NCBI GenBank assembly: GCA_964434255.1 | Contig: CAYSUL010000001.1 | Location: 181,695-245,694 of the forward strand | DNA: 64,000 bases | DNA from: an uncultured Candidatus Saccharibacteria bacterium | Lineage (GTDB): Bacteria; Patescibacteriota; Minisyncoccia; Phycocordibacterales; Phycocordibacteraceae | Direction: 5' to 3' | Shown here: positions 1-64,000 of the stretch, one piece after another | Layout: the number at the start of each line of letters is the position of its first letter | Numbering within the stretch: position 1 is the stretch's first letter | Translations under genes and position numbers: made by a program | Notes under the pieces: generated by a model | The model's input: only the letters and a program-made list of their open reading frames with translations | Databases searched by the model: none | Told to the model about the DNA's origin: nothing

Positions 1-610
1 CCCAAAGCTCGCTCAGTCGACACGTGTTCCCATTATAATCGAACTTCACACGCGTTTCGGCGAACCGAGTGTTTTCTTCGTACGCTGGCAGGAGCGAGAT
101 GTAGAGGTAGTCCTTCTCGCTTTTGGGAATGCCATAGTCCGAGAGAAGCACAGGGCGAGGGTTCGCGAGGCGGATCAATTTCGTCTCGCCCAGCAGAAGT
201 GAGAGCCTGAGTAGCTGTCCCGTCCGCGAAAGTGCGGGCGCACGACTGCTATCTTCCATGGATTGAAGGACGCTCAACCCGGGAATCACCTTCGGGACAA
301 CGTCCCGAGTCATGTACCGTAACCCATAATCCAGCGCCGAGCCCGTCTGCGGAAAGAACGGGAACATGATATGAGGCTTCGTTTCATCGAAGCGCTTTAT
401 ATCGTATTCGAGCGGCTTATTCGGTTCTTGAGGCTTAGGCGCCACGATGCTGTACAGCAGCTCGCGAGTGGACTCAGGGACGAGCAGTTCCGGTGCGCCG
501 AAGACCATGGGAAAGGATCCCGTATACTTCTCCACCGGTTCCATCGCTTCTTCAAATTCAGCATCTTTCACATCCGCAGCGGCGGCATCGCGGGTCTTGT
601 CATCACTCAT
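1..610 (-). CDS. hypothetical protein, 5' part only (runs off window start; ATG at 610..608, MSDDKTRDAAAADVKDAEFEEAM...)
   Basis: Open minus-frame of 203 codons from ATG at 610 to position 1 with no stop. Not S14/S8, which normally follow L5. Preceded by the rplE terminator. Confidence 0.45.
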   Translation of the reverse strand, partial: MSDDKTRDAAAADVKDAEFEEAMEPVEKYTGSFPMVFGAPELLVPESTRELLYSIVAPKPQEPNKPLEYDIKRFDETKPHIMFPFFPQTGSALDYGLRYMTRDVVPKVIPGLSVLQSMEDSSRAPALSRTGQLLRLSLLLGETKLIRLANPRPVLLSDYGIPKSEKDYLYISLLPAYEENTRFAETRVKFDYNGNTCRLSELW

Positions 611-699
611 CACGTTTCTCCCCATATCGGTGGCCTGTCGGCCATGTTGATCCGGGGCCACTGTACCACTTTTCCGGAAAAACGAGTGATTTATGAAGA

Positions 700-730
700 A
701 AGCCCCCGGACGCAAATCCGGGAGCTTTCC
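700..730 (-). terminator. Rho-independent terminator after rplE
   Basis: GC hairpin gcccccgga-cgcaaa-tccgggagc followed by a T-run on the minus strand, immediately downstream of the L5 stop. Confidence 0.6.
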
Positions 731-742
731 TTGACGGCTTAT

Positions 743-1285
743 CTACGCCTCAACAGCGACTTTCAGTGGAAGGCCGAGGTGACGGAAGAATGCTTCTGCC
801 TCTTCCTTGGTCTTTGCGGTAGTCACGAGCGTGATAGCGAGGCCGAACACATCCTTGAGGTCCTCGTCGGAGGTCTCGGGGAAGATGGTGTTGTCCTTGA
901 TGCCGATGGTGAGGTTGCCCATATCGTCTATCGCGGTCGCGTTGAGGCCACGGAAGTCGCGCGTACGAGGGAGTGCGATGTGTATGAGCTTGTCGAGGAA
1001 GTCGTTCATGCGGTTGCCGCGCATGGTGACCTGGTACCCGACGACGTCGCCCTGGCGCATCTTGAACTGCGCGATGGACTGCTTAGCGGCACGAGGCGAT
1101 GCCTTCTGGCCCGTGATGCGTGCGAGACGCTCCTCGATGACCGCCTTGCGGTTCTTATCCGCCTTACCCACACCAGTGGAGACGATTATTTTCACGAGGC
1201 GCGGGGACGCGAAGACGTTCGTATAGCCGAACTTCTCCTTAAGGGAATCGAATGCGCTCGCCTGTTTTTCTTTTGAGATGATCAT
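743..1285 (-). CDS. rplE: 50S ribosomal protein L5
   Basis: 180 aa. FKMRQGDVVGYQVTMRGNRM motif and position after L24. Confidence 0.95.
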   Translation of the reverse strand: MIISKEKQASAFDSLKEKFGYTNVFASPRLVKIIVSTGVGKADKNRKAVIEERLARITGQKASPRAAKQSIAQFKMRQGDVVGYQVTMRGNRMNDFLDKLIHIALPRTRDFRGLNATAIDDMGNLTIGIKDNTIFPETSDEDLKDVFGLAITLVTTAKTKEEAEAFFRHLGLPLKVAVEA

Positions 1286-1295
1286 AAATAGTTGC

Positions 1296-1640
1296 TTACG
1301 CGAGTGCGGTGCCGCTCTTCACGGTGACGCGGGTGTTCTTCCCGTCCTTGATCTCGCGCTTCACGCGGGTTCCCTTCTTGTCCTTGGGGTCCTGCACCAT
1401 CACATTGCTGATGGCGATAGCGCGCGGGCGCTCGACGATGCGACCGGACTGGCCGCGGCCGGCGCTCTTCAAGTGGCGCTTCACCATACCGACGCCGTCG
1501 ACGACGATTTTCGCCTCCTGAGGAAGTACGCGGGCTACCTGCCCTACTTTGCCCTTATCCTTGCCCGAAACCACGATGACATGGTCACCTTTCTTGATTT
1601 TGAACTTGGCGGTCTGCTTACCAGCTGATGCTTTAGACAT
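1296..1640 (-). CDS. rplX: 50S ribosomal protein L24
   Basis: 114 aa. KOW motif KKGDHVIVVSGKDKGKVG. Confidence 0.93.
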   Translation of the reverse strand: MSKASAGKQTAKFKIKKGDHVIVVSGKDKGKVGQVARVLPQEAKIVVDGVGMVKRHLKSAGRGQSGRIVERPRAIAISNVMVQDPKDKKGTRVKREIKDGKNTRVTVKSGTALA

Positions 1641-1651
1641 ATTGAAATTGG

Positions 1652-2029
1652 TTAGACGACCTCAGGCGCGAGTGACGCGATGTTCTGCCATCCCTTTTCG
1701 ACCAGGTCGCGCGGTACCGGACCGAAGACGCGGTTCCCCTTCGGACCCATCTCCTTACCCTGCTTCTCGATGAGCACGACAGCGTTGTCATCGAACTTCA
1801 CATAGATGCCGTTAGCACGGCGGAAGGGCTTCCTCTGGCGCACGACGACCGCCTTGTATATGTCCTTCTTCTTTACCGCCTTGCGAGGCTGCGCAGTCTG
1901 GACCGATACGACAACGACATCGCCTATCTCGGCGTAGCGGCGCTTCGAGCCCCCAAGCACCTTGAAGACGCGCGCAACGGTGGCGCCTGAATTGTCTGCA
2001 ACTTTAACGATGGACTGGGGCTGTACCAT
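1652..2029 (-). CDS. rplN: 50S ribosomal protein L14
   Basis: 125 aa. MVQPQSIVKVADNSGA start and typical L14 sequence. Confidence 0.95.
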   Translation of the reverse strand: MVQPQSIVKVADNSGATVARVFKVLGGSKRRYAEIGDVVVVSVQTAQPRKAVKKKDIYKAVVVRQRKPFRRANGIYVKFDDNAVVLIEKQGKEMGPKGNRVFGPVPRDLVEKGWQNIASLAPEVV

Positions 2030-2035
2030 AAAAGT

Positions 2036-2278
2036 TTATTTAGCGATCTTGAACGACTTACGCTTCGAGATGGGGCGGGTAGCTACAATAGTGACCGCAT
2101 CTCCCACAGCAACGGTGTTGCCTGGGTCATCGACGAGGAACTTCTGCGTCTTCACCTGGTACTTCTTGTACTTCGGGTGCTTCACGTAGCGGGATACGGC
2201 GACCGTGGCCGTGTCCTTCATGGCCGTCTTGACGACGGTTCCGGTGAAGGTCTGGGGCTTGGAGATGTTGGTGTCCAT
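2036..2278 (-). CDS. rpsQ: 30S ribosomal protein S17
   Basis: 80 aa. FTGTVVKTAMKDTATVAV and position. Confidence 0.9.
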   Translation of the reverse strand: MDTNISKPQTFTGTVVKTAMKDTATVAVSRYVKHPKYKKYQVKTQKFLVDDPGNTVAVGDAVTIVATRPISKRKSFKIAK

Positions 2279-2286
2279 AGTAAGTA

Positions 2287-2484
2287 TTATACGGTCTTAG
2301 TCTTTACGGTCATTTCCGTCAAGATGCGTGCGATATCCTTGCGAACCTTGCCTGCGTGGTTCACGTCCTTCACGCGAGCACCGGTAGCGGCAAAACGGGC
2401 CTGGCGAAGCTCTTCACGCTTCTCGCCCAGAAGCTTCTTGAGCTCCTCCATGTCCTTTTCCTTGAATGAGATTTTCTTAGCCAT
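2287..2484 (-). CDS. rpmC: 50S ribosomal protein L29
   Basis: 65 aa. ELRQARFAATGARVKDV helical pattern, between L16 and S17. Confidence 0.85.
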   Translation of the reverse strand: MAKKISFKEKDMEELKKLLGEKREELRQARFAATGARVKDVNHAGKVRKDIARILTEMTVKTKTV

Positions 2485-2490
2485 ATGAGT

Positions 2491-2913
2491 TTAGCCGCGG
2501 GTGACGACGGTCGTCTTTAGAGGAAGCTTCGCGCCCGCACGGCGGAGCGCATCGCGCGCCTTCACGTCCTCCACACCATCGAGCTCGAAGAGCACGCGGC
2601 CTGGACGCACCTCGAATACGAAATGCTTGGGGTCACCCTTACCCTTACCCATGCCCACCTCAGCAGGCTTGTTGGTGATTGGACGGTCCGGGAAGATGCG
2701 GATCCAGAGCTTACCACCCTTTCCCGTAACGCGGGTAAGCACCTTACGAGCAGCCTCGATCTGGTTCGAGGTGATGCGGGACGGGGTCGTCGCCTTGAGG
2801 CCATAGGAACCGAAGGCCACGGTGATGCCGCGGGTCTCAGGACGCGCAAGACGCTCCGGGGACTTGCGTCCGGTCTGCCACTTGCGATGCTTTACCTTTT
2901 TCGGGAACAACAT
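2491..2913 (-). CDS. rplP: 50S ribosomal protein L16
   Basis: 140 aa. MLFPKKVKHRKWQTGR start. Confidence 0.95.
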   Translation of the reverse strand: MLFPKKVKHRKWQTGRKSPERLARPETRGITVAFGSYGLKATTPSRITSNQIEAARKVLTRVTGKGGKLWIRIFPDRPITNKPAEVGMGKGKGDPKHFVFEVRPGRVLFELDGVEDVKARDALRRAGAKLPLKTTVVTRG

Positions 2914-2920
2914 ACCAGTA

Positions 2921-3619
2921 TTATTTAGCGGCTGCGGCGCGAGGCGTCGCTACGCGATCCTTCTCGTTGAAGGTCTCGCCGAGGTAGATCCACACCTTGA
3001 TGCCGATGGTGCCGTACGGGAGGAACGCGCGCTCCTCTGCGTACCCGATGTTCGCGCGGAAGGTCTGGAGCGGGATACGACCCCGCTTTATCTGCTCGGT
3101 GCGGCTCATATCAGCGCCACCGAGGCGACCCGACACGATAACACGTACGCCCAGCACCTCACGGACCGCCATGACCTTCTCCACCGTCGACTTGAGCACG
3201 CGGCGGAACGGCATGCGCTTCTCGAGGCCTTCAGCGACCATGTATGCAACGACTGCCGCATCGGTCTCCGGCTGGCGAATCTCCATGATGTCGAGCTTCA
3301 CGGCACGTGCGGGCGCCGGAGAGAGCTTCTTCACGAGCTTTGTGAGCTCGGTGCGGAGCTTGGTGGCGTTCTCACCCGAGCGACCGATGACGAGGCCTGG
3401 GCGCGCGGTGTGGAGGATGACACGGACCTCGGCTGCGGTGCGCTCTATCTCGATGTCGGAAATGTACATCGAGCGGAGCTTCTTCTTGAGGTATGCACGG
3501 ATAGCCGCATCCACCGCGAGGTTCTCGCGGAAGGACTTCTTGTCGGTAGCGAACCAACGGCTCTTCCAATCACGGATGATGCCGAGGCGGTGCGCGTAAG
3601 GATGTACGGTGTGAGTCAT
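2921..3619 (-). CDS. rpsC: 30S ribosomal protein S3
   Basis: 232 aa. KH domain GLVIGRSGENATKLR. Confidence 0.95.
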   Translation of the reverse strand: MTHTVHPYAHRLGIIRDWKSRWFATDKKSFRENLAVDAAIRAYLKKKLRSMYISDIEIERTAAEVRVILHTARPGLVIGRSGENATKLRTELTKLVKKLSPAPARAVKLDIMEIRQPETDAAVVAYMVAEGLEKRMPFRRVLKSTVEKVMAVREVLGVRVIVSGRLGGADMSRTEQIKRGRIPLQTFRANIGYAEERAFLPYGTIGIKVWIYLGETFNEKDRVATPRAAAAK

Positions 3620-3627
3620 ATCGAAAG

Positions 3628-4017
3628 TTATGCAGCTGCCTTCTTATCGGCCCTAAGCGTCACGATGACGCGGCTACGGCGCTTGCGGATGGGCGCTGCA
3701 CGGCCCATGGCGCGCGGCATGTAGCGCACGAGCATGCCGGCGGAGTCGACGCGGATGTCGGAGACGCGGAGGGTCTCGACGTCCTCCCCTTTCTGCTTGG
3801 CGTTAGCTGCTGCGGACTCGATGAGCTTCTTTATAGGAAGGGATGCGCGCTTCGGGAGGAAGGCGAGGGCGTTCACGGCATCGGTCACGGACTTGCCCTT
3901 CACGAGGTCGGTCACAAGACGCACCTTGCGGGGCGACTGGTTGTACGTGGAAAGTTCCGCAGTAGCTGCGGACGGCACGCGCGCGACCTTATTCTTCTGG
4001 GTTCCTTTGGATGCCAT
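3628..4017 (-). CDS. rplV: 50S ribosomal protein L22 (N-terminal extension)
   Basis: 129 aa. RKVRLVTDLVKGKSVTDAV motif. Confidence 0.9.
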   Translation of the reverse strand: MASKGTQKNKVARVPSAATAELSTYNQSPRKVRLVTDLVKGKSVTDAVNALAFLPKRASLPIKKLIESAAANAKQKGEDVETLRVSDIRVDSAGMLVRYMPRAMGRAAPIRKRRSRVIVTLRADKKAAA

Positions 4018-4020
4018 AGA

Positions 4021-4368
4021 TTATTTCTTCTTGGCAGGAGCAGGAGCGGCCTTAGCAGCCTTTGCAGCTGCGATCTCGGTCTGCTGCTTCTTCTGCTCAA
4101 GCTGCTTCTGCATCTTACCTCCGTGACGGACGAACTTCTTGGTCGGGGAGAATTCCCCAAGGCGGTGCCCTACCATCTCTTCCGAGACGAGGACCTCCAC
4201 GTGGCTCTTGCCATTGTGGACGCCGAAGGTGAATCCGACCATTTCAGGCGCAATCTGGCTCCTACGTGCCCACGTCTTAATGACCCCCGCGGAGGCGGGT
4301 TTCTTGTCCTGGATCTTCTTCATGAGCTTTACGTCCACGAAGGGTCCTTTCTTGAGTGATCGAGACAT
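4021..4368 (-). CDS. rpsS: 30S ribosomal protein S19 with Lys/Ala-rich C-terminal tail
   Basis: 115 aa. [11 protein letters not shown] start and GHRLGEF motif, plus a ~25-aa tail [28 protein letters not shown]. Confidence 0.93.
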
Positions 4369-4376
4369 GGGTAACT

Positions 4377-4396
4377 AAAAGCCCGCTGCGCGGGAT
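4377..4396 (-). terminator. Hairpin plus T-run directly upstream of the rpsS start (terminator of the inserted region, or an attenuator)
   Basis: cccgc-gcag-cgggc stem followed by TTTTAG on the minus strand, 9 nt before the rpsS ATG. Confidence 0.4.
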
Positions 4397-4434
4397 AGGT
4401 AAAATCTATATGAAACGGCGGTCGGTGTCAAACT

Positions 4435-4968
4435 TTGGGCCTCTATGCTAGGGTTTTTACGGATCGCAACACGGAGGAGGCCATGACAAGCCCCAGAAAT
4501 CGTACTGAGTATGCACGCAGGATCGGCACTTTGGCCACCCTGCGGACGACCAACCCCCAGCATCTCGGACGTCTCATCGCCCAGCGACGGGTACGGCGAG
4601 GACGCCAGTGGCTTGACCGCCATGGCCCACGCGGCTGGCACCGGAACCTGTTCGAGCCTAATCCGGGCGGCTCACGCTTCCGAGCGAAGGACTGTAGGGG
4701 AAGTGAATGCGTACTTTCCCTCGCGTTCGAGTTTGCCGTGGGCGCGAAGAACGCCCACGGCGAGCTTACCTTCGCCGTGGTAGAGGCGCACTTCGAGAAG
4801 GAACTTGGCGGAAATCGAGCGGGGCTTCTCGGGTTCGAGATCGGGATCCCCTTCCACAAGCGCAACCCGAACGTCACGATCGCGAGCGAGGAGCTCGATC
4901 GGTGCTGGGAAGATGAACTCCGGCATTATCATCACCGATGGTCACACATTCTAAAGGCCGTCGCCTAA
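4435..4968 (+). pseudogene. Doubtful ORF or decayed gene. C-terminal ~75 aa look protein-like; the N-terminal half is Arg/Trp-rich and implausible.
   Basis: Higher GC3 than the overlapping minus ORF 4672..4935. Followed by a plus-strand terminator at 4975..5004. No convincing start. Confidence 0.25.
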
Positions 4969-4974
4969 GGAAGC

Positions 4975-5004
4975 ACGGGGCCCCGCCGTACGCGGGGCCT
5001 TTTC
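4975..5004 (+). terminator. Rho-independent terminator
   Basis: cggggccccgcc-gta-cgcggggcc followed by TTTTCC. Confidence 0.55.
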
Positions 5005-5028
5005 CTGTTCCGGGTCTATACTGATCGC

Positions 5029-5835
5029 ATGGACATCAAGAACCCTTCATTCATCGGTGCTCTCGGCTTCGTGGCTCTCGTGCTCGGACTTACCGGCTGG
5101 TATATGGCCACCCATCCGGCTCCGGTAGCTCCTATTGTCGAGGAAGAACCGTCTGCGCTTGAATCGGAAACCCCAAAGAATATGCGCGAGAATTCCAAGT
5201 ACTACACCATCGACGTCACCTACCCCACCCACATCTCGTTCCCCCTTAGCAGCCGCAGCGACGCAGGAGTCGGTGCAGAAAACACAATGAAAACATGGGT
5301 CGATAGCGCAGTCACTGAATTCAAGGCATATGCAAAAGAGAACGAGGCGGCAATTGAGGATTTCGCGAACCGAGGTGATGAGATTCCGGCTACCCTAAGC
5401 TCCTCCGAGCTTTCCATAACCTATGGGAAGAAGAGCAGCGAACGCACCGTTACCTATGTATTCACCTCCGCAAGCTACACAGGCGGAGCGCACGGCATAG
5501 CGGTGCCCGTAACCTTCACCTTCGACAAAACAACGGGAGCGCAGATCGAGCTCGCTGACCTGTTCACCGCAGGGAGCGGCTATCTGTATCGTCTTTCAGA
5601 AATCTCCCGTGCCGACCTCCCGAAGATAATGGGAGGATTCTCTGAGTCCGGATTCATTGCCGAGGGCACTATGCCAAGAGACGTGCACTTCCAAGCCTTC
5701 TATCTCGAGGGCGACACCCTTACATTCCTCTTCGCTCCGTACCAGGTCGGCCCGTACTCGCTCGGTACTGTGACGCTTCCCATAAAGCTTTCGCGCCTAA
5801 ATGATATTCTAAAGGCCGAGTACCGTGCAGAATAA
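5029..5835 (+). CDS. DUF3298/DUF4163-like (RsiV / anti-sigma-V-like, PdaC-like) membrane-anchored protein
   Basis: 268 aa with an N-terminal TM segment. The C-terminal YQVGPYSLGTVTLPIKLS block resembles DUF3298. TATACT box 7 nt upstream, so possibly leaderless. Confidence 0.6.
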   Translation: MDIKNPSFIGALGFVALVLGLTGWYMATHPAPVAPIVEEEPSALESETPKNMRENSKYYTIDVTYPTHISFPLSSRSDAGVGAENTMKTWVDSAVTEFKAYAKENEAAIEDFANRGDEIPATLSSSELSITYGKKSSERTVTYVFTSASYTGGAHGIAVPVTFTFDKTTGAQIELADLFTAGSGYLYRLSEISRADLPKIMGGFSESGFIAEGTMPRDVHFQAFYLEGDTLTFLFAPYQVGPYSLGTVTLPIKLSRLNDILKAEYRAE

Positions 5836-5874
5836 TCCTCTGCTAGACTTTGATCAGAGGCTTGGAGAGCGAAA

Positions 5875-6093
5875 ATGTGTGAATATTGCGGCCCAACAGA
5901 CGGGAAACACGAACGTGTCAGGCCAGATCTCCTGGCTGAGATGCGCAGATTCAACGAAGTCGAGGCTGCGCGCCGCGGCCTCACCATGGAGGAATTCCAG
6001 GACGGGGACTATCTCGTGAGTCCAAAGAATAGGATCTTCTCGTGGTTCGAGGACGCTTGGGTGAACCTTCGACTCCTCAAACCAGGACTTTAA
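5875..6093 (+). CDS. small hypothetical protein with N-terminal CxxC (MCEYCGPTDGKHE...)
   Basis: 72 aa. GGAGAG Shine-Dalgarno 6 nt upstream and terminator right after. Confidence 0.5.
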   Translation: MCEYCGPTDGKHERVRPDLLAEMRRFNEVEAARRGLTMEEFQDGDYLVSPKNRIFSWFEDAWVNLRLLKPGL

Positions 6094-6101
6094 CGCCACA
6101 G

Positions 6102-6132
6102 AAAAGGCCCGCCATCCGGCGGGCCTTTTTCC
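6102..6132. terminator. Bidirectional Rho-independent terminator
   Basis: aaaaggcccgcc-atcc-ggcgggccttttt with A/T runs on both sides. Lies between the 5875..6093 ORF (+) and rplB (-). Confidence 0.7.
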
Positions 6133-6150
6133 TTTGCGAAACGCGCTTCT

Positions 6151-6996
6151 CTATCCTCGCTTCTTGCCAACCTTTCGGCGCGAAACGATGAACTTGTTGG
6201 AGTGCTTCTTCGGCGTGCGGGTCTTCTGTCCCTTGCCGGTCGGCTTGCCCCACATGCTCTTTGCACGGCGGAGTCCGCGACCCTGCTTACCTTCACCACC
6301 TCCGTGAGGGTGGTCTACCGGGTTCATGGCGGTACCACGGACCGTAGGGCGGATACCCTTCCAGCGCGACTTACCGGCCTTTCCGTATACCTCAAGGCGC
6401 TTCTCCTCGTTACCAACGGCACCGATGGATGCGAAGCAACGCTCGGAGATCTTGCGGATCTCGGTCGAAGGAAGCTTCACCTGGGCGTATCCCGCGTCAT
6501 GCGCGACCACTTCCGCATAGTTACCAGCGGAGCGTGCGATGCGAGCACCTGCGCCTGCCTGAAGCTCCACGTTGTATATGAAGGTACCGGACGGTATCTT
6601 GCCGAGCGGCATACGGTTACCGATCTTCACGGGCACGTTGTCTCCGACAACGAACGAATCGCCGACCTTGAGCTCCTTTGGAAGGGTCACATAGCGGCGT
6701 GCGCCGTCAGCGTAGAGGGCGCGGCCGATGAACGCAGTGCGATACGGATCGTACTCAACGGTCTCGATCTTTGCAGGGATGTCACGCTTGTCGTACTTGA
6801 AATCGACATCGCGGAGACGGCGCTTGGACCCCCCGCCCTGGTGGCGCGTAGTGATGCGGCCCGCATTGTTGCGGCCAGCACGGTTCTTGTTGGCCGAGAG
6901 CAGGCTCTTGAACGGCTTGTCACCCGAAAGCACGCCCTTGTACGTGACAACGGTCATCTGGCGGCGGCTCTTGGAGGTTGGCTTGAATGATTTCAT
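6151..6996 (-). CDS. rplB: 50S ribosomal protein L2
   Basis: 281 aa. VDHPHGGGEGK and GRNNAGRIT motifs. Confidence 0.96.
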   Translation of the reverse strand: MKSFKPTSKSRRQMTVVTYKGVLSGDKPFKSLLSANKNRAGRNNAGRITTRHQGGGSKRRLRDVDFKYDKRDIPAKIETVEYDPYRTAFIGRALYADGARRYVTLPKELKVGDSFVVGDNVPVKIGNRMPLGKIPSGTFIYNVELQAGAGARIARSAGNYAEVVAHDAGYAQVKLPSTEIRKISERCFASIGAVGNEEKRLEVYGKAGKSRWKGIRPTVRGTAMNPVDHPHGGGEGKQGRGLRRAKSMWGKPTGKGQKTRTPKKHSNKFIVSRRKVGKKRG

Positions 6997-7006
6997 ATTT
7001 CAAATG

Positions 7007-7375
7007 CTATGCGAACGTGATGCTCTCCCCCTTCTTGAGGTATACGTACGCCTTGTGGCGGCGAGCACGCGTGCCGACACCGCGCTTCGTGCGCATCGAG
7101 ACCTTCTTCGCAGGAAGGTTCACCATGTTCACCTTCACCGGAGTGACTTTGTATATCTTTTCGATAGCATTCATCACGTCGTGCTTGGTGACTGCAGGAG
7201 GAACCTCGAAGACATAGACGCCGTTCTCGGTGCCGATGAGCGCCTTCTCGGAGAACCAAGGGGCCTTGAGGACGTTCGCGATGCGATCGTCAGTAGGGTT
7301 GAGGACGCCGCGGCGTACCGGCGCCTTGGAAACGCGTACCTTCTTCGTATTCTTGTCGGATGAGAAAAGTGCCAT
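7007..7375 (-). CDS. rplW: 50S ribosomal protein L23 (N-terminal extension)
   Basis: 122 aa. Position between L4 and L2 and the KVNMVNLPAKKV motif. Confidence 0.88.
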   Translation of the reverse strand: MALFSSDKNTKKVRVSKAPVRRGVLNPTDDRIANVLKAPWFSEKALIGTENGVYVFEVPPAVTKHDVMNAIEKIYKVTPVKVNMVNLPAKKVSMRTKRGVGTRARRHKAYVYLKKGESITFA

Positions 7376-7381
7376 ATACGT

Positions 7382-8161
7382 TTATTTAGAGAGACGGGCG
7401 GACAGGACCGGAAGCGAGACCGCTGGGTTCTCGATAACGAGGAACTTCTTGTTCATGAGGTCGACTGGGTTCAGGTTGCGCACCTCCTCCGTCATGAGAT
7501 GACCCATGTTGCGGAACGACTTCTCAATGTTCGCGTCCTTCTGCGAGAGCGCGACTACTGCGGCATTCTTGCGCTTGGTGACGAGACCCTGCATCCCGGA
7601 TGCGTTCGCGATTGCGATGAGCGCGTTCTTAGCGTCCTTCGTTGCGGGCTTGCCGAGCGAAAGAGAATCAACGAAGACAATCTCGCCATCCCTCCACTTG
7701 CGTGAGAGTACGGATGCGAGCGCTGCGGCACGCATCTTGCGGTTGATTTTCACCGCGTATATTTTCTCTGCGCGTGGACCATGGGTCACACCGCCGCCCT
7801 TCCATATTGGGGAACGGTTGGAACCGTGACGAGCGCGGCCGGTACCCTTCTGCTTCCATGGCTTCTTACCACCTCCGGACACTTCACCGCGGAACTTGGT
7901 GTGCGCGATGGTAGGGCGAGCGTTCGCCTGCATACCGACCACGACCTGGTGCACGAGGTCTGCCTTCCACGGCTGAGCAAAGAGCTCCGCTGGAAGCGCG
8001 ATGGTGCCAGCAGACGCTCCCTTCATGTTGTAGATGGTGGCTTCGGACGCCGAGACGACCTTCTTCTCCGCCTTAGGCGAAGCCTCAGCCGTGACCACCT
8101 TCTTAGGTGCGGTCTTCTTGGCTGGAGCCTTCTTCGCGACGGTTTTCTTTACGGTTGCCAT
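7382..8161 (-). CDS. rplD: 50S ribosomal protein L4 with ~50-aa Lys/Ala-rich N-terminal extension
   Basis: 259 aa. GTGRARHGS and PIWKGGGVTHGP motifs. Confidence 0.93.
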   Translation of the reverse strand: MATVKKTVAKKAPAKKTAPKKVVTAEASPKAEKKVVSASEATIYNMKGASAGTIALPAELFAQPWKADLVHQVVVGMQANARPTIAHTKFRGEVSGGGKKPWKQKGTGRARHGSNRSPIWKGGGVTHGPRAEKIYAVKINRKMRAAALASVLSRKWRDGEIVFVDSLSLGKPATKDAKNALIAIANASGMQGLVTKRKNAAVVALSQKDANIEKSFRNMGHLMTEEVRNLNPVDLMNKKFLVIENPAVSLPVLSARLSK

Positions 8162-8171
8162 AGTATTAAAA

Positions 8172-8795
8172 TTACGCGTTCTGGCTTATGACCTCGACGA
8201 GCGAGCCGGGAGCTCCCGGGATAGCACCCGAGATGAGGATTTCGCCGCGGGTCGTATCGACACGAAGGACCTTCAGGTTCGAGACGCTTATACGATTCCC
8301 GCCCATGCGTCCACCCATGCGCATACCCTTCGCGACGCGACCGCCGGCACGACCACCACCACCAATCGAACCTGGCTCGCGCTCGGAGTGCTTCTGACCG
8401 TGAGAGCGACGACCACCATGGAACCCATGGCGCTTCACTACGCCCGCGAAGCCGCGACCCTTCACAGTACCTGAAACAGTGACGACGTCACCCTCTGCAA
8501 ACACGTCAGGAGTTATCTCCGTACCAACAGCGAGCTCTCCCGCCTCAGTACGGAACTCCTTCATACCCTTGAATGCCTTGCCCTTGGTGTGGCCAAGTTG
8601 GGCCTTATTCACGCGCGCTTCCTTTTGCGTCCCGAAACCGACCTGGACGGCAGAATAGCCATCGGTTTCCGGGGTCTTCACCTGGGTCACCTCCAAAGGA
8701 CCGGTCTTAAGGATGGTGCACGCCGAAACACGCCCGTCTTCATGGAAGATCTGGGTCATGCGGTCCTTGCGGGCGATGAGGAATTTCATGGGCAA
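8172..8795 (-). CDS. rplC: 50S ribosomal protein L3
   Basis: 207 aa. Typical L3 sequence with KGKGFAGVVKRHGF. Confidence 0.95.
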   Translation of the reverse strand: MPMKFLIARKDRMTQIFHEDGRVSACTILKTGPLEVTQVKTPETDGYSAVQVGFGTQKEARVNKAQLGHTKGKAFKGMKEFRTEAGELAVGTEITPDVFAEGDVVTVSGTVKGRGFAGVVKRHGFHGGRRSHGQKHSEREPGSIGGGGRAGGRVAKGMRMGGRMGGNRISVSNLKVLRVDTTRGEILISGAIPGAPGSLVEVISQNA

Positions 8796-8906
8796 AAATA
8801 AAGCGCGCCTTCAACAGCGCGTTCGGTCCGAAACGGACTTCCCGGCCATTGGTCCGGCCGGGGCCGTACGTAGCGATAGAGGCACTCTACATGACCCTTC
8901 CGGAAC

Positions 8907-9122
8907 ATGCAAATATCGCGTGCTATAGTCCAAATGTCTCGCATTCTGGCGAGATATTTGGAGGTCTTTCTCATGCGCTGGCCGAAGTGGAATATCCCCA
9001 AGGGGATGGGTGCGGGGCACATCTTCCCCGAAGCGGATGGTGTGGGCGATGGCCATGTCGAAGGCGACAGCGGCCTCAACCTGAAGCCCGTCGGCTTCAT
9101 CATCCCGGTCAAGGACGACTAG
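8907..9122 (+). CDS. small hypothetical protein (maybe starting at internal M, MSRILARYLEVF...)
   Basis: 71 aa. Plus-strand terminator directly downstream at 9143..9172. No homology recognised. Confidence 0.3.
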   Translation: MQISRAIVQMSRILARYLEVFLMRWPKWNIPKGMGAGHIFPEADGVGDGHVEGDSGLNLKPVGFIIPVKDD

Positions 9123-9142
9123 CTCGACGCCGAGCCAGTGGA

Positions 9143-9172
9143 GGCCCCGCGATCACTCGCGGGGCCTTTTCC
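9143..9172 (+). terminator. Rho-independent terminator
   Basis: ggccccgcg-atcact-cgcggggcc followed by TTTTCC. Confidence 0.6.
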
Positions 9173-9217
9173 TATGCACATGCAAACCCCCGAACCTTAC
9201 GGTCCGGGGGTCATGGG

Positions 9218-9547
9218 CTAGTATGCCCGCGCTATCGCGTCTGCGTTCCCAATCTTCCACCCGAGACGTACATATTCCCGAACGAGCTGGTCGATGAGCC
9301 GATCGCTTTCCTTCCGTTGCTGCTCGGTCATCGTCCGATTGTGTTGGCTCGCCCTCTCGTTGCGAATCTGCGCCTGGATCTCGATGAACCGGTCCCGGTC
9401 GCTCTCTCTCGCAGCATATAGCCACTTCACCATGGAAATGATGGCTTTCCCGAGCATGTGTTCCCCTCTATGGTTCGTAAACGCAAAGCGCCGCTTCCGC
9501 GGCTGGCGCACAATGAACGCCTGCATAGATTTAACCGCATTGTCCAC
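9218..9547 (-). CDS. hypothetical protein
   Basis: 109 aa, basic and helical. Sits in the insert between rplC and rpsJ. Confidence 0.35.
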   Translation of the reverse strand: MDNAVKSMQAFIVRQPRKRRFAFTNHRGEHMLGKAIISMVKWLYAARESDRDRFIEIQAQIRNERASQHNRTMTEQQRKESDRLIDQLVREYVRLGWKIGNADAIARAY

Positions 9548-9559
9548 ACCTATGCAATG

Positions 9560-9592
9560 AAAAGGCCGCGGACACGCATCCGCGGCCTTTCG
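9560..9592 (-). terminator. Rho-independent terminator of the 9604..10104 gene
   Basis: ggccgcgga-cacgca-tccgcggcc with TTTTCATT on the minus strand. Confidence 0.6.
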
Positions 9593-9603
9593 AACCTTCT
9601 ACG

Positions 9604-10104
9604 CTAGCGCTTGTATGCGGATTCGAGCGCGTTCACTAGGAACTGGACAGCGTGAGGCGACGCCAGATCGTTGCCCGCGAGCAAATCAGCGAGCGCTTCC
9701 CGCTCGGTATCAGCAAGCGCGTAAAGGACCATGGCGCAGAGAATTTCCGATAATTCCCTATGGACCCACGAGAACGAGATGATATAGCTCTCGCCTCTGA
9801 CCGCTGCGCCATTGAAGGACCTATCGTGAGAGGGACATTTCGAGCTCCGGGTATGCGACTCGTGTATAGCGAGCAACCGCGCTTCCATTTGGCAATCACG
9901 GATGAGTTCGTGGCCGATGGTCAGATCCGGCTGACCGACGGGCGTTATGACGAGAGGATTCCCATCATAAAGCGATACGCACAGGTACCCGCCCTTCCTT
10001 TCTCTCTTCTCGAGCTCTTCGCGGTACGGAGAGTTCGAATCCCACATGGCGCGAAGGACCGCGGTAGCGGCATCCGCGAACTGCTGTATGTCTTTTGACG
10101 CCAT
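9604..10104 (-). CDS. hypothetical protein (start moved to MASKDIQQFAD; AGGGAG Shine-Dalgarno)
   Basis: 166 aa. Shine-Dalgarno 9 nt upstream of the ATG at 10104, and own terminator. Confidence 0.45.
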   Translation of the reverse strand: MASKDIQQFADAATAVLRAMWDSNSPYREELEKRERKGGYLCVSLYDGNPLVITPVGQPDLTIGHELIRDCQMEARLLAIHESHTRSSKCPSHDRSFNGAAVRGESYIISFSWVHRELSEILCAMVLYALADTEREALADLLAGNDLASPHAVQFLVNALESAYKR

Positions 10105-10162
10105 CGGCGCACTCCCTTGCTGACTGTTCTGGTTGCATATCATCATGCGTCCACGTAAAAAG

Positions 10163-10192
10163 CAAAACCGCCCCGGGGAAGGGCGGTTTTCG
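10163..10192. terminator. Rho-independent terminator (aaaaccgccc-cggggaa-gggcggtttt)
   Basis: Perfect 10-bp stem flanked by A4 and T4. Confidence 0.6.
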
Positions 10193-10330
10193 AGCGCTCA
10201 ATCAGGAGCGTTCGACTCTAGGGACGGGCAACCGATGCCCACAGGACGTTCAGGTGGGTAGAAAAGGCTGTCGCCTGCGGCCCCGCTATTGCTCCGCCAC
10301 AGCGCGAACTCGTCTTCCGTAAGCGTAGCG

Positions 10331-10666
10331 TCACTTATCTGCCGTTGCATTCACTCTCCTTCTCTCTTTCAGTCGGCCTTGGTAGATACGCTGTTCCGAA
10401 AGTGGGACCTTATGGAACAGCCAGCTCATGTCCTTCCCATCCTTCTTAACGCCCTTCCGATAGCGGTAGCGGAAGGCGGATTCGCTCCACTCCCAAGGAG
10501 TGTAGTAGGTAAGGGGCCTATCGGCCCAGGTAGGCCGGTCCACGAGGCCGCCGCCGAGCGAGCGCTGCACGCCGCGAGCGGTCTCCACTTCCTGTTTCGC
10601 TGCGCCGGTCAATCGCCTGATACGTTGCATTCGCACATCCTTTCTCAAAGAACAGGAATCGAGCAT
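10331..10666 (-). CDS. hypothetical protein (possibly starting at MQRIRRL, 10630)
   Basis: 111 aa. Between two terminators in the rplC-rpsJ insert. Confidence 0.35.
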   Translation of the reverse strand: MLDSCSLRKDVRMQRIRRLTGAAKQEVETARGVQRSLGGGLVDRPTWADRPLTYYTPWEWSESAFRYRYRKGVKKDGKDMSWLFHKVPLSEQRIYQGRLKERRRVNATADK

Positions 10667-10689
10667 ACCGCATCCTGCATGAAGATAAA

Positions 10690-10720
10690 AGCAAAACCGC
10701 CCGAGAGGGCGGTTTTGCTT
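10690..10720 (-). terminator. Rho-independent terminator of the tuf-rpsJ transcript
   Basis: aaaaccgccc-gagag-ggcggtttt with a T-run on the minus strand, 20 nt after the rpsJ stop. Confidence 0.7.
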
Positions 10721-10737
10721 CGGTCGTAAGCGAGTGC

Positions 10738-11100
10738 TTACACCATCTTCACATCGATCGTGACACCGGATGGAAGGTTGAGGTTCGTGAGAGCCTCGAT
10801 GACCTTCGGATTCGGGGACATGATATCGATGAGGCGCTTGTGGATGCGCATCTCGAACTGCTCGCGTGCGTCCTTGTGGACGAAGGTCGAGCGGTTCACG
10901 GTCCAGCGCTTTATCTCGGTCGGAAGCGGGATAGGGCCGACGATTGACGCATCGAAGCGGTTCGCCGTATCCATTATCTGCTTCACCGAGAGGTCGAGGA
11001 TCTTATGCTCGTAGGCGCGGACACGGATGCGAAGCTTTGGCTCCGCGGCGGGCGCGCTTGCGTCCTTTTTCGCCGTCTTCTTCGCTTTAGTGGCTGCCAT
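10738..11100 (-). CDS. rpsJ: 30S ribosomal protein S10 (Lys/Ala-rich N-terminal extension)
   Basis: 120 aa. RIRVRAYEHKILD motif. Confidence 0.93.
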   Translation of the reverse strand: MAATKAKKTAKKDASAPAAEPKLRIRVRAYEHKILDLSVKQIMDTANRFDASIVGPIPLPTEIKRWTVNRSTFVHKDAREQFEMRIHKRLIDIMSPNPKVIEALTNLNLPSGVTIDVKMV

Positions 11101-11121
11101 ACGAGTCAGGGTAGCACGCTA

Positions 11122-12324
11122 TTACGCGGTGATCTTGGTCACGACGCCGGCGCCGACCGTCTTACCACCTTCGCGGACGGAGAAACGGAAGTTCTCTTCG
11201 AGCGCGATAGGCGCGGTGAGCTTGACCTTGAAGGTCACGGTGTCGCCTGGCATCACCATCTCCTTGCCGTCTGGAAGGGTCACTTCGCCGGTCACGTCCG
11301 TCGTGCGGATGTAGAACTGCGGCTTGTATCCCGTGAAGAACGGCGTGTGGCGTCCGCCTTCATCCTTAGAAAGGACGTAGACCTCCGCTTCGAAGTCGGT
11401 GTGCGGGGTAACCGAACCTGACTTCGCGAGGACCTGGCCGCGGTGCACGTCTTCCTTCTTCGTACCACGGAGAAGAATACCTGCGTTGTCGCCTGCCTGG
11501 CCTTCCTGGAGCTGCTTGTTGAACATCTCGATACCGGTGACGGTCGTCTTCGCGGTTGGGTGGAGGCCGACTATTTCGACTTCCTCACCGACCTTGATAA
11601 CGCCGCGCTCGATGCGGCCCGTGATAACGGTTCCGCGACCTTCGATCGAGAAGATGTCCTCGATAGGCATGAGGAACGGCTTGTCGAGCTCGCGCTCTGG
11701 CTGCGGGAAGTACGTGTCCATGGTGTCCACGAGCTCCTTCACCTTAAGCGCCCACTGGTCGTCCGCTGAAGTCGCTTCGAGCGCCTTGAGGCCGGAACCA
11801 CGGATGACCGGGGTTGCTGCGCCGTCGTAGCCCTGCTTGGTAAGGAGTTCGCGCATCTCTTCCTCCACGAGGTCGAGCATGTCCGCGTCGTCAACCATAT
11901 CTACCTTGTTGAGGAAGATGATGAGGCGCGGCACACCAACCTGCTTGGCGAGAAGAATGTGCTCACGGGTCTGCGGCATGGCGCCGTCAGTAGCCGCGAC
12001 CACGAGGACTGCACCGTCCATCTGGGCGGCACCAGTGATCATGTTCTTGATGTAGTCAGCGTGGCCCGGCGCATCGATGTGCGCGTAGTGGCGGTTCGGT
12101 GACTCGTACTCCGAGTGGTGAAGCGCAATGGTAATACCACGCGCCTTCTCTTCCGGAGCGTTGTCGATGTTCTCGACCTTCTCTGCACGGGCCTTGTAGC
12201 CGGCTGCGGAGTTGAGGTTGAGGACGTTCAGGATAGCGGCCGTAAGGGTCGTCTTGCCGTGGTCAACGTGGCCGATGGTGCCCACGTTCATGTGCGGCTT
12301 GCTGCGATCGAATGCATCTGCCAT
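11122..12324 (-). CDS. tuf: elongation factor Tu
   Basis: 400 aa. [18 protein letters not shown] and NKVD motifs. Confidence 0.98.
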
Positions 12325-12524
12325 AGGTTCGTAAGTTACTGGTAGCTAAAGTTATAACTTTGCCGCGCCTGCCTGTTTTAAAAGACAGGCGACCAAGGCG
12401 GTAGGCGTTACCCGCGCAGCGCTTTCCACCAGTTCCCTATGAGAGGAACATTGAAAAGAGCGCCGTACTCGCGTTAATAGCTAAGATACAGGCCAGGAAG
12501 CGAGCGGTCAAGCTTCGAAGATAA

Positions 12525-12560
12525 GGAAACGCCCCTTCCGAGCTATCGGAAGGGGCGTTG
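12525..12560 (-). terminator. Rho-independent terminator
   Basis: aacgcccc-ttccgagctatcggaa-ggggcgtt hairpin followed by a U-rich stretch (TCCTTATCTTCG) on the minus strand. Confidence 0.5.
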
Positions 12561-12583
12561 TCTCTTGGGCGGGTCTGAAGACC

Positions 12584-12742
12584 TTAGTTTCGCTTGGGCG
12601 CCGGAGGGAGCCGCGGATGCTGGAAGCGTTCCTTCAGGTACGCGTCCTTGCCCTTGGGCGACTCATGAGGACGATGGTTAGCGTGCTCGATGTGCGGGGA
12701 CCTTCCCTCGCCACGGAGGAAGGAGGGACGATGATTAGTCAT
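12584..12742 (-). CDS. small His/Pro-rich ORF (52 aa, MTNHRPSFLRGEGRSPHIEHANHRPHESPKGKDAYLKERFQHPRLPPAPKRN)
   Basis: Not in the ORF track because it is under 60 aa. AAAGGTGA Shine-Dalgarno upstream and terminator downstream. Confidence 0.3.
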   Translation of the reverse strand: MTNHRPSFLRGEGRSPHIEHANHRPHESPKGKDAYLKERFQHPRLPPAPKRN

Positions 12743-12788
12743 CTCAATCACCTTTCGCTATCGTTCCGCCCTCTATGCTAGCACGCGT

Positions 12789-13244
12789 TTATTGCAGCTC
12801 GAGGACCGTGGTGAAGTTCCCGCGGAAACCGTTCGATTCCGTCGTCGATTCCTCCTGCTGGCCCACTTTAACGACGTACTCGCCCCCCTCCTCGAACACC
12901 CCTATCTCGTCTCCTCCGCCCGCGAACCAGCAGAGCACCCCTGAAATCTGGCCTGGCTGCAGGTTCTCGGCAGCGATCTCGGCGCACGATCCCGCGTACG
13001 TACCGACCTCCTTGCTTTCGGCCCCGCGAATGAGCGTGACCGCAGTCTGCGGGGTGCCGTCCTTTTCTCCGGCATCCTCGAACTTCCAACTGAAGGTGGC
13101 AGAATCGTTCGTTTCTGCCGCTTCCGGCATCTTAGCGAGCTCCATCTTCTTGAAATCAAGATCGCCGCGCATATACAGCGCCACGGCTGCAGCGATAGCT
13201 ATGAGCAGAAGCGCCCCTAGAAGCAGGTTCTTTCGTGTGTTCAT
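12789..13244 (-). CDS. hypothetical secreted/membrane-anchored protein (start at MNTRKNLLLGALLLIAIAAAV)
   Basis: 151 aa from the internal ATG. N-terminal signal/TM segment. Inserted between fusA and tuf. Confidence 0.45.
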   Translation of the reverse strand: MNTRKNLLLGALLLIAIAAAVALYMRGDLDFKKMELAKMPEAAETNDSATFSWKFEDAGEKDGTPQTAVTLIRGAESKEVGTYAGSCAEIAAENLQPGQISGVLCWFAGGGDEIGVFEEGGEYVVKVGQQEESTTESNGFRGNFTTVLELQ

Positions 13245-13330
13245 ACTAAAACGGTAGCATGGCGGGAAAAGGGAGAAAGAAGGACTTCGGGATAAGGAAA
13301 GGGCGGCCGCAAGCGGCCGCCCTAGCACCC

Positions 13331-13693
13331 TTATGAATTGCGACTCCCTCTCCGCCTGAACGGAACACGCTGGGTTATCTGGCCTGCCCTACCAAGACGA
13401 AGCGGTGGCACGCCGTGCGGAGCTTCCTCCCACCTCTTCAGCTCGTGGCCTCCGTCTATCGTGTCCATGCCCACCTCAAGGCTGCAGGACGGCCCAGCGT
13501 ACCGATAGGTATGCGCAGCCGCCAGAAGCAGCAGTACCTCCTCATCGGGAGTATGCGAGGCTTCCTGAGAAAAAAGCTCCAGCGAACTGGTGCCGACGAT
13601 ATAGGAATCCTCGTAATTCTCGAATGCGGGCCTGACAGTATTCATGAGCCCGACCCACACGATAAGTGAATGTAGATCTAAATCCTCGTTCAT
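13331..13693 (-). CDS. hypothetical protein
   Basis: 120 aa, acidic. First gene after the fusA terminator. Confidence 0.4.
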   Translation of the reverse strand: MNEDLDLHSLIVWVGLMNTVRPAFENYEDSYIVGTSSLELFSQEASHTPDEEVLLLLAAAHTYRYAGPSCSLEVGMDTIDGGHELKRWEEAPHGVPPLRLGRAGQITQRVPFRRRGSRNS

Positions 13694-13747
13694 CCCATTC
13701 CCCTATTGTTCTATCCCGACGGAATCCTAGCACACGCAGGCTAAAAC

Positions 13748-13775
13748 AAAGAGCCGCTTGAAGCGGCTCTTTGTC
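13748..13775 (-). terminator. Rho-independent terminator of fusA
   Basis: aaagagccgc-ttgaa-gcggctcttt with TTGTTTTAG on the minus strand, 16 nt after the fusA stop. Confidence 0.7.
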
Positions 13776-13790
13776 CTTACGAAAGTAAGA

Positions 13791-15938
<2,148 letters not shown>

Positions 15939-15999
15939 ATAGGTAATTAAAGTAAAAAGCCGCCGAGGCGTTAGTCATAAGATACGTTTTCGACTGCTA

Positions 16000-16036
16000 A
16001 AACGCAAGAAAAGCGAAGGGCGCGGATTCTATCCGC
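16000..16036 (-). terminator. Rho-independent terminator of the KGG gene
   Basis: agggcgcgga-ttctat-ccgcgccct with a T-rich run on the minus strand. Confidence 0.6.
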
Positions 16037-16070
16037 GCCCTTGTGTCGTCGCCCCGCTGGAGCGTATTGG

Positions 16071-16277
16071 TCAGCCGTTCTCCTTAGTGCGGCTACCCGC
16101 ACGATTGCTTTCACCGCCCTTGCGGCCAGCGGACGCGGCGAGGTCGCGGTCCTTGGCGAAGCTGCGCTTCTCGCCCGGGACACTCGCGCCGCCCTTGCGG
16201 GCGATTTCGCGCCGGCGTTCCGGATTCATCGCGGCGAAGCCCCGACGGGACTTTGGCTTAGCATTGGGGTCGCTCAT
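16071..16277 (-). CDS. KGG-repeat general stress protein (YciG/YmdF-like)
   Basis: 68 aa. RRGFAAMNPERRREIARKGG and a second KGG unit. Confidence 0.7.
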   Translation of the reverse strand: MSDPNAKPKSRRGFAAMNPERRREIARKGGASVPGEKRSFAKDRDLAASAGRKGGESNRAGSRTKENG

Positions 16278-16357
16278 TGGCGGGCCCTCCCTACTGTAAT
16301 CGCCCGGGATGGACGATTATCTGCCAGCACCTTACCAGGGCGGCATGGAGAGCGCCA

Positions 16358-16831
16358 CTACTGGCTCACGCAGTGATTGTACGAAGTGGTCCATCCGGCG
16401 CAGCCGGTTAGGGTCGAGGGTTCGGACGTGCCAGGATCCTGGTTCAAGACGGCACAGACCGTAAAGCGTCCATTGTTGTCATTCTCGTTTGCATAGAAAT
16501 AGTCGCCGGTCTGGTTCGCATAGAACGGATCGAGCGGCATCTTGGAGATATACGTCGGGACGATATCCGACTGGAGGGCGGCGCCCATTCCGCTGGTTGG
16601 ATTGGAGACGTAGGTGCACCAGCCGGATGTGCGCGGTAGTGAGCCGGTGCTGTTGTAGTAGCTGTTTATCGACTTCACGAGCTGGCTCACATCGGAGCGC
16701 CTCCGGGCATCGTTCGCCTTGTTGCGAGCGACGTTAAGCGAGGAAAGCACCACCGACGAGAGGATACCGATAATAGCTATCACCACGAGGAGCTCGATGA
16801 GGGTGAAGCCGCGATTGGTTGAGTGTTCCAT
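16358..16831 (-). CDS. type IV pilin / pseudopilin (prepilin N-terminal methylation motif)
   Basis: 158 aa from the internal ATG (MEHSTNRG|FTLIELLVVIAIIGIL). Class-III signal peptide plus hydrophobic helix. Confidence 0.8.
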   Translation of the reverse strand: MEHSTNRGFTLIELLVVIAIIGILSSVVLSSLNVARNKANDARRRSDVSQLVKSINSYYNSTGSLPRTSGWCTYVSNPTSGMGAALQSDIVPTYISKMPLDPFYANQTGDYFYANENDNNGRFTVCAVLNQDPGTSEPSTLTGCAGWTTSYNHCVSQ

Positions 16832-16833
16832 AC

Positions 16834-17097
16834 CTATTGCTTGATGATGGCCGGATTGATAACGCTGGCATCGATAGGCGTGATGACGACTATCTCCTTC
16901 GGTTGCGTCTTGAACGCGATGAATACCGATGCGGCGAGCACCGTACCAAGCACGCCGAGCACCACCTTCTCCATCTTGCCTTCGTCCTTCTTGGGCCCTG
17001 GTGTTATGAGCTGCCCGAGCGGAAGACCCGCACGCTTCCCGTTCGACCGACGCATGAGCGCCGGATCCTTTTCGGAATCGAATACTACCTCGTCCAT
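16834..17097 (-). CDS. small membrane protein (start chosen at MDEVVFDSE; the ORF could extend to 17247)
   Basis: One TM segment (VVLGVLGTVLAASVFIAF). 2-nt gap to the pilin gene. GGAAG Shine-Dalgarno at the chosen start. Confidence 0.4.
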   Translation of the reverse strand: MDEVVFDSEKDPALMRRSNGKRAGLPLGQLITPGPKKDEGKMEKVVLGVLGTVLAASVFIAFKTQPKEIVVITPIDASVINPAIIKQ

Positions 17098-17187
17098 GTG
17101 GCTTCCAGTATATACGCACCGAGCCGTCTTTCCGTCTTTTCCCCACGGGTGTAGGGTGAAATCAGAGCCATAGTAGGGAGAAAACAG

Positions 17188-17625
17188 ATGGAGATCCTTG
17201 AGATTGCTGTCCTGCCTGATGATTGGCCCGAGCACGAAAAGGTCCAATCGTTAAAGAAACCGCCGAAGGGCTGGCGCGGCGGCCACTACAATCGAGCGTG
17301 TCTTTTCGCAAAGCGTGGCTTCGTGCAATATGCGGCTCGACTGAACGAACCGTTCGATCGCCACTTTATCGGCATCATGTTCCTGCAATTGTTCGAGAGC
17401 TTCGATCAGCCTGCAGGCAGATGGCGGCGGCAAGTACCGCAATACCTGAAGACCTTCGATCCCTTCTTCGGGGCACCTATCACGGTCGGATTCGATCCTC
17501 TCACCGGCAACATGTGGGTAGCCGACGGGCATCATGATCTGAAATACTTCAGGAACCAAACCCTCAAGGCCGTGAAGCATGAGGGCTTTGAATTCGCCCG
17601 CGTAGTCCGCCCTCGCGAGCCCTGA
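17188..17625 (+). CDS. hypothetical protein
   Basis: 145 aa. AGGGAG Shine-Dalgarno and a plus-strand terminator 13 nt downstream. Competes with the antisense ORF 17251..17670. Confidence 0.45.
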   Translation: MEILEIAVLPDDWPEHEKVQSLKKPPKGWRGGHYNRACLFAKRGFVQYAARLNEPFDRHFIGIMFLQLFESFDQPAGRWRRQVPQYLKTFDPFFGAPITVGFDPLTGNMWVADGHHDLKYFRNQTLKAVKHEGFEFARVVRPREP

Positions 17626-17635
17626 CGAAATGTGA

Positions 17636-17668
17636 GAAGCGCGCCCTCCCGAGGGCGCGCTTTTCTTC
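17636..17668 (+). terminator. Rho-independent terminator
   Basis: agcgcgccct-cccg-agggcgcgct followed by TTTTCTTC. Confidence 0.6.
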
Positions 17669-17680
17669 AACCGCGTCCAT

Positions 17681-17718
17681 AAAAACAGAGGCGCCCGGTT
17701 GGGCGCCTCTTCGTTTTC
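17681..17718 (-). terminator. Rho-independent terminator of the 17731..17928 gene
   Basis: agaggcgccc-ggtt-gggcgcctct with TGTTTTTATGG on the minus strand. Confidence 0.6.
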
Positions 17719-17730
17719 GTCATTTTCTTG

Positions 17731-17928
17731 CTAGCAGTAGCGTGGGCGATTGGCCCGGTACGGCTCGAGATTGAGGCCTAGTTCCGGGATTGGTTCGGGT
17801 TCGGGCCGGAACCCGTTCTTCCGACAGATGTTTCCGGTGCATTCACCTCTTCGCGGACCGCACTTGAGTCCTCCCTCATCCGTACCGTTCGGAAGATCGG
17901 GACATCGTGGATGATGATGGCAATACAT
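17731..17928 (-). CDS. small Cys/His-rich protein (MYCHHHPRCPDLPNGTDEGGLKCGPRRGECTGNICRKNGF...)
   Basis: 65 aa from the internal ATG (ORF track gives 17731..17988). GGAG Shine-Dalgarno, 8 Cys, own terminator. Confidence 0.4.
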   Translation of the reverse strand: MYCHHHPRCPDLPNGTDEGGLKCGPRRGECTGNICRKNGFRPEPEPIPELGLNLEPYRANRPRYC

Positions 17929-18007
17929 GACCTTGCTCCATAAAAGTTCCCTCTGTGCCCACCCTACGCCTGCGATACGTAAATACAAGTGTGGGGGGGT
18001 GCATTAC

Positions 18008-18034
18008 GCAAAACCGCCCTTTCGGGCGGTTCGT
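18008..18034 (-). terminator. Rho-independent terminator of the rpsL-rpsG transcript
   Basis: aaaaccgccc-tttc-gggcggtt with TTTTGCG on the minus strand, 8 nt after the rpsG stop. Confidence 0.7.
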
Positions 18035-18041
18035 TCGGCTG

Positions 18042-18506
18042 TTACCAGGCGAAGTGGGCGAATGCCTTGTTGGCCTCGGCCATGCGGTGCATGTCGTCCT
18101 TCTTCTTGATAGCTGTGCCCTCGTTCTTAACGGCGAGGAGGATTTCCTCCGCGAGCTTCGCTGCCATAGGCTTACCCTTCTTGGCGCGTGCGGAGTTGAT
18201 GAGCCAACGGTATGCGAGGGAGACGCGGCGCTGCTGCGGCACTTCGCGCGGCACCTGGTAGTTAGCGCCACCGACACGGCGGGAACGGACCTCCATGAGC
18301 GGAGAGACGTTGCGGATGGCGGTCTCGAAGGTCTCGAGTGGATCCATCTCCTGCGCCTTGATGAGGTCGAGTGCATCGTAGACGACCTTGCGGGCGGTAT
18401 CCTTCTTGCCGTCCCACATGACGGTGTTGATGAAGCGTGAAATAGCCTCCGAACCATAAACGAGGTCAGGGCGGCGTGGGTACTTGTTTTTTACGGGATG
18501 TCGCAT
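18042..18506 (-). CDS. rpsG: 30S ribosomal protein S7
   Basis: 154 aa. Typical S7 C-terminal core. Confidence 0.93.
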
Positions 18507-18521
18507 GGTGGTATATGAAAA

Positions 18522-18932
18522 CTATGCCTTAGGCTTCTTAGCTCCGTAACGGGAACGGGAACGGCGACGCTTATCGAGACCGGCGGTGTCGAGGCGACCA
18601 CGCACGATGGTGTACTGGACACCGATATCCTTCACGCGACCACCGCGGAGCATGACCACGGAGTGCTCCTGGAGGTTGTGGCCCTCGCCCGGGATGTAGG
18701 CGGTGACTTCCATGCCGTTGGTGAGGCGTACGCGGGCGATCTTACGGATAGCGGAGTTAGGCTTGCGGGGAGTCTTTGTGGTCACCTTCACGCACACGCC
18801 ACGCTTGAACGGCGCCGAGTAGAAGGTTGGGCGGTTCTTAAGGGTGTTGAAGCCACGTCCAAGAGCCACGACCTTCGTTTTGCGGGTCAGTGGCTTACGT
18901 GCCTTCTTCGTGAGCTGATTGATGGTTGCCAT
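18522..18932 (-). CDS. rpsL: 30S ribosomal protein S12
   Basis: 136 aa. PKKPNSA(I)RK and RGGRVKD motifs. Confidence 0.97.
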
Positions 18933-19001
18933 TTCGAAATGAAAACTCCCCCGTGGGAGTTAGGCACACTATATATAAAGGCCTATATAAATGCAAATTA
19001 T

Positions 19002-19442
19002 CTAGGCTTTGCCTGCTCCTTTCCTTCTCAGTCGCTCCGGAAGCTCAGAAGTACCTAGTAATAGGAGCGAGAGGAATCCATAAAGCACTGCAAGTAGGCC
19101 AGCCCACATACTCACATCATTAAGGGCAAAACCTGCAAATTTCATATGTGACAGAGCAAATAGAAGGGGTACGACCAGAATACCGCACCATAAAGAGAAG
19201 CGTGCCCATAGGCTATAAGTCCTACGAGTGGTAAAGAAGGCGAGAAGAGACGCGATAAGGAATGTAATGGAGAGGGGTAGACCTGGATCTCCTATCTCCA
19301 CTTCGTAAGGAGACCTACAAATTAAGCCTTGGGTATTCGTTAACACTTCATTGCACAGCCCGAACCATTCTGGCCATATGAGGTAAGAGGATAGGCCTGT
19401 CGCGAGAATCCCTACACCAATCAATACGTATCTGATGCTCAT
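19002..19442 (-). CDS. integral membrane protein (4 predicted TM segments)
   Basis: 146 aa and hydrophobic. First gene of the low-GC segment. Confidence 0.55.
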   Translation of the reverse strand: MSIRYVLIGVGILATGLSSYLIWPEWFGLCNEVLTNTQGLICRSPYEVEIGDPGLPLSITFLIASLLAFFTTRRTYSLWARFSLWCGILVVPLLFALSHMKFAGFALNDVSMWAGLLAVLYGFLSLLLLGTSELPERLRRKGAGKA

Positions 19443-19444
19443 GG

Positions 19445-22075
19445 CTATTTCTTACTATTCTCTAGCGCTCTGACACAGGTAGCAATAGCCGCAGCACGTT
19501 CTGGGGGGATAGCCTTGAGGTTTGCCTCTACATGCTTTCTTAGATTATTCACGAGGTTCTGGAACTTCTTGGCATCCCTTCCTTGATGTTCCATATTCGA
19601 CATGACGAGCGTGAGGTAGAGGCGAACGAAAAGGGTGCGGACACGACCTATCTCCTTCTTGCAGATACCTATAGCATCTTTGCGAGTGAGCTTATCGCTT
19701 ATATTTGCGTCTGTTGTTCCATCTCCATCTATGTCGAGCGATAGCTGGCTCACACCTGAGCCTGACACAGTAACAGTCGCCTGAGTTGAGGATCCAACGG
19801 GAAGTTTGCTGAATTCCCTAAACACCTCTCCGTTCTCATTGGCAAAAGTAAGATCGAATACTCCACTGCCAGTGCCACTAATCGCGATGTCGTAGGTACG
19901 ATCTGCGGGTAGTACTAGGTACTTTGCTTCCCCGCCAAGCTCGATACTACTTCCTGGAATTCCTTCACGAACATACTTAAGATCGTTGTTTGTATCATCG
20001 TAGCTGAAGATGCCTGTCTGATGTCCGTCACTATCTCTTGCGGCAATTATCGCAGGAGAATGCACCCCAACGATTACTTTTGACTCCGAACTTTCAGGCT
20101 TTGCTATAGGAAACAGATTTTCTTCAAACGAGACATCTAGCCCAAGCAGATTAGCGAGATAGGCATGCATATGAGCCGACTCAGTTATATTCTTATGTAT
20201 CCTCGTTTCACCGAATTGGTCATTTAGTTCCGCGAGATTGAAATAGACAGCCTTGCCTTGAAACACCGCGCTCCTGGTTAAGACCGTTTCATCTCCGTCA
20301 TCCGTAAGCTTTGGCGTGTACTCAATATACGTAGGGCATGAGAGCGAGAAGCAGGACATCTCTTTCGTCACATAGTCCGCGCCACTCATGGTCGACTGAC
20401 CCCAACCTGCTATTTCATACACCTGCACATCAAGAGCCGGTGTCCACGTATCGAGAATCGCATGCGTCGCCTTTGCTTTTGCGACGAGCGCGGAAGAGAG
20501 CGGAAGAGGCGTACCCGTGTCGCCTGCCGTTGGTGCCGGACGCGTTGCCGGATTATTCAGCGCGAAGCTCTCTGCTTCCGCGGCAGTATCAAGAGACGGA
20601 CCATATACATTTGTGAACGCCGTGGTCTTCGCTCCAGGAGCAAACGTTGCGATGGGTGCTGCAGCGTCCTCGAAGTACGCAGCGGAAGGGATAAGCGTAT
20701 ACGCCCCCGGAAATGTCGCCGCGACATCGCGTCTGACCGTTGATGGTATCCAGAACTGCAAGTCTATCTCCCGACCATGCAGCAGTGCTGACAATCCCTT
20801 TGGAGTACCGGTCTGGGGAGTAGCGATGAATATGACCCTGTCTACGAGCCCCGTCTTTCCTTCCGCTGCGAGCTTTACCATAAGCGCTTTTGCGAGAAGG
20901 CCGCCATTACTGTGCCCGATGATTGTTACCCTCCCACTCTTAGAGCTCGCGGCCAAGCGTTCGACCTCAGACACGAGATATTCGCGTGAGCCGTTTTCCT
21001 TGAGCGCACCGTCGCGCACGACATCTAGCACGTCGTACCGCCAATCGTACGAATATCCCTTCCAATCAGCTATCTTTCCTTCCTGCTTAAGCTCATCGAG
21101 GTAGCCCATGAACTTTCCATAGATGGTAGTGCTGTATGGGAGGTTCAAGACCGAATCAATGATGTCGCGCGTATAGACAGTGATTGGACTTGTTCCATCG
21201 GATCCAAGGGCCAACTTCTTCACATCGCTGGTTCCGATTGGCTCCCATAGCAGCTCTTCCCTTTCGCCTTCTTTCGTATACAAACGGCTTGTAAGGAAGC
21301 CAGGTAAGAAAAGTACATTCGACGCCCCGCTCACGACACCTTCAACCACCTCTATCTCAAGGAGGTCGTACATGACCGGAAGCTGAGGAGCACCATCCTC
21401 ATTCTCCTTGCCGTGCTCGATGAAATTCCTGAAGGGTTCAAGCGGGAATGACGCCACCGGACAAAGTTCTCCTTGAGGACCTGTGCATAAGTCAGCTGCG
21501 GTAAGTCCAGGGACGGTTCCTTCATCGGTTCGTTCATATGTCGCGCTAAGCGCGATGACGTATTTGCCGGGAGTATCGAAACGGACAGTAAGGTCAGGAG
21601 TCTCACCGTGCGAAACAGGCGTCGAAGCAATACGGGTACTTGAGCCCAATTCCCCCTGGAACACATCAAGTGTCAGGGTCGCGGATTCAAAGATAGGATT
21701 GAACGGAACTACATGGCCGCCATATGGAGCGAATGGGTCAACCGGATTAACTACATACGACCAGGAGAGATTCCCATCAACGCCAGTCTGAAGCTGCGTC
21801 GGCGCATCCGTACTCAGCGGAGTTCCGTTCCACGCAGCACTCATCTCGAACAGAGTGGCCGCTGCACGCATATGTTCTCTTCCCTCAAAGAAGGGATTCG
21901 GAATCACGAGAATGCTCCCATCTTCCTGAAGACAGCGCTGATTGAAATCAGTGTCATACACGCACGGTTCTTCGGGTGTCTGTGCGAAAACGTGAGCGGG
22001 AAATTGCGAGAACGCGGTCGCGAACAGTAATACAAAGGTCAGTGATTTTTCCATTGCCTGCATCGTAGCGGGCAA
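19445..22075 (-). CDS. large secreted protein with a central LCAT/PGAP1-like alpha/beta-hydrolase (lipase/acyltransferase) domain
   Basis: 876 aa. Signal peptide (MEKSLTFVLLFATAFSQFPAHVFAQ), YDWRYD motif plus nucleophile elbow IIGHSNGG, and Asp-rich DIDGDGTTD near the C-terminus. GC ~48-50%, below the flanking ~60%. Confidence 0.65.
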   Translation of the reverse strand: MPATMQAMEKSLTFVLLFATAFSQFPAHVFAQTPEEPCVYDTDFNQRCLQEDGSILVIPNPFFEGREHMRAAATLFEMSAAWNGTPLSTDAPTQLQTGVDGNLSWSYVVNPVDPFAPYGGHVVPFNPIFESATLTLDVFQGELGSSTRIASTPVSHGETPDLTVRFDTPGKYVIALSATYERTDEGTVPGLTAADLCTGPQGELCPVASFPLEPFRNFIEHGKENEDGAPQLPVMYDLLEIEVVEGVVSGASNVLFLPGFLTSRLYTKEGEREELLWEPIGTSDVKKLALGSDGTSPITVYTRDIIDSVLNLPYSTTIYGKFMGYLDELKQEGKIADWKGYSYDWRYDVLDVVRDGALKENGSREYLVSEVERLAASSKSGRVTIIGHSNGGLLAKALMVKLAAEGKTGLVDRVIFIATPQTGTPKGLSALLHGREIDLQFWIPSTVRRDVAATFPGAYTLIPSAAYFEDAAAPIATFAPGAKTTAFTNVYGPSLDTAAEAESFALNNPATRPAPTAGDTGTPLPLSSALVAKAKATHAILDTWTPALDVQVYEIAGWGQSTMSGADYVTKEMSCFSLSCPTYIEYTPKLTDDGDETVLTRSAVFQGKAVYFNLAELNDQFGETRIHKNITESAHMHAYLANLLGLDVSFEENLFPIAKPESSESKVIVGVHSPAIIAARDSDGHQTGIFSYDDTNNDLKYVREGIPGSSIELGGEAKYLVLPADRTYDIAISGTGSGVFDLTFANENGEVFREFSKLPVGSSTQATVTVSGSGVSQLSLDIDGDGTTDANISDKLTRKDAIGICKKEIGRVRTLFVRLYLTLVMSNMEHQGRDAKKFQNLVNNLRKHVEANLKAIPPERAAAIATCVRALENSKK

Positions 22076-22118
22076 AAGATAATGAAAAGATAAAATTTCC
22101 GGAGTTTTCGTCTCCCAC

Positions 22119-22140
22119 CTGTTGATAACTCCTCATATCC
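22119..22140 (-). promoter_or_regulatory. Conserved 22-nt motif (coding-strand GGATATGAGGAGTTATCAACAG), copy 1, upstream of the hydrolase gene
   Basis: 20/22 identity with copy 2 at 24008..24029. Contains the DnaA-box-like TTATCAACA. Confidence 0.4.
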
Positions 22141-22159
22141 TGACCTTCATTGTTAATAA

Positions 22160-22190
22160 AGAAGCCCCGCCGGTAAACCGACGGGGCTCA
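22160..22190 (-). terminator. Rho-independent terminator of the 22211..23830 gene
   Basis: agccccgcc-ggtaaacc-gacggggct hairpin. Confidence 0.55.
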
Positions 22191-22210
22191 AGGTTCTCTC
22201 GGGCGGGCCG

Positions 22211-23830
22211 CTAGGCCCGCTTCACGAACGTCAGGACGGACACGCCCTGGATGACCGGATGGAACGAGACGAGATGATCGACGCGCTCCACCTGGTAACC
22301 TTCGGCGATGAGCCTATCCTGCTCGTCGACGAAATCAGGAACGTTCGTCCACAACGTGCGGACGCCGAGAACAGCATCCGGTTGGCGCAGGATAGCGCTA
22401 CTTGGTGGCTCTTGTTTGGTCATGGCCATCAGAGGAGCGGTTTCGGGTGGCTCTACTCGCGCTTCAGACTCAACCGCGGGAGCGGGAGCTTCCGCCGGCT
22501 CTGCTGCTGCAACAAGTGGTGGCGTAGGTGCTTCAGGACGCTTCCGAGCGATGGAACCGTCCTTCTGCTTGGGCATCGTCGCCGTAAGCTCACGATAGAT
22601 ACTCCAAGCCTCAATGAGCGCTTTCATCTCCGCACTCTTTTCTTCACGCTTCGGAAGACCGAATAGCCCTTTCGCGTGCGTCGCGATCGTGCTCACGCCA
22701 CCGGTCGAGGCATGAACTGCCTTTGCGGCGAGGGTAACACTCCCCGCCGCAGCCAAAGCATCCAGCACCTCGATTCTCCGAACGCTAAGCTTGCGCGCTT
22801 TCATTGCCCGCTTGATACGAGCAACGACCGCTTCTCGCTCTGCGTCGGTGAAGAGCGAGACCTCCAGGTTTGGGGCAGGCGGAGCCAGTTCGCACAGCTC
22901 CACGATAGGTTCCGCGTCCAGAGGCGTCTCTTCGACGACTTTCGTGGACGAATCCGGCGGCGACGCTTCCGCGAGCTCGCGCCCGCGATAACGCGCCCAC
23001 GCACGGGCGAGCACGACTAACTCCTGCTTGGCTCCTTCCTTTCTTCCTTCGGCCTCGACAGTCGGGACCTTGAAGATCGCCTTCAGTTGCGAGAGACTCG
23101 CGCTTACGCCATTGGCTTCGACACCAAGCGCAGCGGCAATACGTGCCACTGTACCTTCCACGATCAGCGTGTCGAGGATGAGAGCCCTTCGCTCGGTGAT
23201 CGGCTTCCTGTTCATGATTTTCATGATGCGCGACAGAAGCGGGTCGGACCCTTCTGGGGCGGGCGGTTGCACCTCTTGCACTGGTTCAGCCAAGAGAACA
23301 TCCGAGCCTGCTTCTTCAGGCTCCGGAGCCTCGATGATGAGTCTCGGTTCGTCGACGGGCACTTCCCGCACCTCCTCCGGTTGTGGAGCCGCAGTGAGCT
23401 CATCAACGATTGCGCTCTTTGCCGTGGCAAGCGGAAGCGCTCTCTCTTCGTTCCCCAACCTTAAATCAGGGACGGCGACCTTCTCGGCGCTCAACTCGAG
23501 CGCATAAAGAAGGAACTCGGTATGTTCCTCATTGATCGGCCCTGGTTTTTCGTAGATGCGGTTCATGAGGATGGCCGCCGCCCGCTTCTCACCCATCGAC
23601 AGCTTCGTCGAGAGCTTCAGGCTGCGGAACAGCTTTTCCATGAGAAGCGGCAGACGAGCAACCTCAACCCTGAGGCTGCCCGCAATCTTCTGGTCGGAAA
23701 GACCAGCTGACAAGTCGATAAGCAGGGTGGAACTTTGTTCCGAGAGACCATCGATATGCCTGCCGATATTCTGACGGCTTATGGTCGGCGAGAAGACCTT
23801 ACCAGTGGGTGCTTGAACCAACGCAGACAT
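22211..23830 (-). CDS. protein with three tandem LuxR/GerE-type HTH repeats separated by Pro/Glu-rich linkers
   Basis: 540 aa from the ATG at 23830 (AAAGGGG Shine-Dalgarno). Repeats ITERRALILDTLIVEGTVARIAAALGVEANGVSASLSQLKAIFKV and SVRRIEVLDALAAAGSVTLAAKAVHASTGGVSTIATHAKGLFGL, with a weaker N-terminal copy. Confidence 0.55.
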   Translation of the reverse strand: MSALVQAPTGKVFSPTISRQNIGRHIDGLSEQSSTLLIDLSAGLSDQKIAGSLRVEVARLPLLMEKLFRSLKLSTKLSMGEKRAAAILMNRIYEKPGPINEEHTEFLLYALELSAEKVAVPDLRLGNEERALPLATAKSAIVDELTAAPQPEEVREVPVDEPRLIIEAPEPEEAGSDVLLAEPVQEVQPPAPEGSDPLLSRIMKIMNRKPITERRALILDTLIVEGTVARIAAALGVEANGVSASLSQLKAIFKVPTVEAEGRKEGAKQELVVLARAWARYRGRELAEASPPDSSTKVVEETPLDAEPIVELCELAPPAPNLEVSLFTDAEREAVVARIKRAMKARKLSVRRIEVLDALAAAGSVTLAAKAVHASTGGVSTIATHAKGLFGLPKREEKSAEMKALIEAWSIYRELTATMPKQKDGSIARKRPEAPTPPLVAAAEPAEAPAPAVESEARVEPPETAPLMAMTKQEPPSSAILRQPDAVLGVRTLWTNVPDFVDEQDRLIAEGYQVERVDHLVSFHPVIQGVSVLTFVKRA

Positions 23831-24007
23831 GTCATGACCCCTTTCGGCCTGATGATATTTATTATTGTGGGCGATTTGTACTCGGCATCTCGTGGGAGTA
23901 TGGACCAATCCTAAATGAAATCAAATCCGCCCTCGTGAGCATATTAGAACTCCTCGACAGCTCCTGCAGCCATATCACGGAATTCGATTCCTGCTTCTTT
24001 CGACACA

Positions 24008-24029
24008 TTTGTTGATAACTTTCATATCC
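24008..24029 (-). promoter_or_regulatory. Conserved motif copy 2 (coding-strand GGATATGAAAGTTATCAACAA), upstream of the LuxR-repeat gene
   Basis: See copy 1. Both copies sit ~20-30 nt beyond the terminator of the preceding gene. Confidence 0.4.
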
Positions 24030-24048
24030 AACACCGAGGCACTGAGAT

Positions 24049-24076
24049 ATGAAAATGCCCCGACAAGCCGGGGCAT
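24049..24076. terminator. Rho-independent terminator (aaaatgccccg-acaa-gccggggcatttt)
   Basis: Perfect stem with A/T runs on both sides. Follows the 24097..24993 gene. Confidence 0.65.
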
Positions 24077-24096
24077 TTTTATATCAGAACCGTTCG

Positions 24097-24993
24097 TTAG
24101 TCAGCAGCGGTCTTGAAGTCCTGAACGCTCGAAGTAGCAGTGTTGCCCGCCTTATCGGTCGCTACGACGATGAAGTAGTAGTCAGTGTCATCATTGAGAG
24201 TATCGAGAGCAAGCTCGTGCGTGCGCAAGAACCTCGCAACGGTCTCCTTCTCGGCATCTGCTAGGTCGACATCGTTATCGGTGCCATACCATACGACTGC
24301 TTTCGTACGCTCGTTGGTATTCCACGAGAGCGTTACGGAATCGTCCGTGATGTCATCGGTATCGATATCCGAAATGGCAGGTGCAGTCGTATCGCGGGTA
24401 GTGGTCGCAGTCGAGGTGCTATTCCTCCAATCGACTCCGAGCTTCTTAGCGATACCTTCTGGTATCTTCCCGCACGCAGAGAGGTCTATTGAAGCATTAC
24501 CGAGGCGCTTCTTAGCCTGGCCAGGAGCGATCAGCTTGCCCCACGCCTTGCACTTGAAGTCTGAATCGTCCGCAAGCGCGTTCAGGCGCGCGCGAGTCTT
24601 TGCACCAACAGCGACTTCGCCTTCGACACCGTGCTTCTTCTGGAACTTAGCGACGGCCTTGGCGGTGAGTGCGCCATAGAAGCCGGTCACAAGACCTTCG
24701 GGATAGATATCAGGGTCTGCTGCGAGTATTTCCTGGAGTGCTTTCACCTCTTCGCTCGTCATCCCCTGGCGAAGTTCACCCGCGAGCGCCATAGTCTCCC
24801 TGAGCTCGCTAACGGTTTCGCTATGCTTCTTCATAAGTTCAGCGAGCTGGTCCTGGAGCTTCTTTATCTGCTCGAGGTACGTCTGCATCTGCACACTTGT
24901 CGTGGAGGTTACCGTCTCCGCGAACGCTGCGGTCGGCGCAATGCCTACGACAAGCGAGAGCGCGATAGTGAGTGCGGCTAGTTTCTTTACCAT
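24097..24993 (-). CDS. secreted protein: peptidoglycan-binding (PG_binding_1-like) domain plus C-terminal FN3/beta-sandwich-like domain
   Basis: 298 aa. Signal peptide, LQEILAADPDIYPEGLVTGFYGALTAKAVAKFQKKHGV and DSVTLSWNT...VVWYGTD. Confidence 0.55.
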   Translation of the reverse strand: MVKKLAALTIALSLVVGIAPTAAFAETVTSTTSVQMQTYLEQIKKLQDQLAELMKKHSETVSELRETMALAGELRQGMTSEEVKALQEILAADPDIYPEGLVTGFYGALTAKAVAKFQKKHGVEGEVAVGAKTRARLNALADDSDFKCKAWGKLIAPGQAKKRLGNASIDLSACGKIPEGIAKKLGVDWRNSTSTATTTRDTTAPAISDIDTDDITDDSVTLSWNTNERTKAVVWYGTDNDVDLADAEKETVARFLRTHELALDTLNDDTDYYFIVVATDKAGNTATSSVQDFKTAAD

Positions 24994-25112
24994 AAATGTA
25001 TTGAGTCAATAGTTATGCGTTGTAATAGCAGGAATCGAATACACCGCTTATACAGTGTATACCGTCTATGAAGACGGGTGGGACTGAACCCACTTACCGC
25101 GAAATCTTTCCC

Positions 25113-25211
25113 TTATCTACTCCGTTCCGGAATGGCTCTATGCCTACCCTGTTCCACTCCTATGAAATACCCGATGGCGAGAAGGGTGAGGACAATAAGC
25201 AACTTCTTCAT
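25113..25211 (-). CDS. 32-aa hydrophobic peptide (MKKLLIVLTLLAIGYFIGVEQGRHRAIPERSR)
   Basis: Below the ORF-track size cutoff. AGGGAG Shine-Dalgarno 1 nt before the ATG. Followed by two hairpins. Confidence 0.25.
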   Translation of the reverse strand: MKKLLIVLTLLAIGYFIGVEQGRHRAIPERSR

Positions 25212-25251
25212 ACTCCCTACAACCACCGCCTTGCCCTGCTCGTTTCGCTAG

Positions 25252-26004
25252 CTAGTCGAATTCGAGATAGAGGGGTGCATGGTCGGACACTTCGTCCGGC
25301 AATACCTTGAAATCCTTCACTTCGATCTCGCCGCTTACGAACGTGTAGTCGGCGAATTTCTCAGGCTTCGTATAGTGACTGGTGCGAGTCGAGGTCACGC
25401 CATATTCCTTTATGAGGTTACGCAGACCTGCTGCTTCGATTCGGCTTACGCTCTCGGTATCCGGCCGAAGATTGAAATCTCCCATTAAAATAACTCGTTC
25501 TTTCCGTGCAACAACGAAGCCTGCGATGCGATCCGATTGCTCGAGTCGCTCGGCGCAGTCAGCCTTTCCCTGGCCGTTCCATAGCCCGTGGACATTCATG
25601 ATGGTGAGTGGCCCGCCAGAAGTAAGAACGGTTACATATTGCAGGTTCCGAGCGTGATTGCCGTATTCATCCGGTGAGATGAATCCCGCTTCCTTATATA
25701 CGTAAATCTCCCCCTCTTCCTCGACCGCCAGTTCTTTCCGTACATACATGGCTAGTCCGTAATAGTCACTGAAGTGGGGCCGGAAATACACCCGATGATC
25801 GGGCAGCGCCTCCTCGATATCCTGCAGCAACCGCGTGTTCCTCTTCGCTAATTCAAAATCGCTTTTCTCGCCCAACATTTCTTCTCCCCCATTCCATATC
25901 TCTTGAAGGCAAAAAATATCCGCATCCGCATGCTTCTTGAAGAATGCAAGGAGTTCGCTCATTCCCGCCTCGCCTCCCCACGTATTGAGTGAGATGACCT
26001 TCAT
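25252..26004 (-). CDS. endonuclease/exonuclease/phosphatase (EEP) family protein
   Basis: 250 aa. N-terminal KVISLNTWGGE and C-terminal SDHAPL motif. Confidence 0.7.
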   Translation of the reverse strand: MKVISLNTWGGEAGMSELLAFFKKHADADIFCLQEIWNGGEEMLGEKSDFELAKRNTRLLQDIEEALPDHRVYFRPHFSDYYGLAMYVRKELAVEEEGEIYVYKEAGFISPDEYGNHARNLQYVTVLTSGGPLTIMNVHGLWNGQGKADCAERLEQSDRIAGFVVARKERVILMGDFNLRPDTESVSRIEAAGLRNLIKEYGVTSTRTSHYTKPEKFADYTFVSGEIEVKDFKVLPDEVSDHAPLYLEFD

Positions 26005-26007
26005 GCG

Positions 26008-26637
26008 CTACACCCCAATAAGAAGCCCGAATATCCAGCTGATGAAGTCGTAGAACGGACCAGCGAAGAAGTAGGTAAAGATGAACAGTATGGCGATGAG
26101 CGTGAAGATGCTGCCCGCGCGCATGCGATCCTCGAACTCACGCATCTGCATGCCGATCTTGTACGGCAGGATACCGCGCAGCACCGTGAACCCATCGAGC
26201 GGAGGTATAGGAATGAGGTTGAAGATGCCGAGGGAGAGGTTCGTGAGGGTCACGAGCGCTGCCAGATCGCCGAACTCGCCGAACCCGTTCGCATACGCAT
26301 AGCGCGCAACGAGTGCGAAGATGACCGCGAGCAGGAGATTGGTGGCGACGCCCGCGACCGCGACGATGGCCTCGCCCCACCGCTGGTTCTTCAGGTTGTA
26401 TGGGTTGTATGGAACAGGCTTCGCCCATCCGAAGAGGATACCTGCGCCCGTCATCACGAGCAGGGCCGGAAGCACGACGGAGCCTACCGGATCGACGTGG
26501 GACGCCGGATTGAGCGTGAGACGCCCTTCGAGCTTTGCCGTAGGGTCTCCGAGGGCATAGGCGGCATATCCATGGGCCACCTCATGGATGATGATCGAGA
26601 GGACGAGGATGATGATGCCGAAGATGAGTATGTCCAT
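26008..26637 (-). CDS. site-2 protease family (peptidase M50) membrane metalloprotease
   Basis: 209 aa. HEVAHG zinc motif in a TM helix and multiple TM segments. Confidence 0.75.
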   Translation of the reverse strand: MDILIFGIIILVLSIIIHEVAHGYAAYALGDPTAKLEGRLTLNPASHVDPVGSVVLPALLVMTGAGILFGWAKPVPYNPYNLKNQRWGEAIVAVAGVATNLLLAVIFALVARYAYANGFGEFGDLAALVTLTNLSLGIFNLIPIPPLDGFTVLRGILPYKIGMQMREFEDRMRAGSIFTLIAILFIFTYFFAGPFYDFISWIFGLLIGV

Positions 26638-26680
26638 GGATTTGCGGAGGTAAGCCTCACTATGCTAGCATGCGGGGACT

Positions 26681-26923
26681 ATGGCACGTAAATGCGCAGT
26701 GACCGGCAAGAGCACGCAAGTAGGCGGGCGGTATTCCAACCGTACCCGTGCTACCCAGTTCAACCCGACCGGCAAGGTCCGCCGCAGCGCGAACCTCCAG
26801 AAGCGCCGCGTCTTCGTCGCTGAGCTCGGCAAGAACGTCCTCATCGATGTCTCCGCCAAGGGCATGCGCCACATCAAGAAGAACGGTGCCTTCGCCACGC
26901 TCACGAAAGCAGGCGTTATCTAA
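26681..26923 (+). CDS. rpmB: 50S ribosomal protein L28
   Basis: 80 aa. MARKCAVTGK...KRRVF...VSAKGMR pattern. Confidence 0.85.
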   Translation: MARKCAVTGKSTQVGGRYSNRTRATQFNPTGKVRRSANLQKRRVFVAELGKNVLIDVSAKGMRHIKKNGAFATLTKAGVI

Positions 26924-26937
26924 TTGGCGCTCGCAAG

Positions 26938-26965
26938 AATCGCCCGGTCAGCTGACCGGGCGATT
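26938..26965. terminator. Rho-independent terminator (atcgcccggtc-agc-tgaccgggcgat-tttc)
   Basis: Follows rpmB (+). Also follows the 26995..27282 gene (-). Confidence 0.65.
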
Positions 26966-26994
26966 TTCTTTTGGAGCGGCTACTAGCTCAGGGC

Positions 26995-27282
26995 CTATGC
27001 GGCCTGACGATCGAGACGAGCGAGCCTCGTATCGATGAGCTTGCCTACCGCCCGAAGGACACGAGACCTGTCCCCGCGAAGAGCCCGTCTCGAGAACGTC
27101 TCGTTGGTGCGGAGCCGAAACGCCTCCGTCTGAGGGGTGGCCGGCAGCTTTCTCCTGCCGACCATGGCCTCGATACAGCTTTTCGTGTCCACGAGCTGGC
27201 TGCGGTAGTTCGGGTCGTACTGGCCGCCGAAGAGGCTGGTGAAAATGTTCCCCGCCATCAGCGTGATGAGGTCGTTGGGCAT
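26995..27282 (-). CDS. hypothetical protein
   Basis: 95 aa. More protein-like than the overlapping longer ORF 26948..27391. Confidence 0.35.
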   Translation of the reverse strand: MPNDLITLMAGNIFTSLFGGQYDPNYRSQLVDTKSCIEAMVGRRKLPATPQTEAFRLRTNETFSRRALRGDRSRVLRAVGKLIDTRLARLDRQAA

Positions 27283-27341
27283 CTTGAATCCTCCTGGAAC
27301 GGTCCCGTTCGCACTGTACCACTACTTTCCTGTCCGTAAAG

Positions 27342-28202
27342 TCACTTGTGCACCATTGTCCTCCCGTCGCTCTTGAAGATGATTGTTCCATCTTCCACCG
27401 TGGAGGCTACCGAAGCCCCCGACGCACGTACACGCTCCAGAACCTCCTCGTGCGGATGGCCGTATGAGTTGTCCTTCCCCGCCGAGATGACCACGACCGA
27501 GGGCGTGACGGCATCGAGCCACGCTGCACTGGTCGACGTGTGCGAGCCATGATGGCCGGCCTTGAGCACATCGCTATCCAACTCCCCGCCAAGCGCGATG
27601 AGGTAGTCCTCGACCGAGGACGGTGCATCGCCCGTGAACATAAAAGAGGTATTGCCGTATACGAGCCGGACCACGACGGAGCCGCTATTGGTCTCCGCCT
27701 TCGACACGTCACGGTCGGGATATAGCACGTCCGCATACACGCTCTCTCCAAGATGGATACGCATACCCTTCCGTGCGAGAATGCTGACCGCGCCCAGCTC
27801 ATCCTCCACGGCCGCTCCGAGCCGCTCCGCCTGGCTCGTCCCATGCTCTATACCGGGCGAAAGATAATAGGAGACGCGATAGCGGTTGAGCACGTCCGGC
27901 AGCCCGCCGATATGGTCGGCGTCCGGATGCGTCGCGAGCACCATATCGATGGAACGGTCGAGCGGGCTCATGACCCGAGGAAGCTCACGTACGACGGCGC
28001 GGTCACGTCCTCCATCTATAAGCAGCTGAACGCCCTCCGGGCTCTCGATGAGGATGGCATCGCCCTGCCCCACATCGAGGAACGACACCGTGAGCAGCTC
28101 TGACGTTGGCTCGAATATGGCGTATATGGCTGCTGTATTCACCGCCATGAGCGCGAATACGATGAACGTGGCTATGGCCGGCTTGGTACGCAAGAAGTTC
28201 AT
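27342..28202 (-). CDS. ComEC/Rec2-type metallo-beta-lactamase domain protein (stand-alone, N-terminal TM anchor)
   Basis: 286 aa from internal Met (MNFLRTKPAIATFIVFALMAV). VSFLDVGQGDAILIE and HPDADHIGG motifs and C-terminal HHGSHTS. Confidence 0.75.
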   Translation of the reverse strand: MNFLRTKPAIATFIVFALMAVNTAAIYAIFEPTSELLTVSFLDVGQGDAILIESPEGVQLLIDGGRDRAVVRELPRVMSPLDRSIDMVLATHPDADHIGGLPDVLNRYRVSYYLSPGIEHGTSQAERLGAAVEDELGAVSILARKGMRIHLGESVYADVLYPDRDVSKAETNSGSVVVRLVYGNTSFMFTGDAPSSVEDYLIALGGELDSDVLKAGHHGSHTSTSAAWLDAVTPSVVVISAGKDNSYGHPHEEVLERVRASGASVASTVEDGTIIFKSDGRTMVHK

Positions 28203-28236
28203 GAAGCGTTGATAGGACCAGTATAGTCCGGCGTAA

Positions 28237-28725
28237 ATGGTACTGTGGATACATACAGAGCGTATGTTCCTCAAGCGCCTATCTAATCGCATGCTTGCTC
28301 CCTTCCAGCTCCTGTACTGGCGCGTCGCCATGCCGGAAGCCGAGGGAGCAAAGGTCCTCATCGAGCACAACGGGAACTTCCTTCTCATCCGCGAGACGTA
28401 CGGGCCCAAGCACTGGACGCTTCCTGGCGGGCGGAGTCGCAAGGACGAGGAACCGACCGAGACCGCTAAACGCAAGGTTCGCGAGGAGGTGGGCATCGAG
28501 CTCACGAAGCTCGTCACGCTCGGCTCCTATTTCCATACCCGGCAGCATAAGAAGGATGTCATCTGCGCGTACTTCGCCCAGGTCGATACGCAGGCCTTCC
28601 AGATAAACCCGAACACCATAGGCGAAGCCCACTGGTTCAGCGTCGAGGAGCTCGCAAGTCTCGAGCAATCGGAATCAGTCGACGACGTGCTTGAGCTCTA
28701 CCACAAATACAAGGCTGAAAAGTAA
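28237..28725 (+). CDS. NUDIX hydrolase
   Basis: 162 aa. Nudix box GGRSRKDEEPTETAKRKVREEVGIE. Confidence 0.8.
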   Translation: MVLWIHTERMFLKRLSNRMLAPFQLLYWRVAMPEAEGAKVLIEHNGNFLLIRETYGPKHWTLPGGRSRKDEEPTETAKRKVREEVGIELTKLVTLGSYFHTRQHKKDVICAYFAQVDTQAFQINPNTIGEAHWFSVEELASLEQSESVDDVLELYHKYKAEK

Positions 28726-28752
28726 GACCCTTCCGCCGGAACGGAAGGGTCT

Positions 28753-29241
28753 CTATGCTGCGAAAGGCTCGAACACCGGCGACTGGAGGAGTTCGCTCGC
28801 GTTGTCGTTTTGATAGACCTGGAGATTGAAGCGCTCCCCAGCCAGCACGTTCGGGATCCACTCCTTGTCGGACGCGAGCATCCGATGGAACGGAAGCTTG
28901 TCTTTCGAATGCCACCACACCGGGCTCGCCCACATATCCTGCGTATCGGACGGCTCACCGCGGAATGATGTGACGAGATAGACATAGACGCGCCAGACGC
29001 TCGCCACTCCGTTATGGAAGGTGATGACCGCCCGTAGGTCCTCGTCCGTCACATCGATAGCGAGTCCCACTTCCTCCTGCGTTTCGCGAACGACGCATTC
29101 GTTCGTTGTCTCCCCCGGGTCCACCTTCCCGCCCGGACCATTCAGGGTGTCGCCGCCTATTTCCGCTGTGCGCTTTTTGAGTCCAAGGAGGAGCTGGTCC
29201 CCGCGGACGATGAGCGCGAGCGTCGCCTGCTTCATATCCAT
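28753..29241 (-). CDS. NUDIX hydrolase (MutT-like)
   Basis: Nudix box GGKVDPGETTNECVVRETQEEVGL. Start set at MDMKQATLALIV. Confidence 0.8.
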   Translation of the reverse strand: MDMKQATLALIVRGDQLLLGLKKRTAEIGGDTLNGPGGKVDPGETTNECVVRETQEEVGLAIDVTDEDLRAVITFHNGVASVWRVYVYLVTSFRGEPSDTQDMWASPVWWHSKDKLPFHRMLASDKEWIPNVLAGERFNLQVYQNDNASELLQSPVFEPFAA

Positions 29242-29345
29242 AGGGTACTCCTTTCCTGGTCCATTCATACCCCTAAAGCCACACCTCATCAACCGCTCAC
29301 GGAAAAGCGCTATACTCTCCGTACTTGGAAGCTAACCGAATATCC

Positions 29346-29942
29346 ATGACCTATACCGCACGCACGTTTTCCCTACCCGAGCTCTCCGGCCTCTCGAAGA
29401 AGCAGATGGACGTCCACCTCGCCCTCTACGAAGGGTACGTGAAGCATGTGAACGTCATCCTCGACACCATCAAGCGGTTGCGGGATGAGGACGCTGAGGC
29501 GAACGCATTCGTGATGAACGAGCTCCGCCGTCGCCTCGGATTCGAGTTCGATGGCATGCGCATGCACGAGTACTATTTCGAGCAGCTCGAGAAGGGACCA
29601 AGCCAAGCCGCGGAGGATTCTCCGCTCGCAAATGCAGCGTCCGAGAAGTACGGCAACTGGGCGAGCTTCATAACGCACCTGAAGGAAGTCGCGGGCACGC
29701 GCGGCATCGGCTGGGTCGTCACGTACTTCGATCCACGGATAAATTCTCTCCATACCGCCTTCGTCGGCGACCATGAGCTCGGGCAGCTCGCTGGCCTTCC
29801 TATCATCCTCGCTATCGACCTATGGGAGCATGCGTACATGGTCGACTACGTTCCGGCGGAGAAGAAGACCTATGTCGATGCATTCCTCGCGAGCGTGGAT
29901 TGGGATCTCGTGAACGAACGCTTCGCGAACGCAGCGACGTAG
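29346..29942 (+). CDS. sodA: Fe/Mn superoxide dismutase family protein
   Basis: C-terminal DLWEHAYMVDY and IGWVVTYF. N-terminal DVH...KHVN ligand pattern. ATG at 29346 (track start 29325 is TTG). Confidence 0.7.
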   Translation: MTYTARTFSLPELSGLSKKQMDVHLALYEGYVKHVNVILDTIKRLRDEDAEANAFVMNELRRRLGFEFDGMRMHEYYFEQLEKGPSQAAEDSPLANAASEKYGNWASFITHLKEVAGTRGIGWVVTYFDPRINSLHTAFVGDHELGQLAGLPIILAIDLWEHAYMVDYVPAEKKTYVDAFLASVDWDLVNERFANAAT

Positions 29943-29948
29943 AACAAG

Positions 29949-31424
29949 TCAGATAGAAGGAGCGTCTGCGACAGATATCGCGGGCGCTTTTTCTTTGAGC
30001 GCGCGCATACCGAATGCCAGGAGCAGGTACAGAAGAATCACTATCCAGAACGGGAACAGCGGAATGGTCAGGCTCGCGAACGGGAGCGCTGCACTGAGCT
30101 CTGCGACTTCGACCAAGTACCAGAGCAGAAGAAGCGCAGGAAGCCCAGCAATGGTCGCGAAGACGGGCATGAGGATACCGACGAATCCCGCGATCGCGGA
30201 GAAGAGCATTGCGAGCGGAACGACCGGAAGCGCGAGCACGTTCGCCGGAAGCGCGACGAGCGAGAGGTTCCCCGTCTGGTACAGAAGAAGCGGAAGCACG
30301 AAGAGCTGCGCTGCAATAGTAGTCGCGATGATATCGCGCAGGAATGCATTCCGGATGCGCACGAGGTGCGGCTCGATGATGGGGCTTCCTATGATAAGTC
30401 CGAGCGTGGCGACGAATGAGAATTGGAATCCTGGGTCATGCACGAGGAGAAGCGGGTTCCATAAAAGCATGATGACGAGCACGAAGACGAGAGCGCGTAA
30501 TGCGTCGTAGGTGCGACCGCTCGCGCGCGCAAATAATCCCAAGCCCGCCATGATGCCCGCGCGCGCTGCGGACGCCCCGGCACCTGCCGCAAGCACGAAG
30601 AGAAGTATCGTGAACCCGGCGAGCACTATCGCCACCCGCTTCCGGAGGAAGCTGAACGCGCGCAACATCGCCTCGGCGATTACCATCACGTTGTATCCCG
30701 ACAGGACGACGATGGGTAGGAGACCCGCGATGGTGAACGCCTCGAGCAGCTCCTTCCCGAGCCCCTGCTTCCCTCCCGTGATTATCCCGACGGCGAGGCT
30801 CGCGTAGGGTTCCGGAAGTGCGTTGGATAATCCATGCACGAAGAGATGCTTCGTTTCGTAGAGGTACCTACGGAGGCTAGGCTGGTCATCGAGCAGTCGT
30901 ATCTTCGCGAAGCCTATGATGCCGAAGACGCCGTCCTTGGCGAGGAAGCTATCGTACCGGAAGGTGCGCCCGCCATCGGTCACGAAGGGTTCAGGACGCT
31001 CGAGCGTTCCGCGCACCTCAAGGACCTGCCCATGCGAGAGCTCGGGGTACAAAGGGGCGACCACGAGCATGCGCGTGCGCTCTCCTTCGTGTTCCACGGC
31101 GAGCGTGACACGCTGCGTGGTCTCCCGAATGTCGGGGTCGCCCTCAATCCTTCCGGTAAGAACAACCTTGGTATCGAAGAGCGGGAGGAATGCATCGGGA
31201 GCTGCGACAGGAGCGACAGCTACGCGCACCATTCCAACGAGAAGCCCAAGAAGGCAGAGGGCTGATAGGACATAGGCTTCGCTCCTTTTGAGGAGCGATA
31301 AAAAAGATAAAGAAAAGATGATGGACGCCAACAGCGCCATCACTTCCCAGGATATCAAGAGTAGCGAAGCCAGGGCGATCCCCAGAATGAACGATAAAAT
31401 CGCAAAGATAAGCCGCCTGGGCAC
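29949..31424 (-). CDS. comEC: ComEC/Rec2 competence membrane protein, N-terminal part only (DUF4131 + competence channel domain, no MBL domain)
   Basis: 491 aa and polytopic. Typical ComEC N-terminal hairpin and OB region. Ends before any MBL motif. Confidence 0.75.
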   Translation of the reverse strand: MPRRLIFAILSFILGIALASLLLISWEVMALLASIIFSLSFLSLLKRSEAYVLSALCLLGLLVGMVRVAVAPVAAPDAFLPLFDTKVVLTGRIEGDPDIRETTQRVTLAVEHEGERTRMLVVAPLYPELSHGQVLEVRGTLERPEPFVTDGGRTFRYDSFLAKDGVFGIIGFAKIRLLDDQPSLRRYLYETKHLFVHGLSNALPEPYASLAVGIITGGKQGLGKELLEAFTIAGLLPIVVLSGYNVMVIAEAMLRAFSFLRKRVAIVLAGFTILLFVLAAGAGASAARAGIMAGLGLFARASGRTYDALRALVFVLVIMLLWNPLLLVHDPGFQFSFVATLGLIIGSPIIEPHLVRIRNAFLRDIIATTIAAQLFVLPLLLYQTGNLSLVALPANVLALPVVPLAMLFSAIAGFVGILMPVFATIAGLPALLLLWYLVEVAELSAALPFASLTIPLFPFWIVILLYLLLAFGMRALKEKAPAISVADAPSI

Positions 31425-31480
31425 ACGGCTATTCTAGGAAACAAATATGAAGAAAAGCTGGAGGAAGTATGAAACCGGTT

Positions 31481-31903
31481 TTATCGACCCCTATCCATCG
31501 CGATATTGGCGAGTTCGTCCGCGTCCTTGTTCTTCTCCCGGTACACATGCTCGAATGAAACCTCTCCAAAGGAGCGCGCGAGGAGATTCTTGAGTACCAG
31601 ATGCCGTGGAACAAGATTAGGGTGCTTCACCTTGTAGTTGCCCTTGAGCTGCTCGATGACGAGCTTGGAGTCCATACGGATGGTAAGCGGGGTCGACTTC
31701 AAGATCTCGAGAGGGTATTCCTTGGAAAGCGCGGTGAGTCCGCGAATGACCGCCTCGTACTCCGCGATGTTGTTGGTCGCAACGCCGAGATAATCAGAGA
31801 CTTCGACCACACGCTTCCCAAGCGAATCGAAGACGACCGAGCCCGCACCTGCAGGCCCCGGGTTCCCGCGAGCACCGCCATCGGCATAGAGCGTGAAATG
31901 CAT
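31481..31903 (-). CDS. rnhA: ribonuclease HI
   Basis: 140 aa from MHFTLYADGGARGNPGPAGAG. DEDD catalytic residues. Confidence 0.85.
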   Translation of the reverse strand: MHFTLYADGGARGNPGPAGAGSVVFDSLGKRVVEVSDYLGVATNNIAEYEAVIRGLTALSKEYPLEILKSTPLTIRMDSKLVIEQLKGNYKVKHPNLVPRHLVLKNLLARSFGEVSFEHVYREKNKDADELANIAMDRGR

Positions 31904-32144
31904 GGGAGGAGTATACCAAGTAATGAAGGCCGCCCGCGTCTCCGCGGGCGGTTCTCTCACAGGAAGGGACAGCCGTCTTCTTCGGGCAGCGATTCCAATT
32001 TCTCGCGACCCCCTTCCCGTATTGATGTGATCCACTCACTCAGGTCGTAGAGCGCAGCGGCCACCATTTCACCGATATGGGTGAGTTGTCGTTCGAGCCA
32101 TTGCATAGGAACCTCCTCCCACTGACTTCATAGAACGCCCGCTG

Positions 32145-33866
32145 CTACCGGATGTCAATGATGCGCAATCGCACCGGCTGACCGCGCGAGAACGTGTCGC
32201 GCTCGAGATGAACGAGCAGCGATGTGCGACCACCCACGAGGAGCGCATCGCACGAGCTTCCGAGCTCGCGCCTCGCATAGAAAGAAATCGCTTCGATGGT
32301 GTCGCTCCCGAACTCGTCGCGCAGCAGCTTCACGCGCAAGTGCTCCCCCGCCTTCCCGAACCACGAGACCTCCGAGAGCTCTATGTGCGAGAGCGCGAAC
32401 GCTGGCTTGCTGTTGCCCATACCGAACGGCGCGAACCGCTCGAGCGAGAGCAGCGTCTTTACCGACACCTGTTCGGGAGTGAGGTGCGCATCCGCTCTCG
32501 ACTCCTCTGCGTCATGCTTCGGAAGCGTAGCGAGCGCTTCCACGAGACGCGCCTCGAGGTCGAATACCTTGTCGGGCGCAACCGAGAATCCGCCCGAGGC
32601 CGCGTGCCCACCGAACTCGATGAATGCATCGGTCGCCGCGTGCATGAGCTCGTTCACGCTCGTCTTCCCTCCCGCCCTACACGAACCCTTGAGCGTCTCG
32701 TTCCCTTCACGTCCCCAGAGGAATACCGGACGACTGTATTCTTCCGCGATACCGTTCGCGACAAGTCCCAGAAGTCCCGGACGCCAATCCGGGTCGCCCA
32801 TGACGATGACTGCAGGAAGCTCTCCTTCAAGCTTCCGTTTCTCGATGCGTTCATGCACCGCCTTCGTCGTTGCGCCTGCGACCGCACGCCTGGAACGATT
32901 CGTCGCTTCGAGCAGCTTCGCGAGCTCGTCCGCTTCGCTCTCATCCTCCGTCGTGAAGAGACGGAACGCATCGCGCGGGTCCCCCATCCTTGAAGCTGCA
33001 TTCACCCTCGGCGCGATCATGAAACCGACGTCGTCCTCCGTGATGCGCTTCTGGTCCACGCGCGCGACCTTGCATAATCGCTGGAGACCGAGGCGCGGTG
33101 ACTTCCGCATCACCATGAGCCCGTATTTCGCGATAACCCGGTTCTCTCCACGAAGGGGCACCATGTCAGCGATGGTCGAGAGCCCTGCCATATCAAGGAG
33201 CCACTTCTCCCATCCAGGCGCGATATCCTCCCTTCCAGCGAAACCATGCTGCAAGGTCGCGCACGCGAGCTTCCAGGCGATGCCTCCGCCGCACAGGTCC
33301 AGGAATGGATACGTCTCGTCCTCACGTGCCTTCGGATCCACGACCGCATACGCAGGAGGAAGATCACCCGAGGGTAGATGGTGGTCCGTGACGATGACCT
33401 CCATGCCGAGCTCATTCGCTCGCGCGACAGCACTGTTGTCGACGATGCCCACATCCACCGTGACGATGAGCTTCGTTCCCTCCCTAGCGAGCTTCTCGAT
33501 GCCGGGGATATTCATCCCGTACCCTTCCAAGTGACGATGCGGGATATAGTTCGTGAAATCAGCGCCCGCCTTCTTGAGGAAGTCATGGAGGACGACACCG
33601 CCCGGAATACCATCGCAGTCATAGTCGCTCCACACCGTTACCCGTTCCTTCTCGCTTATCGCACGCGCAAGACGTTCGGCTGCTTTGGGCATATCCGTCA
33701 TGAGCATCGGGTCATGGATATGCTCATCGTATGAGGGCGAGAGGAACGCCTCGGCTTCTTCGGCTGTCGTTATCCCCCTCCTGGCAAGGAGCGATGCCGT
33801 GAAATCATCGTATGCGCGGAGCGTATTGCGCGACTTCTCATCAAGGGGGTCATGGAGCGGGAACAT
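32145..33866 (-). CDS. recJ: single-stranded-DNA-specific exonuclease RecJ
   Basis: DHH motifs (VIVTDHH, DYDCDG). Start set at MFPLHDPL to avoid overlap with the divergent HIT gene. Confidence 0.85.
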   Translation of the reverse strand: MFPLHDPLDEKSRNTLRAYDDFTASLLARRGITTAEEAEAFLSPSYDEHIHDPMLMTDMPKAAERLARAISEKERVTVWSDYDCDGIPGGVVLHDFLKKAGADFTNYIPHRHLEGYGMNIPGIEKLAREGTKLIVTVDVGIVDNSAVARANELGMEVIVTDHHLPSGDLPPAYAVVDPKAREDETYPFLDLCGGGIAWKLACATLQHGFAGREDIAPGWEKWLLDMAGLSTIADMVPLRGENRVIAKYGLMVMRKSPRLGLQRLCKVARVDQKRITEDDVGFMIAPRVNAASRMGDPRDAFRLFTTEDESEADELAKLLEATNRSRRAVAGATTKAVHERIEKRKLEGELPAVIVMGDPDWRPGLLGLVANGIAEEYSRPVFLWGREGNETLKGSCRAGGKTSVNELMHAATDAFIEFGGHAASGGFSVAPDKVFDLEARLVEALATLPKHDAEESRADAHLTPEQVSVKTLLSLERFAPFGMGNSKPAFALSHIELSEVSWFGKAGEHLRVKLLRDEFGSDTIEAISFYARRELGSSCDALLVGGRTSLLVHLERDTFSRGQPVRLRIIDIR

Positions 33867-33912
33867 GTGGGCGCATTGTATCAAAAGCCGGACCTGTCGT
33901 ATCCTTGAGCAT

Positions 33913-34326
33913 ATGGAACCGACTATTTTCGAGAAGATACTCAGCCGCGAGATACCAGCGAATATCATCTATGAAGATGGCGATACGCTCGCATTCCTCG
34001 ATATCGCACCGAACAACCCCGGCCACACGCTCATCATCCCGAAGGTGCACTCCCGGAACCTTCTCGATATCACCGAGGATTCCTGGCTCGCTGTCATGCG
34101 TACCGCACGCAAGCTCGCGCCCATCATCAAGGAAGCGGTCGGTGCCGATGGGATCAATATCGCGATGAATAACGAGCCGGCTGCGGGCCAGGTCGTGTTC
34201 CACGCGCATGTTCACCTCATCCCGCGCCACGAAGGCGACGGCTTCACGCACTTCCCGCAAGGGAAATACGAGGACGGCGAAGCGGAAGCGCTCGCAGAAC
34301 GGATTAAGGCAAGGATCGCCAACTAA
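33913..34326 (+). CDS. HIT family (Hint-like) nucleotide hydrolase
   Basis: 137 aa from MEPTIFEKIL. HAHVHLIPR histidine triad. Confidence 0.8.
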   Translation: MEPTIFEKILSREIPANIIYEDGDTLAFLDIAPNNPGHTLIIPKVHSRNLLDITEDSWLAVMRTARKLAPIIKEAVGADGINIAMNNEPAAGQVVFHAHVHLIPRHEGDGFTHFPQGKYEDGEAEALAERIKARIAN

Positions 34327-35477
34327 CGAAGCGCGTCGATACCCGGAAGCGAACCGTCCGCGAGGAAGTCGAGCATTGCGCCCCCACCCGTGGAGACGAA
34401 CGAGATGCGACCATCGAGCCCCAGCTTCTCTATCGCAGCAATGGTGTCGCCTCCCCCAACGATCGAGTGGGCATTCGACTGCGCGATGATGCGCACGAGC
34501 GCCTCGGTCGCATCAGTAAATCCCTTCTCATAGTTGCCGAGCGGACCGTTCCACAGGACGGTCTTCGCTTTTCCTATGAGCTCGCTCAAAAGCTCGACGG
34601 TCTTGGGCCCATCATCAAGTATGGCCTCATTCGGAGCGACTACCGTCACGCCCGAAAGATGCCCGTCCTCGCGCTTGCTTCCCCTGGGCGCGACGACATA
34701 GTCGACGGGCAGCTTCAACTTCGGGTTCTCGAGAATCTTCTTGAGCGCAGCGTGGTCGGCTCCCGACACGAGCGATGCCCCTACCGGTTCCCCCTTCGCT
34801 TGCATGAAATCGTTCGCGAGCGCGCCGCCCACGAACACATGGTCATACGACGCAAGCAGCGTAGCGAGCACCGGTTCTTTCGTAGAGAACTTCGCGCCGC
34901 CCATGATGGCGAGCGATGGGCGTTTCGGGTTAAGCGCCTTGGTGAGTTCCATCACCTCCTTCTCCACCTGGAAGCCAGCATATGACGGAAGGAGCTCTGG
35001 TACTCCTATGACCGAAGCATGCGCACGATGGCAGACATCGAATGAGTCTTGGACGAAGATGTCCGCGAGCATTGCGAGCTCTGCTGCGAACGCTGGATCA
35101 TTCTCCCTCTCCCCTTTGTCGCGACGTAAATTCTCCAGCATGAGCACATCGCCCGGTACCGTATCGCGCACGGCCTGCCGAGCCACGGGACCGGTCGCGC
35201 TTTCGCAGAACCGAATGTTCGGAATGAACTCCTTCATCGCTTCGTATACCGGACGGAGCGTTTCCGTCCCCTTGTCGCCGATGTGCCCTATGAGGATCAC
35301 TCGCGCATGGTGCTTCCGCAGGAATTCGATTGAAGCGAGCGCGCTACGGAGCCGGAACGTATTCATAACTCTCCCGTCCGCGACCGGTACATTGAGCGCG
35401 GCGCGCACCAATACCGGTACGTTCTCAAGATGAGTGATATCGCGCAGCGTTTTCATGTGTCCCATGATACCGCGCAT
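34323..35477 (-). CDS. pgk: phosphoglycerate kinase
   Basis: 384 aa. N- and C-terminal PGK signatures. Confidence 0.93.
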   Translation of the reverse strand: MRGIMGHMKTLRDITHLENVPVLVRAALNVPVADGRVMNTFRLRSALASIEFLRKHHARVILIGHIGDKGTETLRPVYEAMKEFIPNIRFCESATGPVARQAVRDTVPGDVLMLENLRRDKGERENDPAFAAELAMLADIFVQDSFDVCHRAHASVIGVPELLPSYAGFQVEKEVMELTKALNPKRPSLAIMGGAKFSTKEPVLATLLASYDHVFVGGALANDFMQAKGEPVGASLVSGADHAALKKILENPKLKLPVDYVVAPRGSKREDGHLSGVTVVAPNEAILDDGPKTVELLSELIGKAKTVLWNGPLGNYEKGFTDATEALVRIIAQSNAHSIVGGGDTIAAIEKLGLDGRISFVSTGGGAMLDFLADGSLPGIDALR

Positions 35478-35495
35478 AAAGAAAAACGGCGGGAG

Positions 35496-35984
35496 TCATC
35501 CCGCCGCCCTTTTCATCGCCTCGCTCGCACGCAGCTCAGCCCGTAACTTCATCCAGATCCTTCCGAGATGATTCAGGCCCTTTCCGTCGGGCCCTCTGCC
35601 CCAGAACCCATCCTTAGGCGAATCCTCGATCAGCTCGCGATTACCGCTCGCAAGCAACTCCTTCTGCAGGAAGGCATGCTGTTCGAGCTTCGCACGGAGT
35701 ATCTGCTCCATGACGCAGAGCTTCTCCTCTTCCCAGTCCGGGCGGACGTGCTCGAGGCACTCCGCCACGAGTTCTCGTGCGCGCTTCTTAGCAAGATGCG
35801 CGGAAGACTGCCTGAAGATGTCCTCCTTGTCCTGCTTCAGGATGAACTTCTCGGACTGATACGCGTGCTCCGAGGTCATCCATAGGCGACCCTTCCAGAA
35901 GACTGCGAACGACGCGAAATTCGAGAATCCATAGAACCGCTGCTCATAGAAGCGCACGGACCCCTTAATCTGTTTCCGTCCCAT
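35496..35984 (-). CDS. NADAR / YbiA-like (DUF1768) protein
   Basis: 162 aa. FYGFSNFA...HAYQSEKF and GRNHLGRIWMKLR motifs. Confidence 0.7.
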   Translation of the reverse strand: MGRKQIKGSVRFYEQRFYGFSNFASFAVFWKGRLWMTSEHAYQSEKFILKQDKEDIFRQSSAHLAKKRARELVAECLEHVRPDWEEEKLCVMEQILRAKLEQHAFLQKELLASGNRELIEDSPKDGFWGRGPDGKGLNHLGRIWMKLRAELRASEAMKRAAG

Positions 35985-36048
35985 GCCCGTCTCCCATCAA
36001 AAAGAACTGCCCTGACAATACAGGACAGCACCTCTTCCGCAACCGGAC

Positions 36049-36798
36049 TTATGAAATCGCCTTCACGAGCGCACCGTACGTAGGTACGTCCACGCTCGCG
36101 TGCCCGATGAGGAATCCATCCACTCCACTACCGCTCGCAAGCTGCCGGATGTTCGTGGGCTCCACCGAGCCGCCATAGAGAATGCGTACTTTCTGATTCG
36201 CCTTGCCGGGAATGTAGTCACCGAGCACCTTACGTATATATAGGACGAGCTCTCCGAGGTCGGGAGGAGTAATGGCTTCGCCCGCCGCTTTCCCGATAGC
36301 CCAGATAGGTTCGTATGCGATGACTATGGAGAGGCGTTCCTTAGGGGTGAGCTGGCTGAATACTGCAGCTACCTGCTCGCGTATATGCTTCAGGTACCGC
36401 GCATCCTCGTCGCGCTCGCGTTCGCCAATACAGAGGATGGGAGTGAGTCGATGTGCGAGCGCGTGCCGCACCTTCTCGAGCACTTGGCTGTCGGTTTCCC
36501 CTCCCGCACGACGCTCCGAGTGCCCGACGATGACGTATGAAGCCCCCGCACCTGCCACAGCTGCTGCGGTCACCTCTCCGGTCTGCGCTCCTCCGGTGGT
36601 AAGCGATATATCTTGGGCCGCGAACTTCACCTTGGACTTTCCGGACGCCAATAGCCCGAGGAACGGCGCGGGTGGAGCGAGCACGAGCTCATGCGCACCC
36701 TTCCCCGCAAGACGATTAGCGATAGCGACAAGCGCCTTGGCCTTCTCCGTCCTTTCTACGTATGCCTTCCAATTCGAGACGATGAGCATGTCCCTCAT
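36049..36798 (-). CDS. tpiA: triosephosphate isomerase
   Basis: 249 aa. SNWK, VGHSERR and AYEPIWAIG motifs. Confidence 0.95.
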   Translation of the reverse strand: MRDMLIVSNWKAYVERTEKAKALVAIANRLAGKGAHELVLAPPAPFLGLLASGKSKVKFAAQDISLTTGGAQTGEVTAAAVAGAGASYVIVGHSERRAGGETDSQVLEKVRHALAHRLTPILCIGERERDEDARYLKHIREQVAAVFSQLTPKERLSIVIAYEPIWAIGKAAGEAITPPDLGELVLYIRKVLGDYIPGKANQKVRILYGGSVEPTNIRQLASGSGVDGFLIGHASVDVPTYGALVKAIS

Positions 36799-36860
36799 GA
36801 TACCAGGTCGGCGATATGAAAAGGCGGCCGCGTGCGCGACCGCCTTGTCCCTGTCTGAAC

Positions 36861-37292
36861 CTATTCGCCCTTACCGGCGAGCTTCAGCAGGCCGTCGCTC
36901 ACCCGATGCAGGCATCGTTCGAGCGGACTCTTCCCGTCCACGGTTCCCCCGTATTCAGTGGGAGGTATCCCGTGCTCTTCGAGCAGGACCCGTCCGTTCG
37001 GCAGGAGCAGAATCAGAAACTGCGCGTCTCCCGTAACGAATCTGCTGCCCTTTGCCCAAGAACGCACGCCGCCTTCTTTCTTAAGAAGAACGGTTATGCA
37101 CTCCATTTCCGCGCGCGAATCCTCCGGAACAAAGCCGTAGGAACATTGTCTGGACGCGATACTGACCTCAGAGTCCTCGAGCCGAGTGAGCGGTTCAAGG
37201 ATGGTCTCTATCGCGTATAGGACTCCGAGCGCGACTTGCGATACCACCGTAAGAGCGCGGTGGGTAGGGACTAATCTATCCGCGGACATTGC
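36861..37292 (-). CDS. hypothetical protein (start uncertain: 37292 or 37370)
   Basis: ~143 aa. Directly upstream of the pseudopilin genes. Confidence 0.35.
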   Translation of the reverse strand, partial: AMSADRLVPTHRALTVVSQVALGVLYAIETILEPLTRLEDSEVSIASRQCSYGFVPEDSRAEMECITVLLKKEGGVRSWAKGSRFVTGDAQFLILLLPNGRVLLEEHGIPPTEYGGTVDGKSPLERCLHRVSDGLLKLAGKGE

Positions 37293-37354
37293 TTCACCTC
37301 GCCCAATGTGTGTTCCATCACCATTACGCACCCAATCATCAGGAAAATCAAGCG

Positions 37355-38791
37355 TTACTCCTCCCGCCAATCCACGAACTGGTAATCATTGCTCACCGCC
37401 GGCGTGAACGCCGGAGGGTCGGTCGCAAGCTGCCTATCATACGCATCGATGCGAGTACCGTAGCCTGCAAAGTTCCCGCATCCACCGTTCCATTTCGTGC
37501 CGGTCCGCTTGTTCGACACCGTGGTCCCCCTGATGGTTAGTTGCGTTTTGGGTTCGTATAAAGAAGAGCACCCGCTGTAGTAATTGCGCCCGAACGCCCC
37601 TCCCTGCGCAATGAAGATACCGTTGAGCGTCATAGTAGCGGGAGAGTCCGGCGTGATGAGGATGTCGTGCTCGGCGATGAACGTAAGCCCATCGGAACCG
37701 TCGCCCGCCTGGTACACGGTATTCCCGCGCAGGTACCCGTTCGGCGCGATACCGGCGTCGACCACATTCGCGGCGACGATGGTCACCTTATCGGTCACCG
37801 TCCCCTCTATCCAGACATGGTCCTCGATGAACATGAATTTGCAGTTGGCGGGAAGCGTGTAGGTGGCGTAGAACGTTTCGTTCTGCATGAGCGCCCGATC
37901 GGTAGAGCCGTCAGCGCTGTTAACCGGCGTCACATTCAACTGCGTTGTCGACGTTACTCGATTCACGGTGATGGTGCCGTTCGCATTAAAGATGAGGTGA
38001 TAGCCCTTCCAGTAGGCAGCGCCGTTGCTGTTGCCGGTGGAATACCGAGGCAGGTAGATGCCGTTCGTCTGGGCTATCGTCTTCAAGCTCCCGAAGTCCG
38101 CTGAGATACCGGCGAAGTCGACCTGCGGCGCAGGATAACTCCACAAGGTCTGATTAGGCCCCGCGCCCCACACTCCGTTCTTCGTCGCGCTCGGGCTGCA
38201 GCCGAATGACGAGGTACAGAGCCAGGTCGAGAGCGAGCTCGTGACGGGCGCGTTCGCGGTACCGTCCATGCGGATGCCTCCGTTGCTGTGATACGGCCCA
38301 TTGATGACGCGATCGGCACCTGCCCATACGCTATCGTTCAGCACATAGGAATACTGCGCGACGGTCGGGCGTGTGTACCGCACCGAAATGGTGCGCGATG
38401 TGTTGCTGCCGGTTGGCTGACCAGTGGACGAAAGATCGACCGAAGTCGTCTGCCCGCACGAGGTGTTCCCCACCACATCGAGCGTGACCTCGCCTGCCAC
38501 ACCGCCCTCAGGATCGTTGTATGAAAGTACGTACGGCCCTGGCTGTCCGGTGCCGTTCGTCAGATCACTGGGATAGTGCGCGAGGAACCATCGGTAGTAT
38601 TCGAGCCCCGCTTCCGCGAGCGAGAATGCGCGGGCGCGTTCCGTGCTTACGTTCTGCAAACGATTCTCGGTCAGGACGAAGCTCGCGAGGCTTCCGAGCA
38701 CGGTAAGGAATATCGCCCCGAATACGAGACCGAGGAGGAGGAGATATCCGCGTGAAGGAGCGTTGCGCATACCTTCCATACTACTCGGCAC
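37355..38791 (-). CDS. PilX-like type IV pilus minor pilin/assembly protein, large (478 aa)
   Basis: N-terminal TM plus the PilX_N signature (LTENRLQNVSTERARAFSLAEAGLEYYRW). Ser/Thr/Gly/Asn-rich extracellular region. Confidence 0.6.
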   Translation of the reverse strand: MPSSMEGMRNAPSRGYLLLLGLVFGAIFLTVLGSLASFVLTENRLQNVSTERARAFSLAEAGLEYYRWFLAHYPSDLTNGTGQPGPYVLSYNDPEGGVAGEVTLDVVGNTSCGQTTSVDLSSTGQPTGSNTSRTISVRYTRPTVAQYSYVLNDSVWAGADRVINGPYHSNGGIRMDGTANAPVTSSLSTWLCTSSFGCSPSATKNGVWGAGPNQTLWSYPAPQVDFAGISADFGSLKTIAQTNGIYLPRYSTGNSNGAAYWKGYHLIFNANGTITVNRVTSTTQLNVTPVNSADGSTDRALMQNETFYATYTLPANCKFMFIEDHVWIEGTVTDKVTIVAANVVDAGIAPNGYLRGNTVYQAGDGSDGLTFIAEHDILITPDSPATMTLNGIFIAQGGAFGRNYYSGCSSLYEPKTQLTIRGTTVSNKRTGTKWNGGCGNFAGYGTRIDAYDRQLATDPPAFTPAVSNDYQFVDWREE

Positions 38792-39386
38792 GCAGGTTCC
38801 GGAGCGTCGCCGTTCCGGATAACCGAAAGACGTTCGGCAGGCGGTTCGGGTTGAGGTCCACGTCCATCGTCACCCCGACCGCACGGATGAGCGTAATGGT
38901 AACGGGGTACGCAAGCGCGGTACCGTCGGAACCGTAGTAGGTGAATATCGGCGTCGAGGTCGCGTTCTTCACGTAGGTCGCGACCGTCTCTATCGTTTCC
39001 GGCTGCCCCGTATAGGTCGCAGGATTCCCCGCCGAGCTCGTGATGCCTCGGTAAAGATTCCCGTTGGAAAGATAGGCGCGCACTCGTTCGATACCGCCGT
39101 CCTGGTCGATATCCGCATAGAAGGTCGCGCTCGAGGTCGCGGCAAGCGTAACGAGATACGCGCCATCATCACCATAGGATGCTTCGCGGAAGTTCTGGAG
39201 CGTAAGCGCGAGGCCGCGACGCGCGCTGTCGAGGGCGACCGACTGCTCGAGTATGTAGGCATTACTGCGATAGAAGTACTGGATGGAACCGACGAGGGCT
39301 GCGCCTGCGACCGCTACGATACCGACCACTACTATGGTCTCGGCGAGCGTGAAGCCCCGCATTTGATTAGTCGAAGGTCGCTTCAT
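38781..39386 (-). CDS. pseudopilin (prepilin-type N-terminal methylation motif)
   Basis: Start at MKRPSTNQMRG|FTLAETIVVVGIVAVAGA. GspJ/PilW-like. Confidence 0.7.
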   Translation of the reverse strand: MKRPSTNQMRGFTLAETIVVVGIVAVAGAALVGSIQYFYRSNAYILEQSVALDSARRGLALTLQNFREASYGDDGAYLVTLAATSSATFYADIDQDGGIERVRAYLSNGNLYRGITSSAGNPATYTGQPETIETVATYVKNATSTPIFTYYGSDGTALAYPVTITLIRAVGVTMDVDLNPNRLPNVFRLSGTATLRNLRAE

Positions 39387-41088
39387 AGAAAGTGTCGCCT
39401 GAAATGGAAACGTTGGTGAATACTGTCGTCGTGTACCCAGTCTTCGTGATAGTGATGGTGTAGTCGCTCGCTGACGAGAGACTCCCAAACGATGCCGCGC
39501 CGCATGAGGACCCTGTAATGGTGCTCGTGTAGCCGGTGCGTGCGAGCGTCACGCTCGCACCCGGTACGACGGCTCCTCCTGCGTCACGCACCCCGACAAG
39601 GATGCTGTGGGCCGTGTTGGTACCGAGTACGAGCGAACTCTCGACAACCGCCGCGGGGGCGAGCGAGTACGGAGGCATGCCGCACGCGTCCACCACGTCA
39701 TAGCCGGCCAGGTCGAGCTGATACGCATCCCATTCGAGCGAGAGCGACTTACTTGCGCTTGCGCCCGTCGTATCCGATATCTCGGTCTTATATATGGAAG
39801 CCCCGGCTCCAGTAGTCCCTACCGTCTTAGCGCCCTGGAGATCGAACGCTATGTTCGGAAGTGGGATAGGGCCGCGCCTGTAGTTCAAGTTCCAGCTATC
39901 GAGCGAGGGAGTCTCGGTCGCGAGCGATGTCGAGAGGTCGGCCGCAAGCGCAAGCGTCGGGTACGTCGTCGTCGAAATACCGCTCAGGTCTATCGGGAAG
40001 GCAGTGAAGCCCGCGACGTTCCCCGGGAGTATCGCATCGGGAAGCGGAGTACCCGCACTATCCACGACACGGACGCGCATGTTCGTGTTCACCGAGACAG
40101 AACGCACGGCCTCGACACTGAGCCAGCCGGCGAGATACGTGGGTGCCACCGATTGCGATTGCGCGGAACCACTTGCGAGGTATCCGCCCGCATCAGTCGC
40201 GAGGATAACTGAGCCGCCCGATACCGCGGCGCTCGACAGGGATGCAAGCAATGAACTATCTGCGAACGTGTCTGCGAAGCTCGCTGTCACTATCGGGGAG
40301 AACGTACGGATGGTGAGCGCAGCGAGCACGTCGATAGCGAACGTGCTCGCGGTCGTCTGGTTCTGCGCGACGGTGAGGTATCCCGGCGTCGGGTTCTGGT
40401 TCGTCGCGTCGCGTGCATAGGTCTGCGCGGTCGAGTATCCCGCCTTGGTGACCACGATGCGGTAATCGGTCGAGGTAGCGGCGCCCGGCAGGTACACGAG
40501 CCCGGCGGCGTTGCTAAAGGCAGTGAGGTTAACCGCTGGCGCGGTGCTCGGATTATCTATATCGACGGTCGCGCCCGCGATACCGGCCCCGAGCGCATCC
40601 ACCACACTTATCTGCAGCGTTCCCCCTCCGGTCGTGGTCTCGAGCCCAGCCGGTGACTGGCTCGAGATGAGTTCCACTTCGCGCGCAGTGCCGTCCGTGT
40701 AGTACGTAACGGTTATCTTCACCTGCTTGTAGTCGGTGGTGATGCCGGTCTGGTCCAGCGCCCCGAGCCCATCCGCAGGATCGTCCACATATTGGATGAA
40801 GGTCCTGACTCCGTACGAAAGATTGTTCATGGTCGTCGTCGCGGTCTGCGGTATGACACCGGCAGGGATACCTCCTACCGTTCCTATGGAATCATATGGG
40901 AGCGAACGAACGTATTCCATCTGGCTCGTCGCTATCGATGTCGCTACCGCTTTCGATTTCGCGAGCGAAGAGACGAGGAACGAGGCGCGCAGCAGTCCGA
41001 ATAGCGCGAGGAAGATGATGAGCGTAATTGCAGTACCGACGAGTACGTCGACGAGCGACATGCCGCGCGATGGAGTGCGAGGGAACAT
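39367..41088 (-). CDS. large PilV-like pseudopilin (573 aa) with carboxypeptidase-regulatory-like beta-sandwich repeats
   Basis: Start at MFPRTPSRG|MSLVDVLVGTAITLII. Repeated TKAGYSTAQTY / TKTGYTTTVF motifs. Confidence 0.6.
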   Translation of the reverse strand: MFPRTPSRGMSLVDVLVGTAITLIIFLALFGLLRASFLVSSLAKSKAVATSIATSQMEYVRSLPYDSIGTVGGIPAGVIPQTATTTMNNLSYGVRTFIQYVDDPADGLGALDQTGITTDYKQVKITVTYYTDGTAREVELISSQSPAGLETTTGGGTLQISVVDALGAGIAGATVDIDNPSTAPAVNLTAFSNAAGLVYLPGAATSTDYRIVVTKAGYSTAQTYARDATNQNPTPGYLTVAQNQTTASTFAIDVLAALTIRTFSPIVTASFADTFADSSLLASLSSAAVSGGSVILATDAGGYLASGSAQSQSVAPTYLAGWLSVEAVRSVSVNTNMRVRVVDSAGTPLPDAILPGNVAGFTAFPIDLSGISTTTYPTLALAADLSTSLATETPSLDSWNLNYRRGPIPLPNIAFDLQGAKTVGTTGAGASIYKTEISDTTGASASKSLSLEWDAYQLDLAGYDVVDACGMPPYSLAPAAVVESSLVLGTNTAHSILVGVRDAGGAVVPGASVTLARTGYTSTITGSSCGAASFGSLSSASDYTITITKTGYTTTVFTNVSISGDTFYEATFD

Positions 41089-41179
41089 GCGTCTATGATA
41101 ACGCACGCAACCGTTATGAAGCGCGTAGGAATGAGCAGTGGTGATCTGAAGAGTTATGCAGCGGAATGTGCTGGAACAC

Positions 41180-41482
41180 CTATACCTCGTATCGACTTGG
41201 ATCATTGACCTTCAGTTTTGAGAGGACTGGATTCGGTATAGCCTTCAGCGCTTCATTAATTTGAGCTTCTGGCACCAGCGTTTTTATGAAATTTTCTACA
41301 GTCTGCGCACCAGACCCAGCGCGCAAAGCAAACCGAACGGTGTTCTCTTGATCAGAGGCATTCTCGACTAGGCAGGATATTCCTTGCTCGATAGTGAACT
41401 TACGAATGCGACCTCGGAGCTTTACCCCGTGCAGTTCGGCGCAATCGCACTTAATTTCGTATATATCCCAAGAAAGAATCAT
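41180..41482 (-). CDS. hypothetical protein (low GC)
   Basis: 100 aa, A+T-rich codons. First gene of the 41.2-42.8 kb low-GC insert. No Shine-Dalgarno sequence seen. Confidence 0.35.
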   Translation of the reverse strand: MILSWDIYEIKCDCAELHGVKLRGRIRKFTIEQGISCLVENASDQENTVRFALRAGSGAQTVENFIKTLVPEAQINEALKAIPNPVLSKLKVNDPSRYEV

Positions 41483-41503
41483 GGGCTGATTCTATCAAAT
41501 GTC

Positions 41504-41530
41504 GGCTGGAGTCGGGGACGATGTTGGAAC
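41504..41530 (+). promoter_or_regulatory. Promoter cassette A: GCTGGagtcgGGGACGATGTTGGAAC
   Basis: One of three near-identical 26-28 nt motifs. TTGGAA is a -35-like hexamer. 51 nt upstream of the 41582 ATG. Confidence 0.45.
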
Positions 41531-41581
41531 CCTTATGCAACTATGTTAGGGTTCTGTCCAGAAAGAACGGAGGATCAGCTC

Positions 41582-41974
41582 ATGATCGTGGACTCTTTGA
41601 ACCAGCCAATAACACTGGACTCCCTCACGGAACAGCTCTTTCGACTGGAGAGAGCGACACCTATCCCCCAGGTTACCGACCATCGCATCGCTGCCGGATT
41701 TCTCCTTGAGCAATACGGGGACAGGACGCGTAGATTCATCAAGATTGACCGTCAGGCACGGGTGAATATCGTGATCGAATGGATACGGAAAATGAGCGTG
41801 TCGCGGCGCGAAACCATATCCACAACACAAGAAGTGGTTGCGACCCTTCTTTACCAAGATCTTGTCGAAGGTACGCCGCACATGGGGTACACCGACATGA
41901 CTCGCCTTACGCTAAACGCAAACGGAAAGCGGAAGGTCGTTCGAGAATACTTCTCAGTCAATCCCGCCGCATAA
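41582..41974 (+). CDS. hypothetical protein P1 (130 aa)
   Basis: GGAGGA Shine-Dalgarno 7 nt upstream of ATG 41582. Own terminator at 41992..42024. Confidence 0.5.
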   Translation: MIVDSLNQPITLDSLTEQLFRLERATPIPQVTDHRIAAGFLLEQYGDRTRRFIKIDRQARVNIVIEWIRKMSVSRRETISTTQEVVATLLYQDLVEGTPHMGYTDMTRLTLNANGKRKVVREYFSVNPAA

Positions 41975-41991
41975 ACTACTCACCCACGCTA

Positions 41992-42024
41992 GAAGCCCCT
42001 CACCGGAAACGGCGAGGGGTTTGC
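41992..42024 (+). terminator. Rho-independent terminator
   Basis: agcccctcacc-ggaaac-ggcgaggggtt followed by TGC. Confidence 0.55.
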
Positions 42025-42034
42025 ATGTATCCAT

Positions 42035-42060
42035 GCTGGGGCCTGGGACGATATTGGAAC
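42035..42060 (+). promoter_or_regulatory. Promoter cassette B: GCTGGggccTGGGACGATATTGGAAC -N16- TATATA
   Basis: -35-like TTGGAA, 16-nt spacer, then TATATA at 42077..42082. Confidence 0.5.
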
Positions 42061-42112
42061 TTTACTCCTCCTGCGTATATAGTGCGCCCAGAAGCAACCC
42101 TTGGAGGCTCTT

Positions 42113-42424
42113 ATGGGTCAATTGGAACCTTGGCACATCCTAGTACTCGGAGCCCTACTGTCGGCTCCCCTCATGATCGCGGCCTGGAAACAGCCCGTCG
42201 CCCCTCTGCCTGAGCTTGTTCCCTACGAGATCGCCGAAGCAGTTCAGGCATGGCTGTTCGAAATCCTCCCGCCCCAGCTCACCACGAGAGGCGGACTTCG
42301 GCTCGAAGAGAACGGGTGGGTCATCGTCATCCAGTACGAAGATCCTGCCGACCTCGCTCTCATCCCCTCTCAACGCAATGGGGTGCGGATCATTCCGGAG
42401 CAAGCCGCTCCGCTGATTTCCTGA
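42113..42424 (+). CDS. hypothetical membrane protein P2 (103 aa from MGQLEPWHILVLGALLSAPLMIAAW)
   Basis: GGAGG Shine-Dalgarno before ATG 42113 (ORF track start 42101). One TM segment. Own terminator. Confidence 0.5.
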   Translation: MGQLEPWHILVLGALLSAPLMIAAWKQPVAPLPELVPYEIAEAVQAWLFEILPPQLTTRGGLRLEENGWVIVIQYEDPADLALIPSQRNGVRIIPEQAAPLIS

Positions 42425-42443
42425 CCTACAACTGTTCGTTTGC

Positions 42444-42478
42444 GGTCGCCCGAATTCTGTCGGGCGACTTTTGCTTTT
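42444..42478 (+). terminator. Rho-independent terminator (gtcgcccga-attct-gtcgggcgac-ttttgctttt)
   Basis: Same hairpin family as the one at 42756..42790. Confidence 0.65.
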
Positions 42479-42481
42479 ATT

Positions 42482-42546
42482 GCTGGGAGTCTGGGATGAT
42501 GTTGGAAACAGACTAACATTGACATTATAGGTATAATACCTATAAT
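42482..42546 (+). promoter_or_regulatory. Promoter cassette C: GCTGGgagTCTGGGATGATGTTGGAAAC, then TTGACA -N16- TATAAT
   Basis: Conserved motif at 42482..42509. Near-consensus sigma70 promoter with TTGACA at 42519..42524 and TATAAT at 42541..42546. Confidence 0.55.
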
Positions 42547-42573
42547 CGCATTTAGATTCACGGAGATAGACCA

Positions 42574-42738
42574 ATGGCAGAGAAAACTCTCGAGGGAGAG
42601 ATACTCAAGAACATCCTGAACTACGTCGAGGAAGGCGCCGATACCACTTCCGAACCTGTGGAACCTAGTTCCCTCCTCGGAGAGCTTCAATCGACGGTCT
42701 TCGACTACGAGCATGGTAAGCCGACCGGCACCGCCTGA
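42574..42738 (+). CDS. small acidic protein P3 (54 aa, MAEKTLEGEILKNILNYVEEGADTTSEPVEPSSLLGELQSTVFDYEHGKPTGTA)
   Basis: Under 60 aa, so absent from the ORF track. GGAGAT Shine-Dalgarno. Flanked by promoter and terminator. Confidence 0.45.
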   Translation: MAEKTLEGEILKNILNYVEEGADTTSEPVEPSSLLGELQSTVFDYEHGKPTGTA

Positions 42739-42755
42739 ACCGCCATCGCCTACCA

Positions 42756-42790
42756 GAGTCGCCTGACCCTGTTAGGCGACTTTTGTTTTA
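42756..42790 (+). terminator. Rho-independent terminator (agtcgcctga-ccctg-ttaggcgact-tttgtttt)
   Basis: Followed by a degenerate fourth cassette motif, ATTGCTGGcggattaGGTATCGAACC. Confidence 0.6.
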
Positions 42791-42814
42791 TTGCTGGCGG
42801 ATTAGGTATCGAAC

Positions 42815-44032
42815 CTAGATCTTATCCGAAAGCGAGTAGATAGGAGAGATCATCGAAAGCGCGAACACGCCCACAACCCCACCAATGAAGAGCATGAGGA
42901 TAGGTTCGATGATGGTGGAGAGGTCCTTGGTACGGTCCTCGACGTCGGTCTCATAGTATTCGGCGACCTGCCCGAGCATATCCGCCACCTTACCCGTCTC
43001 CTCCCCCACCGCAATCATGTCGGCAATGAATACCGGATAGAGCTTCGGATAGTCATTGAAGGTAGAGGAAAGGGTCTCGCCCTTGCGCACGCGTGCTTCC
43101 GCTTCGGTGATGACCTTGCTGAACTTCTTCTCCCCCACGACTTCTGCTGCGATGGAGAGCGCAGAAAGCATCTCGACACCCGACGACAGCAGCGAAGAGA
43201 GGGCGCGAGCAGCACGCGCGCTATACGTCTCCTTCACCAGCTCCCCGATGATAGGGATACGGAGCGCTACGGCGACAACGATACTTCCTCCCACCTTCGT
43301 CTTGGTGAAGAGCACGAACCCTACGACGACGAGCGCGAACAGCACAAGTACGAGCACGGGATTGTTCGCCATGAAGTCGGACGCGCCGATAACCATCTTG
43401 GTGGCAGCCGGAAGCTCGACGCCGAGCTCACGGAAGGTGTTCGATAGCGTCGGCACCACGTATATGAGCATGAGGATACCGATGAGCACGACTGCAACGA
43501 GGATGATGGAAGGATAGATCATCGCGCCCTTCACCTTCTTATTCAAAGAGTTCGACCTATCCATCTGTTTCGCCACCACCTTGAGCGCCTCGGCGAGCGT
43601 TCCCGACTCCTCTCCCGCCTTGGTCATAGCGATGAAGAGGTCGGAGAAGATATTGCGGTGGAATGCGAGCGCCTCGTGGAATGCCTGGCCCGTCTTCACC
43701 TTCTCGGAGAGGTCCACGACGATGCGCTTCAGCGCCTTGTTGGTGGTCTGGCGCTCAATGACGGAGAGCGCGCGGGAGAGCGAGAGCCCGGCGGTGAGCA
43801 TGGCAGATAGGTTCTTGGTGAATGTGATGCGTTCGTCCATCTTCACCCCGCTCCCTATCTGAATGCTTGAGAGACGTGCAAACGAGAAGGTTCCGCCAGC
43901 GCCTTCCTGTACCGCGATCACGGTCAGTCCTTCTTTCTCCGCATCCGCATACACCGCGAAGCGCGATGCCGCTTCCATGGTCCGCTTCTCTTCCGTTCCA
44001 TCCTCACGCTTGAGCGTGACGCGATATTTCAT
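42815..44032 (-). CDS. pilC: type IV pilus assembly protein PilC (GspF family inner-membrane platform)
   Basis: 405 aa. Two T2SSF repeats and three TM segments. Confidence 0.85.
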   Translation of the reverse strand: MKYRVTLKREDGTEEKRTMEAASRFAVYADAEKEGLTVIAVQEGAGGTFSFARLSSIQIGSGVKMDERITFTKNLSAMLTAGLSLSRALSVIERQTTNKALKRIVVDLSEKVKTGQAFHEALAFHRNIFSDLFIAMTKAGEESGTLAEALKVVAKQMDRSNSLNKKVKGAMIYPSIILVAVVLIGILMLIYVVPTLSNTFRELGVELPAATKMVIGASDFMANNPVLVLVLFALVVVGFVLFTKTKVGGSIVVAVALRIPIIGELVKETYSARAARALSSLLSSGVEMLSALSIAAEVVGEKKFSKVITEAEARVRKGETLSSTFNDYPKLYPVFIADMIAVGEETGKVADMLGQVAEYYETDVEDRTKDLSTIIEPILMLFIGGVVGVFALSMISPIYSLSDKI

Positions 44033-44059
44033 GAAAAAATTCTAGCATGCAAAAGACTT

Positions 44060-44094
44060 CGGGCCGGACTCTTCTTTCGAAGAAGTCCGGCCCG
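44060..44094 (-). terminator. Strong 16-bp-stem hairpin between the small membrane gene and pilC (attenuator or terminator)
   Basis: cgggccggacttcttc-tttcg-aagaagtccggcccg. Confidence 0.35.
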
Positions 44095-44101
44095 TGCACG
44101 C

Positions 44102-44431
44102 TTAGGCGCGCGTCGCGCGATCCTGCGGGATGAGGCCCACAATGAGGACGCCCACGAGACCCATCGAGAGGCCAGCGAACAGATCGGAGAGATTGTCCTG
44201 TCCGGAAATCCTCAGCAGCACCGCAGCCGCGACAAGCAGCGCAAGCAGAAAGAACGTCCACCCACCCGCGCCGGCGACTTTATTCGTCCGGATCAGGAGC
44301 GCAGACCACAGGAGTGCGGCAAGCGCGGCGCCCCAAAACCATGCGGGCATCATGCCGTCGACGATGCTGAATGCCAGACATCCGAGCGCCAGGAAGCCAG
44401 CGAGCACCGCTGCGAGCATACCTCTAACCAT
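44102..44431 (-). CDS. small integral membrane protein
   Basis: 109 aa with 3 TM segments, between pilB and pilC. Confidence 0.45.
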   Translation of the reverse strand: MVRGMLAAVLAGFLALGCLAFSIVDGMMPAWFWGAALAALLWSALLIRTNKVAGAGGWTFFLLALLVAAAVLLRISGQDNLSDLFAGLSMGLVGVLIVGLIPQDRATRA

Positions 44432-44520
44432 TTCCCTTCCTCCGGCTGCGCCTCTCCGATTCTTCGGAGTTCATACGCAGCTCTGCGGCAGTTATACCAC
44501 CACCCTCGCGAAAAGGAAGG

Positions 44521-46317
44521 TTATTCCGTGACCGCCCGCAACACCTCCTCGATAGAGGTAATCCCGCGCGCCGACTTATACAGACCATCCTCAAGCATCG
44601 TGAGCATGCCCTCTTTTCGTGCCTGCTCCTCTATAGCTTCCGAGGTCGCGCTATGCAAAATGAGCTCGCGTATGGACGAAGAGACCGAGAGTATCTCGTG
44701 TATACCGATACGGCTCTTATACCCCTCTTCGCATTCGCTGCTTGGCACCGGCTTATAGAACGGCAAGTCATCTATCTTCACGCCCGCCTTAACCAGTTTC
44801 TCCTCCTTGAGAGAATTGAGCGCCGCCTCGAACTTATCCTCGTGCGCTATCTTCGCGCGTTCCTCCGCATCGAGCGCATACTGCTCCTTCCCTTCGCAGA
44901 GCTTACGCACCAGACGCTGACCGACGATGACACGGAGCGTGGAGACGAGGAGGAACGGCTCGACACCCATGTCGATGAGGCGCGGTATCGCGCCTGCTGC
45001 CGAGTTCGTGTGGATGGTGGAAAGCACGAGGTGGCCCGTGAGCGCCGCATTGATAGCGAGCGCCGCCGTCTCACCGTCGCGAATCTCTCCCACCATGATG
45101 ATGTCCGGGTCCTGACGCACGAGGGAGCGGAGCCCGTTCGCGAACGTGAATCCGATGGCCGGGTTCACCTGCGTCTGATTCACGCGCTTCATCTGGTACT
45201 CGATAGGGTCCTCGATGGTCGAGATGTTCACGTCCGGCGTGTTCAGGATATCGAGGATGGTATACAGCGTCGTCGTCTTACCCGAACCGGTCGGTCCCGA
45301 CACGAGGATGATGCCAGTCGTGGACTTCGTCGCCTTATGAATGTTCTCCATCGTCTCTCCATGGAAACCGAGCACGTCGAGCGTGAAGCCCTCCCCTCCC
45401 GTCTCGCGAAGGAGGCGCATGACTATCTTCTCGCCGTAGTAGGTCGGGAGAAGGGATACACGGAACGAGACCGCTTCAGCCTCCGCTTCCATCTTGAAGC
45501 GTCCGTCCTGCGGAAGGCGTTTCTCGTCGAGCTTGAGGTTGGCCAGAACTTTAATGCGGGCGACGATGCCGGCGGCCGCGTTCCTTGGCAGCGTCATCGC
45601 GTCATGAAGGATACCGTCGATGCGGTAGCGGACGAGCACTTCAGTCTCGGAGTGCTCGATATGAATATCGGACGCGCTCTGGATGATGGCGTGACGGAGC
45701 AGTGTGTCGACGATTCTAACGATCGGCAAATCCTCCGCCATCTTCTTGAGATCCTCGCCTGACGCGTCGTCGCCCGTCCCTTCCTTAACCAGATTAAGGC
45801 GTCCTGCTTCGGTGGAGATAAGGTCACCGAACTCCTCCTTAAGGGACTTCTGGTACTGCAGGAGCACGAACTTGAGCGACTCATCATCGGTGAGGCGCGG
45901 GAGTATCTTGAGCCCGGTCTTCTTCCGTACGGAGTCTATGGAGATGAGGTCCTCCGTATCGAGCATGGCGACCTCGAGGTCTCCGCCGTTCTTGCGGAAC
46001 GCGATGATGGAGTGGGTGCGCGCGATAGGCTCCGGGATGAGGGAGAGCACCTCGAGCGGTATCTTCCTGTCCTTCAGGTTCACGAACGGGATGCCGAGCA
46101 CATAGGCTTTGATGCGACGGAGCGCATCTTGCGAGAGCGTTCCGCGGGACACGAGGATATCGCCGACGGACTGCTTCTTCTCCTTCGCCTCATTGTCCGC
46201 ATCCTCGACATCCTTGCGCGCCACGAGGCCCGAGTCGAGGATGAACTCTTTCAATTCGCTTTCTGATACTTGCATAGCCGTTGAGTAATGAAAGTATAAC
46301 GCGCCGATGCAATACAT
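44521..46317 (-). CDS. pilB: type IV pilus assembly ATPase PilB (GspE family)
   Basis: 598 aa. T2SE N-terminal domain, Walker A GPTGSGKTTTLY and the EDPIEY Asp box. Confidence 0.9.
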   Translation of the reverse strand: MYCIGALYFHYSTAMQVSESELKEFILDSGLVARKDVEDADNEAKEKKQSVGDILVSRGTLSQDALRRIKAYVLGIPFVNLKDRKIPLEVLSLIPEPIARTHSIIAFRKNGGDLEVAMLDTEDLISIDSVRKKTGLKILPRLTDDESLKFVLLQYQKSLKEEFGDLISTEAGRLNLVKEGTGDDASGEDLKKMAEDLPIVRIVDTLLRHAIIQSASDIHIEHSETEVLVRYRIDGILHDAMTLPRNAAAGIVARIKVLANLKLDEKRLPQDGRFKMEAEAEAVSFRVSLLPTYYGEKIVMRLLRETGGEGFTLDVLGFHGETMENIHKATKSTTGIILVSGPTGSGKTTTLYTILDILNTPDVNISTIEDPIEYQMKRVNQTQVNPAIGFTFANGLRSLVRQDPDIIMVGEIRDGETAALAINAALTGHLVLSTIHTNSAAGAIPRLIDMGVEPFLLVSTLRVIVGQRLVRKLCEGKEQYALDAEERAKIAHEDKFEAALNSLKEEKLVKAGVKIDDLPFYKPVPSSECEEGYKSRIGIHEILSVSSSIRELILHSATSEAIEEQARKEGMLTMLEDGLYKSARGITSIEEVLRAVTE

Positions 46318-46331
46318 CGGCGCGTTTTCCG

Positions 46332-46838
46332 CTAGGGGATTTCCACGATCAGTTCGTCCTTGAGCGCTTGGGCGATTGGCGCAAGACGATAAGGTGGAAG
46401 CTTGTTCGGTTCGTACGGGTGATAATTCTTCCCGAAACGCACGTCCGGATAGCGCGCACCGTCGAACTCCACCACATCGGTATACCGAGGAACAAGATGT
46501 AGGTGCCCGTGTCCACGGTGGCCGTACTGCCCGAACGCCTCATTGCCCCACCACTGCACATTGAGGAGGGCAGCACCCCACAACCGCTGAGTCGCCCCGC
46601 GATATAGGCCGGTGAGCAGGCACAGCTCACGGAGCTCTTCTTCGTTCAAGTCATCGAACGGATGGAAATCGACGTGACGGGAAGTGAGCCATAAGTACGC
46701 ACGCCCCAGAAGATGCTGGTTTTCGTTCAGATAGAGTCGCCAATAGCGACCCTCATACAGATGAAGATACTTGAGCCTCGCGTTCGGCTGGATGAGCTCA
46801 TCCCGCCGAAGCTCAGTGATAGGTGGCAGTTCGTACAT
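46332..46838 (-). CDS. HIT-superfamily protein (HGHGHLHLVPR triad)
   Basis: 168 aa from MYELPPITEL (AGGAG Shine-Dalgarno). Histidine triad motif. Confidence 0.55.
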   Translation of the reverse strand: MYELPPITELRRDELIQPNARLKYLHLYEGRYWRLYLNENQHLLGRAYLWLTSRHVDFHPFDDLNEEELRELCLLTGLYRGATQRLWGAALLNVQWWGNEAFGQYGHRGHGHLHLVPRYTDVVEFDGARYPDVRFGKNYHPYEPNKLPPYRLAPIAQALKDELIVEIP

Positions 46839-47003
46839 ACCCGTCTCCTTGTGTGTCCGGAACCACCCTACCCCGCTCTCCCCATTGACGCAACGCACCT
46901 ATATATGGTATGTTCTACCTATCTGAATTGTCCGCACCCGCGGGCATTTCTTTTTAAAGGGCTACAATTACATACGTTCATACAACTAAATAGAGGAAGG
47001 CTT

Positions 47004-48425
47004 ATGTTGGATCTCAAAACAATCAATTCGGTGCTCGTGGAGTTCGAGGAACGCGGTATCACTAAGGAAACGATGGTCGACGCTATCGAAAGCGCGATGG
47101 CCACCGCATATAAGAAGGAATACGGAAAGCGCGGCCAGGTGGTACGCGGCAAGCTCGATATGAATACCGGCACCGTCTCCTTCGAGCAGGTAAAGACCGT
47201 CGTGGACGACACCATGGTCCGCTTCCCCGTCGAAGGCGAGGAGGAAGTAGTCGAGCACCCAGTGGGCCACCCCGCTCACGATCGTGAGGAAGAGGTCGCT
47301 GAGGGCGAGCTCCCCCGCTATGACGCCGAGAAGCACATCCTGCTTGAGGATGCGATGCGCATCAAGCGCGGCGTGGCGCTTGCTGAGGAAATAATTTTCC
47401 CGCTCGAGCCCCAGGACGACTTCGGCCGTATCGCGGCCCAGACCGCGAAACAGGTCGTCATCCAGAAGATCCGCGAGGCCGAGAAGCTCTCCATCCTCGA
47501 CGAGTTCGCCCACAAGAAGGGCGAGATCGTGTCCGGCGTCGTGCAGCGCATCGAGCGTGGCGCGATATTCATCGACCTTGGTCGTGCGACCGGCATCATC
47601 CCGTACGAGGAGCAGATCCCTGGCGAACGATATCGTCCAGGAGAGCGCATCCGCGCGTACCTCTATGCAGTGGACGAAGGATTCCGCGGCGTATATCTCC
47701 GCCTTTCCCGCAGCCATCCCCGCTTCCTCATTCGTCTCTTCGAGATGGAGGCTCCGGAACTCGCCGCAGGCTCTATCGAAGTGAAGGGTGTCGCGCGCGA
47801 GCCTGGCTCCCGCACGAAGATAGCCATCTCTTCGGTAGATTCGCACGTCGACCCGGTCGGCTCCCTCGTTGGTCAGCGCGGCGTCCGCGTCTCGACCGTC
47901 ATGAGCGAGCTCGGTGGCGAGCGCATCGACATCATCGAGTGGTCGGAAGACCAGTCGGCCTTCATCAAGGAGTCACTTTCTCCTGCTTCCGTCATGAGCG
48001 TCGAGCTCGACGAGGTGAATCACCGCGCTAAGGTCACTGTTTCCGAGGACCAGCAGTCGCTCGCGATAGGTCGCGGCGGCCAGAATGTGCGCCTTGCAGC
48101 CAAGCTCACCGGTTGGAACCTCGATATCGAGTCGACCGGCGGCACCTCCGTCGGAGGCGCAGCAAGCGACGAGATCTCCTTCGACAAGAAGGCGTCTAAC
48201 GACTCCACTATCAAGGCTGAGGCCGAGATAGAGGCGTCAGAAGCAGGTACCGAGCAAAGCCCTTCGATAGAAGCGGGTATTGCGGGTAACGAGAGCGATT
48301 CCGTCATCACGAGCGAAGAGGATGCGAGCGAGGACCCAGGCCACCTCACGGTGGAGCAGGAACTCACCCGCACCGATGAGAACGAATCGGTCGTGGACGC
48401 GAAAGAGTCCCGCGACGAAGCATAA
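47004..48425 (+). CDS. nusA: transcription termination/antitermination factor NusA (acidic C-terminal tail)
   Basis: 473 aa from the ATG at 47004 (GAGGAAGG Shine-Dalgarno). S1 and KH domains. Confidence 0.9.
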   Translation: MLDLKTINSVLVEFEERGITKETMVDAIESAMATAYKKEYGKRGQVVRGKLDMNTGTVSFEQVKTVVDDTMVRFPVEGEEEVVEHPVGHPAHDREEEVAEGELPRYDAEKHILLEDAMRIKRGVALAEEIIFPLEPQDDFGRIAAQTAKQVVIQKIREAEKLSILDEFAHKKGEIVSGVVQRIERGAIFIDLGRATGIIPYEEQIPGERYRPGERIRAYLYAVDEGFRGVYLRLSRSHPRFLIRLFEMEAPELAAGSIEVKGVAREPGSRTKIAISSVDSHVDPVGSLVGQRGVRVSTVMSELGGERIDIIEWSEDQSAFIKESLSPASVMSVELDEVNHRAKVTVSEDQQSLAIGRGGQNVRLAAKLTGWNLDIESTGGTSVGGAASDEISFDKKASNDSTIKAEAEIEASEAGTEQSPSIEAGIAGNESDSVITSEEDASEDPGHLTVEQELTRTDENESVVDAKESRDEA

Positions 48426-48448
48426 CCGTCCTATATAATCTCCGCTAT

Positions 48449-48970
48449 ATGAATCTTCTTCACGACATAGCACCAGGGACCAAGGACGAGATGAACGTCA
48501 TCATCGAGATACCGAAGGGCTCGAAGAACAAGTACGAGATAGATAAGGAGACGGGAATCATCGCGCTGGACCGCGTGATGCACAGCGCCCAGGACTACCC
48601 ATTCGACTACGGCTTCGTGCCGCAGACGCTCTGGGACGATGGCGACGCGCTGGATGTGGTGGTTCTCACCACCTACCCGCTCGCGCCCGGCATCCTCGTG
48701 CGCGCACGCCCCGTTGGCATCATGCACATGGTGGATGGCGGCGAGGCCGATGAGAAGGTCATCGCGGTCCCGACCGAGGACCCTCGTTTCGCAGAAGTCA
48801 TGGATCTTAAGGATGTGAACCCTCACACCCTTAAGGAAATAGCCCACTTCTTCGCCACCTATAAGCAGATACAGAAGAAGGAGGTTGAAGTCGGTGAGTT
48901 CGAAGGGAAAGATGCCGCGCAGGCGGCATTCGACCGCGCGTGCCAGCTGTATACGCAGAAGAAAGCGTAA
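48449..48970 (+). CDS. ppa: inorganic pyrophosphatase
   Basis: 173 aa. DGDALDVVVL and Asp-rich active-site motifs. Confidence 0.9.
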   Translation: MNLLHDIAPGTKDEMNVIIEIPKGSKNKYEIDKETGIIALDRVMHSAQDYPFDYGFVPQTLWDDGDALDVVVLTTYPLAPGILVRARPVGIMHMVDGGEADEKVIAVPTEDPRFAEVMDLKDVNPHTLKEIAHFFATYKQIQKKEVEVGEFEGKDAAQAAFDRACQLYTQKKA

Positions 48971-49035
48971 CCGAGAAAGGACCCGCTCCCAAGCGGGTCT
49001 TTTCTTTTGCCGCGCTTCCCCGCTATACTTCCTTT

Positions 49036-49296
49036 ATGGACACCGCCTCATCGACCCCCTCAGCTGATGTCAGCTCGAGCTCCAACGCTTCCCCGGACAC
49101 TTCTTCTACCGTCATTATTCCGCCTGTCGTAACGGGAGGAAAGACGACCGAGAAAGGTTCATGGGGAGGCCTCATCGGCATCATCATCATCGTGGGGCTG
49201 ATACTCACCGCAGCGCTCTATAGCTGGGGCGAGCGCATAGATGAGCCAGTGCCCGTAGACGAAGGCACCAGCGTCGACGTCGACGCGAACATCTAG
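49036..49296 (+). CDS. small Ser/Thr-rich protein with C-terminal TM anchor
   Basis: 86 aa from the ATG at 49036. TATACT box upstream and terminator downstream. Confidence 0.4.
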   Translation: MDTASSTPSADVSSSSNASPDTSSTVIIPPVVTGGKTTEKGSWGGLIGIIIIVGLILTAALYSWGERIDEPVPVDEGTSVDVDANI

Positions 49297-49378
49297 AAAA
49301 CCGCGGCCCCAGGGTCGCGGTTTTCCGTTCATCGCTGTTTTCTGATACCATTGCCGGACGTAATAACCGCCTGTATAT

Positions 49379-49978
49379 ATGAACACCACGCCCCGCGCAT
49401 CCATGCTTATCCCGATGGTCATAGAGAAGTCGCAATTCGGCGAACGCGCCTATGATATCTACTCACGCCTCCTACGCGAGCGCATCATCTTCCTCGGTGG
49501 CGGCATCGATGACGATGTAGCCAACCTCATCATCGCCCAGCTCCTCTTCCTCGAGTCGGAAGACCCGAAGAAGGACATCTCGCTCTATATAAATAGCCCG
49601 GGCGGCTCGGTGACGGCAGGCCTCGCCATCCTCGACACCATGAATCACGTGAAGCCTGCGGTCTCTACCGTATGCGTGGGTATGGCAGCATCAGCGGCTG
49701 CAGTCATCCTCTCTGCCGGAGAGAAGGGCAAGCGCTACGCGCTTCCGAATGCGGAAGTGATGATCCACCAGCCATGGGGCGGGGCGCAGGGTCAGGCGAC
49801 CGATATCGAGATAACCGCGAAGCACATCATCGCGACCCGTGAGCGTCTCAACAAGATTCTTTCGAAGAATACCGGACAGCCACTCGCGAAAGTCGAGAAG
49901 GATGTCGACCGCGACTACTTCATGATGGCGGATGATGCGAAGAAGTACGGCATCATCGATTCTGTGTATAAGCGTTAG
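49379..49978 (+). CDS. clpP: ATP-dependent Clp protease proteolytic subunit
   Basis: 199 aa. [11 protein letters not shown] and HQP motifs (Ser-His-Asp triad). Confidence 0.95.
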
Positions 49979-50047
49979 GCCTTAGTTCTGACATAAGAAA
50001 GCCCTGCGCCATAGCGCAGGGCTTTTCCCTATCTATTTGTGGGTGTG

Positions 50048-50278
50048 CTACCGGCTGAGACGACCCCGACCCCGAGCGTTCTGCCCCTCCACTCGATGGT
50101 TCGCCTTCTTCTTCTCGCTGGGTGGCTCGTAAATACCCTTGCCGCAGGTGTCGCAGTAATTCCCCACCGTACGCCGATTCAGGCACTGATTTCCATCCGG
50201 CTTAACGCCGACACACTGGAAACGAGAGACCCTCTCCTCGCCGAGCCCGTACAAATCATCCCCCATCATTAGCTCCAT
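50048..50278 (-). CDS. small zinc-ribbon-like protein (CxxC...CxxC)
   Basis: 76 aa from MELMMGDDLYG. Four Cys in two pairs. Confidence 0.3.
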   Translation of the reverse strand: MELMMGDDLYGLGEERVSRFQCVGVKPDGNQCLNRRTVGNYCDTCGKGIYEPPSEKKKANHRVEGQNARGRGRLSR

Positions 50279-50490
50279 TCCCAAGCTACAGTGAATATCT
50301 CTGCTACTGGTATATACCCTCTGATTTCCATTGTCCACGATTTCCGGTCGTTTTGCGCGGCTCTATATATAGGTGTATCGTGCCCGTAGTCAGGCCACGC
50401 ACGAGACGCTTATTCGACTGATTTCAGGCTGACCTTATCTTGCCCTAACTCCCGCGCGAGGCGTATAGCCCCGCACGGGACCAGAATCGT

Positions 50491-52020
50491 ATGTCCATAA
50501 AACTAATATTGAGCCTGCTCGCCCTTTCCGGGCTCGCCGGCATCGCGCTGGGGTACGTACTCCGGCTCCTCATCGCGCTTGGCCAGCGTGGCTCTTTGGA
50601 GCTCGAGGTGAAGCAGAAGCTTCTTGAGGCGAAGGAGCGCGCTAATAAAATAGTCGCTGAGGCTGAAGCCCGCTCTCTTCAGCTCGAGAAGGAGAAGGCA
50701 TTGCCTCTCAGGGAACGAGAGGAGGTGCTCATCAAGTCCACCGAGCGCATCGCGAAGCGCGAGGAGTTCCTCGACGAGCGTGAGCGTACGCTCGCGACCG
50801 AAGCAGAAGAGGTGCGCAACCGCGAGAACGAAGCTGCCAACCTGCGCAAAGATGCGGAGAAGCTCCTGAAGGAGCGTCGCCTCGAGCTCGTGCGCATGGG
50901 TCGCCTTTCCGAAGAGGAAGCTCGCACCATGCTCATGAAGGACCTTGAGGAAACCGAGGTCGAGGCATTGCTCGCACGCCTCCAGAAGCTCGAAGCGCAC
51001 GGAAGGAAGCAGCTCGAGGAAAAGGCCCGCTCCATACTTCTTTCAACCATCCATCGTCTCGGTTCGAGCGTGAATGCGGATATCATGACACTCTCCGTCA
51101 CGCTCCCTTCTGAAGAGATGAAGGGGAAGATAATCGGTAAGGAAGGACGCAATATCAAGGCGTTCGAGCGCGCGACTGGTGTCGATGTGATCATCGATGA
51201 CGCTCCGGACAAGATAACGCTGTCGTCATTCGACCCGCTGCGCCGTCATATCGCGAAGCTCGCGCTCGAGGAACTCCTCGAGGATGGGCGCATCCAGCCT
51301 GCGAAGATAGAGGACACCGTCGAGAAGGCGAAGAAGCAGGTGCAGGACATGGTGAAGCAGAAGGGCGAGGAAGCGGCGTACGAGGTAGGTATCGTGGGAC
51401 TCGATCCTCGCCTCATCGCGCTCCTTGGTCGTCTGCACTTCCGCACGAGCTATGGCCAGAATGTTCTGCAGCACTCAATAGAGATGGCGCACATCGCCGG
51501 CATGCTTTCTGACGAGCTTGGTGCAGACGCGCAGACTGCACGCGCAGGAGCGCTCCTTCATGACATCGGTAAGGCCGTGGACCACGAGGTGCAGGGCACG
51601 CATGTGGAGATAGGCCGCCGCATACTCGAGAAGTTCGGTGTCGCGAAGGAAGTCATCCAGGCGATGCAGGCGCATCATGAGGAATATCCGTATGAGACGC
51701 CGGAGTCCGTCATCGTGCAGGTAGCTGACGCCATCTCAGCAGGTCGCCCAGGCGCGAGGCGCGACACGGTAGAGCGCTATCTCGAGCGCCTCGGGGACCT
51801 CGAGCGCATCGCTAAGGGATTCGAGGGCGTCGAGAAGGTATATGCAATCTCAGCAGGACGCGAGATACGCATCTTCGTGAACCCAGGCAAGGTTTCGGAC
51901 CTCGAGACGCATAAGCTCGCACGCAAGATTGCGGATCGCGTTCAGTCGGAGCTCAAATATCCAGGAGAGATAAAGGTGAACGTCATTCGCGAGAACCGCG
52001 TCGTTGAATTCGCTCGTTAG
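50491..52020 (+). CDS. rny: ribonuclease Y
   Basis: 509 aa. N-terminal TM, coiled coil, KH domain and HD domain (LLHDIGKAVDHEV). Confidence 0.92.
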   Translation: MSIKLILSLLALSGLAGIALGYVLRLLIALGQRGSLELEVKQKLLEAKERANKIVAEAEARSLQLEKEKALPLREREEVLIKSTERIAKREEFLDERERTLATEAEEVRNRENEAANLRKDAEKLLKERRLELVRMGRLSEEEARTMLMKDLEETEVEALLARLQKLEAHGRKQLEEKARSILLSTIHRLGSSVNADIMTLSVTLPSEEMKGKIIGKEGRNIKAFERATGVDVIIDDAPDKITLSSFDPLRRHIAKLALEELLEDGRIQPAKIEDTVEKAKKQVQDMVKQKGEEAAYEVGIVGLDPRLIALLGRLHFRTSYGQNVLQHSIEMAHIAGMLSDELGADAQTARAGALLHDIGKAVDHEVQGTHVEIGRRILEKFGVAKEVIQAMQAHHEEYPYETPESVIVQVADAISAGRPGARRDTVERYLERLGDLERIAKGFEGVEKVYAISAGREIRIFVNPGKVSDLETHKLARKIADRVQSELKYPGEIKVNVIRENRVVEFAR

Positions 52021-52311
52021 CTACGCGGCTTCGCGCCGAATTTCTGCTTCAAAGGCCACTGCCTCGTTGCGGAGCAGCTGCGCTTCCTCTTCGGTAAGCT
52101 TTCCTGCCCGCTCGAGCACCTCGATTTTCGAGTAATCCAGGTTCAATTCAAGATCAGCCTCGCCAATCTTCCCTGCGGCGAGGCTGTTCCGTACATCCGC
52201 GAATATATCGGGGAGATTCTCAGAATGTGGCGTATGCACTACGTTTTCTGGCTCTGACTCGGCCGGCTCCATCGTCTTTTGTTTGGGTCTTCCGAACTCG
52301 AAGATGTTCAT
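52021..52311 (-). CDS. hypothetical acidic protein
   Basis: 96 aa. Stop abuts the rny stop. TATACT box immediately upstream, so possibly leaderless. Confidence 0.35.
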   Translation of the reverse strand: MNIFEFGRPKQKTMEPAESEPENVVHTPHSENLPDIFADVRNSLAAGKIGEADLELNLDYSKIEVLERAGKLTEEEAQLLRNEAVAFEAEIRREAA

Positions 52312-52463
52312 ACTGCCAGTATACGAGGGTAGAAATCGCTATTTCACCTTATCCCCGCCTATTTGCAAGCCCTATTGCGTAATATGGCTCATTTCCTATA
52401 CTTTCCACCGTAGCCCTCCCATAGGGCTTAGCAAAGCCCTATCAGGGATTAACCCACAATTAC

Positions 52464-52736
52464 ATGAACAAAGCAGAAATCGCAGCAAAAGTGCAGGACA
52501 CTCTTGGTACCACCAAGGCTGATGCAGAGCGCGCAGTCGAGACCATCATCGATTGCATCACCACCGGCCTCAAGGCAGGTGATGAAGTATCTATTGCAGG
52601 CCTCGGTATCTTCAGTGCGAAGGCTCGCCCAGCCCGCACCGGCCGCAATCCTCGCACCGGCGAGACCATCAAGATTGCCGCTACGCGCACTCCTAAGTTC
52701 CGCGCAGCTAAGGCGCTCAAGGACGCGGTTAAGTAA
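52464..52736 (+). CDS. hup: DNA-binding protein HU
   Basis: 90 aa. GLGIFSAKARPARTGRNPRTGETIKIAA arm. Confidence 0.93.
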   Translation: MNKAEIAAKVQDTLGTTKADAERAVETIIDCITTGLKAGDEVSIAGLGIFSAKARPARTGRNPRTGETIKIAATRTPKFRAAKALKDAVK

Positions 52737-52782
52737 TATCCGCTTCTTTTAGTAAAAGCCCCAGCATTTGCTGGGGCTTTTA

Positions 52783-53928
52783 CTATTTGAAATACTGCTT
52801 ACCCTTCAATTTATCGGGTAGATAACTCTCTTCGTCGTACTTCTTATAGCCCTTACCATAGCCGAGGTCCTTCATGAGCTTCGTCGGTGCATTGCGTATA
52901 TGCTTGGGCACTGACAGGTTCCCAGTCTTCTGTACATCGGCTTGTGCAGCACGAAGCGCATCGTACGCTGACCGATCCTTCGCAGCGTTCGCAAGATACG
53001 CGACGCCATGCGCGAGATTAATGGCGCACTCCGGGTACCCAATGACCTCGCAGGCACGGAACACGGAGTTGGCGACGACGAGTGCGGTGGGCTGGGCGAG
53101 CCCGATGTCTTCGGATGCGAAGATGACCATCCTTCTCGCGATGAAGAGTGGATCCTCCCCTGCCTCGACCATGCGTGCGAGGTAGTACATAGCGGCGTCG
53201 GGCTGGCTGGCGCGCATGCTTTTTATGAACGCGCTTATGGTGTCGTAGTGCTCTTCTCCCTTCTTGTCGTAGCGCAGATGCGGGTCTTCAAGTGCCTTAT
53301 TGAGCGTATCTACCGTCACCTTCCCATAGAGCGTCTTAGCGCCCTCGAGCACTGTGAGGGCGCGCCTGGCGTCCCCATTCGCATATCCCATGAGCCATTC
53401 GAAAGAATCCTTCCCGAGCTTCACCTTCGATCGCGCGACGATCGCGCGAAGCGATTCCTCCGAGAGCGGTTCGAGCACGAATACCCGCGCCCTGGAAAGG
53501 AGTGCCGGAATGACTTCGAATGAGGGGTTCTCGGTAGTCGCGCCAATCAGGGTTAGCTCGCCGCTCTCGACGTACGGCAGGAGGAAATCTTGCTGTGCTT
53601 TATTGAAACGATGTATCTCATCTAAGAAGAGGACCTTGGGACGAAGGCTAAGTGTTGGCATGCGGCTTTCCCCGACTATCTTCCGGATATCATCCTTGCC
53701 TGCAGAGACCGCGGAGAGCTCATGGAGCTCCGCATCGAGCGCTCGTGCGTAGATACGGGCGATGGTGGTCTTACCAGTCCCTGGCGGACCCCACAAGATG
53801 AACGAGAAGCGGTGCTGCTTCTCTATAGCGACACGAAGAGGCTTCCCCTCCCCCACGAGGTGCTCCTGTCCCACCACTTCTTCAATGGTTTGGGGCCGTA
53901 TGCGGTTGGCAAGGGGTTCCATATCCAA
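52783..53928 (-). CDS. rarA: replication-associated recombination protein A (AAA+ ATPase)
   Basis: 381 aa. GPPGTGKTTIARI Walker A and MgsA C-terminal region. Confidence 0.9.
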   Translation of the reverse strand: MDMEPLANRIRPQTIEEVVGQEHLVGEGKPLRVAIEKQHRFSFILWGPPGTGKTTIARIYARALDAELHELSAVSAGKDDIRKIVGESRMPTLSLRPKVLFLDEIHRFNKAQQDFLLPYVESGELTLIGATTENPSFEVIPALLSRARVFVLEPLSEESLRAIVARSKVKLGKDSFEWLMGYANGDARRALTVLEGAKTLYGKVTVDTLNKALEDPHLRYDKKGEEHYDTISAFIKSMRASQPDAAMYYLARMVEAGEDPLFIARRMVIFASEDIGLAQPTALVVANSVFRACEVIGYPECAINLAHGVAYLANAAKDRSAYDALRAAQADVQKTGNLSVPKHIRNAPTKLMKDLGYGKGYKKYDEESYLPDKLKGKQYFK

Positions 53929-54021
53929 AGCGTACGCTGCACAGTATGAAAATCAATGAAGGGACGTAATTAAAGAAAACACCCGCCAGAAGCGGGTGTT
54001 TTCTTTTGAGCGACTATTCGA

Positions 54022-54936
54022 TTAGTCGAGCTCGTCGACAGCCTCGTCAGCGAGATCTTCCGCCTCTTCTGCGTGGTCAATGGCCTCATCGTAGTCCTTG
54101 TCATCGAATGCATCGATAGCGTCGTCATATTCTTCCTCGGCCTCATCGAGGAGGTCTTCGGCTTCGTCGACGTCCTCACCATCGTCATCAGCATCTTCGA
54201 CTTCGTCCCATGCGTCGTCGATAGCATCATCCGCATCCTCAAGAGCTTCGCGAGCGCGGCTCTCGGTGCCATTGTTGCTTGAGCCATTGTCGTCTATCTC
54301 ATCGATAGCGTCCTCGGCTGCATCCTCTGCATCGTTAGCGAAGTCTACGGCGTCGTCGTACTCCTCATCGTCGTATGCGCGGTCCGCCTTGCGGAGGTCC
54401 TTGCGAGCATCGTCGAGGAAATCATCGGCATCGTTGATGTCCTTGTTCCTGTCCTCTGCCTCTTCTACTTCATCCTTGGCGTCGTCGTACGCCTCTTCTG
54501 CATCGCGGATTGCCTTGCGGGCATCATTGCGATCATGATCATCGTCATCATCGTTCGATGAACCCGTGTTGATGGGGTTGTTTGTGAAGACGTTCGAGCT
54601 CCCACCAGTGAGTGATGCAACTCGGAAGTATCCGGTTACCTGCTGACCGTTCGCTGCCTGGAGACGAGCAACAGCTGCCTGGGTGAGCGTACCGAAGTAG
54701 GTGCCCTCATAGCCATATGAGCCGAGGCCGGAGTAGGCGACAGTATAGCCGGAAGCATTGAGATAGCGCTGGAGGCAGCGTACATCCTCGCCCACTGCCC
54801 CGAGTCCGAGGTCGCGGGTGAATACGCACTGGGTTACCTGGGCGCTTGCTGCCTGAGCGAAGCCCAGAATCATGAAAGCTGCTGCGATAAACGCAACGAA
54901 AGCTAGGATTCCTGTCTTAGAATTGATGTTCTGCAT
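54022..54936 (-). CDS. secreted protein: PG_binding_1-like domain plus ~180-aa extremely Asp/Glu-rich repetitive tail
   Basis: Start at MQNINSKTGILAFVAFIAAAF. CLQRYLNASGYTVAYSGLGSYGYEGTYFGTLTQAAVARLQ, then a DDAxDExED low-complexity tail. Confidence 0.6.
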   Translation of the reverse strand: MQNINSKTGILAFVAFIAAAFMILGFAQAASAQVTQCVFTRDLGLGAVGEDVRCLQRYLNASGYTVAYSGLGSYGYEGTYFGTLTQAAVARLQAANGQQVTGYFRVASLTGGSSNVFTNNPINTGSSNDDDDDHDRNDARKAIRDAEEAYDDAKDEVEEAEDRNKDINDADDFLDDARKDLRKADRAYDDEEYDDAVDFANDAEDAAEDAIDEIDDNGSSNNGTESRAREALEDADDAIDDAWDEVEDADDDGEDVDEAEDLLDEAEEEYDDAIDAFDDKDYDEAIDHAEEAEDLADEAVDELD

Positions 54937-55094
54937 AGTAAATAAGCCATTTATAATCGTTCGCCCGGTACCTACTACCGACATTACACCAAAAGTAGGT
55001 GGAAAAGCAATGAAGACGATTTTGATGGACTAAAGACTAAGACGTGGCGGGTGAATATTGCTTTCGTAGGCCTAGACCTTAGTGAATTAGAGTG

Positions 55095-55165
55095 TGCGGG
55101 ATAGGAGAATCGGACTCCTGCTCTCAGTTTGGAAAACTGATGTTCTACCATTAAACTAATCCCGC
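55095..55165 (-). tRNA. tRNA-Gly (anticodon UCC)
   Basis: Cloverleaf with 7-bp acceptor GCGGGAT/ATCCCGC and anticodon loop TTTCCAA. T-loop reads TCCGATT, so C at position 55 is unusual. Confidence 0.6.
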
Positions 55166-55235
55166 TTCGCCAAAGAGAATACCATAGCCAGCGCATGAGC
55201 TGTATTTTTGAACGGCTCCGGTGTAGCGTTCATAT

Positions 55236-56303
55236 ATGCCCGCTCTCCAAGGCGTCATCTCCGCGCTTTCTGCGCTTATCATCACGCTTAACTCGCTTTA
55301 TGGAGCGCAGATGGGTTCAACTACCCCGCAAGTTACTGGTATCTTCGGGCCCGCGGCAACGAGCACGGTCTCGGTTCCTGCACCCGAAATCCCGAAGCCT
55401 ACCGTACCCAAGCCCGCTACCTCGGGCGGACTCGCTCCCCTGCTCCCTCACGCTCCCTCGACTGACCTTGCGGTAGCACTCGGTACGCTTCGAGGCGCGA
55501 TTGTGAATATCGTCTGCATATCCAAGGACACGAAGATTCGTTCGATGTCCGGTAGTGGCGTCATCTTCGACCCTAAAGGCCTCATCCTCACCAATAGCCA
55601 CATCGCGCAGTACTACATGCTGAAAGAGGTACTGCCTGAGGGCGCTATTACCTGCATCATTCGCGCAGGAAGCCCCGCACAGGCCGCATACAGGGCAGAA
55701 GCGGCGTATGTATCAAGTGAATGGATACAGGACAACCCAAGCACCCTGGTCGCGACCGTGGCACGCGGCACCGGAGAGCATGACTTTGCCGTGCTCGCGA
55801 TAACAGGGAGCGCGTCACCCATTCCCCTTCCAGGCTCCTTTCCATACGTTCCCCTCACCAAAGCAACGCCGAAACTCAAGGACAATGTGGGTATCGGCTC
55901 GTATGGTGCACAGAATCTCACTTCCAAGCAGATACAGAGCTCCCTTCTCCCCACACTCGTGTTCGCTCAAGTGAAGAGCATCTACACGTTTGACTCAACG
56001 AGTATCGATCTCCTCACCCTAAGCGGGAGCGCGGCCGGCCAACACGGCTCTTCGGGCGGCGGCATCGTGAACGCGAATGGTCAGCTTATGGGAATAATCA
56101 CAACCGCAAGCGATAAGGGTGAGTTCGGCAACCGCGAGGTGCGCGTAGTCACCGCAGGACATATCCGCAGCAGCTTCAAGGAGGATAGCGGTCAGGACTT
56201 CGACTCTTATTTCAAGAATGGCAGCATTGACGCCTTCGTTTCAGTCTTTGTGGACGACGCGAATCGCATGGGCAAGAAGCTCCTTTCGACGCTTCAACAT
56301 TAG
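55236..56303 (+). CDS. trypsin-like (S1/S1C) serine protease, secreted or membrane-anchored
   Basis: 355 aa. LTNSHI (His), D, and GQHGSSGGGIVNANGQLMGI (Ser) catalytic triad. Confidence 0.7.
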   Translation: MPALQGVISALSALIITLNSLYGAQMGSTTPQVTGIFGPAATSTVSVPAPEIPKPTVPKPATSGGLAPLLPHAPSTDLAVALGTLRGAIVNIVCISKDTKIRSMSGSGVIFDPKGLILTNSHIAQYYMLKEVLPEGAITCIIRAGSPAQAAYRAEAAYVSSEWIQDNPSTLVATVARGTGEHDFAVLAITGSASPIPLPGSFPYVPLTKATPKLKDNVGIGSYGAQNLTSKQIQSSLLPTLVFAQVKSIYTFDSTSIDLLTLSGSAAGQHGSSGGGIVNANGQLMGIITTASDKGEFGNREVRVVTAGHIRSSFKEDSGQDFDSYFKNGSIDAFVSVFVDDANRMGKKLLSTLQH

Positions 56304-56304
56304 T

Positions 56305-56375
56305 CGGGGTGCGGAGAATTGAACTCCGTCTATCTGCTCCCAAAGCAGACGTACTACCGGTATACGACACCCCGT
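56305..56375 (-). tRNA. tRNA-Pro (anticodon UGG)
   Basis: Acceptor CGGGGTG/CACCCCG, anticodon loop TTTGGGA and T-loop TTCAATT. Confidence 0.8.
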
Positions 56376-56663
56376 TCACTGCATCCTACCAGCTTTAATG
56401 GATTTGCGGGAGGTGTTCTGTTTTAGATCTCACACCACGCACGTGACTACACCAGAGTCTCCCATTTATGGTTTCGACCTGGTTAGGGGACTTCATTGAG
56501 AGATGCTGCTGACCGAGACGGTGACTGAGAATAGAACGGCCTGAATGCTAAGTATTCTTCGGACTCGCCATTAGAAGTCTTCTTTGTCTTATGTCCTTTA
56601 TCCCCACTGTGAACACCTTTGTCCCCAACGCAAAACGGCCCTGAAGGGCCGTTTTGCCTCGTG

Positions 56664-56734
56664 TGCGGATAGGGAGAATCGAACTCCCGACTGATCCTTG
56701 GCAAGGATCCGTTTTACCACTAAACCATATCCGC
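56664..56734 (-). tRNA. tRNA-Gly (anticodon GCC)
   Basis: Acceptor GCGGATA/TATCCGC, anticodon loop TTGCCAA and T-loop TTCGATT. Confidence 0.85.
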
Positions 56735-56775
56735 TTCGCTCGGAATACTAACACAATCGCTATCTCTTTTTCTAG

Positions 56776-56847
56776 TGCTCCCGCCAGGACTCGAACCTGG
56801 AACGACAGTTCCGAAGACTGTTGTGATATCCGTTTCACTACAGGAGC
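56776..56847 (-). tRNA. tRNA-Arg (anticodon UCG)
   Basis: Acceptor GCTCCTG/CGGGAGC, anticodon loop CTTCGGA and T-arm CCAGG-TTCGAGT-CCTGG. Confidence 0.8.
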
Positions 56848-56906
56848 GTATTCAGATATTACGCGAGAGCTAGGAGAATGACCACACGCATACTAGTATT
56901 TTCTCA

Positions 56907-58370
56907 ATGCACTTCCCTGTTCCGCTTGAGGTGAGGGCCGTATCTGACGGACTTCGAAAAGAAGGTTTCGAAGCTTATCTGGTTGGCGGCTGCGTGCGCG
57001 ACCTCCTCCTTAGTCGCGAACCCAAGGACTGGGACGTAACGACGAATGCTAAGCCCGAGGATATCCAGCGCATATTCCCTGAATCCTTCTATGAAAACGA
57101 ATTCGGGACTGTAGGGGTAAAGACAGGCTCGAAAGAGCCGAAGCTCGCGGTCATCGAAGTAACTCCCTACCGAACGGAAACCGGATATTCAGATAAGCGG
57201 CGTCCGGACGAGGTCATATTCGGTGAAAGCCTTGAAGACGACTTGGCTCGCCGGGACTTCACCATCAATGCTATCGCACTTGATGAGTCTAAAGGACATC
57301 TCGTTGATCCATATAAAGGACAGGTAGACATCGAGGCTCGTGTCTTGCGGACAGTCGGGAATGCTGAGGATCGCTTCGAAGAGGATGGTCTTCGTCTTAT
57401 GCGGGCTGTCCGATTGGTCGCCGAGCTCGAGTTCGCGCTCGACGCTGACACGGCCGCAGCTATACAGAATAAGGGTCAAAACCTCAAGCTCATTTCACGT
57501 GAAAGAATCAGGGACGAGTTTGTCCGGATACTCGAGTCCAGGCAGCCAATGATGGCTCTTACACTTTCCCAACAGCTTGGGATCCTTGAGTATATCGCCC
57601 CGGACCTTACGCGCGGCATAGGCATCGAGCAGAACCAGGCTCATAGCTACGATGTTTTCGAGCATCTTATGCGGGCCGTACAGCACGCAGCAGATAAGGA
57701 CTGGGACTTCGATATCCGCCTCGCTGCCCTATTCCATGATGTATCTAAGCCTGAAACTCGCCGCTGGTCAGACGAAAAGAAGGATTGGACATTCCATGGT
57801 CATGAAGTGGTTGGTTCACGTGTAACACGCAAAGCACTCGAAGATATGCGGTTTTCACGTGAAACTATAGAGAAAGTGACCAAATTAGTGCGCTGGCACA
57901 TGTTCTTCTCGGATCCTGACCAGATAACATTATCGGCCGTTCGCCGCATGATAGTGAATGTCGGAGAGGAGAATATATGGGATCTGCTCAACCTCCGTAT
58001 TTGCGACCGCATCGGAACAGGGCGTCCGAAAGAACAGCCATTCCGCTTCCGAAGGTATAAGGCCATGGTTGAAGAGGCCCTGCGCGACCCGATCAGCGTG
58101 GCAATGCTTAAGACAGACGGGAGCAGCATTATGGAAAAGTTCCACGTGCAACCTGGACCGAAAATAGGCTATATTCTCCACGCTCTACTCGAAGAGGTTC
58201 TCGAGGATCCCCAGAAGAACAATGAGGCATATTTGGATACTCGGACGGAGAGCCTGTTGCAGCTCTCAGACAGCGAACTTAAGGAATTGGGTGATTCGGG
58301 TAAGAAACGAAGAGAAATTGAAGAGGAGAGGGAAGTACGGGAAATCCTCGAAAAGCATCACGTTGGCTAG
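56907..58370 (+). CDS. cca: CCA-adding tRNA nucleotidyltransferase with HD domain
   Basis: 487 aa. GGCVRDLLL...DWD head domain and HD motif LFHDVSKP. Confidence 0.85.
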   Translation: MHFPVPLEVRAVSDGLRKEGFEAYLVGGCVRDLLLSREPKDWDVTTNAKPEDIQRIFPESFYENEFGTVGVKTGSKEPKLAVIEVTPYRTETGYSDKRRPDEVIFGESLEDDLARRDFTINAIALDESKGHLVDPYKGQVDIEARVLRTVGNAEDRFEEDGLRLMRAVRLVAELEFALDADTAAAIQNKGQNLKLISRERIRDEFVRILESRQPMMALTLSQQLGILEYIAPDLTRGIGIEQNQAHSYDVFEHLMRAVQHAADKDWDFDIRLAALFHDVSKPETRRWSDEKKDWTFHGHEVVGSRVTRKALEDMRFSRETIEKVTKLVRWHMFFSDPDQITLSAVRRMIVNVGEENIWDLLNLRICDRIGTGRPKEQPFRFRRYKAMVEEALRDPISVAMLKTDGSSIMEKFHVQPGPKIGYILHALLEEVLEDPQKNNEAYLDTRTESLLQLSDSELKELGDSGKKRREIEEEREVREILEKHHVG

Positions 58371-58910
58371 GGAATGGGCTGTTCCACGTGAAAAGCGCCT
58401 GTATAAAAGGCTAAAAGCACTACCGGAGTAGTGCTTTTAGCTTGTGCTTATTATAAACATTTCACGTGAAAACTCTATGAAATAAGAAAGAGCCTCGTTT
58501 TTAGCGCGGAAACAAGGTTTCTAGGCTAAAGACGAGGCTCTTTATTTGTGGCTACTTTGCGACCCGGGGTGTAGGACCTAAATGGGGCTTGGGGCTTTGT
58601 GGTTGGCCTACTGGAGGAAAACGGGGGCCGCATTTGGCATGATGATCGAAAGAACTGCGCTTTCACGTGGAACCGGACCGGACCCAGTATTTATCAGGAG
58701 ATACGCTCCGAAGACGGTGGAAGGGCCAGAACGCAACGTTATGCGCCTAACCTGGAAAGAGCTCGCAAGGAACAGCCGAAGCGCGGAAGAGTCCGCGTAT
58801 CATGGCATGATCCGCGAGCCCCTCCACGTCCTCAAGTAATAGTAGGTTATGTCTAGGACAGAGTAAAGGACACTATCCGCAGATGTGTGTATAACTATGT
58901 CTCTTATGTC

Positions 58911-59705
58911 CTATAGGACAATGGAGATGGGGCAGTGGTCGGAGCCCATAACCTGAGGGTGGATGTCCGCTTCTTTTATATGCTTCTTGAAGCTCTTCGA
59001 GACGAAGAGATAATCTATACGCCACCCCACATTCCGTTCGCGAGCTCCTCCGAAATTGCTCCACCATGTGTAGAGTCCATTCCCTTGCTTGAACATGCGA
59101 AGCGTATCGACGAATTCAGCGGCCAATATCTGGTCGATGCCTTCCCGCTCTTCGGCAGTAAAGCCTTTCATTCCCTCGTTCTCCTTGGGACGGGCGAGAT
59201 CATCTGCCGTATGCGCAACGTTCAAATCACCGCCAAAAATAACAGGCTTCTCCTCTTCAAGCCGCTTCATATACTCCAGAAACGCTGGATCCCAGTGCTT
59301 GTGGCGAAGCCCTAAACGGGACAAATCATCCTTGGCGTTCGGGGTATATACAGAAACTACATAGAAATCGTGCATATCTGCCGCGACAATTCGGCCTTCC
59401 TGATTAGGGTCACCGTAGCCATCGTCCGCGAGACCATGCTTTTCTGCGATGTCTTCAGGCATGCCGAAGATCACATCGTTCGGGGTCATTTTGGTGAATA
59501 TGGCCGTTCCGCTATATCCTTTGCGACCTTTCGAGGAGCTCCAGAATTCTTCGTAGTCAAGGAGGTCGAGAGGGGATTGCTCCTGCTCTGCCTTGGTCTC
59601 CTGGAGAAGGAGTATGTCCGGCTTGTACTTCTTAATGAAGGGCATGAACTCGTCCTTTCTATGGACGGCCCGTATCCCGTTCACATTCCAAGACATGATG
59701 CGCAT
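58911..59705 (-). CDS. xth: exodeoxyribonuclease III (AP endonuclease)
   Basis: 264 aa. MRIMSWNVNG, LQETK and SDHCP motifs. Confidence 0.92.
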   Translation of the reverse strand: MRIMSWNVNGIRAVHRKDEFMPFIKKYKPDILLLQETKAEQEQSPLDLLDYEEFWSSSKGRKGYSGTAIFTKMTPNDVIFGMPEDIAEKHGLADDGYGDPNQEGRIVAADMHDFYVVSVYTPNAKDDLSRLGLRHKHWDPAFLEYMKRLEEEKPVIFGGDLNVAHTADDLARPKENEGMKGFTAEEREGIDQILAAEFVDTLRMFKQGNGLYTWWSNFGGARERNVGWRIDYLFVSKSFKKHIKEADIHPQVMGSDHCPISIVL

Positions 59706-59722
59706 GTGCGCATTCTAGCAAA

Positions 59723-60628
59723 CTACCTCTGTTTCGAATGGAATTTCTTGTGCACCTCGCGAAGATGCGCATCGGTCACGTGCGTATATATCTGGGTGGT
59801 GTTGATAGAGGCATGCCCTAGAAGGGCCTGAACACTGCGTAAATCGGCCCCGTTAGAGAGTAGGTCAGTAGCGAAGGAGTGGCGAAGGACGTGAGGAGTG
59901 ACCTTCTTGGTTATACCGGCCTTAGCGGCATAGAACTTCATGGTGCGCTCGACCGAGCGGGGAGTGAGGCGTGACGGCGTCTTCTTACTATCCTTCCCGA
60001 CCTTCGGAATGTTCACGAAGAGTGCTTCTTCCATGTCCTTACGGGCCTTCATGTAAGCGCGCGCTGCGTCCTTCGCGGCAGGGGACAGGAATACGACCCG
60101 TACCTTGTCACCCTTTCCGCGCACAGAGAGATCATCCCGCGACAGGTCGATATCGGAGTTGAGAGCGCAGAGCTCGGAAACGCGCAGGCCTGTAGAGAAC
60201 AGCATTTCCATGATCGCCTTGTCACGGAGCGCCTTCTCGCTATCTCCATCGGTAGCACTAATCAATCGCTCAAGCTCGGCGCTTGAAATAAGGTCTATCT
60301 GACGCTCGGGAAGCTTCGCCAGCTCTATACGCTCAGGATTAAGGCCATCGATTCCTCGTTTCCTAAGATATTTAAGGAATGCGCGCAGCGCGATGAGGTA
60401 GTAATTCTGCGTGCGACGCTTCATTGTGCCTGCAGTACCGGGCTGACGGTTGAGCCAGAGCCTGAATTCCCGGATTTTGTCCTCAGTTATGTCAGGAATC
60501 TCCTTTATCTCCATCTGAGTAAAGAAACGGTCGAGATAATGTTCATAATTCTCGACCGTTTTGATCGCGCGACCGCGCTCGATCTCGGTATATTCGAGGA
60601 ACTGGCGGAGCATAGAGCGAGCATCCAT
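59723..60628 (-). CDS. tyrosine site-specific recombinase XerC/XerD family
   Basis: Start at MDARSMLRQFLEY. R...HxxR...Y catalytic residues (LRHSFATDLL, LGHASINTTQIYTHV). Confidence 0.85.
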   Translation of the reverse strand: MDARSMLRQFLEYTEIERGRAIKTVENYEHYLDRFFTQMEIKEIPDITEDKIREFRLWLNRQPGTAGTMKRRTQNYYLIALRAFLKYLRKRGIDGLNPERIELAKLPERQIDLISSAELERLISATDGDSEKALRDKAIMEMLFSTGLRVSELCALNSDIDLSRDDLSVRGKGDKVRVVFLSPAAKDAARAYMKARKDMEEALFVNIPKVGKDSKKTPSRLTPRSVERTMKFYAAKAGITKKVTPHVLRHSFATDLLSNGADLRSVQALLGHASINTTQIYTHVTDAHLREVHKKFHSKQR

Positions 60629-60731
60629 GTGGGCAGTGTAGCATCCGTAACGTCGTAAAATCTTGGCAGGGGAGACCGTCCGCACCCCACAACACTTGCG
60701 CTTTTAATCAAGATGTGGTAAGGTAGGGCTA

Positions 60732-60998
60732 ATGCTAACGAAACGCGTGAAGACGGCCGTTATTAAAGAAACGGCAGTGCATCCTACTGATACCGGCTCA
60801 GCTCCGGTCCAGGTGGCTATCCTTACCCGCAAGATTGAGGAGCTTACCGCCCACCTCAAGAAGAACAAGAAGGATTTCCACTCTCGCCGTGGCCTTCTCC
60901 AGATGGTCGCTGACCGTCGCGCGCATCTTCGCTACCTCGAAAAGAACAATAAGCGCGGCTACAACGCACTTATCAAGAAGCTTGGTTTGAAGAAGTAG
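60732..60998 (+). CDS. rpsO: 30S ribosomal protein S15
   Basis: 88 aa. [12 protein letters not shown]...[16 protein letters not shown] pattern. Confidence 0.93.
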
Positions 60999-61148
60999 GA
61001 CTCGCGGGCACACAAGCCCGCGATTCTCGTTTCATAAGCAGGTGCTAGACTATATATGACGTAGCCGGTGGCTACCATCATTTTAATGAATCAGGGGAGT
61101 GAGGGTTATTTTCAATACAACCTGCTTCCTATCTAATTACATACCGTT

Positions 61149-61661
61149 ATGGCCGTGATAAAACATCCGGCGCAGCGTGTGGGGGTTTTCATAGATACCC
61201 AGAATCTCTACCACAGCGCCAAGCATCTTTATAAATCCCGCGTTAATTTCGCCAATGTCCTCGCCGAGGCAGTGGGCGACCGCGTCCTCGTGCGTGCCAT
61301 CGCCTACGTCATTTCGACCGAAGGCGGGGAAGAAGGCGCGTTCTTCGACGCTCTCACCAAGATAGGCATCGAAACGAAGACCAAGGGCCTCCAGATATTC
61401 TCTGACGGCGCCAAGAAGGCTGACTGGGACGTCGGTATCGCTATCGATGCCGTGAAGCTCGCGCCGAAGCTCGACACCATCATCCTCGCGACCGGAGACG
61501 GCGATTTCGTGCCGCTCATCGAATACCTCGATATGAACGAAGGCTGCCAGGTGGAGGTCATCTCCTTCGGCAAATCATCATCGCAGAAATTGAAGGAGGC
61601 CGCGCATGCGTTCACCGACATGTGCGAGAACCCGAAGAAGTTCATCATCGGGCATCGCTAA
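61149..61661 (+). CDS. NYN-domain (LabA-like) protein
   Basis: 170 aa. GVFIDTQNLY and ATGDGDF motifs. Confidence 0.7.
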   Translation: MAVIKHPAQRVGVFIDTQNLYHSAKHLYKSRVNFANVLAEAVGDRVLVRAIAYVISTEGGEEGAFFDALTKIGIETKTKGLQIFSDGAKKADWDVGIAIDAVKLAPKLDTIILATGDGDFVPLIEYLDMNEGCQVEVISFGKSSSQKLKEAAHAFTDMCENPKKFIIGHR

Positions 61662-61736
61662 GAGTGTCTGATGTGCGAGAAACCCCAGAGACGGAAGCGT
61701 CTCGGGGGTTTCTCCGGTTATACTTTGGAATAACGC

Positions 61737-63035
61737 ATGAGCGATAGCATTCAAAATCCTCAGGAAGATAAATCGAAATACATCCGCACGTATGCGAAAG
61801 ATGTTGCAGCGCTCTCAGGAGGGCAGGGGACGAAGGCTGCACCGCCTCGTCCAGATCCAGTACCCGTCGCTCCGCCTCCGGCGCCTGTACTGCGAATGCC
61901 GCAAGCCTCAAAAGAAGTAGCGGAAACATACCGCGAGCCTATAGCACCACCTACTGATACCGATCGCGAAGAATTATTCGCGCGCCTCAAGAAGAAGGTG
62001 AGCGAGAGCGCCCAGATGGAGATAGCTACGCCGCCGCCGATACCCACTCCCGAACCAGTAGCGCGTCCGGAACCATTATTCGAACCCGTGGCGCAACCGG
62101 CACCAGCTCCCATTCCGCCCGTCGTACGTGTCGAGGAAACGCCTTCGCGCATACATACGTATAAGAGTGATTTCGCCGACCATATCGATGACCGCGGCGC
62201 TTCTTCCTTCTCGGTATTGGCGGCCCAACAGGATGCGAAGCGAGCAACGCTTCCGTCCGTTCCGAAGAAGCGGAACCTTGTCTTTGCAGTTAGCGGCATC
62301 CTCCTGATCGTCCTTGGCGGAGTCGGGGTTGCGACGGCCGCCTGGTACGTTATGCGGTTGAATACGCTTCCACCGTCAGGGGTAGTGGTTCCGTCGCTCG
62401 TATTCGCGGATGAGCAAGTGAAACTCCGGGGAAGCGGAAACGACCTCATCCAACAAATCGCCGACCTTGCGAATGAACCGCTCCCAGAAGGGAACGTCAT
62501 CATCACCTATCTCTCTGAGTCGACCACGACATCCAAGGGAGAGGTGAGGGAGGTTCCGCTTTCAGGCGGCACGCTCATCGCAGCGATGAAGCTTCCAGCC
62601 CCCGATATCCTGCTCCGCAATATCGCCCCGTTCAGTACGGTGGGGGTACTGTCAGCGGGAGGGGAGACACGTCCGTTCTTCATATTCCGCGTCACTTCGT
62701 ATGAACGCACCTTCGCTGGCATGCTTGCGTGGGAGGTAAGCATGGGTCGTGACCTCGCAGTGTTATACCCGGCTCGCGGAGCAGGGAATCTCCTTCCGGT
62801 AGGAACCCAAGCGCCTATCGGGACCTCGACCCCGCAGGCCGTAGAGCCGGTTCGGGCGAATACCCAGTTCGAGGACGCAATCGTCCAAAGCCATGATGTA
62901 CGGCTGCTACGGGACACCGCAGGCAATACGCTTATGCTCTATGGATATGTAGATAAGGAGACGCTCATCCTCGCCCGCGACGAGGCAGCGTATACGCACC
63001 TCCTTACACGACTGGCCGCGAGCCGGACGCGCTAG
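61737..63035 (+). CDS. hypothetical bitopic membrane protein with Pro-rich N-terminal region
   Basis: 432 aa. PxP-rich cytoplasmic part, central TM (LVFAVSGILLIVLGGVGVATAAWYV), then C-terminal domain. Confidence 0.5.
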   Translation: MSDSIQNPQEDKSKYIRTYAKDVAALSGGQGTKAAPPRPDPVPVAPPPAPVLRMPQASKEVAETYREPIAPPTDTDREELFARLKKKVSESAQMEIATPPPIPTPEPVARPEPLFEPVAQPAPAPIPPVVRVEETPSRIHTYKSDFADHIDDRGASSFSVLAAQQDAKRATLPSVPKKRNLVFAVSGILLIVLGGVGVATAAWYVMRLNTLPPSGVVVPSLVFADEQVKLRGSGNDLIQQIADLANEPLPEGNVIITYLSESTTTSKGEVREVPLSGGTLIAAMKLPAPDILLRNIAPFSTVGVLSAGGETRPFFIFRVTSYERTFAGMLAWEVSMGRDLAVLYPARGAGNLLPVGTQAPIGTSTPQAVEPVRANTQFEDAIVQSHDVRLLRDTAGNTLMLYGYVDKETLILARDEAAYTHLLTRLAASRTR

Positions 63036-63066
63036 CCCACTTTCTGGGTGTGGTAAAGTACGCAGC

Positions 63067-63420
63067 ATGAATATAGAACACTTCAAGGAGCGCCTCATGA
63101 GCGAGAAGCAGACGCTCGAAGCCGAACTTGCAACCGTAGGACGCCGTAACCCTTCTAATCCTGCCGATTGGGAGCCAATCCCGCAGGAGGTGGGGCAGGA
63201 GTCCGATCCGAACGACCAAGCTGACCTTATGGAAGGTCTCGGGGAGAACGCTGCCATACTTACCGACCTTGAGAACCGCTACAACGACGTCCTCGCAGCG
63301 CTCGCGCGCATCGAGGATGGCACGTATGGCGTCTGCGTCGTCAGCGGCGAGCAGATAGAGGAGGATCGCCTTGAAGCGGAACCCGCAGCCAAAACCTGCA
63401 AAGCTCATCTCAATAACTAA
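63067..63420 (+). CDS. DksA/TraR-family C4 zinc-finger protein (YteA-like)
   Basis: 117 aa. N-terminal coiled coil; C-terminal DGTYGVCVVSGEQI followed ~20 aa later by the second C pair. Confidence 0.7.
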   Translation: MNIEHFKERLMSEKQTLEAELATVGRRNPSNPADWEPIPQEVGQESDPNDQADLMEGLGENAAILTDLENRYNDVLAALARIEDGTYGVCVVSGEQIEEDRLEAEPAAKTCKAHLNN

Positions 63421-63427
63421 TACCTAT

Positions 63428-64000
63428 ATGACTCTCTCTATAAAAGAATGCCTCCGCTTCGGCTGGACCACATTCAAGGCTAATCCCTGGATATTCGTCG
63501 GCGCTGTCCTCGTCGGCCTCGCAGTCGAACTCGTTGGCTCGGGCGTGCAGAAGGCGCTCGAGTTCGATGGCGAATCCATCCTATCGCTTCTTGAGCTCGT
63601 AGGAGTACTCATATCGCTCGGGCTTTCCATGCTCTATGCGCTCGGGCATACGCACTTCTTCCTTAGGGCGCACAGTGATGCGAAAGGCGTGATGCTCCGT
63701 GACCTCTGGTACCCGAACCGCTTCTGGCGCTTCTTCGGTACTTCCATCCTTCTTTGGGTGATCGTAGGCATCGGTATCCTGCTTCTCATCGTTCCGGGCG
63801 TGATCGCGGCTATCGTCTTCTCGTTCGCGCTCTATCTCGTGGTGGATAAGGGCCTCGCCCCTGTCGAAGCACTGAAGGAGAGTGCTCGTCTCACCAAGGG
63901 CAACCGATGGAGGATACTCCTTCTTATGCTCGCGGTAGTGGGAATCAACCTTCTCGGACTTATCGCGCTCTTCGTGGGTCTTCTCGTAACCATTCCGGTT
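63428..64000 (+). CDS. polytopic membrane protein, N-terminal part only (runs off window; DUF975/YciC-like, inference)
   Basis: Open frame from the ATG at 63428 to the window end. At least 4 TM helices. Not in the ORF track because no stop lies in the window. Confidence 0.45.
   Translation, partial: MTLSIKECLRFGWTTFKANPWIFVGAVLVGLAVELVGSGVQKALEFDGESILSLLELVGVLISLGLSMLYALGHTHFFLRAHSDAKGVMLRDLWYPNRFWRFFGTSILLWVIVGIGILLLIVPGVIAAIVFSFALYLVVDKGLAPVEALKESARLTKGNRWRILLLMLAVVGINLLGLIALFVGLLVTIPV

Follow-up and report, generated by a model that had tools for sequence, protein, structure and literature searches.

The DNA analyzed here (hereinafter the window, 64,000 nucleotides) belongs to a Patescibacterium from groundwater, a near relative of Candidatus Kaiserbacteria, and carries on its minus strand the str/S10/spc array of ribosomal-protein genes, which is usually contiguous. 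The genes run in the order rpsL-rpsG, fusA, tuf-rpsJ, rplC-rplD-rplW-rplB and rpsS through rplE, with a gap after each of these blocks, and their Pfam identities together with this minus-strand order bear out the original prediction that the canonical order is retained. S12, S7, EF-G, EF-Tu, S10, L3, L2, S19 and L5 were confirmed by Pfam in the window itself, and L4, L23, L22, S3, L16, L29, S17, L14 and L24 by precomputed Pfam assignments on identical or near-identical proteins of sister contigs. The gaps span 1.5-2.1 kb (rpsG/fusA 2103 nt, fusA/tuf 1466 nt, rpsJ/rplC 1942 nt, rplB/rpsS 1782 nt), with strong hairpin-plus-U-run terminators and 3-5 small genes each. The array had been described as split at every junction, but of the 17 gene junctions that the window covers just 5 are open; the remaining ribosomal junctions measure 3-21 nt, and the classical operon borders are themselves tight (tuf/rpsJ 21 nt, rpsQ/rplN 6 nt). 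The blocks, numbered as the transcription units proposed below, are:

18042..18932, minus: unit 1, rpsL (18522-18932) and rpsG (18042-18506), 15-nt spacer; Pfam S12 and S7
13743..15938, minus: unit 2, fusA (13791-15938) and terminator (13743-13775); Pfam EF-G domains
10682..12324, minus: unit 3, tuf (11122-12324), rpsJ (10738-11100) and terminator (10682-10718), 21-nt spacer; Pfam
6098..8789, minus: unit 4, rplC, rplD, rplW and rplB (6151-8789) and bidirectional terminator (6098-6132), spacers 6-10 nt; Pfam
695..4368, minus: unit 5, rpsS, rplV, rpsC, rplP, rpmC, rpsQ, rplN, rplX and rplE (743-4368) and terminator (695-730), spacers 3-11 nt; Pfam

The gene after rplE had been read as an unrelated one standing instead of rpsN/rpsH. 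This proved to be an artefact of the window edge: in the contigs L087 and L089, which are 99.8-99.9 % identical to the window, rplE is followed by one 304-aa gene (hereinafter J5) and then by rpsN-rpsH-rplF-rplR-rpsE-rplO-secY. The genes that occupy the gaps (hereinafter cargo) are:

16006..17928, mixed strands: gap 1 (rpsG/fusA) cargo overall, five ORFs and the terminator 16006-16042
17731-17928, minus: Cys-rich ORF, 65 aa
17188-17625, plus: ORF, 145 aa
16834-17097, minus: membrane protein, 87 aa
16358-16831, minus: type IV pilin-like protein, 157 aa (Pfam N_methyl, E 3e-9)
16071-16277, minus: KGG protein, 68 aa (Pfam KGG, E 3e-12)
12518..13693, minus: gap 2 (fusA/tuf) cargo overall, three ORFs and the terminator 12518-12559
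13331-13693, minus: ORF, 120 aa, of uncertain coding status
12789-13244, minus: membrane-anchored protein, 151 aa
12584-12742, minus: His-rich basic protein, 52 aa (pN/pS 0.14-0.22, together with the 151-aa ORF)
8913..10681, mixed strands: gap 3 (rpsJ/rplC) cargo overall, strain-variable, four ORFs with terminators
10331-10666, minus: 111 aa, then terminator 10157-10191, a copy of the rpsJ terminator
9604-10146, minus: 180 aa, then terminator 9556-9591
9218-9547, minus: 109 aa, then terminator 9179-9210
8907-9122, plus: ORF, 71 aa, with plus-strand terminator 9140-9177
4432..6097, plus: gap 4 (rplB/rpsS) cargo overall, three genes, all on the plus strand
5875-6093, plus: CxxC mini-protein, 72 aa
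5029-5835, plus: DUF3298/PdaC protein, 268 aa (Pfam, E 2e-11)
4483-4968, plus: ORF, 161 aa, with its own terminator 4977-5011
1..697, minus: gap 5 (rplE/rpsN) overall, promoter-like stretch and start of J5; rpsN next in sister contigs
1-610, minus: hypervariable J5, first 203 codons of 304, cut by the window edge

All five genes foreseen in the gap after rpsG are present, as are the two hypothetical genes and the His-rich ORF after fusA. Four small genes do follow rpsJ, the fourth of them most likely being the plus-strand 71-aa ORF; at rplB/rpsS, the opposite-strand DUF3298 gene and the CxxC gene were rightly called, but the latter likewise lies on the plus strand and the 161-aa ORF had been overlooked. 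Hainich sister contigs carry identical gene calls in gap 1, where synonymous changes outnumber nonsynonymous ones in the called frames; the stretch of the 145-aa ORF, read in the alternative frame on the minus strand, shows 0 synonymous and 7 nonsynonymous changes. Several of the cargo ORFs evolve under purifying selection and have a native base composition; coding evidence is weak for the 120-, 111- and 161-aa ORFs.

The interruption of the array by non-ribosomal genes with strong Rho-independent terminators, as had been predicted, is evident from the gaps and from hairpin folding:

18007-18032, minus: hairpin and U-run after rpsG, AACCGCCC-GAAA-GGGCGGTTTTG, -18.6 kcal/mol, z -3.1
16006-16042, minus: hairpin and U-run after the KGG gene, -22.5 kcal/mol
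13743-13775, minus: hairpin after fusA, -25.5 kcal/mol, z -5.7
12518-12559, minus: hairpin and U-run after the His-rich ORF, -29.2 kcal/mol
10682-10718, minus: hairpin after rpsJ, -27.5 kcal/mol, z -7.4
10157-10191, 9556-9591 and 9179-9210, minus: hairpins and U-runs inside the rpsJ/rplC gap
6098-6132, both strands: bidirectional terminator after rplB, -29.4 / -27.6 kcal/mol
695-730, minus: hairpin after rplE, -26.8 kcal/mol, z -6.5

Ten hairpins, leaving out that at 9179-9210, fold at about -18 to -29 kcal/mol with z of -2.9 to -7.4 against shuffles, and the region holds 37 terminator-like sites versus 17.8 +/- 3.6 in shuffled sequence. The shared terminator form noticed earlier recurs as AACCGCCC-N3-8-GGGCGGTT three times versus 0 expected. 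Between strains the stems, including that of the rplE terminator, carry compensatory changes; the stem after rpsJ is kept while its loop is free to vary, and it is also found 3' of rpsJ in L004 and L005. Based on these folding energies and on positional conservation, we infer that the hairpins end transcription, although read-through may occur at some of them, for instance 3' of rpsG, where the U-run is short.

Each downstream unit is preceded by a positionally conserved promoter-like motif, with a TTGACA- or TTGCAT-like -35 element, a spacer of 16-18 nt and TAnnnT:

18968..18996, minus: rpsL-rpsG, TTGCAT-17-TATAGT (consensus match and position)
15979..16007, minus: fusA, TTGCGT-17-TATCTT, then an AACGCC-loop-GGCG hairpin and U-run
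12325..12511, minus: tuf, TTGACC-17-TATCTT (12483-12511) and a leader of ~158 nt; TTGAC(N) conserved in the alignment of relatives
8790..8912, minus: rplC, TTGCAT-17-TAGAGT (8884-8912), followed by a structured leader of 94 nt with a hairpin and U-run at its end (8804-8821)
4403..4431, minus: rpsS, TTGACA-17-TAGATT, then hairpin CCCGC-GCA-GCGGG and U-run (4382-4394)
660-697, minus: conserved promoter-like stretch in gap 5, 3' of rplE (strain comparison)

A short hairpin with U-run (18944-18961) also lies between the rpsL motif and the AUG. The independent promoters that had been implied for rplC, rpsS, fusA and tuf thus find a counterpart in predicted sigma-70-like motifs, conserved in position across related species, and the rpsL and rpsN blocks have such a predicted motif too. 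The rpsL motif precedes its gene by 29-48 nt, both in the window and in 9 of 12 near relatives (L004-L009, L013, L014, L022). For fusA the distance is 35-53 nt (window, L004-L009, L014 and L018), and rpsS is preceded by a motif at 18-49 nt in 11 of 18 near relatives; that of rplC, with its leader motifs, is conserved in L004-L015, and that of rpsN was seen in four strains. Motif distances 5' of rpsL, fusA, tuf, rplC and rpsS are conserved across species, and motifs and leaders are kept down to ~77 % EF-Tu identity. A generic promoter scan of the region found no enrichment (6 versus 7.0 +/- 2.5 in shuffles), and a search of the rplC leader against Rfam gave no match. Consensus matches and positional conservation nonetheless suggest that the motifs fire. 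The leader hairpins with their U-runs could act as attenuators in their own right, so that simple constitutive operons may be the wrong description of these units.

We then examined the same junctions in related genomes, counting relatives with at least 75 % EF-Tu identity and taking a gap of at least 500 nt as an open junction. Such gaps occur at rplB/rpsS in 14 of 18 relatives, at fusA/tuf in 12 of 15, at rpsG/fusA in 9 of 13 and at rpsJ/rplC in 8 of 21. Of the other 13 junctions, 11 never show one, and tuf/rpsJ (2/23) and rplX/rplE (1/15) do so rarely. Disconnection is complete in L008 (no rplC within 9.6 kb) and in L011 and L033 (no rpsS within ~7 kb). Kaiser-, Adler-, Campbell-, Zambryski-, Yonath- and Taylor-bacteria have these four internal junctions open, but more distant Patescibacteria and other phyla do not, and none of the 18 most distant genomes has a gap of at least 500 nt at rplB/rpsS; from this distribution we conclude that where the array breaks is a long-standing trait of a whole Parcubacteria sub-clade. 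The age of the breakpoints is also indicated by species with just 85 % EF-Tu identity, which retain the stem of the rpsJ terminator as well as the promoter motif of rplC. The fragmentation is hence not the peculiarity or recent event of one genome that had been implied; a lineage trait was the very outcome that the original prediction had named as refuting it. The cargo, in turn, is not an ancient resident: that common to other species is limited to DUF3298, which L005 and L006 have at rplB/rpsS too, again on the opposite strand, and to a single match of the gap 1 pilin in L039. Since these junctions stand open in most related species with other cargo or with no cargo at all, and L004 has the rplC promoter directly after the rpsJ terminator in a cargo-free gap of 210 nt, with the motifs conserved, the split appears older than the present cargo.

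The architecture was recovered in ENA Hainich H51/H43, ERZ27247837, Logan SRR13723392/94 and NCBI GCA_040384045.1. Between strains with 94-98 % nucleotide identity and 100 % identical S10 and L5, similarity stops just past the U-run of the rpsJ and rplE terminators or, for rplB, at the stop codon, and resumes exactly at the -35 element of rplC and at that of rpsN; L084 returns to similarity ~20 nt upstream of the rpsS -35, and L085 is collinear across the rplB/rpsS gap. There are three cargo configurations at rpsJ/rplC, with identical S10, three at rplB/rpsS and two at fusA/tuf. L097 has a pilin-like 157-aa gene in place of the 52-aa gene of gap 2; in gap 4, L085 is without the CxxC gene, and L084 has a HIT gene in its place and a 63-aa gene in that of the 161-aa ORF. 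Recent spread is suggested for segment 4483-4968, which strains share at 99.8-100 % identity, compared with 96-98 % in its flanks. At rplE/rpsN, four J5 alleles occur among near-conspecific strains, just 21-33 % identical to one another, and two more in related lineages. By this comparison the cargo is young and strain-variable, unlike the old breakpoints, with DUF3298 as the exception. The abrupt identity breakpoints and the discordant similarities of J5 alleles fit recombination, but also a long-maintained polymorphism.

Architecture, conservation pattern and cargo turnover are thus apparent at the sequence level, and on this basis we propose, with a probability of roughly 70 %, that the array has been split into autonomous units at old breakpoints with swappable cargo between them. 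The orphan status of nearly all cargo ORFs, which have no homologue outside the species, and the differences in cargo between strains would also suit recent genome-specific insertions into an intact array, with compensating promoters arising later; however, the open junctions of most related species, the cargo-free gap of L004 and the deep conservation of motifs and leaders make this quite unlikely. Dedicated mobile systems, such as integron-like cassettes, miniature transposons or prophage remnants, might have used the gaps as insertion sites rather than as passive hotspots. The units are cassette-like, with one small gene and one hairpin each, the 111-aa gene is flanked by duplicate terminators (10158-10173 and 10687-10702, 16 nt identical), and segment 4483-4968 is near-identical between strains. 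Yet the cargo ORFs include no integrase, transposase or recombinase domain, the defence-system search returned no match past threshold, viral contigs lack cargo relatives, no flanking direct repeats were seen besides that terminator pair, and the hairpins are ordinary GC stems with U-runs, differing in sequence between strains and sharing no attC-like consensus; we consider this explanation unlikely.

It is very unlikely that the cargo consists of functional translation partners, for example small ribosomal or ribosome-associated proteins co-expressed by read-through in what is functionally one cluster. Some products are small and either basic or zinc-ribbon-like (the His-rich 52-aa, CxxC 72-aa and Cys-rich 65-aa proteins), KGG proteins are linked to stress, rplE/rpsN harbours the J5 family as a conserved resident in at least six lineages and DUF3298 is kept at rplB/rpsS in three species. 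Against this, the cargo lacks conservation from species to species, strains whose ribosomal proteins are identical carry different genes in its place, the gap 4 cargo and the 145-aa ORF lie on the opposite strand, strong terminators insulate each cargo gene, and the cargo matches no ribosomal or translation family. Chimeric contigs fusing ribosomal segments with unrelated DNA through faulty assembly or binning might be suspected from sister short-read contigs that stop at gap borders (L002 and L003 after rpsJ) or begin 66-83 nt upstream of rpsL (L090-L093), but strain-level heterogeneity would produce such breaks. ENA, Logan and NCBI assemblies independently give the same architecture, including on a 640-kb contig, and the 7.2 kb that L087 shares with the window, gaps 4 and 5 included, are 99.93 % identical, so that the chance of an artefact is close to negligible.

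Gene insertion into the ribosomal cluster is already known, and the present case is a variant of it. Under the proposed split into autonomous units, the str-S10-spc supercluster kept its ancestral order and was apparently re-partitioned into at least six transcription units, [rpsL-rpsG], [fusA], [tuf-rpsJ], [rplC-rplD-rplW-rplB], [rpsS...rplE] and [rpsN...secY...]. Each would start at a sigma-70-like promoter motif with a short leader, typically with a small GC hairpin and U-run before the AUG, and units 1-5, whose 3' ends are visible, would each close with a strong intrinsic terminator. From there to the promoter of the following unit, the DNA would escape ribosomal constraint and might serve as a hotspot for the gain, loss and exchange of small accessory genes, which usually have a terminator of their own. 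Most of these genes are orphans; beside them stand pilin, KGG and DUF3298 proteins and the HIT protein of a sister strain. Their exchange may proceed by homologous recombination, with the ultra-conserved ribosomal flanks as anchors.

Through secY, the gene order of the region is identical to that of the canonical E. coli and B. subtilis str-S10-spc cluster, and all ribosomal-protein and elongation-factor genes lie on one strand, as judged from ORFs and Pfam matches. The genes concerned are:

18522-18932, minus strand, rpsL (ORF and Pfam)
18042-18506, minus strand, rpsG (ORF and Pfam)
13791-15938, minus strand, fusA (ORF and Pfam)
11122-12324, minus strand, tuf (ORF and Pfam)
10738-11100, minus strand, rpsJ (ORF and Pfam)
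6151-8789, minus strand, rplC-rplD-rplW-rplB (Pfam, partly precomputed on identical proteins)
743-4368, minus strand, rpsS-rplV-rpsC-rplP-rpmC-rpsQ-rplN-rplX-rplE (Pfam, partly precomputed on identical proteins)

The borders within this array differ from those of the canonical cluster. The classical E. coli borders tuf-rpsJ (21 nt) and rpsQ-rplN (6 nt) are closed, and new ones, each consisting of a terminator, non-ribosomal cargo genes and a promoter motif, have opened at rpsG-fusA (a spacer of 2103 nt), fusA-tuf (1466 nt), rpsJ-rplC (1942 nt), rplB-rpsS (1782 nt) and, as a fifth break 3' of rplE, at rplE-rpsN; the remaining spacers in the window span 3-21 nt. The str genes rpsL-rpsG-fusA-tuf accordingly keep their order on one strand but are divided by the first two gaps, which contain five and three genes and four strong hairpin-plus-U terminators. 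The S10 genes rpsJ-rplC-rplD-rplW-rplB-rpsS-rplV-rpsC-rplP-rpmC-rpsQ are also in order, but rpsJ has no promoter and leader of its own in the 21-nt tuf-rpsJ spacer and the array is split at rpsJ-rplC and rplB-rpsS. The spc operon lacks both its border at rpsQ-rplN and the contiguity of rplE with rpsN: in sister contigs rplE is followed by a terminator, one gene encoding 304-381 aa, a promoter motif and then rpsN. The original prediction placed an unrelated gene after rplE instead of rpsN and rpsH. This is not the case, since two contigs 99.8-99.9 % identical to the window (L087 and L089) continue past rplE with a 304-aa version of this gene, here called J5, and then rpsN-rpsH-rplF-rplR-rpsE-rplO-secY; the spc genes are thus not displaced and the junction is one more single-gene gap. 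In sister contigs the cluster further continues with a guanylate kinase gene between secY and adk (L084 15799-16368, L085 15944-16513, L086 12572-13141) and a nucleoside-diphosphate kinase gene after map. The L4 (259 aa, 7382-8161) and S10 (120 aa, 10738-11100) proteins bear Lys/Ala-rich N-terminal extensions, and S19 (115 aa, 4021-4368) a Lys/Ala-rich C-terminal tail.

A GC-rich hairpin with a U-run opens every open junction and also ends most cargo genes. Folding of ten of these hairpins (all but 9179-9210) gave energies between -18 and -29 kcal/mol, and their z-scores relative to dinucleotide shuffles range from -2.9 to -7.4; a scan of 19.5 kb recovered 37 terminator-like sites where 17.8 +/- 3.6 were expected. 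The shared terminator form proposed earlier, AACCGCCC-N-GGGCGGTT, is indeed present in three copies (18012, 10695 and 10166) against an expectation of 0. Sixteen nucleotides of the terminator at 10157-10191, which follows a 111-aa cargo ORF, are repeated exactly in the rpsJ terminator (10158-10173 and 10687-10702), so that two copies of one terminator flank this ORF. Between strains, terminator loops vary freely and stems change in compensatory fashion.

Directly after each upstream terminator sits a sigma-70-like motif:

18968-18996, minus strand, promoter-like motif of rpsL, TTGCAT-17-TATAGT
15979-16007, minus strand, promoter-like motif of fusA, TTGCGT-17-TATCTT
12483-12511, minus strand, promoter-like motif of tuf, TTGACC-17-TATCTT
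8884-8912, minus strand, promoter-like motif of rplC, TTGCAT-17-TAGAGT
4403-4431, minus strand, promoter-like motif of rpsS, TTGACA-17-TAGATT

A generic promoter scan of the region gave no enrichment; the -35/-10 motif of each block is nevertheless conserved in position across species, and many relatives keep its distance to the start codon (typically rpsL about 34 nt, rpsS 29-48 nt, fusA 35-53 nt, rplC 82-116 nt and tuf 110-185 nt). Based on these motifs and hairpins we infer that each block has promoter and terminator activity of its own. Several of the blocks also share a leader design: a hairpin of 4-7 bp, its GC stem differing by species, and then a U-run that lies 5-12 nt ahead of the AUG. 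We compared these hairpins upstream of rpsL, rpsS and fusA in related species (L004-L028) and upstream of rpsN in sister strains (L084-L087), judging stem variation by eye as the hairpins fall out of register in the MAFFT alignment. The design recurs across species in rpsL, fusA and rpsS (window 18944-18961, about 15950-15965 and 4382-4394, respectively), in the strains of this species for rplC and rpsN, and in several relatives for rplC. In many near relatives the hairpin comes directly after the -10 box, with 4-7 U and then the start codon 5-12 nt on, and a clear Shine-Dalgarno sequence at the usual distance is missing. The element may act as a 5'-terminal stabiliser with a U-rich ribosome-loading region, or as a weak attenuator. 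The 5' UTR of tuf is long (about 110-185 nt; window 12325-12482; relatives L009-L018, L023, L026 and L041); in several species it has a hairpin and T-run (approximately ACGC-loop-GCGT-TTTT) some 5-15 nt beyond the -10 box predicted there, and that of L004-L006 is different and conserved.

The rplC region (8790-8912, minus strand) combines its conserved promoter motif with a structured leader of about 90-94 nt, carrying the motifs GCTAYGT(M)CC ... hairpin ... GGACC(A/T)(A/C)(T/C)(G/A)G and ending in a hairpin and U-run just before the AUG. Counterparts are found in relatives at L004 11700-11844, L005 16275-16398, L006 12775-12917, L009 12590-12718, L010 4421-4543 and L015 5500-5655. One stem is compensatory between strains (GTCCG/CGGAC versus GCCCG/GGGTC), and the terminal hairpin is weak in the window (-10.3 kcal/mol, z -0.2). 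RNAalifold predicted no pairs on the MAFFT alignment, which is too gappy, and a metagenome-wide exact search with the leader returned a single 2-kb contig. At gathering thresholds Rfam recognised neither this leader nor an S10, spc or other ribosomal leader, only four tRNA genes outside the region (minus strand, window 55094-56847: Gly-TCC, Pro-TGG, Gly-GCC and Arg-TCG); matches at E <= 5 were sub-threshold and mostly over terminator hairpins. We propose the rplC leader as a candidate new ribosomal-protein leader for the L3-L4-L23-L2 unit. The E. coli S10 leader mediates transcription attenuation by L4, and like it the present leader precedes a unit that encodes L4 (rplD, its second gene) and ends, after about 94 conserved nucleotides, in a hairpin and U-run; unlike it, the present leader lies upstream of rplC rather than rpsJ, has no sequence or Rfam similarity to it and has a weak terminal hairpin.

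We mapped 18 genes of the cluster with tblastn onto loci around EF-Tu, counting a gap of at least 500 nt as open. Exact matches to window proteins come from Hainich aquifer metagenomes and related runs, and among species genomes the relatives by EF-Tu belong to Candidatus Kaiserbacteria (85 %) or to other Parcubacteria. The near relatives (EF-Tu at least 75 % identical) are labelled Kaiser-, Adler-, Campbell-, Zambryski- and Yonath-bacteria.

Junctions with a gap of at least 500 nt among near relatives
rplB-rpsS: 14 of 18
fusA-tuf: 12 of 15
rpsG-fusA: 9 of 13
rpsJ-rplC: 8 of 21
tuf-rpsJ: 2 of 23
rplX-rplE: 1 of 15
remaining 11 junctions: 0 in each

The largest rplB-rpsS gap, 4855 nt, occurs in a Taylorbacteria genome (L042, EF-Tu 71 %), and in the most distant group (EF-Tu below 69 %: other Patescibacteria, Acidobacteriota, Proteobacteria and others) this junction is open in none of 18. 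In some relatives the link is lost fully: no rplC lies within 9.6 kb in L008, and no rpsS within about 7 kb in L011 and L033. A recent insertion private to this genome might be suspected where cargo differs from strain to strain, but is less likely, as the same junctions are open in relatives with EF-Tu at least 75 % identical; on this distribution the breaks are best regarded as an old clade trait. More distant Patescibacteria have a conserved small ORF (67-124 aa) that separates fusA from tuf and runs in the direction of the ribosomal genes (L032 9582-9842, L035 9581-9832, L043 9685-9888, L045 9535-9843, L046 8188-8562 and L053 4061-4363).

In many bacteria rpoBC sits upstream of rpsL. Here, in departure from the canonical cluster, it is not adjacent, and ORFs of rpoBC size, as inferred from length, adjoin rpsL in WWE3 and Binatus loci alone and in none of the Parcubacteria relatives. 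In the segment directly upstream of rpsL (window 19001-22075), where GC falls to 0.47-0.49, lie a membrane ORF of 146 aa and a secreted LCAT-like alpha/beta-hydrolase of 876 aa. Four of six sister-strain contigs begin 66-83 nt upstream of rpsL, and a further variable border may therefore exist at this point.

The cargo of the four gaps lying wholly in the window is as follows:

rpsG-fusA: Cys-rich 65 aa, 145 aa (plus strand), membrane protein of 87 aa, pilin-like protein (N_methyl) and KGG protein
fusA-tuf: ORFs of 120 aa, 151 aa and a His-rich 52 aa
rpsJ-rplC: 111, 180 and 109 aa (minus strand), and most likely a 71-aa plus-strand ORF with a plus-strand terminator
rplB-rpsS: CxxC protein of 72 aa, DUF3298/PdaC protein of 268 aa, and a putative ORF of 161 aa, all plus strand

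Most of these ORFs are supported as coding by sister-strain substitution patterns. Against Pfam, NCBIfam, PHROGs and PADLOC the cargo matched only a DUF3298/PdaC-like protein at 5029-5835 (PF11738, 45.3 bits, cut-off 24.1; PF13739, 30.3 bits, cut-off 29.1), a type IV pilin-like protein at 16358-16831 (PF07963, 36.5 bits, cut-off 21.2, comprising the N-terminal methylation motif and hydrophobic helix; its T2SSG match was under the cut-off) and a KGG protein with two repeats at 16071-16277 (PF10685, 47 bits, cut-off 20.4). A HicA-like PADLOC match (E 0.008) was sub-threshold and was dropped. A search of 5.8 billion protein clusters found nothing related to the 145-aa ORF, and viral contigs contained no relatives of three cargo proteins. 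Cargo GC, at 0.54-0.61 (KGG 0.68), is similar to that of the core (0.59). Among competing strand calls, the 145-aa plus-strand ORF was chosen over a minus-strand 139-aa ORF at 17251-17670 (0 synonymous and 7 non-synonymous changes), and the 71-aa plus-strand ORF (GC3 0.74) over a minus-strand 81-aa ORF at 8811-9056 (0.56). Codon-position GC did not separate the CxxC ORF from a minus-strand 81-aa ORF at 5854-6099, which was set aside only because the CxxC ORF ends at a bidirectional terminator. At 4483-4968 the coding strand may be plus, with the 161-aa ORF ending at a terminator, or minus, with an 87-aa call made over 4672-4935 in sister contigs; this segment is 99.8-100 % identical among strains, with only 96-98.5 % in the adjoining rpsS and DUF3298 genes, suggesting a recent sweep or transfer.

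The window was compared with the sister strains L084/L097 (NCBI GCA_040384045.1), L085/L098, L086, L088, L096 and L099. Their ribosomal genes are 92-98 % identical to those of the window, and the S10 and L5 proteins are identical. Similarity stops a few bases past the U-runs of the rpsJ and rplE terminators, or at the rplB stop codon, and picks up again at the rplC and rpsN -35 elements, or in L084 some 20 nt before the -35 of rpsS; the DNA in between is unalignable or mosaic. Between the same core flanks, cargo is swapped at four junctions: rpsJ-rplC has three cargo sets, rplB-rpsS has CxxC, HIT or nothing beside DUF3298 and either the 161-aa ORF or a 63-aa gene, and fusA-tuf has the His-rich ORF or a pilin-like gene; J5 varies likewise at rplE-rpsN. 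Other species share only DUF3298 (L005 and L006, at the same junction and, as in the window, opposite to the ribosomal strand) and the pilin-like gene of the first gap (with L039). A role of the cargo at the ribosome is less likely beside this turnover. An assembly artefact is also less likely: short-read contigs of sister strains do tend to end at gap borders, as expected if the population is heterogeneous there, and L087 matches the window across the rplB-rpsS and rplE-rpsN gaps.

J5 (304-394 aa, with a Pro-rich tail and no family match) is hypervariable, its copies lying at:

1-610, minus strand, window copy, cut by the edge
L087 6551-7465; L086 7517-8434; L084 10673-11638; L085 10677-11822, sister strains
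L101 439-1608; L102 51-1235, two more distant lineages

The stretch upstream of J5 (660-697) is conserved, and the coding region is unalignable between strains at the DNA level. Alleles of near-conspecific strains (304, 305, 321 and 381 aa) share 21-33 % protein identity with L5 identical, and the 381-aa allele is 57-67 % identical to the rplE-rpsN alleles of the two more distant lineages, whose L5 and S14, on a count by eye, share about 88-91 % identity with those of the window clade. J5 similarity is thus discordant with its flanks, a pattern that points to recombinational exchange or else to allelic lineages kept over a long time. An exhaustive phmmer search with J5 against 1.84 billion representatives gave three weak matches; other homologue searches, with J5 by itself, with its alignment and with the 145-aa ORF, returned only self or sister alleles; and an AlphaFold2 model from a four-sequence alignment was unusable (pLDDT 32.7).

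The best-supported reading is that the supercluster would have been re-partitioned into small autonomous units, and that the spacers between them would be hotspots at which small accessory genes come and go without a recombinase. The architecture, its conservation and the cargo turnover are observed directly, and the exchange itself would proceed by recombination. A dedicated mobile system is less likely. As in integron cassette arrays, the genes are small, mostly orphan and promoter-poor, each followed by an imperfect palindrome, and vary between strains; unlike integrons, orientation is mixed, the palindromes are strain-specific terminators with a GC stem and U-run, and neither an IntI-type tyrosine-recombinase integrase nor attC sites, nor any other recombinase domain, was found in or beside the gaps. 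Apart from the duplicated rpsJ terminator, we found no flanking repeats as a mobility signature. Horizontal-transfer hotspots, or flexible genomic islets, between core genes are reportedly exemplified in work by Oliveira and colleagues from 2017. The spacers resemble such hotspots in combining a conserved flank pair with different accessory content in each strain and needing no dedicated mobility genes; they differ in that the flanks are the cell's most conserved genes, inside a normally co-transcribed array, and that the islets are very small (0.2-5 kb), with borders within a few nucleotides of a terminator and promoter motif.

Few-gene insertions, mostly between the operons of the cluster, are documented in Gammaproteobacteria and Bacilli, and involve recognisable metabolic genes (tusDCB, bfd-bfr and ilv-leu, with nrdHEF inside the rpoBC operon); for other phyla the same source gives a two-step path of insertion and then full disconnection (PMC8046335). 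The fully broken L008, L011 and L033 fit this path, and as in the cases excerpted from that source, unrelated genes are inserted with colinearity kept. Unlike those excerpted cases, four or five junctions inside classical operons are open at once across the clade, and the cargo is mostly orphan genes that turn over between strains. Among the papers searched there was no report of internal str/S10/spc splitting in Patescibacteria. New here are the non-canonical border positions, conserved across the clade with promoter motifs and leaders, the strain-level flux of cargo within the most conserved gene array, and the hypervariable J5 locus. A bolder and rather improbable extension is that the spacers of this clade are selected as exchange platforms and not simply tolerated, with ribosomal genes, promoters and terminators as homology arms and J5 as trans-specific alleles under frequency-dependent selection. 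If so, cassettes and divergent alleles such as J5 would cross lineages by homologous recombination without a recombinase, and J5-type cargo would persist for long, with interaction with phage or host as the source of this selection.

In textbooks the str-S10-spc array illustrates how co-transcription and stoichiometric expression freeze a gene order, and it is the scaffold of the 16-protein marker set that places Patescibacteria in the tree of life. Throughout a Parcubacteria sub-clade its borders have moved inside operons, and fast-turnover orphan genes are tolerated or exploited there; gene order may therefore persist without co-transcription. The variable gaps account for contig breaks in the marker block of short-read assemblies and offer strain-resolving markers between universal priming sites. 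The sub-clade is a natural system for ribosomal-protein stoichiometry across many small units, in which the hairpin-plus-U-run leaders, the longer rplC leader and the hypervariable J5 are concrete new targets.

Follow-up and report, generated by a model that had tools for sequence, protein, structure and literature searches.

The stretch of DNA analysed here (the window) comprises 64,000 nucleotides from an uncultured Candidatus Saccharibacteria bacterium (GCA_964434255.1, CAYSUL010000001.1:181695-245694) and carries, beside rpsL, a pair of genes on the minus strand, the strand of all features located below. The larger gene (19445..22075) encodes a secreted hydrolase resembling LCAT and LPLA2, as judged from the ORF list, Pfam LCAT, an AF2 model and Foldseek, while the smaller, an ORF at 19002..19442, encodes a 146-aa membrane protein with four helices (AF2; mean pLDDT 85.6). 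Only 2 nt separate the stop codon of the lipase gene (19445-19447) from the start of its partner. In its longest form the lipase ORF begins with TTG and runs to 876 aa. The alternative starts are ATG 22063, which gives the 872 aa called by NCBI, and ATG 22054, which gives 869 aa and agrees with the start position of the lipase homologues; one of these two is likely to be the true start. The 872-aa protein P0001 (NCBI/Logan) is identical to the lipase of the window.

Terminator-like hairpins are found on both sides of the gene pair. One of them (22162..22189; 12 pairs, nine of them G-C, then CTTTATT) lies between an upstream gene of 565 aa and the lipase gene, and thus marks the 5' limit of a two-gene unit. 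In the spacer between the partner and rpsL (18944..18997), a promoter-like TTTGCA-18-TATAGT (18997-18968) is accompanied by a hairpin with a T-run (18961-18944) that ends 12 nt ahead of the rpsL ATG. All of these signals are consensus matches from a pattern scan only, and no Rfam family was found in the spacer.

Domains and fold of the lipase

The AF2 model of the lipase is confident overall (mean pLDDT 87.2, pTM 0.78). The earlier note on this DNA had described a signal-peptide protein carrying YDWRYD and IIGHSNGG, flanked by a large N-terminal region, a beta-rich C-terminal part with DIDGDGTTD and a helical tail, and each of these parts can be placed in the model. The Sec-type signal peptide (MQAMEKSLTFVLLFATAFSQFPAHVFA; 21983..22063) was called by eye and from homologue conservation, its n-h-c layout being common to all 29 aligned homologues. 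Cleavage is predicted before QTP (MEKSLTFVLLFATAFSQFPAHVFA then QTP), and the model has a helix at residues 10-21. The signal peptide has no lipobox, and the lipase carries none of the known wall or membrane anchors. The beta-rich module that follows (residues 32-245; 21341..21982; AF2 strands between residues 76 and 179) contains the Cys pairs 38/48 and 197/205 and has lower pLDDT than elsewhere in the model. It is variable, being kept in the closest homologues only, with beta-helix, PKD or PG-binding modules in its place in others, and its history is mosaic.

The catalytic part is an LCAT/LPLA2-like alpha/beta-hydrolase core with a cap (residues 246-655; 20111..21340; pLDDT >90). It contains FLPGF (254-258), a candidate for the oxyanion hole from its usual position, YDWR (343-346, within YDWRYD 343-348) and IIGHSNGG (385-392). 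The triad codons, which were checked, are those of Ser389 (20909-20911), Asp595 (20291-20293) and His627 (20195-20197). Across 72 sequences, with identity down to 25%, Y343, D344, W345, R346, S389, D595 and H627 are invariant, and F256, P258 and G259 are conserved at 90% or more. The third triad residue would be His627, an assignment that draws on its invariance together with the fold match and not on coordinates; it follows the catalytic Asp in sequence, as in LCAT. The core also holds the Cys575/Cys580 pair (C575 in 64 and C580 in 62 of the 72), which, like Cys30/Cys42 in the outward loop of the partner, is a sign of an extracytoplasmic site.

Beyond the core lies a conserved beta-sandwich (residues 656-793; 19697..20110; ten strands between 666 and 792, pLDDT >90), which opens with HSP (672-674) and closes in a D781-x-D/N-G-D-G-x-x-D789 loop that is probably a Ca2+ site. 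Of the 72 sequences, 70-71 keep S673, P674 and D781, 58-65 keep G784, D785, G786 and D789, and 65 have D or N at position 783. The sandwich is covered by no Pfam model, and the dockerin and Ig-like models suggested for the C-terminus gave no Pfam match at E up to 1. A dockerin was also rejected on structure, as a single DxDGDGxxD loop closes the sandwich and there is no duplicated F-hand. The protein ends in a four-helix tail (residues 794-876; 19448..19696; AF2 helices 798-810, 815-830, 835-851 and 858-872), which is found family-wide with a poorly conserved sequence and which carries Cys805/Cys867 in close homologues.

Sequence and structure place the enzyme in the LCAT class. The Pfam LCAT profile (PF02450) gives 47.7 bits (cut-off 21), with residues 327-603 covering positions 74-356 of the 392 in the profile, and all 72 homologues carry a precomputed PF02450 match. 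Searched against PDB sequences, the family profile finds human LCAT (E 1e-6), and the alignment sets GHSNGG on GHSLG of LCAT (Ser181) and DGDxTV on DGDDTV (Asp345). The best Foldseek matches are LPLA2 (4X97; E 3.5e-12, target TM 0.61) and LCAT (4X96; E 3e-9, target TM 0.64), over about 375 residues with the cap included, and the GHSxG elbow is therefore embedded in an alpha/beta-hydrolase fold, as had been expected. The alternative label of PGAP1 did not hold: PF07819 scores 22.2 bits, below its cut-off of 24.3, over just 50 residues around the nucleophile elbow (376-425). From its sequence and model, we read the large protein as a hydrolase or transferase of acyl esters, predicted to be catalytically competent through a Ser-Asp-His triad.

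The Foldseek matches that come next are bacterial lipases that attack membranes or are secreted, namely Tle4, BlEst2 and PlaB. Among the weaker matches are PhaZ7 PHB depolymerase, family I lipases and Firmicute esterases, and thus the fold relatives include esterases with non-membrane substrates. It is quite improbable that such a substrate (PHB, cutin-like material, O-acetylated wall polymers or short-chain esters) is the natural one and that the enzyme serves nutrient scavenging. That reading can draw on these weaker matches, including the Firmicute esterases in which a C-terminal beta-sandwich tunes chain length, and on the JGI auto-annotation of family members as 'pimeloyl-ACP methyl ester carboxylesterase'. 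However, the phospholipid-acting LCAT and LPLA2 are the best matches in both sequence and fold, and a membrane-embedded partner is hard to fit to an esterase of soluble polymers.

The membrane partner and the conserved gene pair

The smaller protein is, as the earlier note had it, a four-helix membrane protein, with hydrophobic helices in the AF2 model at residues 3-22, 47-69, 73-99 and 110-143, loops of at most 30 aa, and an outward loop that contains a beta-hairpin as well as Cys30 and Cys42. C30, C42 and W79 are conserved at 90% or more; other than these, no polar or catalytic position of the partner is conserved. It has no Pfam family and no match among solved structures in a PDB fold search, and its own family numbers 1,708 representatives at 50% identity. 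Two known types were considered and rejected. A VKOR/DsbB-type thiol oxidoreductase would share the four helices and the loop Cys pair, but there is no CxxC, and Pfam VKOR matches 2 of 36 family members at E 0.011. A lipase-specific foldase (Lif) is contradicted by a partner of 146 aa with four membrane helices and no large periplasmic domain.

Enzymes of the LCAT family occur at no fewer than 579 loci in GTDB contigs sampled at one genome per species, and among the matches listed they are spread across Patescibacteria, with the reservation that many metagenome bins carry unreliable organism labels. Pairing was counted in the best 80 of these loci, 75 of which have enough downstream sequence. 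In 65 of the 75 (65 of all 80 examined) the ORF that directly follows the LCAT gene encodes the partner, and the partner HMM matches no ORF other than this same-strand neighbour, at gaps mostly between -28 and +35 nt. At three further loci a shorter ORF with three TM helices occupies the position of the partner. About seven of the 75 have no adjoining small membrane gene and keep the catalytic motifs and the tail, which indicates that a partner in cis is not an absolute requirement. In the reverse direction, four of four partner homologues from a profile search lie directly 3' of an LCAT gene while their remaining neighbours differ. Enzyme and partner are thus a conserved two-gene module in one predicted operon, and this module of a lipase and a small membrane gene is the new point of the present analysis.

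At seven loci there are two or three tandem matches to the partner profile, and six of these, compared pairwise, are 24-97% identical. Such copies are typical of immunity-gene arrays, and they raise the explanation of a toxin-immunity pair, in which the secreted phospholipase kills or lyses hosts or competitors, the partner confers immunity, and any supply of lipid is incidental. Pore-forming colicins are known to have small multi-pass membrane proteins as immunity factors, and the partner gene is likewise small, fast-evolving and immediately downstream. The enzyme itself resembles in fold both PlaB and Tle4 (E 1.7e-8), whose crystal structure includes the immunity protein Tli4, and variable N-terminal targeting modules together with mosaic alleles would fit an arms race. 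We nevertheless consider this explanation rather unlikely. The Tli proteins known so far bind in the periplasm as soluble proteins or lipoproteins, unlike a four-helix membrane protein with tiny loops; the examined loci with called genes show no secretion-system context; and broad, near single-copy conservation by ribosomal operons resembles a core function more than accessory weaponry. A toxic role also overlaps, and is compatible with, the reading that we favour below.

Base composition and inheritance of the locus

The earlier note had reported a low-GC stretch of about 3 kb, and this is borne out: GC is 0.510 between 19002 and 22075 on the minus strand, against a mean of 0.569 for the whole window (sd 0.024 in 3-kb windows), and of all 3-kb windows the one starting at 18901 is lowest, with 1.9% of windows as low as the gene pair. 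The drop is carried by synonymous sites, GC1 and GC2 being ordinary in both genes. GC3 is 0.521 in the lipase gene and 0.449 in the membrane gene, compared with 0.686 +/- 0.070 in the remaining 42 ORFs of 150 aa or more in the window; these are the bottom two values of the ORF set (z = -2.4 and -3.4, respectively), and in composition the pair does depart from its genome. Other lowish-GC stretches appear in a 1-kb profile of the window at 25-26, 41-42 and 56-61 kb.

From this composition it had been proposed that the genes form a horizontally acquired foreign island. A recently acquired island carrying a lipase virulence factor, an explanation already largely refuted, now seems to us highly improbable. 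Apart from the GC and GC3 values, it could appeal to the alleles, which are mosaic among close relatives and so indicate that recombination occurs at the lipase locus, and to the 3' two-thirds of the window allele, which has no close relative (45-70% identity). Against it stands first the position of the enzyme gene. In two related loci, L002 and L006, it lies between rpsL and the same upstream genes, within about 20 kb of common gene order (S10 to ComEC), and in a third, L009, a contig of 3.7 kb, it has the same immediate neighbours. The divergence spanned is wide: in L002 and L006 the ribosomal proteins are 86-98% identical to those of the window and the lipases 57% and 35%. The membrane gene is kept in L002 and missing from L006, where the enzyme gene lies in inverted orientation.

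Signs of mobility are also wanting, as no tRNA, integrase or flanking repeats occur at the locus, where only short, chance-level repeats were seen, and the nearest tRNAs and recombinase in the window are at 55-61 kb. The closest homologues listed are all labelled as Patescibacteria or unclassified metagenome. Across 69 loci, each in its own genome, the GC of the LCAT gene ranges from 0.31 to 0.68 in parallel with that of its flanks (0.30 to 0.62), at a mean offset of -1.5 points. The LCAT gene is AT-richer than its flanks in 47 of the 69 and the partner in 55 of 57, and in L002 and L004 the pair is likewise GC-poor relative to its neighbours. This usual, slight AT excess of the pair over its flanks makes the GC dip a trait of this class of gene. 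The module is ancestral and vertically inherited in Patescibacteria, mainly in lineages of the Paceibacteria/Parcubacteria type, and is not an island.

Proposed function and comparison with known systems

Saccharibacteria make up the majority of cultured Patescibacteria. Members of the Patescibacteria are reported to be without lipid synthesis and rich in lysolipids, and no mechanism of lipid uptake or breakdown has been identified in them (PMC7242380, PMC11665869); their lipid auxotrophy is taken here from this literature rather than deduced from the genes of the window. Our best reading, which we think has about an even chance of being correct, is that the enzyme is a cell-surface phospholipase A or transacylase acting on host membranes, with the partner as its tether, its means of self-protection, or both. 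The enzyme would be exported through the Sec pathway and, on the exterior of the epibiont, would engage the membrane of the host or of a neighbouring bacterium, with the N-terminal module serving as a swappable targeting part. There it could cut acyl chains from host glycerophospholipids as a phospholipase A, possibly with transacylation of the kind carried out by LCAT and LPLA2. The lysolipids and fatty acids released might then pass to the membrane of the epibiont, which would lack fatty-acid synthesis. The partner, produced in step with the enzyme by translational coupling, would sit in the producer's own membrane as a docking site for the enzyme and/or a guard against self-attack. The substrate, the direction of action and the role of the partner are as we infer them, and action on a host or partner membrane, which the earlier note had put forward, is plausible. 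The gene pair is a good candidate for lipid capture from other bacteria by ultra-small Patescibacteria.

It is unlikely that the enzyme instead has a housekeeping task, remodelling the outer-leaflet lipids, lipoproteins or glycolipids of its own cell, for example by CoA-free re-acylation of scavenged lysolipids, with the partner presenting the substrate or acting as acceptor. Besides their phospholipase activity, LCAT and LPLA2 have an established transacylase activity (PMC6027918), and a lysolipid-rich membrane would require re-acylation (PMC7242380). The tight translational coupling of the pair and its site by core ribosomal operons in many lineages are consistent with such a task. However, the adhesin-type N-terminal modules (beta-helix, PKD, PG-binding) and rapid mosaic evolution suggest a variable external target, and the near absence of conserved polar or catalytic residues from the partner also speaks against this reading. 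A bolder form of our preferred reading, in which host membranes are the target, would make the pair the missing route of membrane building in Patescibacteria that are lipid auxotrophs. Here a surface-held LCAT-type transacylase would strip acyl chains from host phospholipids without ATP or CoA and pass them to lysolipids of the epibiont as acceptors, or deliver lysolipid and fatty acid; the partner would hold and orient the enzyme on the membrane of the producer and shield this membrane, and the N-terminal modules would help to set host range. Taken as a whole, this scheme is a long shot, though one we would still entertain.

In LipA-Lif/LipB of Pseudomonas, Burkholderia and Acinetobacter (2ES4, 9G8U), as here, the gene of a secreted lipase is followed at once by a gene for a membrane-anchored protein, which the lipase requires in those systems. 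In Lif, however, a single membrane helix is joined to a large scaffold of periplasmic helices, about 300 aa in size, in which the lipase is wrapped, whereas the partner has 146 aa and is almost wholly embedded in the membrane. The lipase chains of 2ES4 and 9G8U are among the weak fold matches of the enzyme. Colicin and bacteriocin immunity proteins are about 110-180 aa long with 3-4 membrane helices, are encoded beside a membrane-attacking protein, evolve fast and sometimes form arrays. The partner is comparable to them in these traits; no sequence or fold relationship was found, and its companion is an enzyme instead of a pore-forming protein. BlEst2 (6WPX) and EstA3 of Firmicutes are secreted alpha/beta-hydrolases with a C-terminal beta-sandwich packed on the catalytic domain, and a sandwich of this type alters the use of long-chain substrates or inhibits the enzyme (PMC10816834). 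The match is weak (E 5e-6, TM about 0.4), and unlike the enzyme here they lack a helical tail and have neither reported LCAT-type motifs nor a known membrane partner.

Tle4-Tli4 of the P. aeruginosa T6SS (4R1D) combines a related fold, another bacterium's membrane as its target and an adjoining protective gene. The TM-score is 0.41, the enzyme here has a Sec signal peptide, and its neighbour is a four-helix integral protein rather than a periplasmic binder; no T6SS components (VgrG, Hcp, PAAR) occur at the loci with called genes that were examined, and Pfam Tle3 matches only at E 0.18. LCAT and LPLA2 (PLA2G15) share with the enzyme the hydrolase core with its cap, the motifs (PG early in the core, YDWR, GHSxG and DGDxTV), the predicted Ser-Asp-His triad, and the character of secreted proteins with disulfides. 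Identity in structural alignments is 13-17%, and the enzyme here, unlike LCAT and LPLA2, is bacterial, has about 245 additional N-terminal residues, a C-terminal beta-sandwich with DxDGDGxxD and a helical tail, and is encoded together with a small membrane partner.

The lipase and its place in the LCAT family

The lipase is encoded by an 876-aa open reading frame at 19445-22075 (-), and its profile, motifs and fold place it in the LCAT family. It scores 47.7 bits against the Pfam LCAT model (cut-off 21), but only 22.2 bits against PGAP1 (cut-off 24.3), and hence of the LCAT/PGAP1-like lipase proposed in the earlier note the first half stands and the second is dropped. A profile of 72 family sequences matches human LCAT (E 1e-6), with GHSNGG aligned to the human GHSLG (Ser181) and DGDxTV to DGDDTV (Asp345). 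Residues Y343, D344, W345, R346, S389, D595 and H627 (876-aa numbering) are invariant across the 72 sequences, at identities down to 25%, and the predicted Ser/Asp/His set is intact and invariant. On a 312-kb NCBI contig, the database protein P0001 (872 aa, first codon ATG 22063) matches the window protein exactly; a start at ATG 22054 is plausible too, since homologues start where Met8 lies.

An AlphaFold2 model built on the 72-sequence alignment has a mean pLDDT of 87.2 and a pTM of 0.78, with residues 250-800 above pLDDT 90. It comprises an N-terminal signal helix, a beta-rich N-terminal module of lower confidence (strands at ~76-180), a hydrolase core with its cap (246-655), a ten-stranded beta-sandwich (666-792) ending in a D781-x-D/N-G-D-G-x-x-D789 loop that is kept in most of the 72 sequences, and a four-helix tail (798-872). 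Among PDB structures, Foldseek ranked lysosomal phospholipase A2 first (E 3.5e-12, target TM 0.61), with further matches to LCAT (E about 3e-9, target TM up to 0.64), the T6SS phospholipase Tle4 (E 1.7e-8, 0.41), the Bacillus lipase BlEst2 (E 5e-6, about 0.4) and Legionella PlaB (E 8e-5, 0.24). The GHSxG elbow therefore does sit within an alpha/beta-hydrolase fold, and modelling, on which the earlier reading might have foundered, favours the enzyme call. Dockerin- or Ig-like modules, suggested for the C-terminal region, were not detected in the lipase by Pfam. The protein is thus an LCAT-family member and not a PGAP1, a dockerin protein or a T6SS Tle, and we consider its classification as an LCAT/LPLA2-fold enzyme very probably correct.

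Read by eye, the N-terminus resembles a signal peptide and lacks a lipobox. The protein's eight cysteines form four neighbouring pairs (38/48, 197/205, 575/580 and 805/867), of which 575/580 is kept in 62-64 of the 72 sequences. Together, the signal-peptide-like N-terminus and the paired cysteines point to an exported, disulfide-containing, extracytoplasmic protein. The domain architecture, in which an LCAT core follows a variable N-terminal module and is itself followed by a conserved beta-sandwich and a helical tail, is new here, as is the near-obligate pairing of the enzyme with an orphan membrane-protein family.

Pairing with an orphan membrane protein

The partner gene, a 146-aa open reading frame at 19002-19442 (-), follows the lipase gene by 2 nt, and the pair is predicted to be translationally coupled. 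Its product has four hydrophobic helices; helices 1 and 2 are joined by an outward loop shaped as a short beta-hairpin, and both termini are placed in the cytoplasm by the positive-inside rule (applied by eye). Cys30 and Cys42 in this loop, together with Trp79, are the sole residues conserved across the family. Neither Pfam nor NCBIfam has a family for the partner, the PDB offers no similar fold (best E 0.5), and the partner's only names across sources are 'hypothetical' and 'uncharacterized'. A single-sequence, word-indexed search recovered 2 homologues and profile and exhaustive searches many, none of the latter with a name or Pfam domain. The exhaustive profile search gave 1,708 cluster representatives at E <=1e-3 (656 at E <=1e-10), with family members nearly all 120-165 aa long. 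When 36 members were compared with Pfam, the matches were weak and scattered (DUF202 in 6, VKOR in 2); a VKOR identity was rejected because the CxxC motif is absent. Two database proteins, P0171 and P0182, resemble double-length partner fusions. The analysis defines an orphan membrane-protein family of ~1,700 clusters, and genomic context now hints at its role.

That context was surveyed by pattern scan and tblastn in one genome per GTDB species, which confirmed at least 579 lipase loci. Labels of the best 80 of these are almost all Patescibacteria lineages (Kaiser-, Nomura-, Moran-, Taylor-, Giovannoni-, Lipton- and Zambryskibacteria, Paceibacterota), with a few bins vague or doubtful. A partner HMM iterated on six-frame open reading frames of all fetched loci (6,899 frames, 885,312 residues) matched exclusively same-strand frames directly downstream of the LCAT gene. 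Sufficient downstream sequence was available for 75 of the best 80 of the at least 579 loci; 65 of the 75 have the partner, mostly with a gap or overlap of -28 to +35 nt, three have a shorter three-helix frame of 92-103 aa in its place, and seven have no partner. Partner-less enzymes showed no clear difference from the others in catalytic motifs or tail length, as judged with regular expressions that were too strict for some sequences. Two or three tandem partner-profile matches stand behind a single lipase gene at seven loci (L017, L027, L035, L051, L075, L080, L087); the copies are 24-97% identical in pairwise comparisons at six loci, and the second match in L051 is a 71-aa fragment. In the reverse direction, all four partner homologues taken from a context-blind profile search lie 2-5 nt after, or overlap, an LCAT-domain gene (907-1064 aa), and their remaining neighbours all differ. 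Lipase and partner are a conserved module with near-obligate pairing.

The module recurs beside ribosomal-protein operons in many lineages (the window and loci L002, L006, L008, L009, L019, L036, L053 and L065), upstream of rpsL-rpsG-fusA-tuf in some and of rplJ-rplL in others. Two GTDB records, L010 and L041, have different accessions and labels ('Patescibacteria group' and 'uncultured Bdellovibrionales'), yet both contigs are 135,761 bp long and each carries an LCAT-family gene, at different positions. These may be one contig deposited twice and bearing two paralogues, in which case some bin labels are unreliable.

Base composition and history of the locus

In the window the pair lies upstream of rpsL (18522-18932, -) and rpsG (18042-18506, -), within a minus-strand cluster of ribosomal-protein and elongation-factor genes (S10, EF-Tu, EF-G, a type IV pilin-like gene, rpsG, rpsL). 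Also upstream of rpsL are a 565-aa gene with helix-turn-helix repeats (22211-23908, -) and a PG_binding_1/fn3-like gene (24097-24993, -). The low-GC stretch reported in the earlier note is real: GC is 0.510 over 19002-22075 against 0.569 for the window and a mean of 0.569 (sd 0.024) for its 3-kb windows, the lowest of which in the whole 64 kb starts at 18901. The shortfall sits at third codon positions, GC1 and GC2 being normal, with GC3 at 0.521 in the lipase and 0.449 in the partner (z = -2.4 and -3.4) against 0.686 +/- 0.070 in the 42 other open reading frames of at least 150 aa. The dip stands out all the more against its neighbours, which are highly expressed and very high in GC3 (EF-G 0.82, EF-Tu 0.78, rpsL 0.74), and such a dip beside highly expressed ribosomal genes can mirror the class of gene involved (fast-evolving, surface or membrane) instead of a foreign source.

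Terminator-like hairpins flank the pair. A strong one (22189-22162) lies after the 565-aa gene; the other (18961-18944, -) is G+C-rich and runs into a stretch of T. Its end is 12 nt from the start codon of rpsL, a promoter-like site (18997-18968) lies upstream of it, and it could either terminate the lipase operon or act as a leader structure for rpsL-rpsG. No Rfam match was found across 17.5-24.5 kb, including the latter hairpin, the three genes scanned with PADLOC gave no defence-system match, and NCBIfam returned nothing but sub-threshold noise.

The low GC had suggested a horizontally acquired, foreign island, but comparison with relatives argues against this. The Hainich aquifer Patescibacteria bin L002 has the same gene order as the window from S10 to ComEC. 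Ribosomal proteins and elongation factors are 91-98% identical between the two; the PG-binding protein reaches 63%, the pilin 58%, the lipase 57% and the partner 48%. In the more distant L006 a lipase of 35% identity, its gene inverted and without a partner, has rpsL on one side and the same genes for M50 peptidase, Lactamase_B and SOD on the other, and L009, the contig of the closest homologue, has the order PG-binding gene, lipase, partner, rpsL spacer. The window's addition to this site is the 565-aa gene, which stands between the PG-binding and lipase genes, encodes two or three weak LysR/LuxR-type helix-turn-helix stretches with Pro/Glu/Ala-rich linkers and has normal GC (0.588); as it is absent from the site in L002, L003 and L009, it is the real lineage-specific insertion here. 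At the lipase locus neither a tRNA nor a recombinase turned up when these were sought, and a repeat scan gave no flanking repeat of any significance. Across 69 species-level loci, lipase GC (0.31-0.68) runs parallel to that of the flanks (0.30-0.62), averaging 1.5 points lower (below them in 47 of 69, p 5e-5), and partner GC is 7.9 points lower (55 of 57, p 7e-11). Lower GC is expected in a gene rich in hydrophobic codons. The offset is larger in the window's clade (-5 points in the window, -4.4 in L010, -8.0 in L011), and is therefore inherited with the gene.

Exchange is seen instead within the lipase gene. Database protein P0002 is 78-92% identical to the window lipase in the N-terminal module and 45-70% in the catalytic and C-terminal part; against P0005 and P0006 the values are 31-48% and, for most of that part, 85-100%. 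P0005 matches the window lipase exactly over its first 40 residues, and in more distant members of the family the N-terminal module is an unrelated one (beta-helix, PKD, PG-binding, FlgD-Ig-like). As the two parts have different nearest relatives, recombination at domain boundaries among close relatives is indicated. This mosaicism and the swapped modules point to diversification of a surface-exposed targeting region and not to import of the locus.

Elsewhere in the window, a second low-GC stretch at 55000-61000 (0.50-0.54) resembles an island in more respects than the flagged region does. Genes for four tRNAs (Gly, Pro, Gly, Arg) lie at 55094-56847, and beyond them come a CCA-adding/poly(A) polymerase-type gene at 56907-58370, an Exo_endo_phos nuclease gene at 58911-59705 and one for a tyrosine recombinase at 59723-60685. 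Genes at 25252-26004 and 28753-29292, one of them an Exo_endo_phos nuclease of lowish GC (0.515), have no L002 counterpart in an otherwise collinear block. Two secreted-looking PG_binding_1 proteins are encoded at 24097-24993 and 54022-54984 (-); the former also has an fn3/purple-acid-phosphatase-N-like domain and is kept beside the lipase gene in L002 and L009.

Lipid biology and a proposed mechanism

Patescibacteria make up a very large, mostly uncultured share of bacterial diversity. According to a 2024 perspective, their mechanism of lipid uptake or breakdown has not been identified (PMC11665869). Lipidomics has shown CPR cells to be enriched in lysolipids, which probably come from other bacteria and point to a host origin, and phospholipase A was suggested as one source with no enzyme named (PMC7242380). 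A different lysophospholipase (COG2267), gained by HGT, has been reported in one Paceibacteria bin (PMC12455944). The open full-text library searched yielded no paper linking Patescibacteria to an LCAT-like enzyme, and general mentions only of phospholipases in CPR. The module is conserved broadly and anciently in a phylum reported to be without lipid biosynthesis, the auxotrophy of the window's genome being assumed from the phylum.

LCAT-family enzymes convert phospholipid to an acyl-serine intermediate, from which the acyl chain passes to water (phospholipase A activity) or to a lipid alcohol (transacylation). We propose, at roughly even odds for the mechanism as a whole, that the enzyme acts from the epibiont surface on host or neighbour membranes, where it would free lysolipids together with fatty acids, or else transfer acyl chains. 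Targeting would fall to the N-terminal module, and the beta-sandwich with its probable Ca2+ loop may modulate substrate access, as related beta-sandwiches do in Firmicute esterases (PMC10816834). The partner's proposed task is tethering of the enzyme, protection of the membrane of the producer itself, or both. Hundreds of species encode this seemingly secreted enzyme of LCAT/LPLA2 fold, almost always with a dedicated, uncharacterised membrane protein, and the two offer a concrete, testable gene pair. Tethering is suggested by stoichiometric coupling and by the absence of another anchor, protection by the divergent tandem partner copies and by the likeness in fold between the lipase and the T6SS phospholipase Tle4; one role does not preclude the other.

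Follow-up and report, generated by a model that had tools for sequence, protein, structure and literature searches.

Tandem helix-turn-helix modules on predicted disordered linkers in a sensor-less protein family of Patescibacteria

Transcription regulators of the NarL/FixJ (LuxR) type carry a helical helix-turn-helix (HTH) core, described by the GerE model (PF00196), in the canonical register L-S/T-x-R-x-x-x-L ... G ... I-A ... S-x-x-T-V ... K-L-G-I/V. In LuxR-family architectures a single C-terminal HTH is combined with a receiver, autoinducer-binding or ATPase domain, or the GerE domain stands alone at ~75 aa. LysR-type regulators bear their HTH at the N-terminus together with a substrate-binding domain, and regulators of both types normally require a homodimer. 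Several HTH units within one polypeptide are found in the AraC/XylS-type proteins MarA/Rob (two HTHs) and in c-Myb (R1R2R3), where the units are joined rigidly or by short linkers. Patescibacteria (CPR) have tiny genomes with few recognisable regulators, and their proteome is largely without annotation. Here we describe a Patescibacterial protein that is predicted to share the helical core and register of the NarL/FixJ domains and differs from all of these systems in the arrangement of its parts.

The window, a 64,000-nucleotide stretch of DNA, is an ordinary Patescibacterial chromosome segment encoding EF-G, L28, NusA, RNase Y and the CCA-adding enzyme, together with type IV pilus PilB- and PilC-like proteins, a XerC/D-like recombinase and four tRNAs. 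The ORF list and translation confirmed a complete coding sequence at 22211-23830 on the minus strand, as originally predicted, with a length of 539 aa plus the stop codon. An AlphaFold2 model of the whole protein, built on an alignment of eight family sequences, was combined with profile comparison and composition to give the following parts, listed from the N-terminus.

23495..23779, minus strand: module 1 (aa 18-112), predicted R1-type, LuxR-like HTH; AlphaFold2 pLDDT 83-92, LuxR-type by hhalign
23246..23494, minus strand: linker 1 (aa 113-195), rich in P/E/A and acidic (net charge -13), from pLDDT and composition
22982..23245, minus strand: module 2 (aa 196-283), second copy of the R3-type HTH; R3 HMM 56.2 bits, AlphaFold2 pLDDT 71-89
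22850..22981, minus strand: linker 2 (aa 284-327), acidic (-8), predicted disordered
22577..22849, minus strand: module 3 (aa 328-418), R3-type HTH; AlphaFold2 pLDDT 81-92, ending in the conserved helix ...EAWxxYRE
22385..22576, minus strand: linker 3 (aa 419-482), P/A/E-rich, predicted disordered
22214..22384, minus strand: beta-alpha-beta-beta domain (aa 483-539, 57 aa); pLDDT 91.4 and pTM 0.72 in an AlphaFold2 model of the domain alone

All three modules were helical, with pLDDT of 81-92 across most of aa 20-110, 200-280 and 330-410, and they were modelled as folded rather than disordered. Values fell below 50 for aa 114-130, 151-193, 287-323 and 419-482. The pTM of the whole-protein model was 0.30, and therefore no confident packing between domains was obtained. 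Each module extends over ~90 aa instead of the ~45 aa first assigned to a repeat, the latter figure corresponding to the HTH core, which is flanked by an additional helix at the N-terminus and by a long fourth helix. The modelled layout is an N-terminal helix, the three HTH helices, a loop of 7-9 residues (7 in module 3 of the window) and a fourth helix of 16-20 residues, with no beta-hairpin wing in the AlphaFold2 model of the modules; the helices of module 1 span aa 19-27, 31-41, 46-53, 57-70, 79-94 and 101-110. The extra N-terminal helix, and the longer fourth helix after its loop, set the modules apart from NarL/FixJ domains. In the family alignment, I339, L356, D357, A369, F390, P393, E401, L405, A408, W409 and R413 of module 3 were invariant, and the invariant residues of the R3-type module map to the core of the fold and to its fourth helix (AW..YR).

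Module 1 is near-neutral (+1), and modules 2 and 3 are basic (+6, pI 10.3 and +6, pI 10.1, respectively). They are spaced 44-83 residues apart on predicted disordered linkers. The description of these linkers as acidic and Pro/Glu/Ala-rich holds for linkers 1 and 2, which are P/E/A-rich with a pI of 4.05; linker 3 is likewise P/A/E-rich but near-neutral (-1) in the window protein, while being strongly acidic (-11 to -24) in homologues. Linker 1 exceeds its counterparts in the other homologues of the family alignment by ~45 aa and is mostly predicted disordered apart from one isolated helix (aa 128-146). A Pfam and NCBIfam scan of the whole protein found no receiver, ligand-binding or sensor domain, and the window protein has no transmembrane segment or signal peptide. 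The 539-aa product is a cytoplasmic, beads-on-a-string HTH protein, and three HTH modules without a receiver or ligand domain are indeed present. It thus departs from the NarL/FixJ and LuxR-type architectures, having three modules per chain rather than one at the C-terminus, and no receiver, autoinducer-binding, ATPase or other sensor domain. Unlike the units of MarA/Rob and c-Myb, its modules are held 44-83 residues apart by disordered linkers, two of them acidic, and no sequence or specific fold relationship to either system was found.

The modules had been labelled LuxR/GerE-type. At the curated Pfam threshold this label failed, as GerE reached only 12.9 bits (E=0.087, aa 211-251) on the full protein against a cut-off of 23.5 bits and gave no match when the modules were scanned one by one; the best GerE score in the family (15.9 bits) was also below the threshold. 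The Pfam test proposed for each repeat was therefore not passed. The best Pfam match was instead the LysR-type HTH_1 (PF00126), which scored 24.2 bits on the full-length sequence (cut-off 26.6), 15.3 bits on module 2 and 18.5 bits on module 3; module 1 alone matched nothing in Pfam. In the homologue P0006, HTH_1 scored 30.9 bits, above its cut-off, over profile positions 2-44 of 60. NCBIfam returned nothing meaningful (equivalog models at 13-16 bits against cut-offs of 288-500), and neither database revealed a LysR substrate-binding domain in the window protein. Sigma70_r2 and Sigma70_r4 were absent from it at E<=10, while the true sigma neighbour in locus L005 was detected normally.

Remote homology was assessed with hhalign against two small, self-built reference sets from E. 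coli K-12, one LuxR-type (n=9: DctR, GadE, YhjB, EvgA, MatA, PdeL, NarL, RcsB and UhpA) and one LysR-type (n=7: RcdB, DsdC, YahB, CynR, HdfR, IlvY and OxyR). The module-1 type matched the LuxR-type set at 79.7% without the window sequence and at 94.6% (E 6.9e-8) with it, and the LysR-type set at <1%. The R2-type of six core homologues gave 62.6% against the LuxR-type set and 1.9% against the LysR-type set. The R3-type matched both sets (89.1-92.6% LuxR-type, 88.6-94.9% LysR-type; 92.6% and 94.9%, respectively, for the profile of module 3, whose type gave 87-93% against the LuxR-type set). Comparison of the two reference sets with each other gave 88.7%, over just 25 columns of the HTH core. Reversed-sequence controls stayed below 0.5% and the C-terminal domain at 0.2% against both sets. 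Modules 2 and 3 share with LysR-type HTHs the pattern A-A-x-x-L-x-(V/T)-(S/T)-x-x-x-V-S; the LysR similarity of module 1 is <1%. They differ from LysR-type regulators in being internal and duplicated rather than N-terminal, without a substrate-binding domain and without a modelled wing.

At the fold level, a Foldseek search of the PDB with the model from eight sequences placed NarL/FixJ-type domains on top (TM to target 0.72-0.84, rmsd 1.8-3 A, probability 0.98-1.00), all with E of at least 0.34 and with the aligned module not identified. The leaders were the DosR CTD (TM 0.84, rmsd 1.8 A), VraR, LiaR, ComA, NarL, StyR and FixJ, with probabilities of 0.93-1.00 and non-significant E values; LysR-type DNA-binding domains ranked after them with a poorer fit (TM 0.5-0.68, rmsd 4-8 A, E likewise non-significant). 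Family profiles run against PDB sequences gave sub-threshold matches only, enriched in RhlR, DesR, ChrA, NarL, GerE, ComA, FixJ and EvgA and in LysR-family proteins, in the expected register. Further sub-threshold matches to IRF4, ERp29 and PAI-2 were judged to be chance. The AlphaFold2 confidence, the Foldseek matches, hhalign with its reversed controls, HTH_1 in P0006 and the register of the PDB profile matches together argue that the modules are folded HTHs. The LuxR/GerE label thus stands at the level of remote homology and, as it appears, of fold, and it does not stand at the level of Pfam or as an exclusive description, as module 1 appears LuxR-like while modules 2 and 3 seem, from profile comparison, to resemble LysR-type and LuxR-type HTHs equally.

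BLASTP self-comparison detected no repeats within the protein, and therefore profiles were needed to relate the modules to one another. Test HMMs for the R2 and R3 types were built from the six core homologues, given that the window protein and P0007 carry an R3-type module at the module-2 position. The R3 HMM, made from module 3 of the six other homologues, scored module 2 of the window at 56.2 bits (i-E 4.6e-19), comparable to the 50.7 bits for the window's own module 3, and the R2-type HMM, made from module 2 of the six core homologues, scored ~0 in the window protein. Between profiles, hhalign related R1 to R2 at 88.5% (E 2.7e-6), with weak values for R2 against R3 (28.8%) and R1 against R3 (5.6%). 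Most family members have the architecture R1+R2+R3+CTD, the window lineage has R1+R3'+R3+CTD, and P0007, which resembles the window protein in its two R3-type modules and lacks module 1, has R3'+R3+CTD. Three HTH modules are therefore present as proposed, but they are not equivalent copies: modules 2 and 3 represent a second type and, judged by these profiles, are duplicates of an HTH intermediate between the LuxR type and the LysR type.

The short C-terminal domain, correctly described as unrelated to the modules, has a predicted beta-alpha-beta-beta fold and is the most conserved part of the family (mean column identity 68%). It gave no Pfam match and no significant fold match (Foldseek E at least 0.22 in PDB and at least 7.6e-3 in BFVD); the weak top matches (TM 0.52-0.65) were ACT-like regulatory domains, an Alba-like plant protein and DUF1737-/Cse60-like phage proteins. 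DUF1737, Cse60, DUF4177-like phage proteins and ACT-like half-domains resemble it in topology and size, at non-significant E values of at least 7.6e-3. The domain was absent from the other ORFs of the window and of the fetched loci, and phmmer, at its sensitivity, found it in no other architecture among 1.84 billion cluster representatives. Oligomerisation through this domain is pure conjecture, because no significant fold match was obtained.

For the whole protein, an exhaustive phmmer search of the same 1.84 billion representatives recovered seven true relatives (P0002-P0008) with 31-36% identity; P0009, an 877-aa repeat protein with E=5.5e-4, was rejected as spurious. Six of the seven share one architecture, namely a module 1 that bears a GWRP motif, then module 2, a module 3 that closes with AWRLYRE, a long acidic linker and a CTD of ~60 aa. 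Genomes and metagenomes were searched with a degenerate DNA pattern derived from the invariant residues of the C-terminal domain, which matches the window once (0 expected). Its two matches among 185,579 GTDB species genomes were to MAGs labelled "Patescibacteria group bacterium" and "Candidatus Paceibacterota", and three further matches among 241 million metagenome records all came from sequences that had been recovered before. An 86%-identical ortholog with the same M50 / Exo_endo_phos / PG_binding_1 synteny was located in the Patescibacteria MAG JAZKIU01 (locus L008). Judged from these sequences, the family is real, very small and Patescibacterial wherever a genome assignment exists, and it belongs to a restricted set of ultra-small bacteria from groundwater. 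The claim that the architecture is unusual was confirmed by these counts, and a literature search found no relevant literature.

Compared with the L008 ortholog, the overall dN/dS was 0.38, with 0.30-0.41 for the modules, 0.42-0.61 for the linkers and 0.10 for the C-terminal domain, which indicates that the gene is under purifying selection. At the same time, it evolves faster than its neighbours, as the multi-HTH proteins P0002, P0004 and P0005 are 41-47% identical to each other while the adjacent PG_binding_1 proteins are 62-73% identical. This speed is one of two points in favour of the gene being a leftover or a part of a phage or other mobile element, for example a small-terminase-like protein, a DNA-binding region of a transposase or a multi-HTH replication initiator. 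The other is a pair of weak PHROG matches, one to a terminase small subunit (E=0.012) and one to a D5-like regulator (E=0.018). However, tblastn against 50,697 phage and 72,556 plasmid records found no match, PADLOC gave none, and the gene is single-copy within housekeeping synteny on chromosomal contigs of 0.3-0.67 Mb. No integrase or repeats adjoin it, and the sole integrase-family gene of the window lies ~36 kb away. We consider a mobile origin very improbable.

Based on the surrounding sequence, we further examined how the gene is likely to be transcribed. The relevant signals are as follows.

24051..24076, minus strand: intrinsic terminator of the upstream PG_binding_1 gene, ATGCCCCG-GCTTGT-CGGGGCAT followed by TTTTC, read from the sequence
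23897..23924, minus strand: predicted sigma-70-type promoter, TTGATT at 23924-23919, a 16-nt spacer and CATACT at 23902-23897
22162..22189, minus strand: intrinsic terminator directly 3' of the multi-HTH stop codon, with a 12-pair stem in which 9 pairs are G-C

Translation probably starts at the ATG at 23830. A longer reading from TTG at 23908 is unlikely, because the homologous proteins of the family alignment start with MSA..., an GAAAGGGG ribosome-binding site precedes ATG 23830, and the TTG sits within the promoter spacer. The promoter pattern TTGnnT-N16-(C/T)ATAnT was present in 9/9 orthologous loci examined, about 65-75 nt upstream of the start codon, and the upstream terminator is kept in L008. 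A shared upstream 8-mer, CATACTCC, was considered as an operator and rejected, as it reads as the -10 element of this sigma-70-like promoter and shows no enrichment across the window (5 occurrences against 2.7 expected). Strong intrinsic terminators on both sides of the gene point to its own, separate transcription; it is predicted to be monocistronic, with a conserved sigma-70-like promoter of its own, and lies on the chromosome of a member of the Patescibacteria (Paceibacterota). The window, like each locus searched, contained a single copy.

The gene does lie between a secreted lipase and a peptidoglycan-binding protein, as reported, but its placement carries no functional signal. A local regulator of these adjacent envelope genes could be imagined, since the LCAT-like lipase gene is immediately downstream in the window and, in four lineages (window/L008, L002, L005 and L010), the upstream 0.3-2.5 kb include a PG_binding_1 gene at some distance within that range. 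However, terminators bracket the gene; the PG_binding_1 neighbours share just a domain of ~40-75 aa and are not orthologous, a second such gene in the window being equally similar; and the downstream neighbours vary by locus (MazG-like, MntP, SDR and LCAT). Moreover, a strain with 98.7% identity over the multi-HTH gene carries a 60%-identical variant in place of the lipase. The PG_binding_1 neighbour was rejected as an operon partner, the link to both envelope genes is positional only, and local regulation is quite unlikely.

The common architecture, the dN/dS values (0.38 overall, 0.10 for the C-terminal domain), the promoter in 9/9 loci, the ribosome-binding site and the terminators together show that the gene is real and constrained. 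From sequence and models, our preferred reading, to which we assign a probability of about one half, is that the product may be a lineage-specific, multivalent and possibly oligomeric DNA-binding regulator or nucleoid-associated protein. The basic modules 2 and 3 would bind DNA as an intramolecular pair and, being held in a single chain, may stand in for the homodimer normally needed by LuxR- and LysR-type regulators. As in MarA/Rob and c-Myb, tandem HTHs could remove the need for homodimerisation and read composite sites. The C-terminal domain would oligomerise the protein and increase its valency, the acidic linkers could act as flexible spacers or electrostatic autoinhibitors, and the near-neutral module 1 might contact a protein partner. 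The net role would be that of a global regulator specific to the lineage or of a nucleoid-associated, DNA-bridging protein.

Some observations weigh against the preferred reading. The putative recognition helices of the R3-type module are variable among homologues and rather hydrophobic, modules 1 and 2 of most homologues carry a neutral or acidic charge, unlike the basic module 2 of the window, and the Pfam scores are sub-threshold.

The main rival is a protein-adaptor or RNAP-associated role, in which HTH-derived modules of an RNA-polymerase- or sigma-associated adaptor make protein contacts and acidic disordered segments mimic nucleic acid. Analogies are offered by sigma-70 region 1.1 for acidic nucleic-acid mimicry and by the delta subunit of Firmicute RNAP, which has an HTH-like domain plus an acidic tail. 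Such a role would suit recognition helices that are poorly conserved next to a conserved fourth helix and C-terminal domain, the charge of modules 1 and 2 in most homologues, and a linker 3 reaching -24. It would also suit the L005/L006 lineage, where the multi-HTH gene is directly downstream of a 679-aa sigma-70 family gene. Nevertheless, this adjacency occurs in only one of the lineages examined, and in the window protein modules 2 and 3 are strongly basic. We rate the adaptor role as unlikely. A broader proposal, which we rate as unlikely, is a lineage-specific nucleoid-organising or RNAP-associated protein of ultra-small Patescibacteria, in which tandem HTHs of one chain, held on acidic disordered linkers and multimerised by the novel CTD, would bridge, condense or compete with DNA, with duplication and loss of modules; it would amount to a new, chromatin-like protein class built of regulator parts.

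In this family, familiar HTH parts are recombined into a multi-module protein that has no sensor, is rich in linkers and carries a new C-terminal domain. Should multivalent DNA binding be true, it would represent a candidate for a global regulator or a nucleoid protein in an uncultivated clade and a natural case of tandem modules in one chain replacing the dimerisation of a regulator. Its practical impact is limited, the family being confined to very few genomes.

A word-indexed search with the C-terminal domain alignment returned nothing, and the same search with the full protein or the family alignment returned only the near-identical P0001. For these two queries, low-complexity linker words might, at a guess, have crowded the candidate list. 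P0001 is 99% identical to the window protein and is encoded on a Hainich groundwater contig (site H51, 0.1 μm filter).

The promoter of the triple-HTH protein gene (TTGnnT-N16-(C/T)ATAnT, window 23897-23924) was kept at the equivalent sites of eight loci carrying orthologs (L002, L004, L005, L007, L008, L010, L011 and L013), and the proteins encoded behind it share merely ~30-45% identity with one another. This promoter often runs on to AGCATACTCC. The 8-mer CATAMTCC was found 5 times in the window against 2.7 expected, the other copies lying at 325, 13548, 25209 and 59609, and it may mirror the general -10 consensus of the lineage. In one lineage (L005/L006), P0004, a member of the family, is immediately preceded by a sigma-70 family gene whose product has a long, charged N-terminal extension. 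No such gene was found at this position in the other lineages examined.

L005 4721-6760 and L006 743-2782, 679-aa sigma-70 family protein

Downstream of the triple-HTH gene in the window, two products are encoded beyond its terminator:

19445-22075, minus strand, secreted LCAT-like lipase
19002-19442, minus strand, 146-aa membrane protein

The Hainich groundwater strain contig (L001) matched window 21885-33830 with 98.7% nucleotide identity, and the match dropped sharply right beyond the terminator, where the lipase and the small membrane protein of the two strains shared only 60% and 45% protein identity, respectively. The divergent region (18944-21885), which also forms a local GC low of 0.527, looks like a recombined surface/secreted cassette that varies among strains.

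Two distinct secreted PG_binding_1 proteins are encoded in the window, and the one adjoining the triple-HTH gene carries an additional FN3 / purple-acid-phosphatase-N-like domain.

24097-24993, minus strand, PG_binding_1 protein adjoining the triple-HTH gene
54022-54984, minus strand, second PG_binding_1 protein

Type IV pilus genes encode a pilin-like protein together with PilC-like (T2SSF) and PilB-like (T2SSE) components. The N_methyl motif of the pilin-like protein falls at residue ~110 of the ORF as listed, and therefore its true start is probably downstream.

16358-17146 and 42815-46317, both minus strand, type IV pilus components

Further along, a tRNA cluster adjoins genes for a protease and a CCA-adding enzyme. 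GC is lowered to 0.51-0.53 from 56 to 62 kb, a stretch that holds a recombinase gene and a second Exo_endo_phos gene.

55094-56847, minus strand, four tRNA genes (Gly-TCC, Pro-TGG, Gly-GCC, Arg-TCG)
55236-56303, trypsin-like protease
56907-58370, CCA-adding enzyme
59723-60685, XerC/D-like tyrosine recombinase
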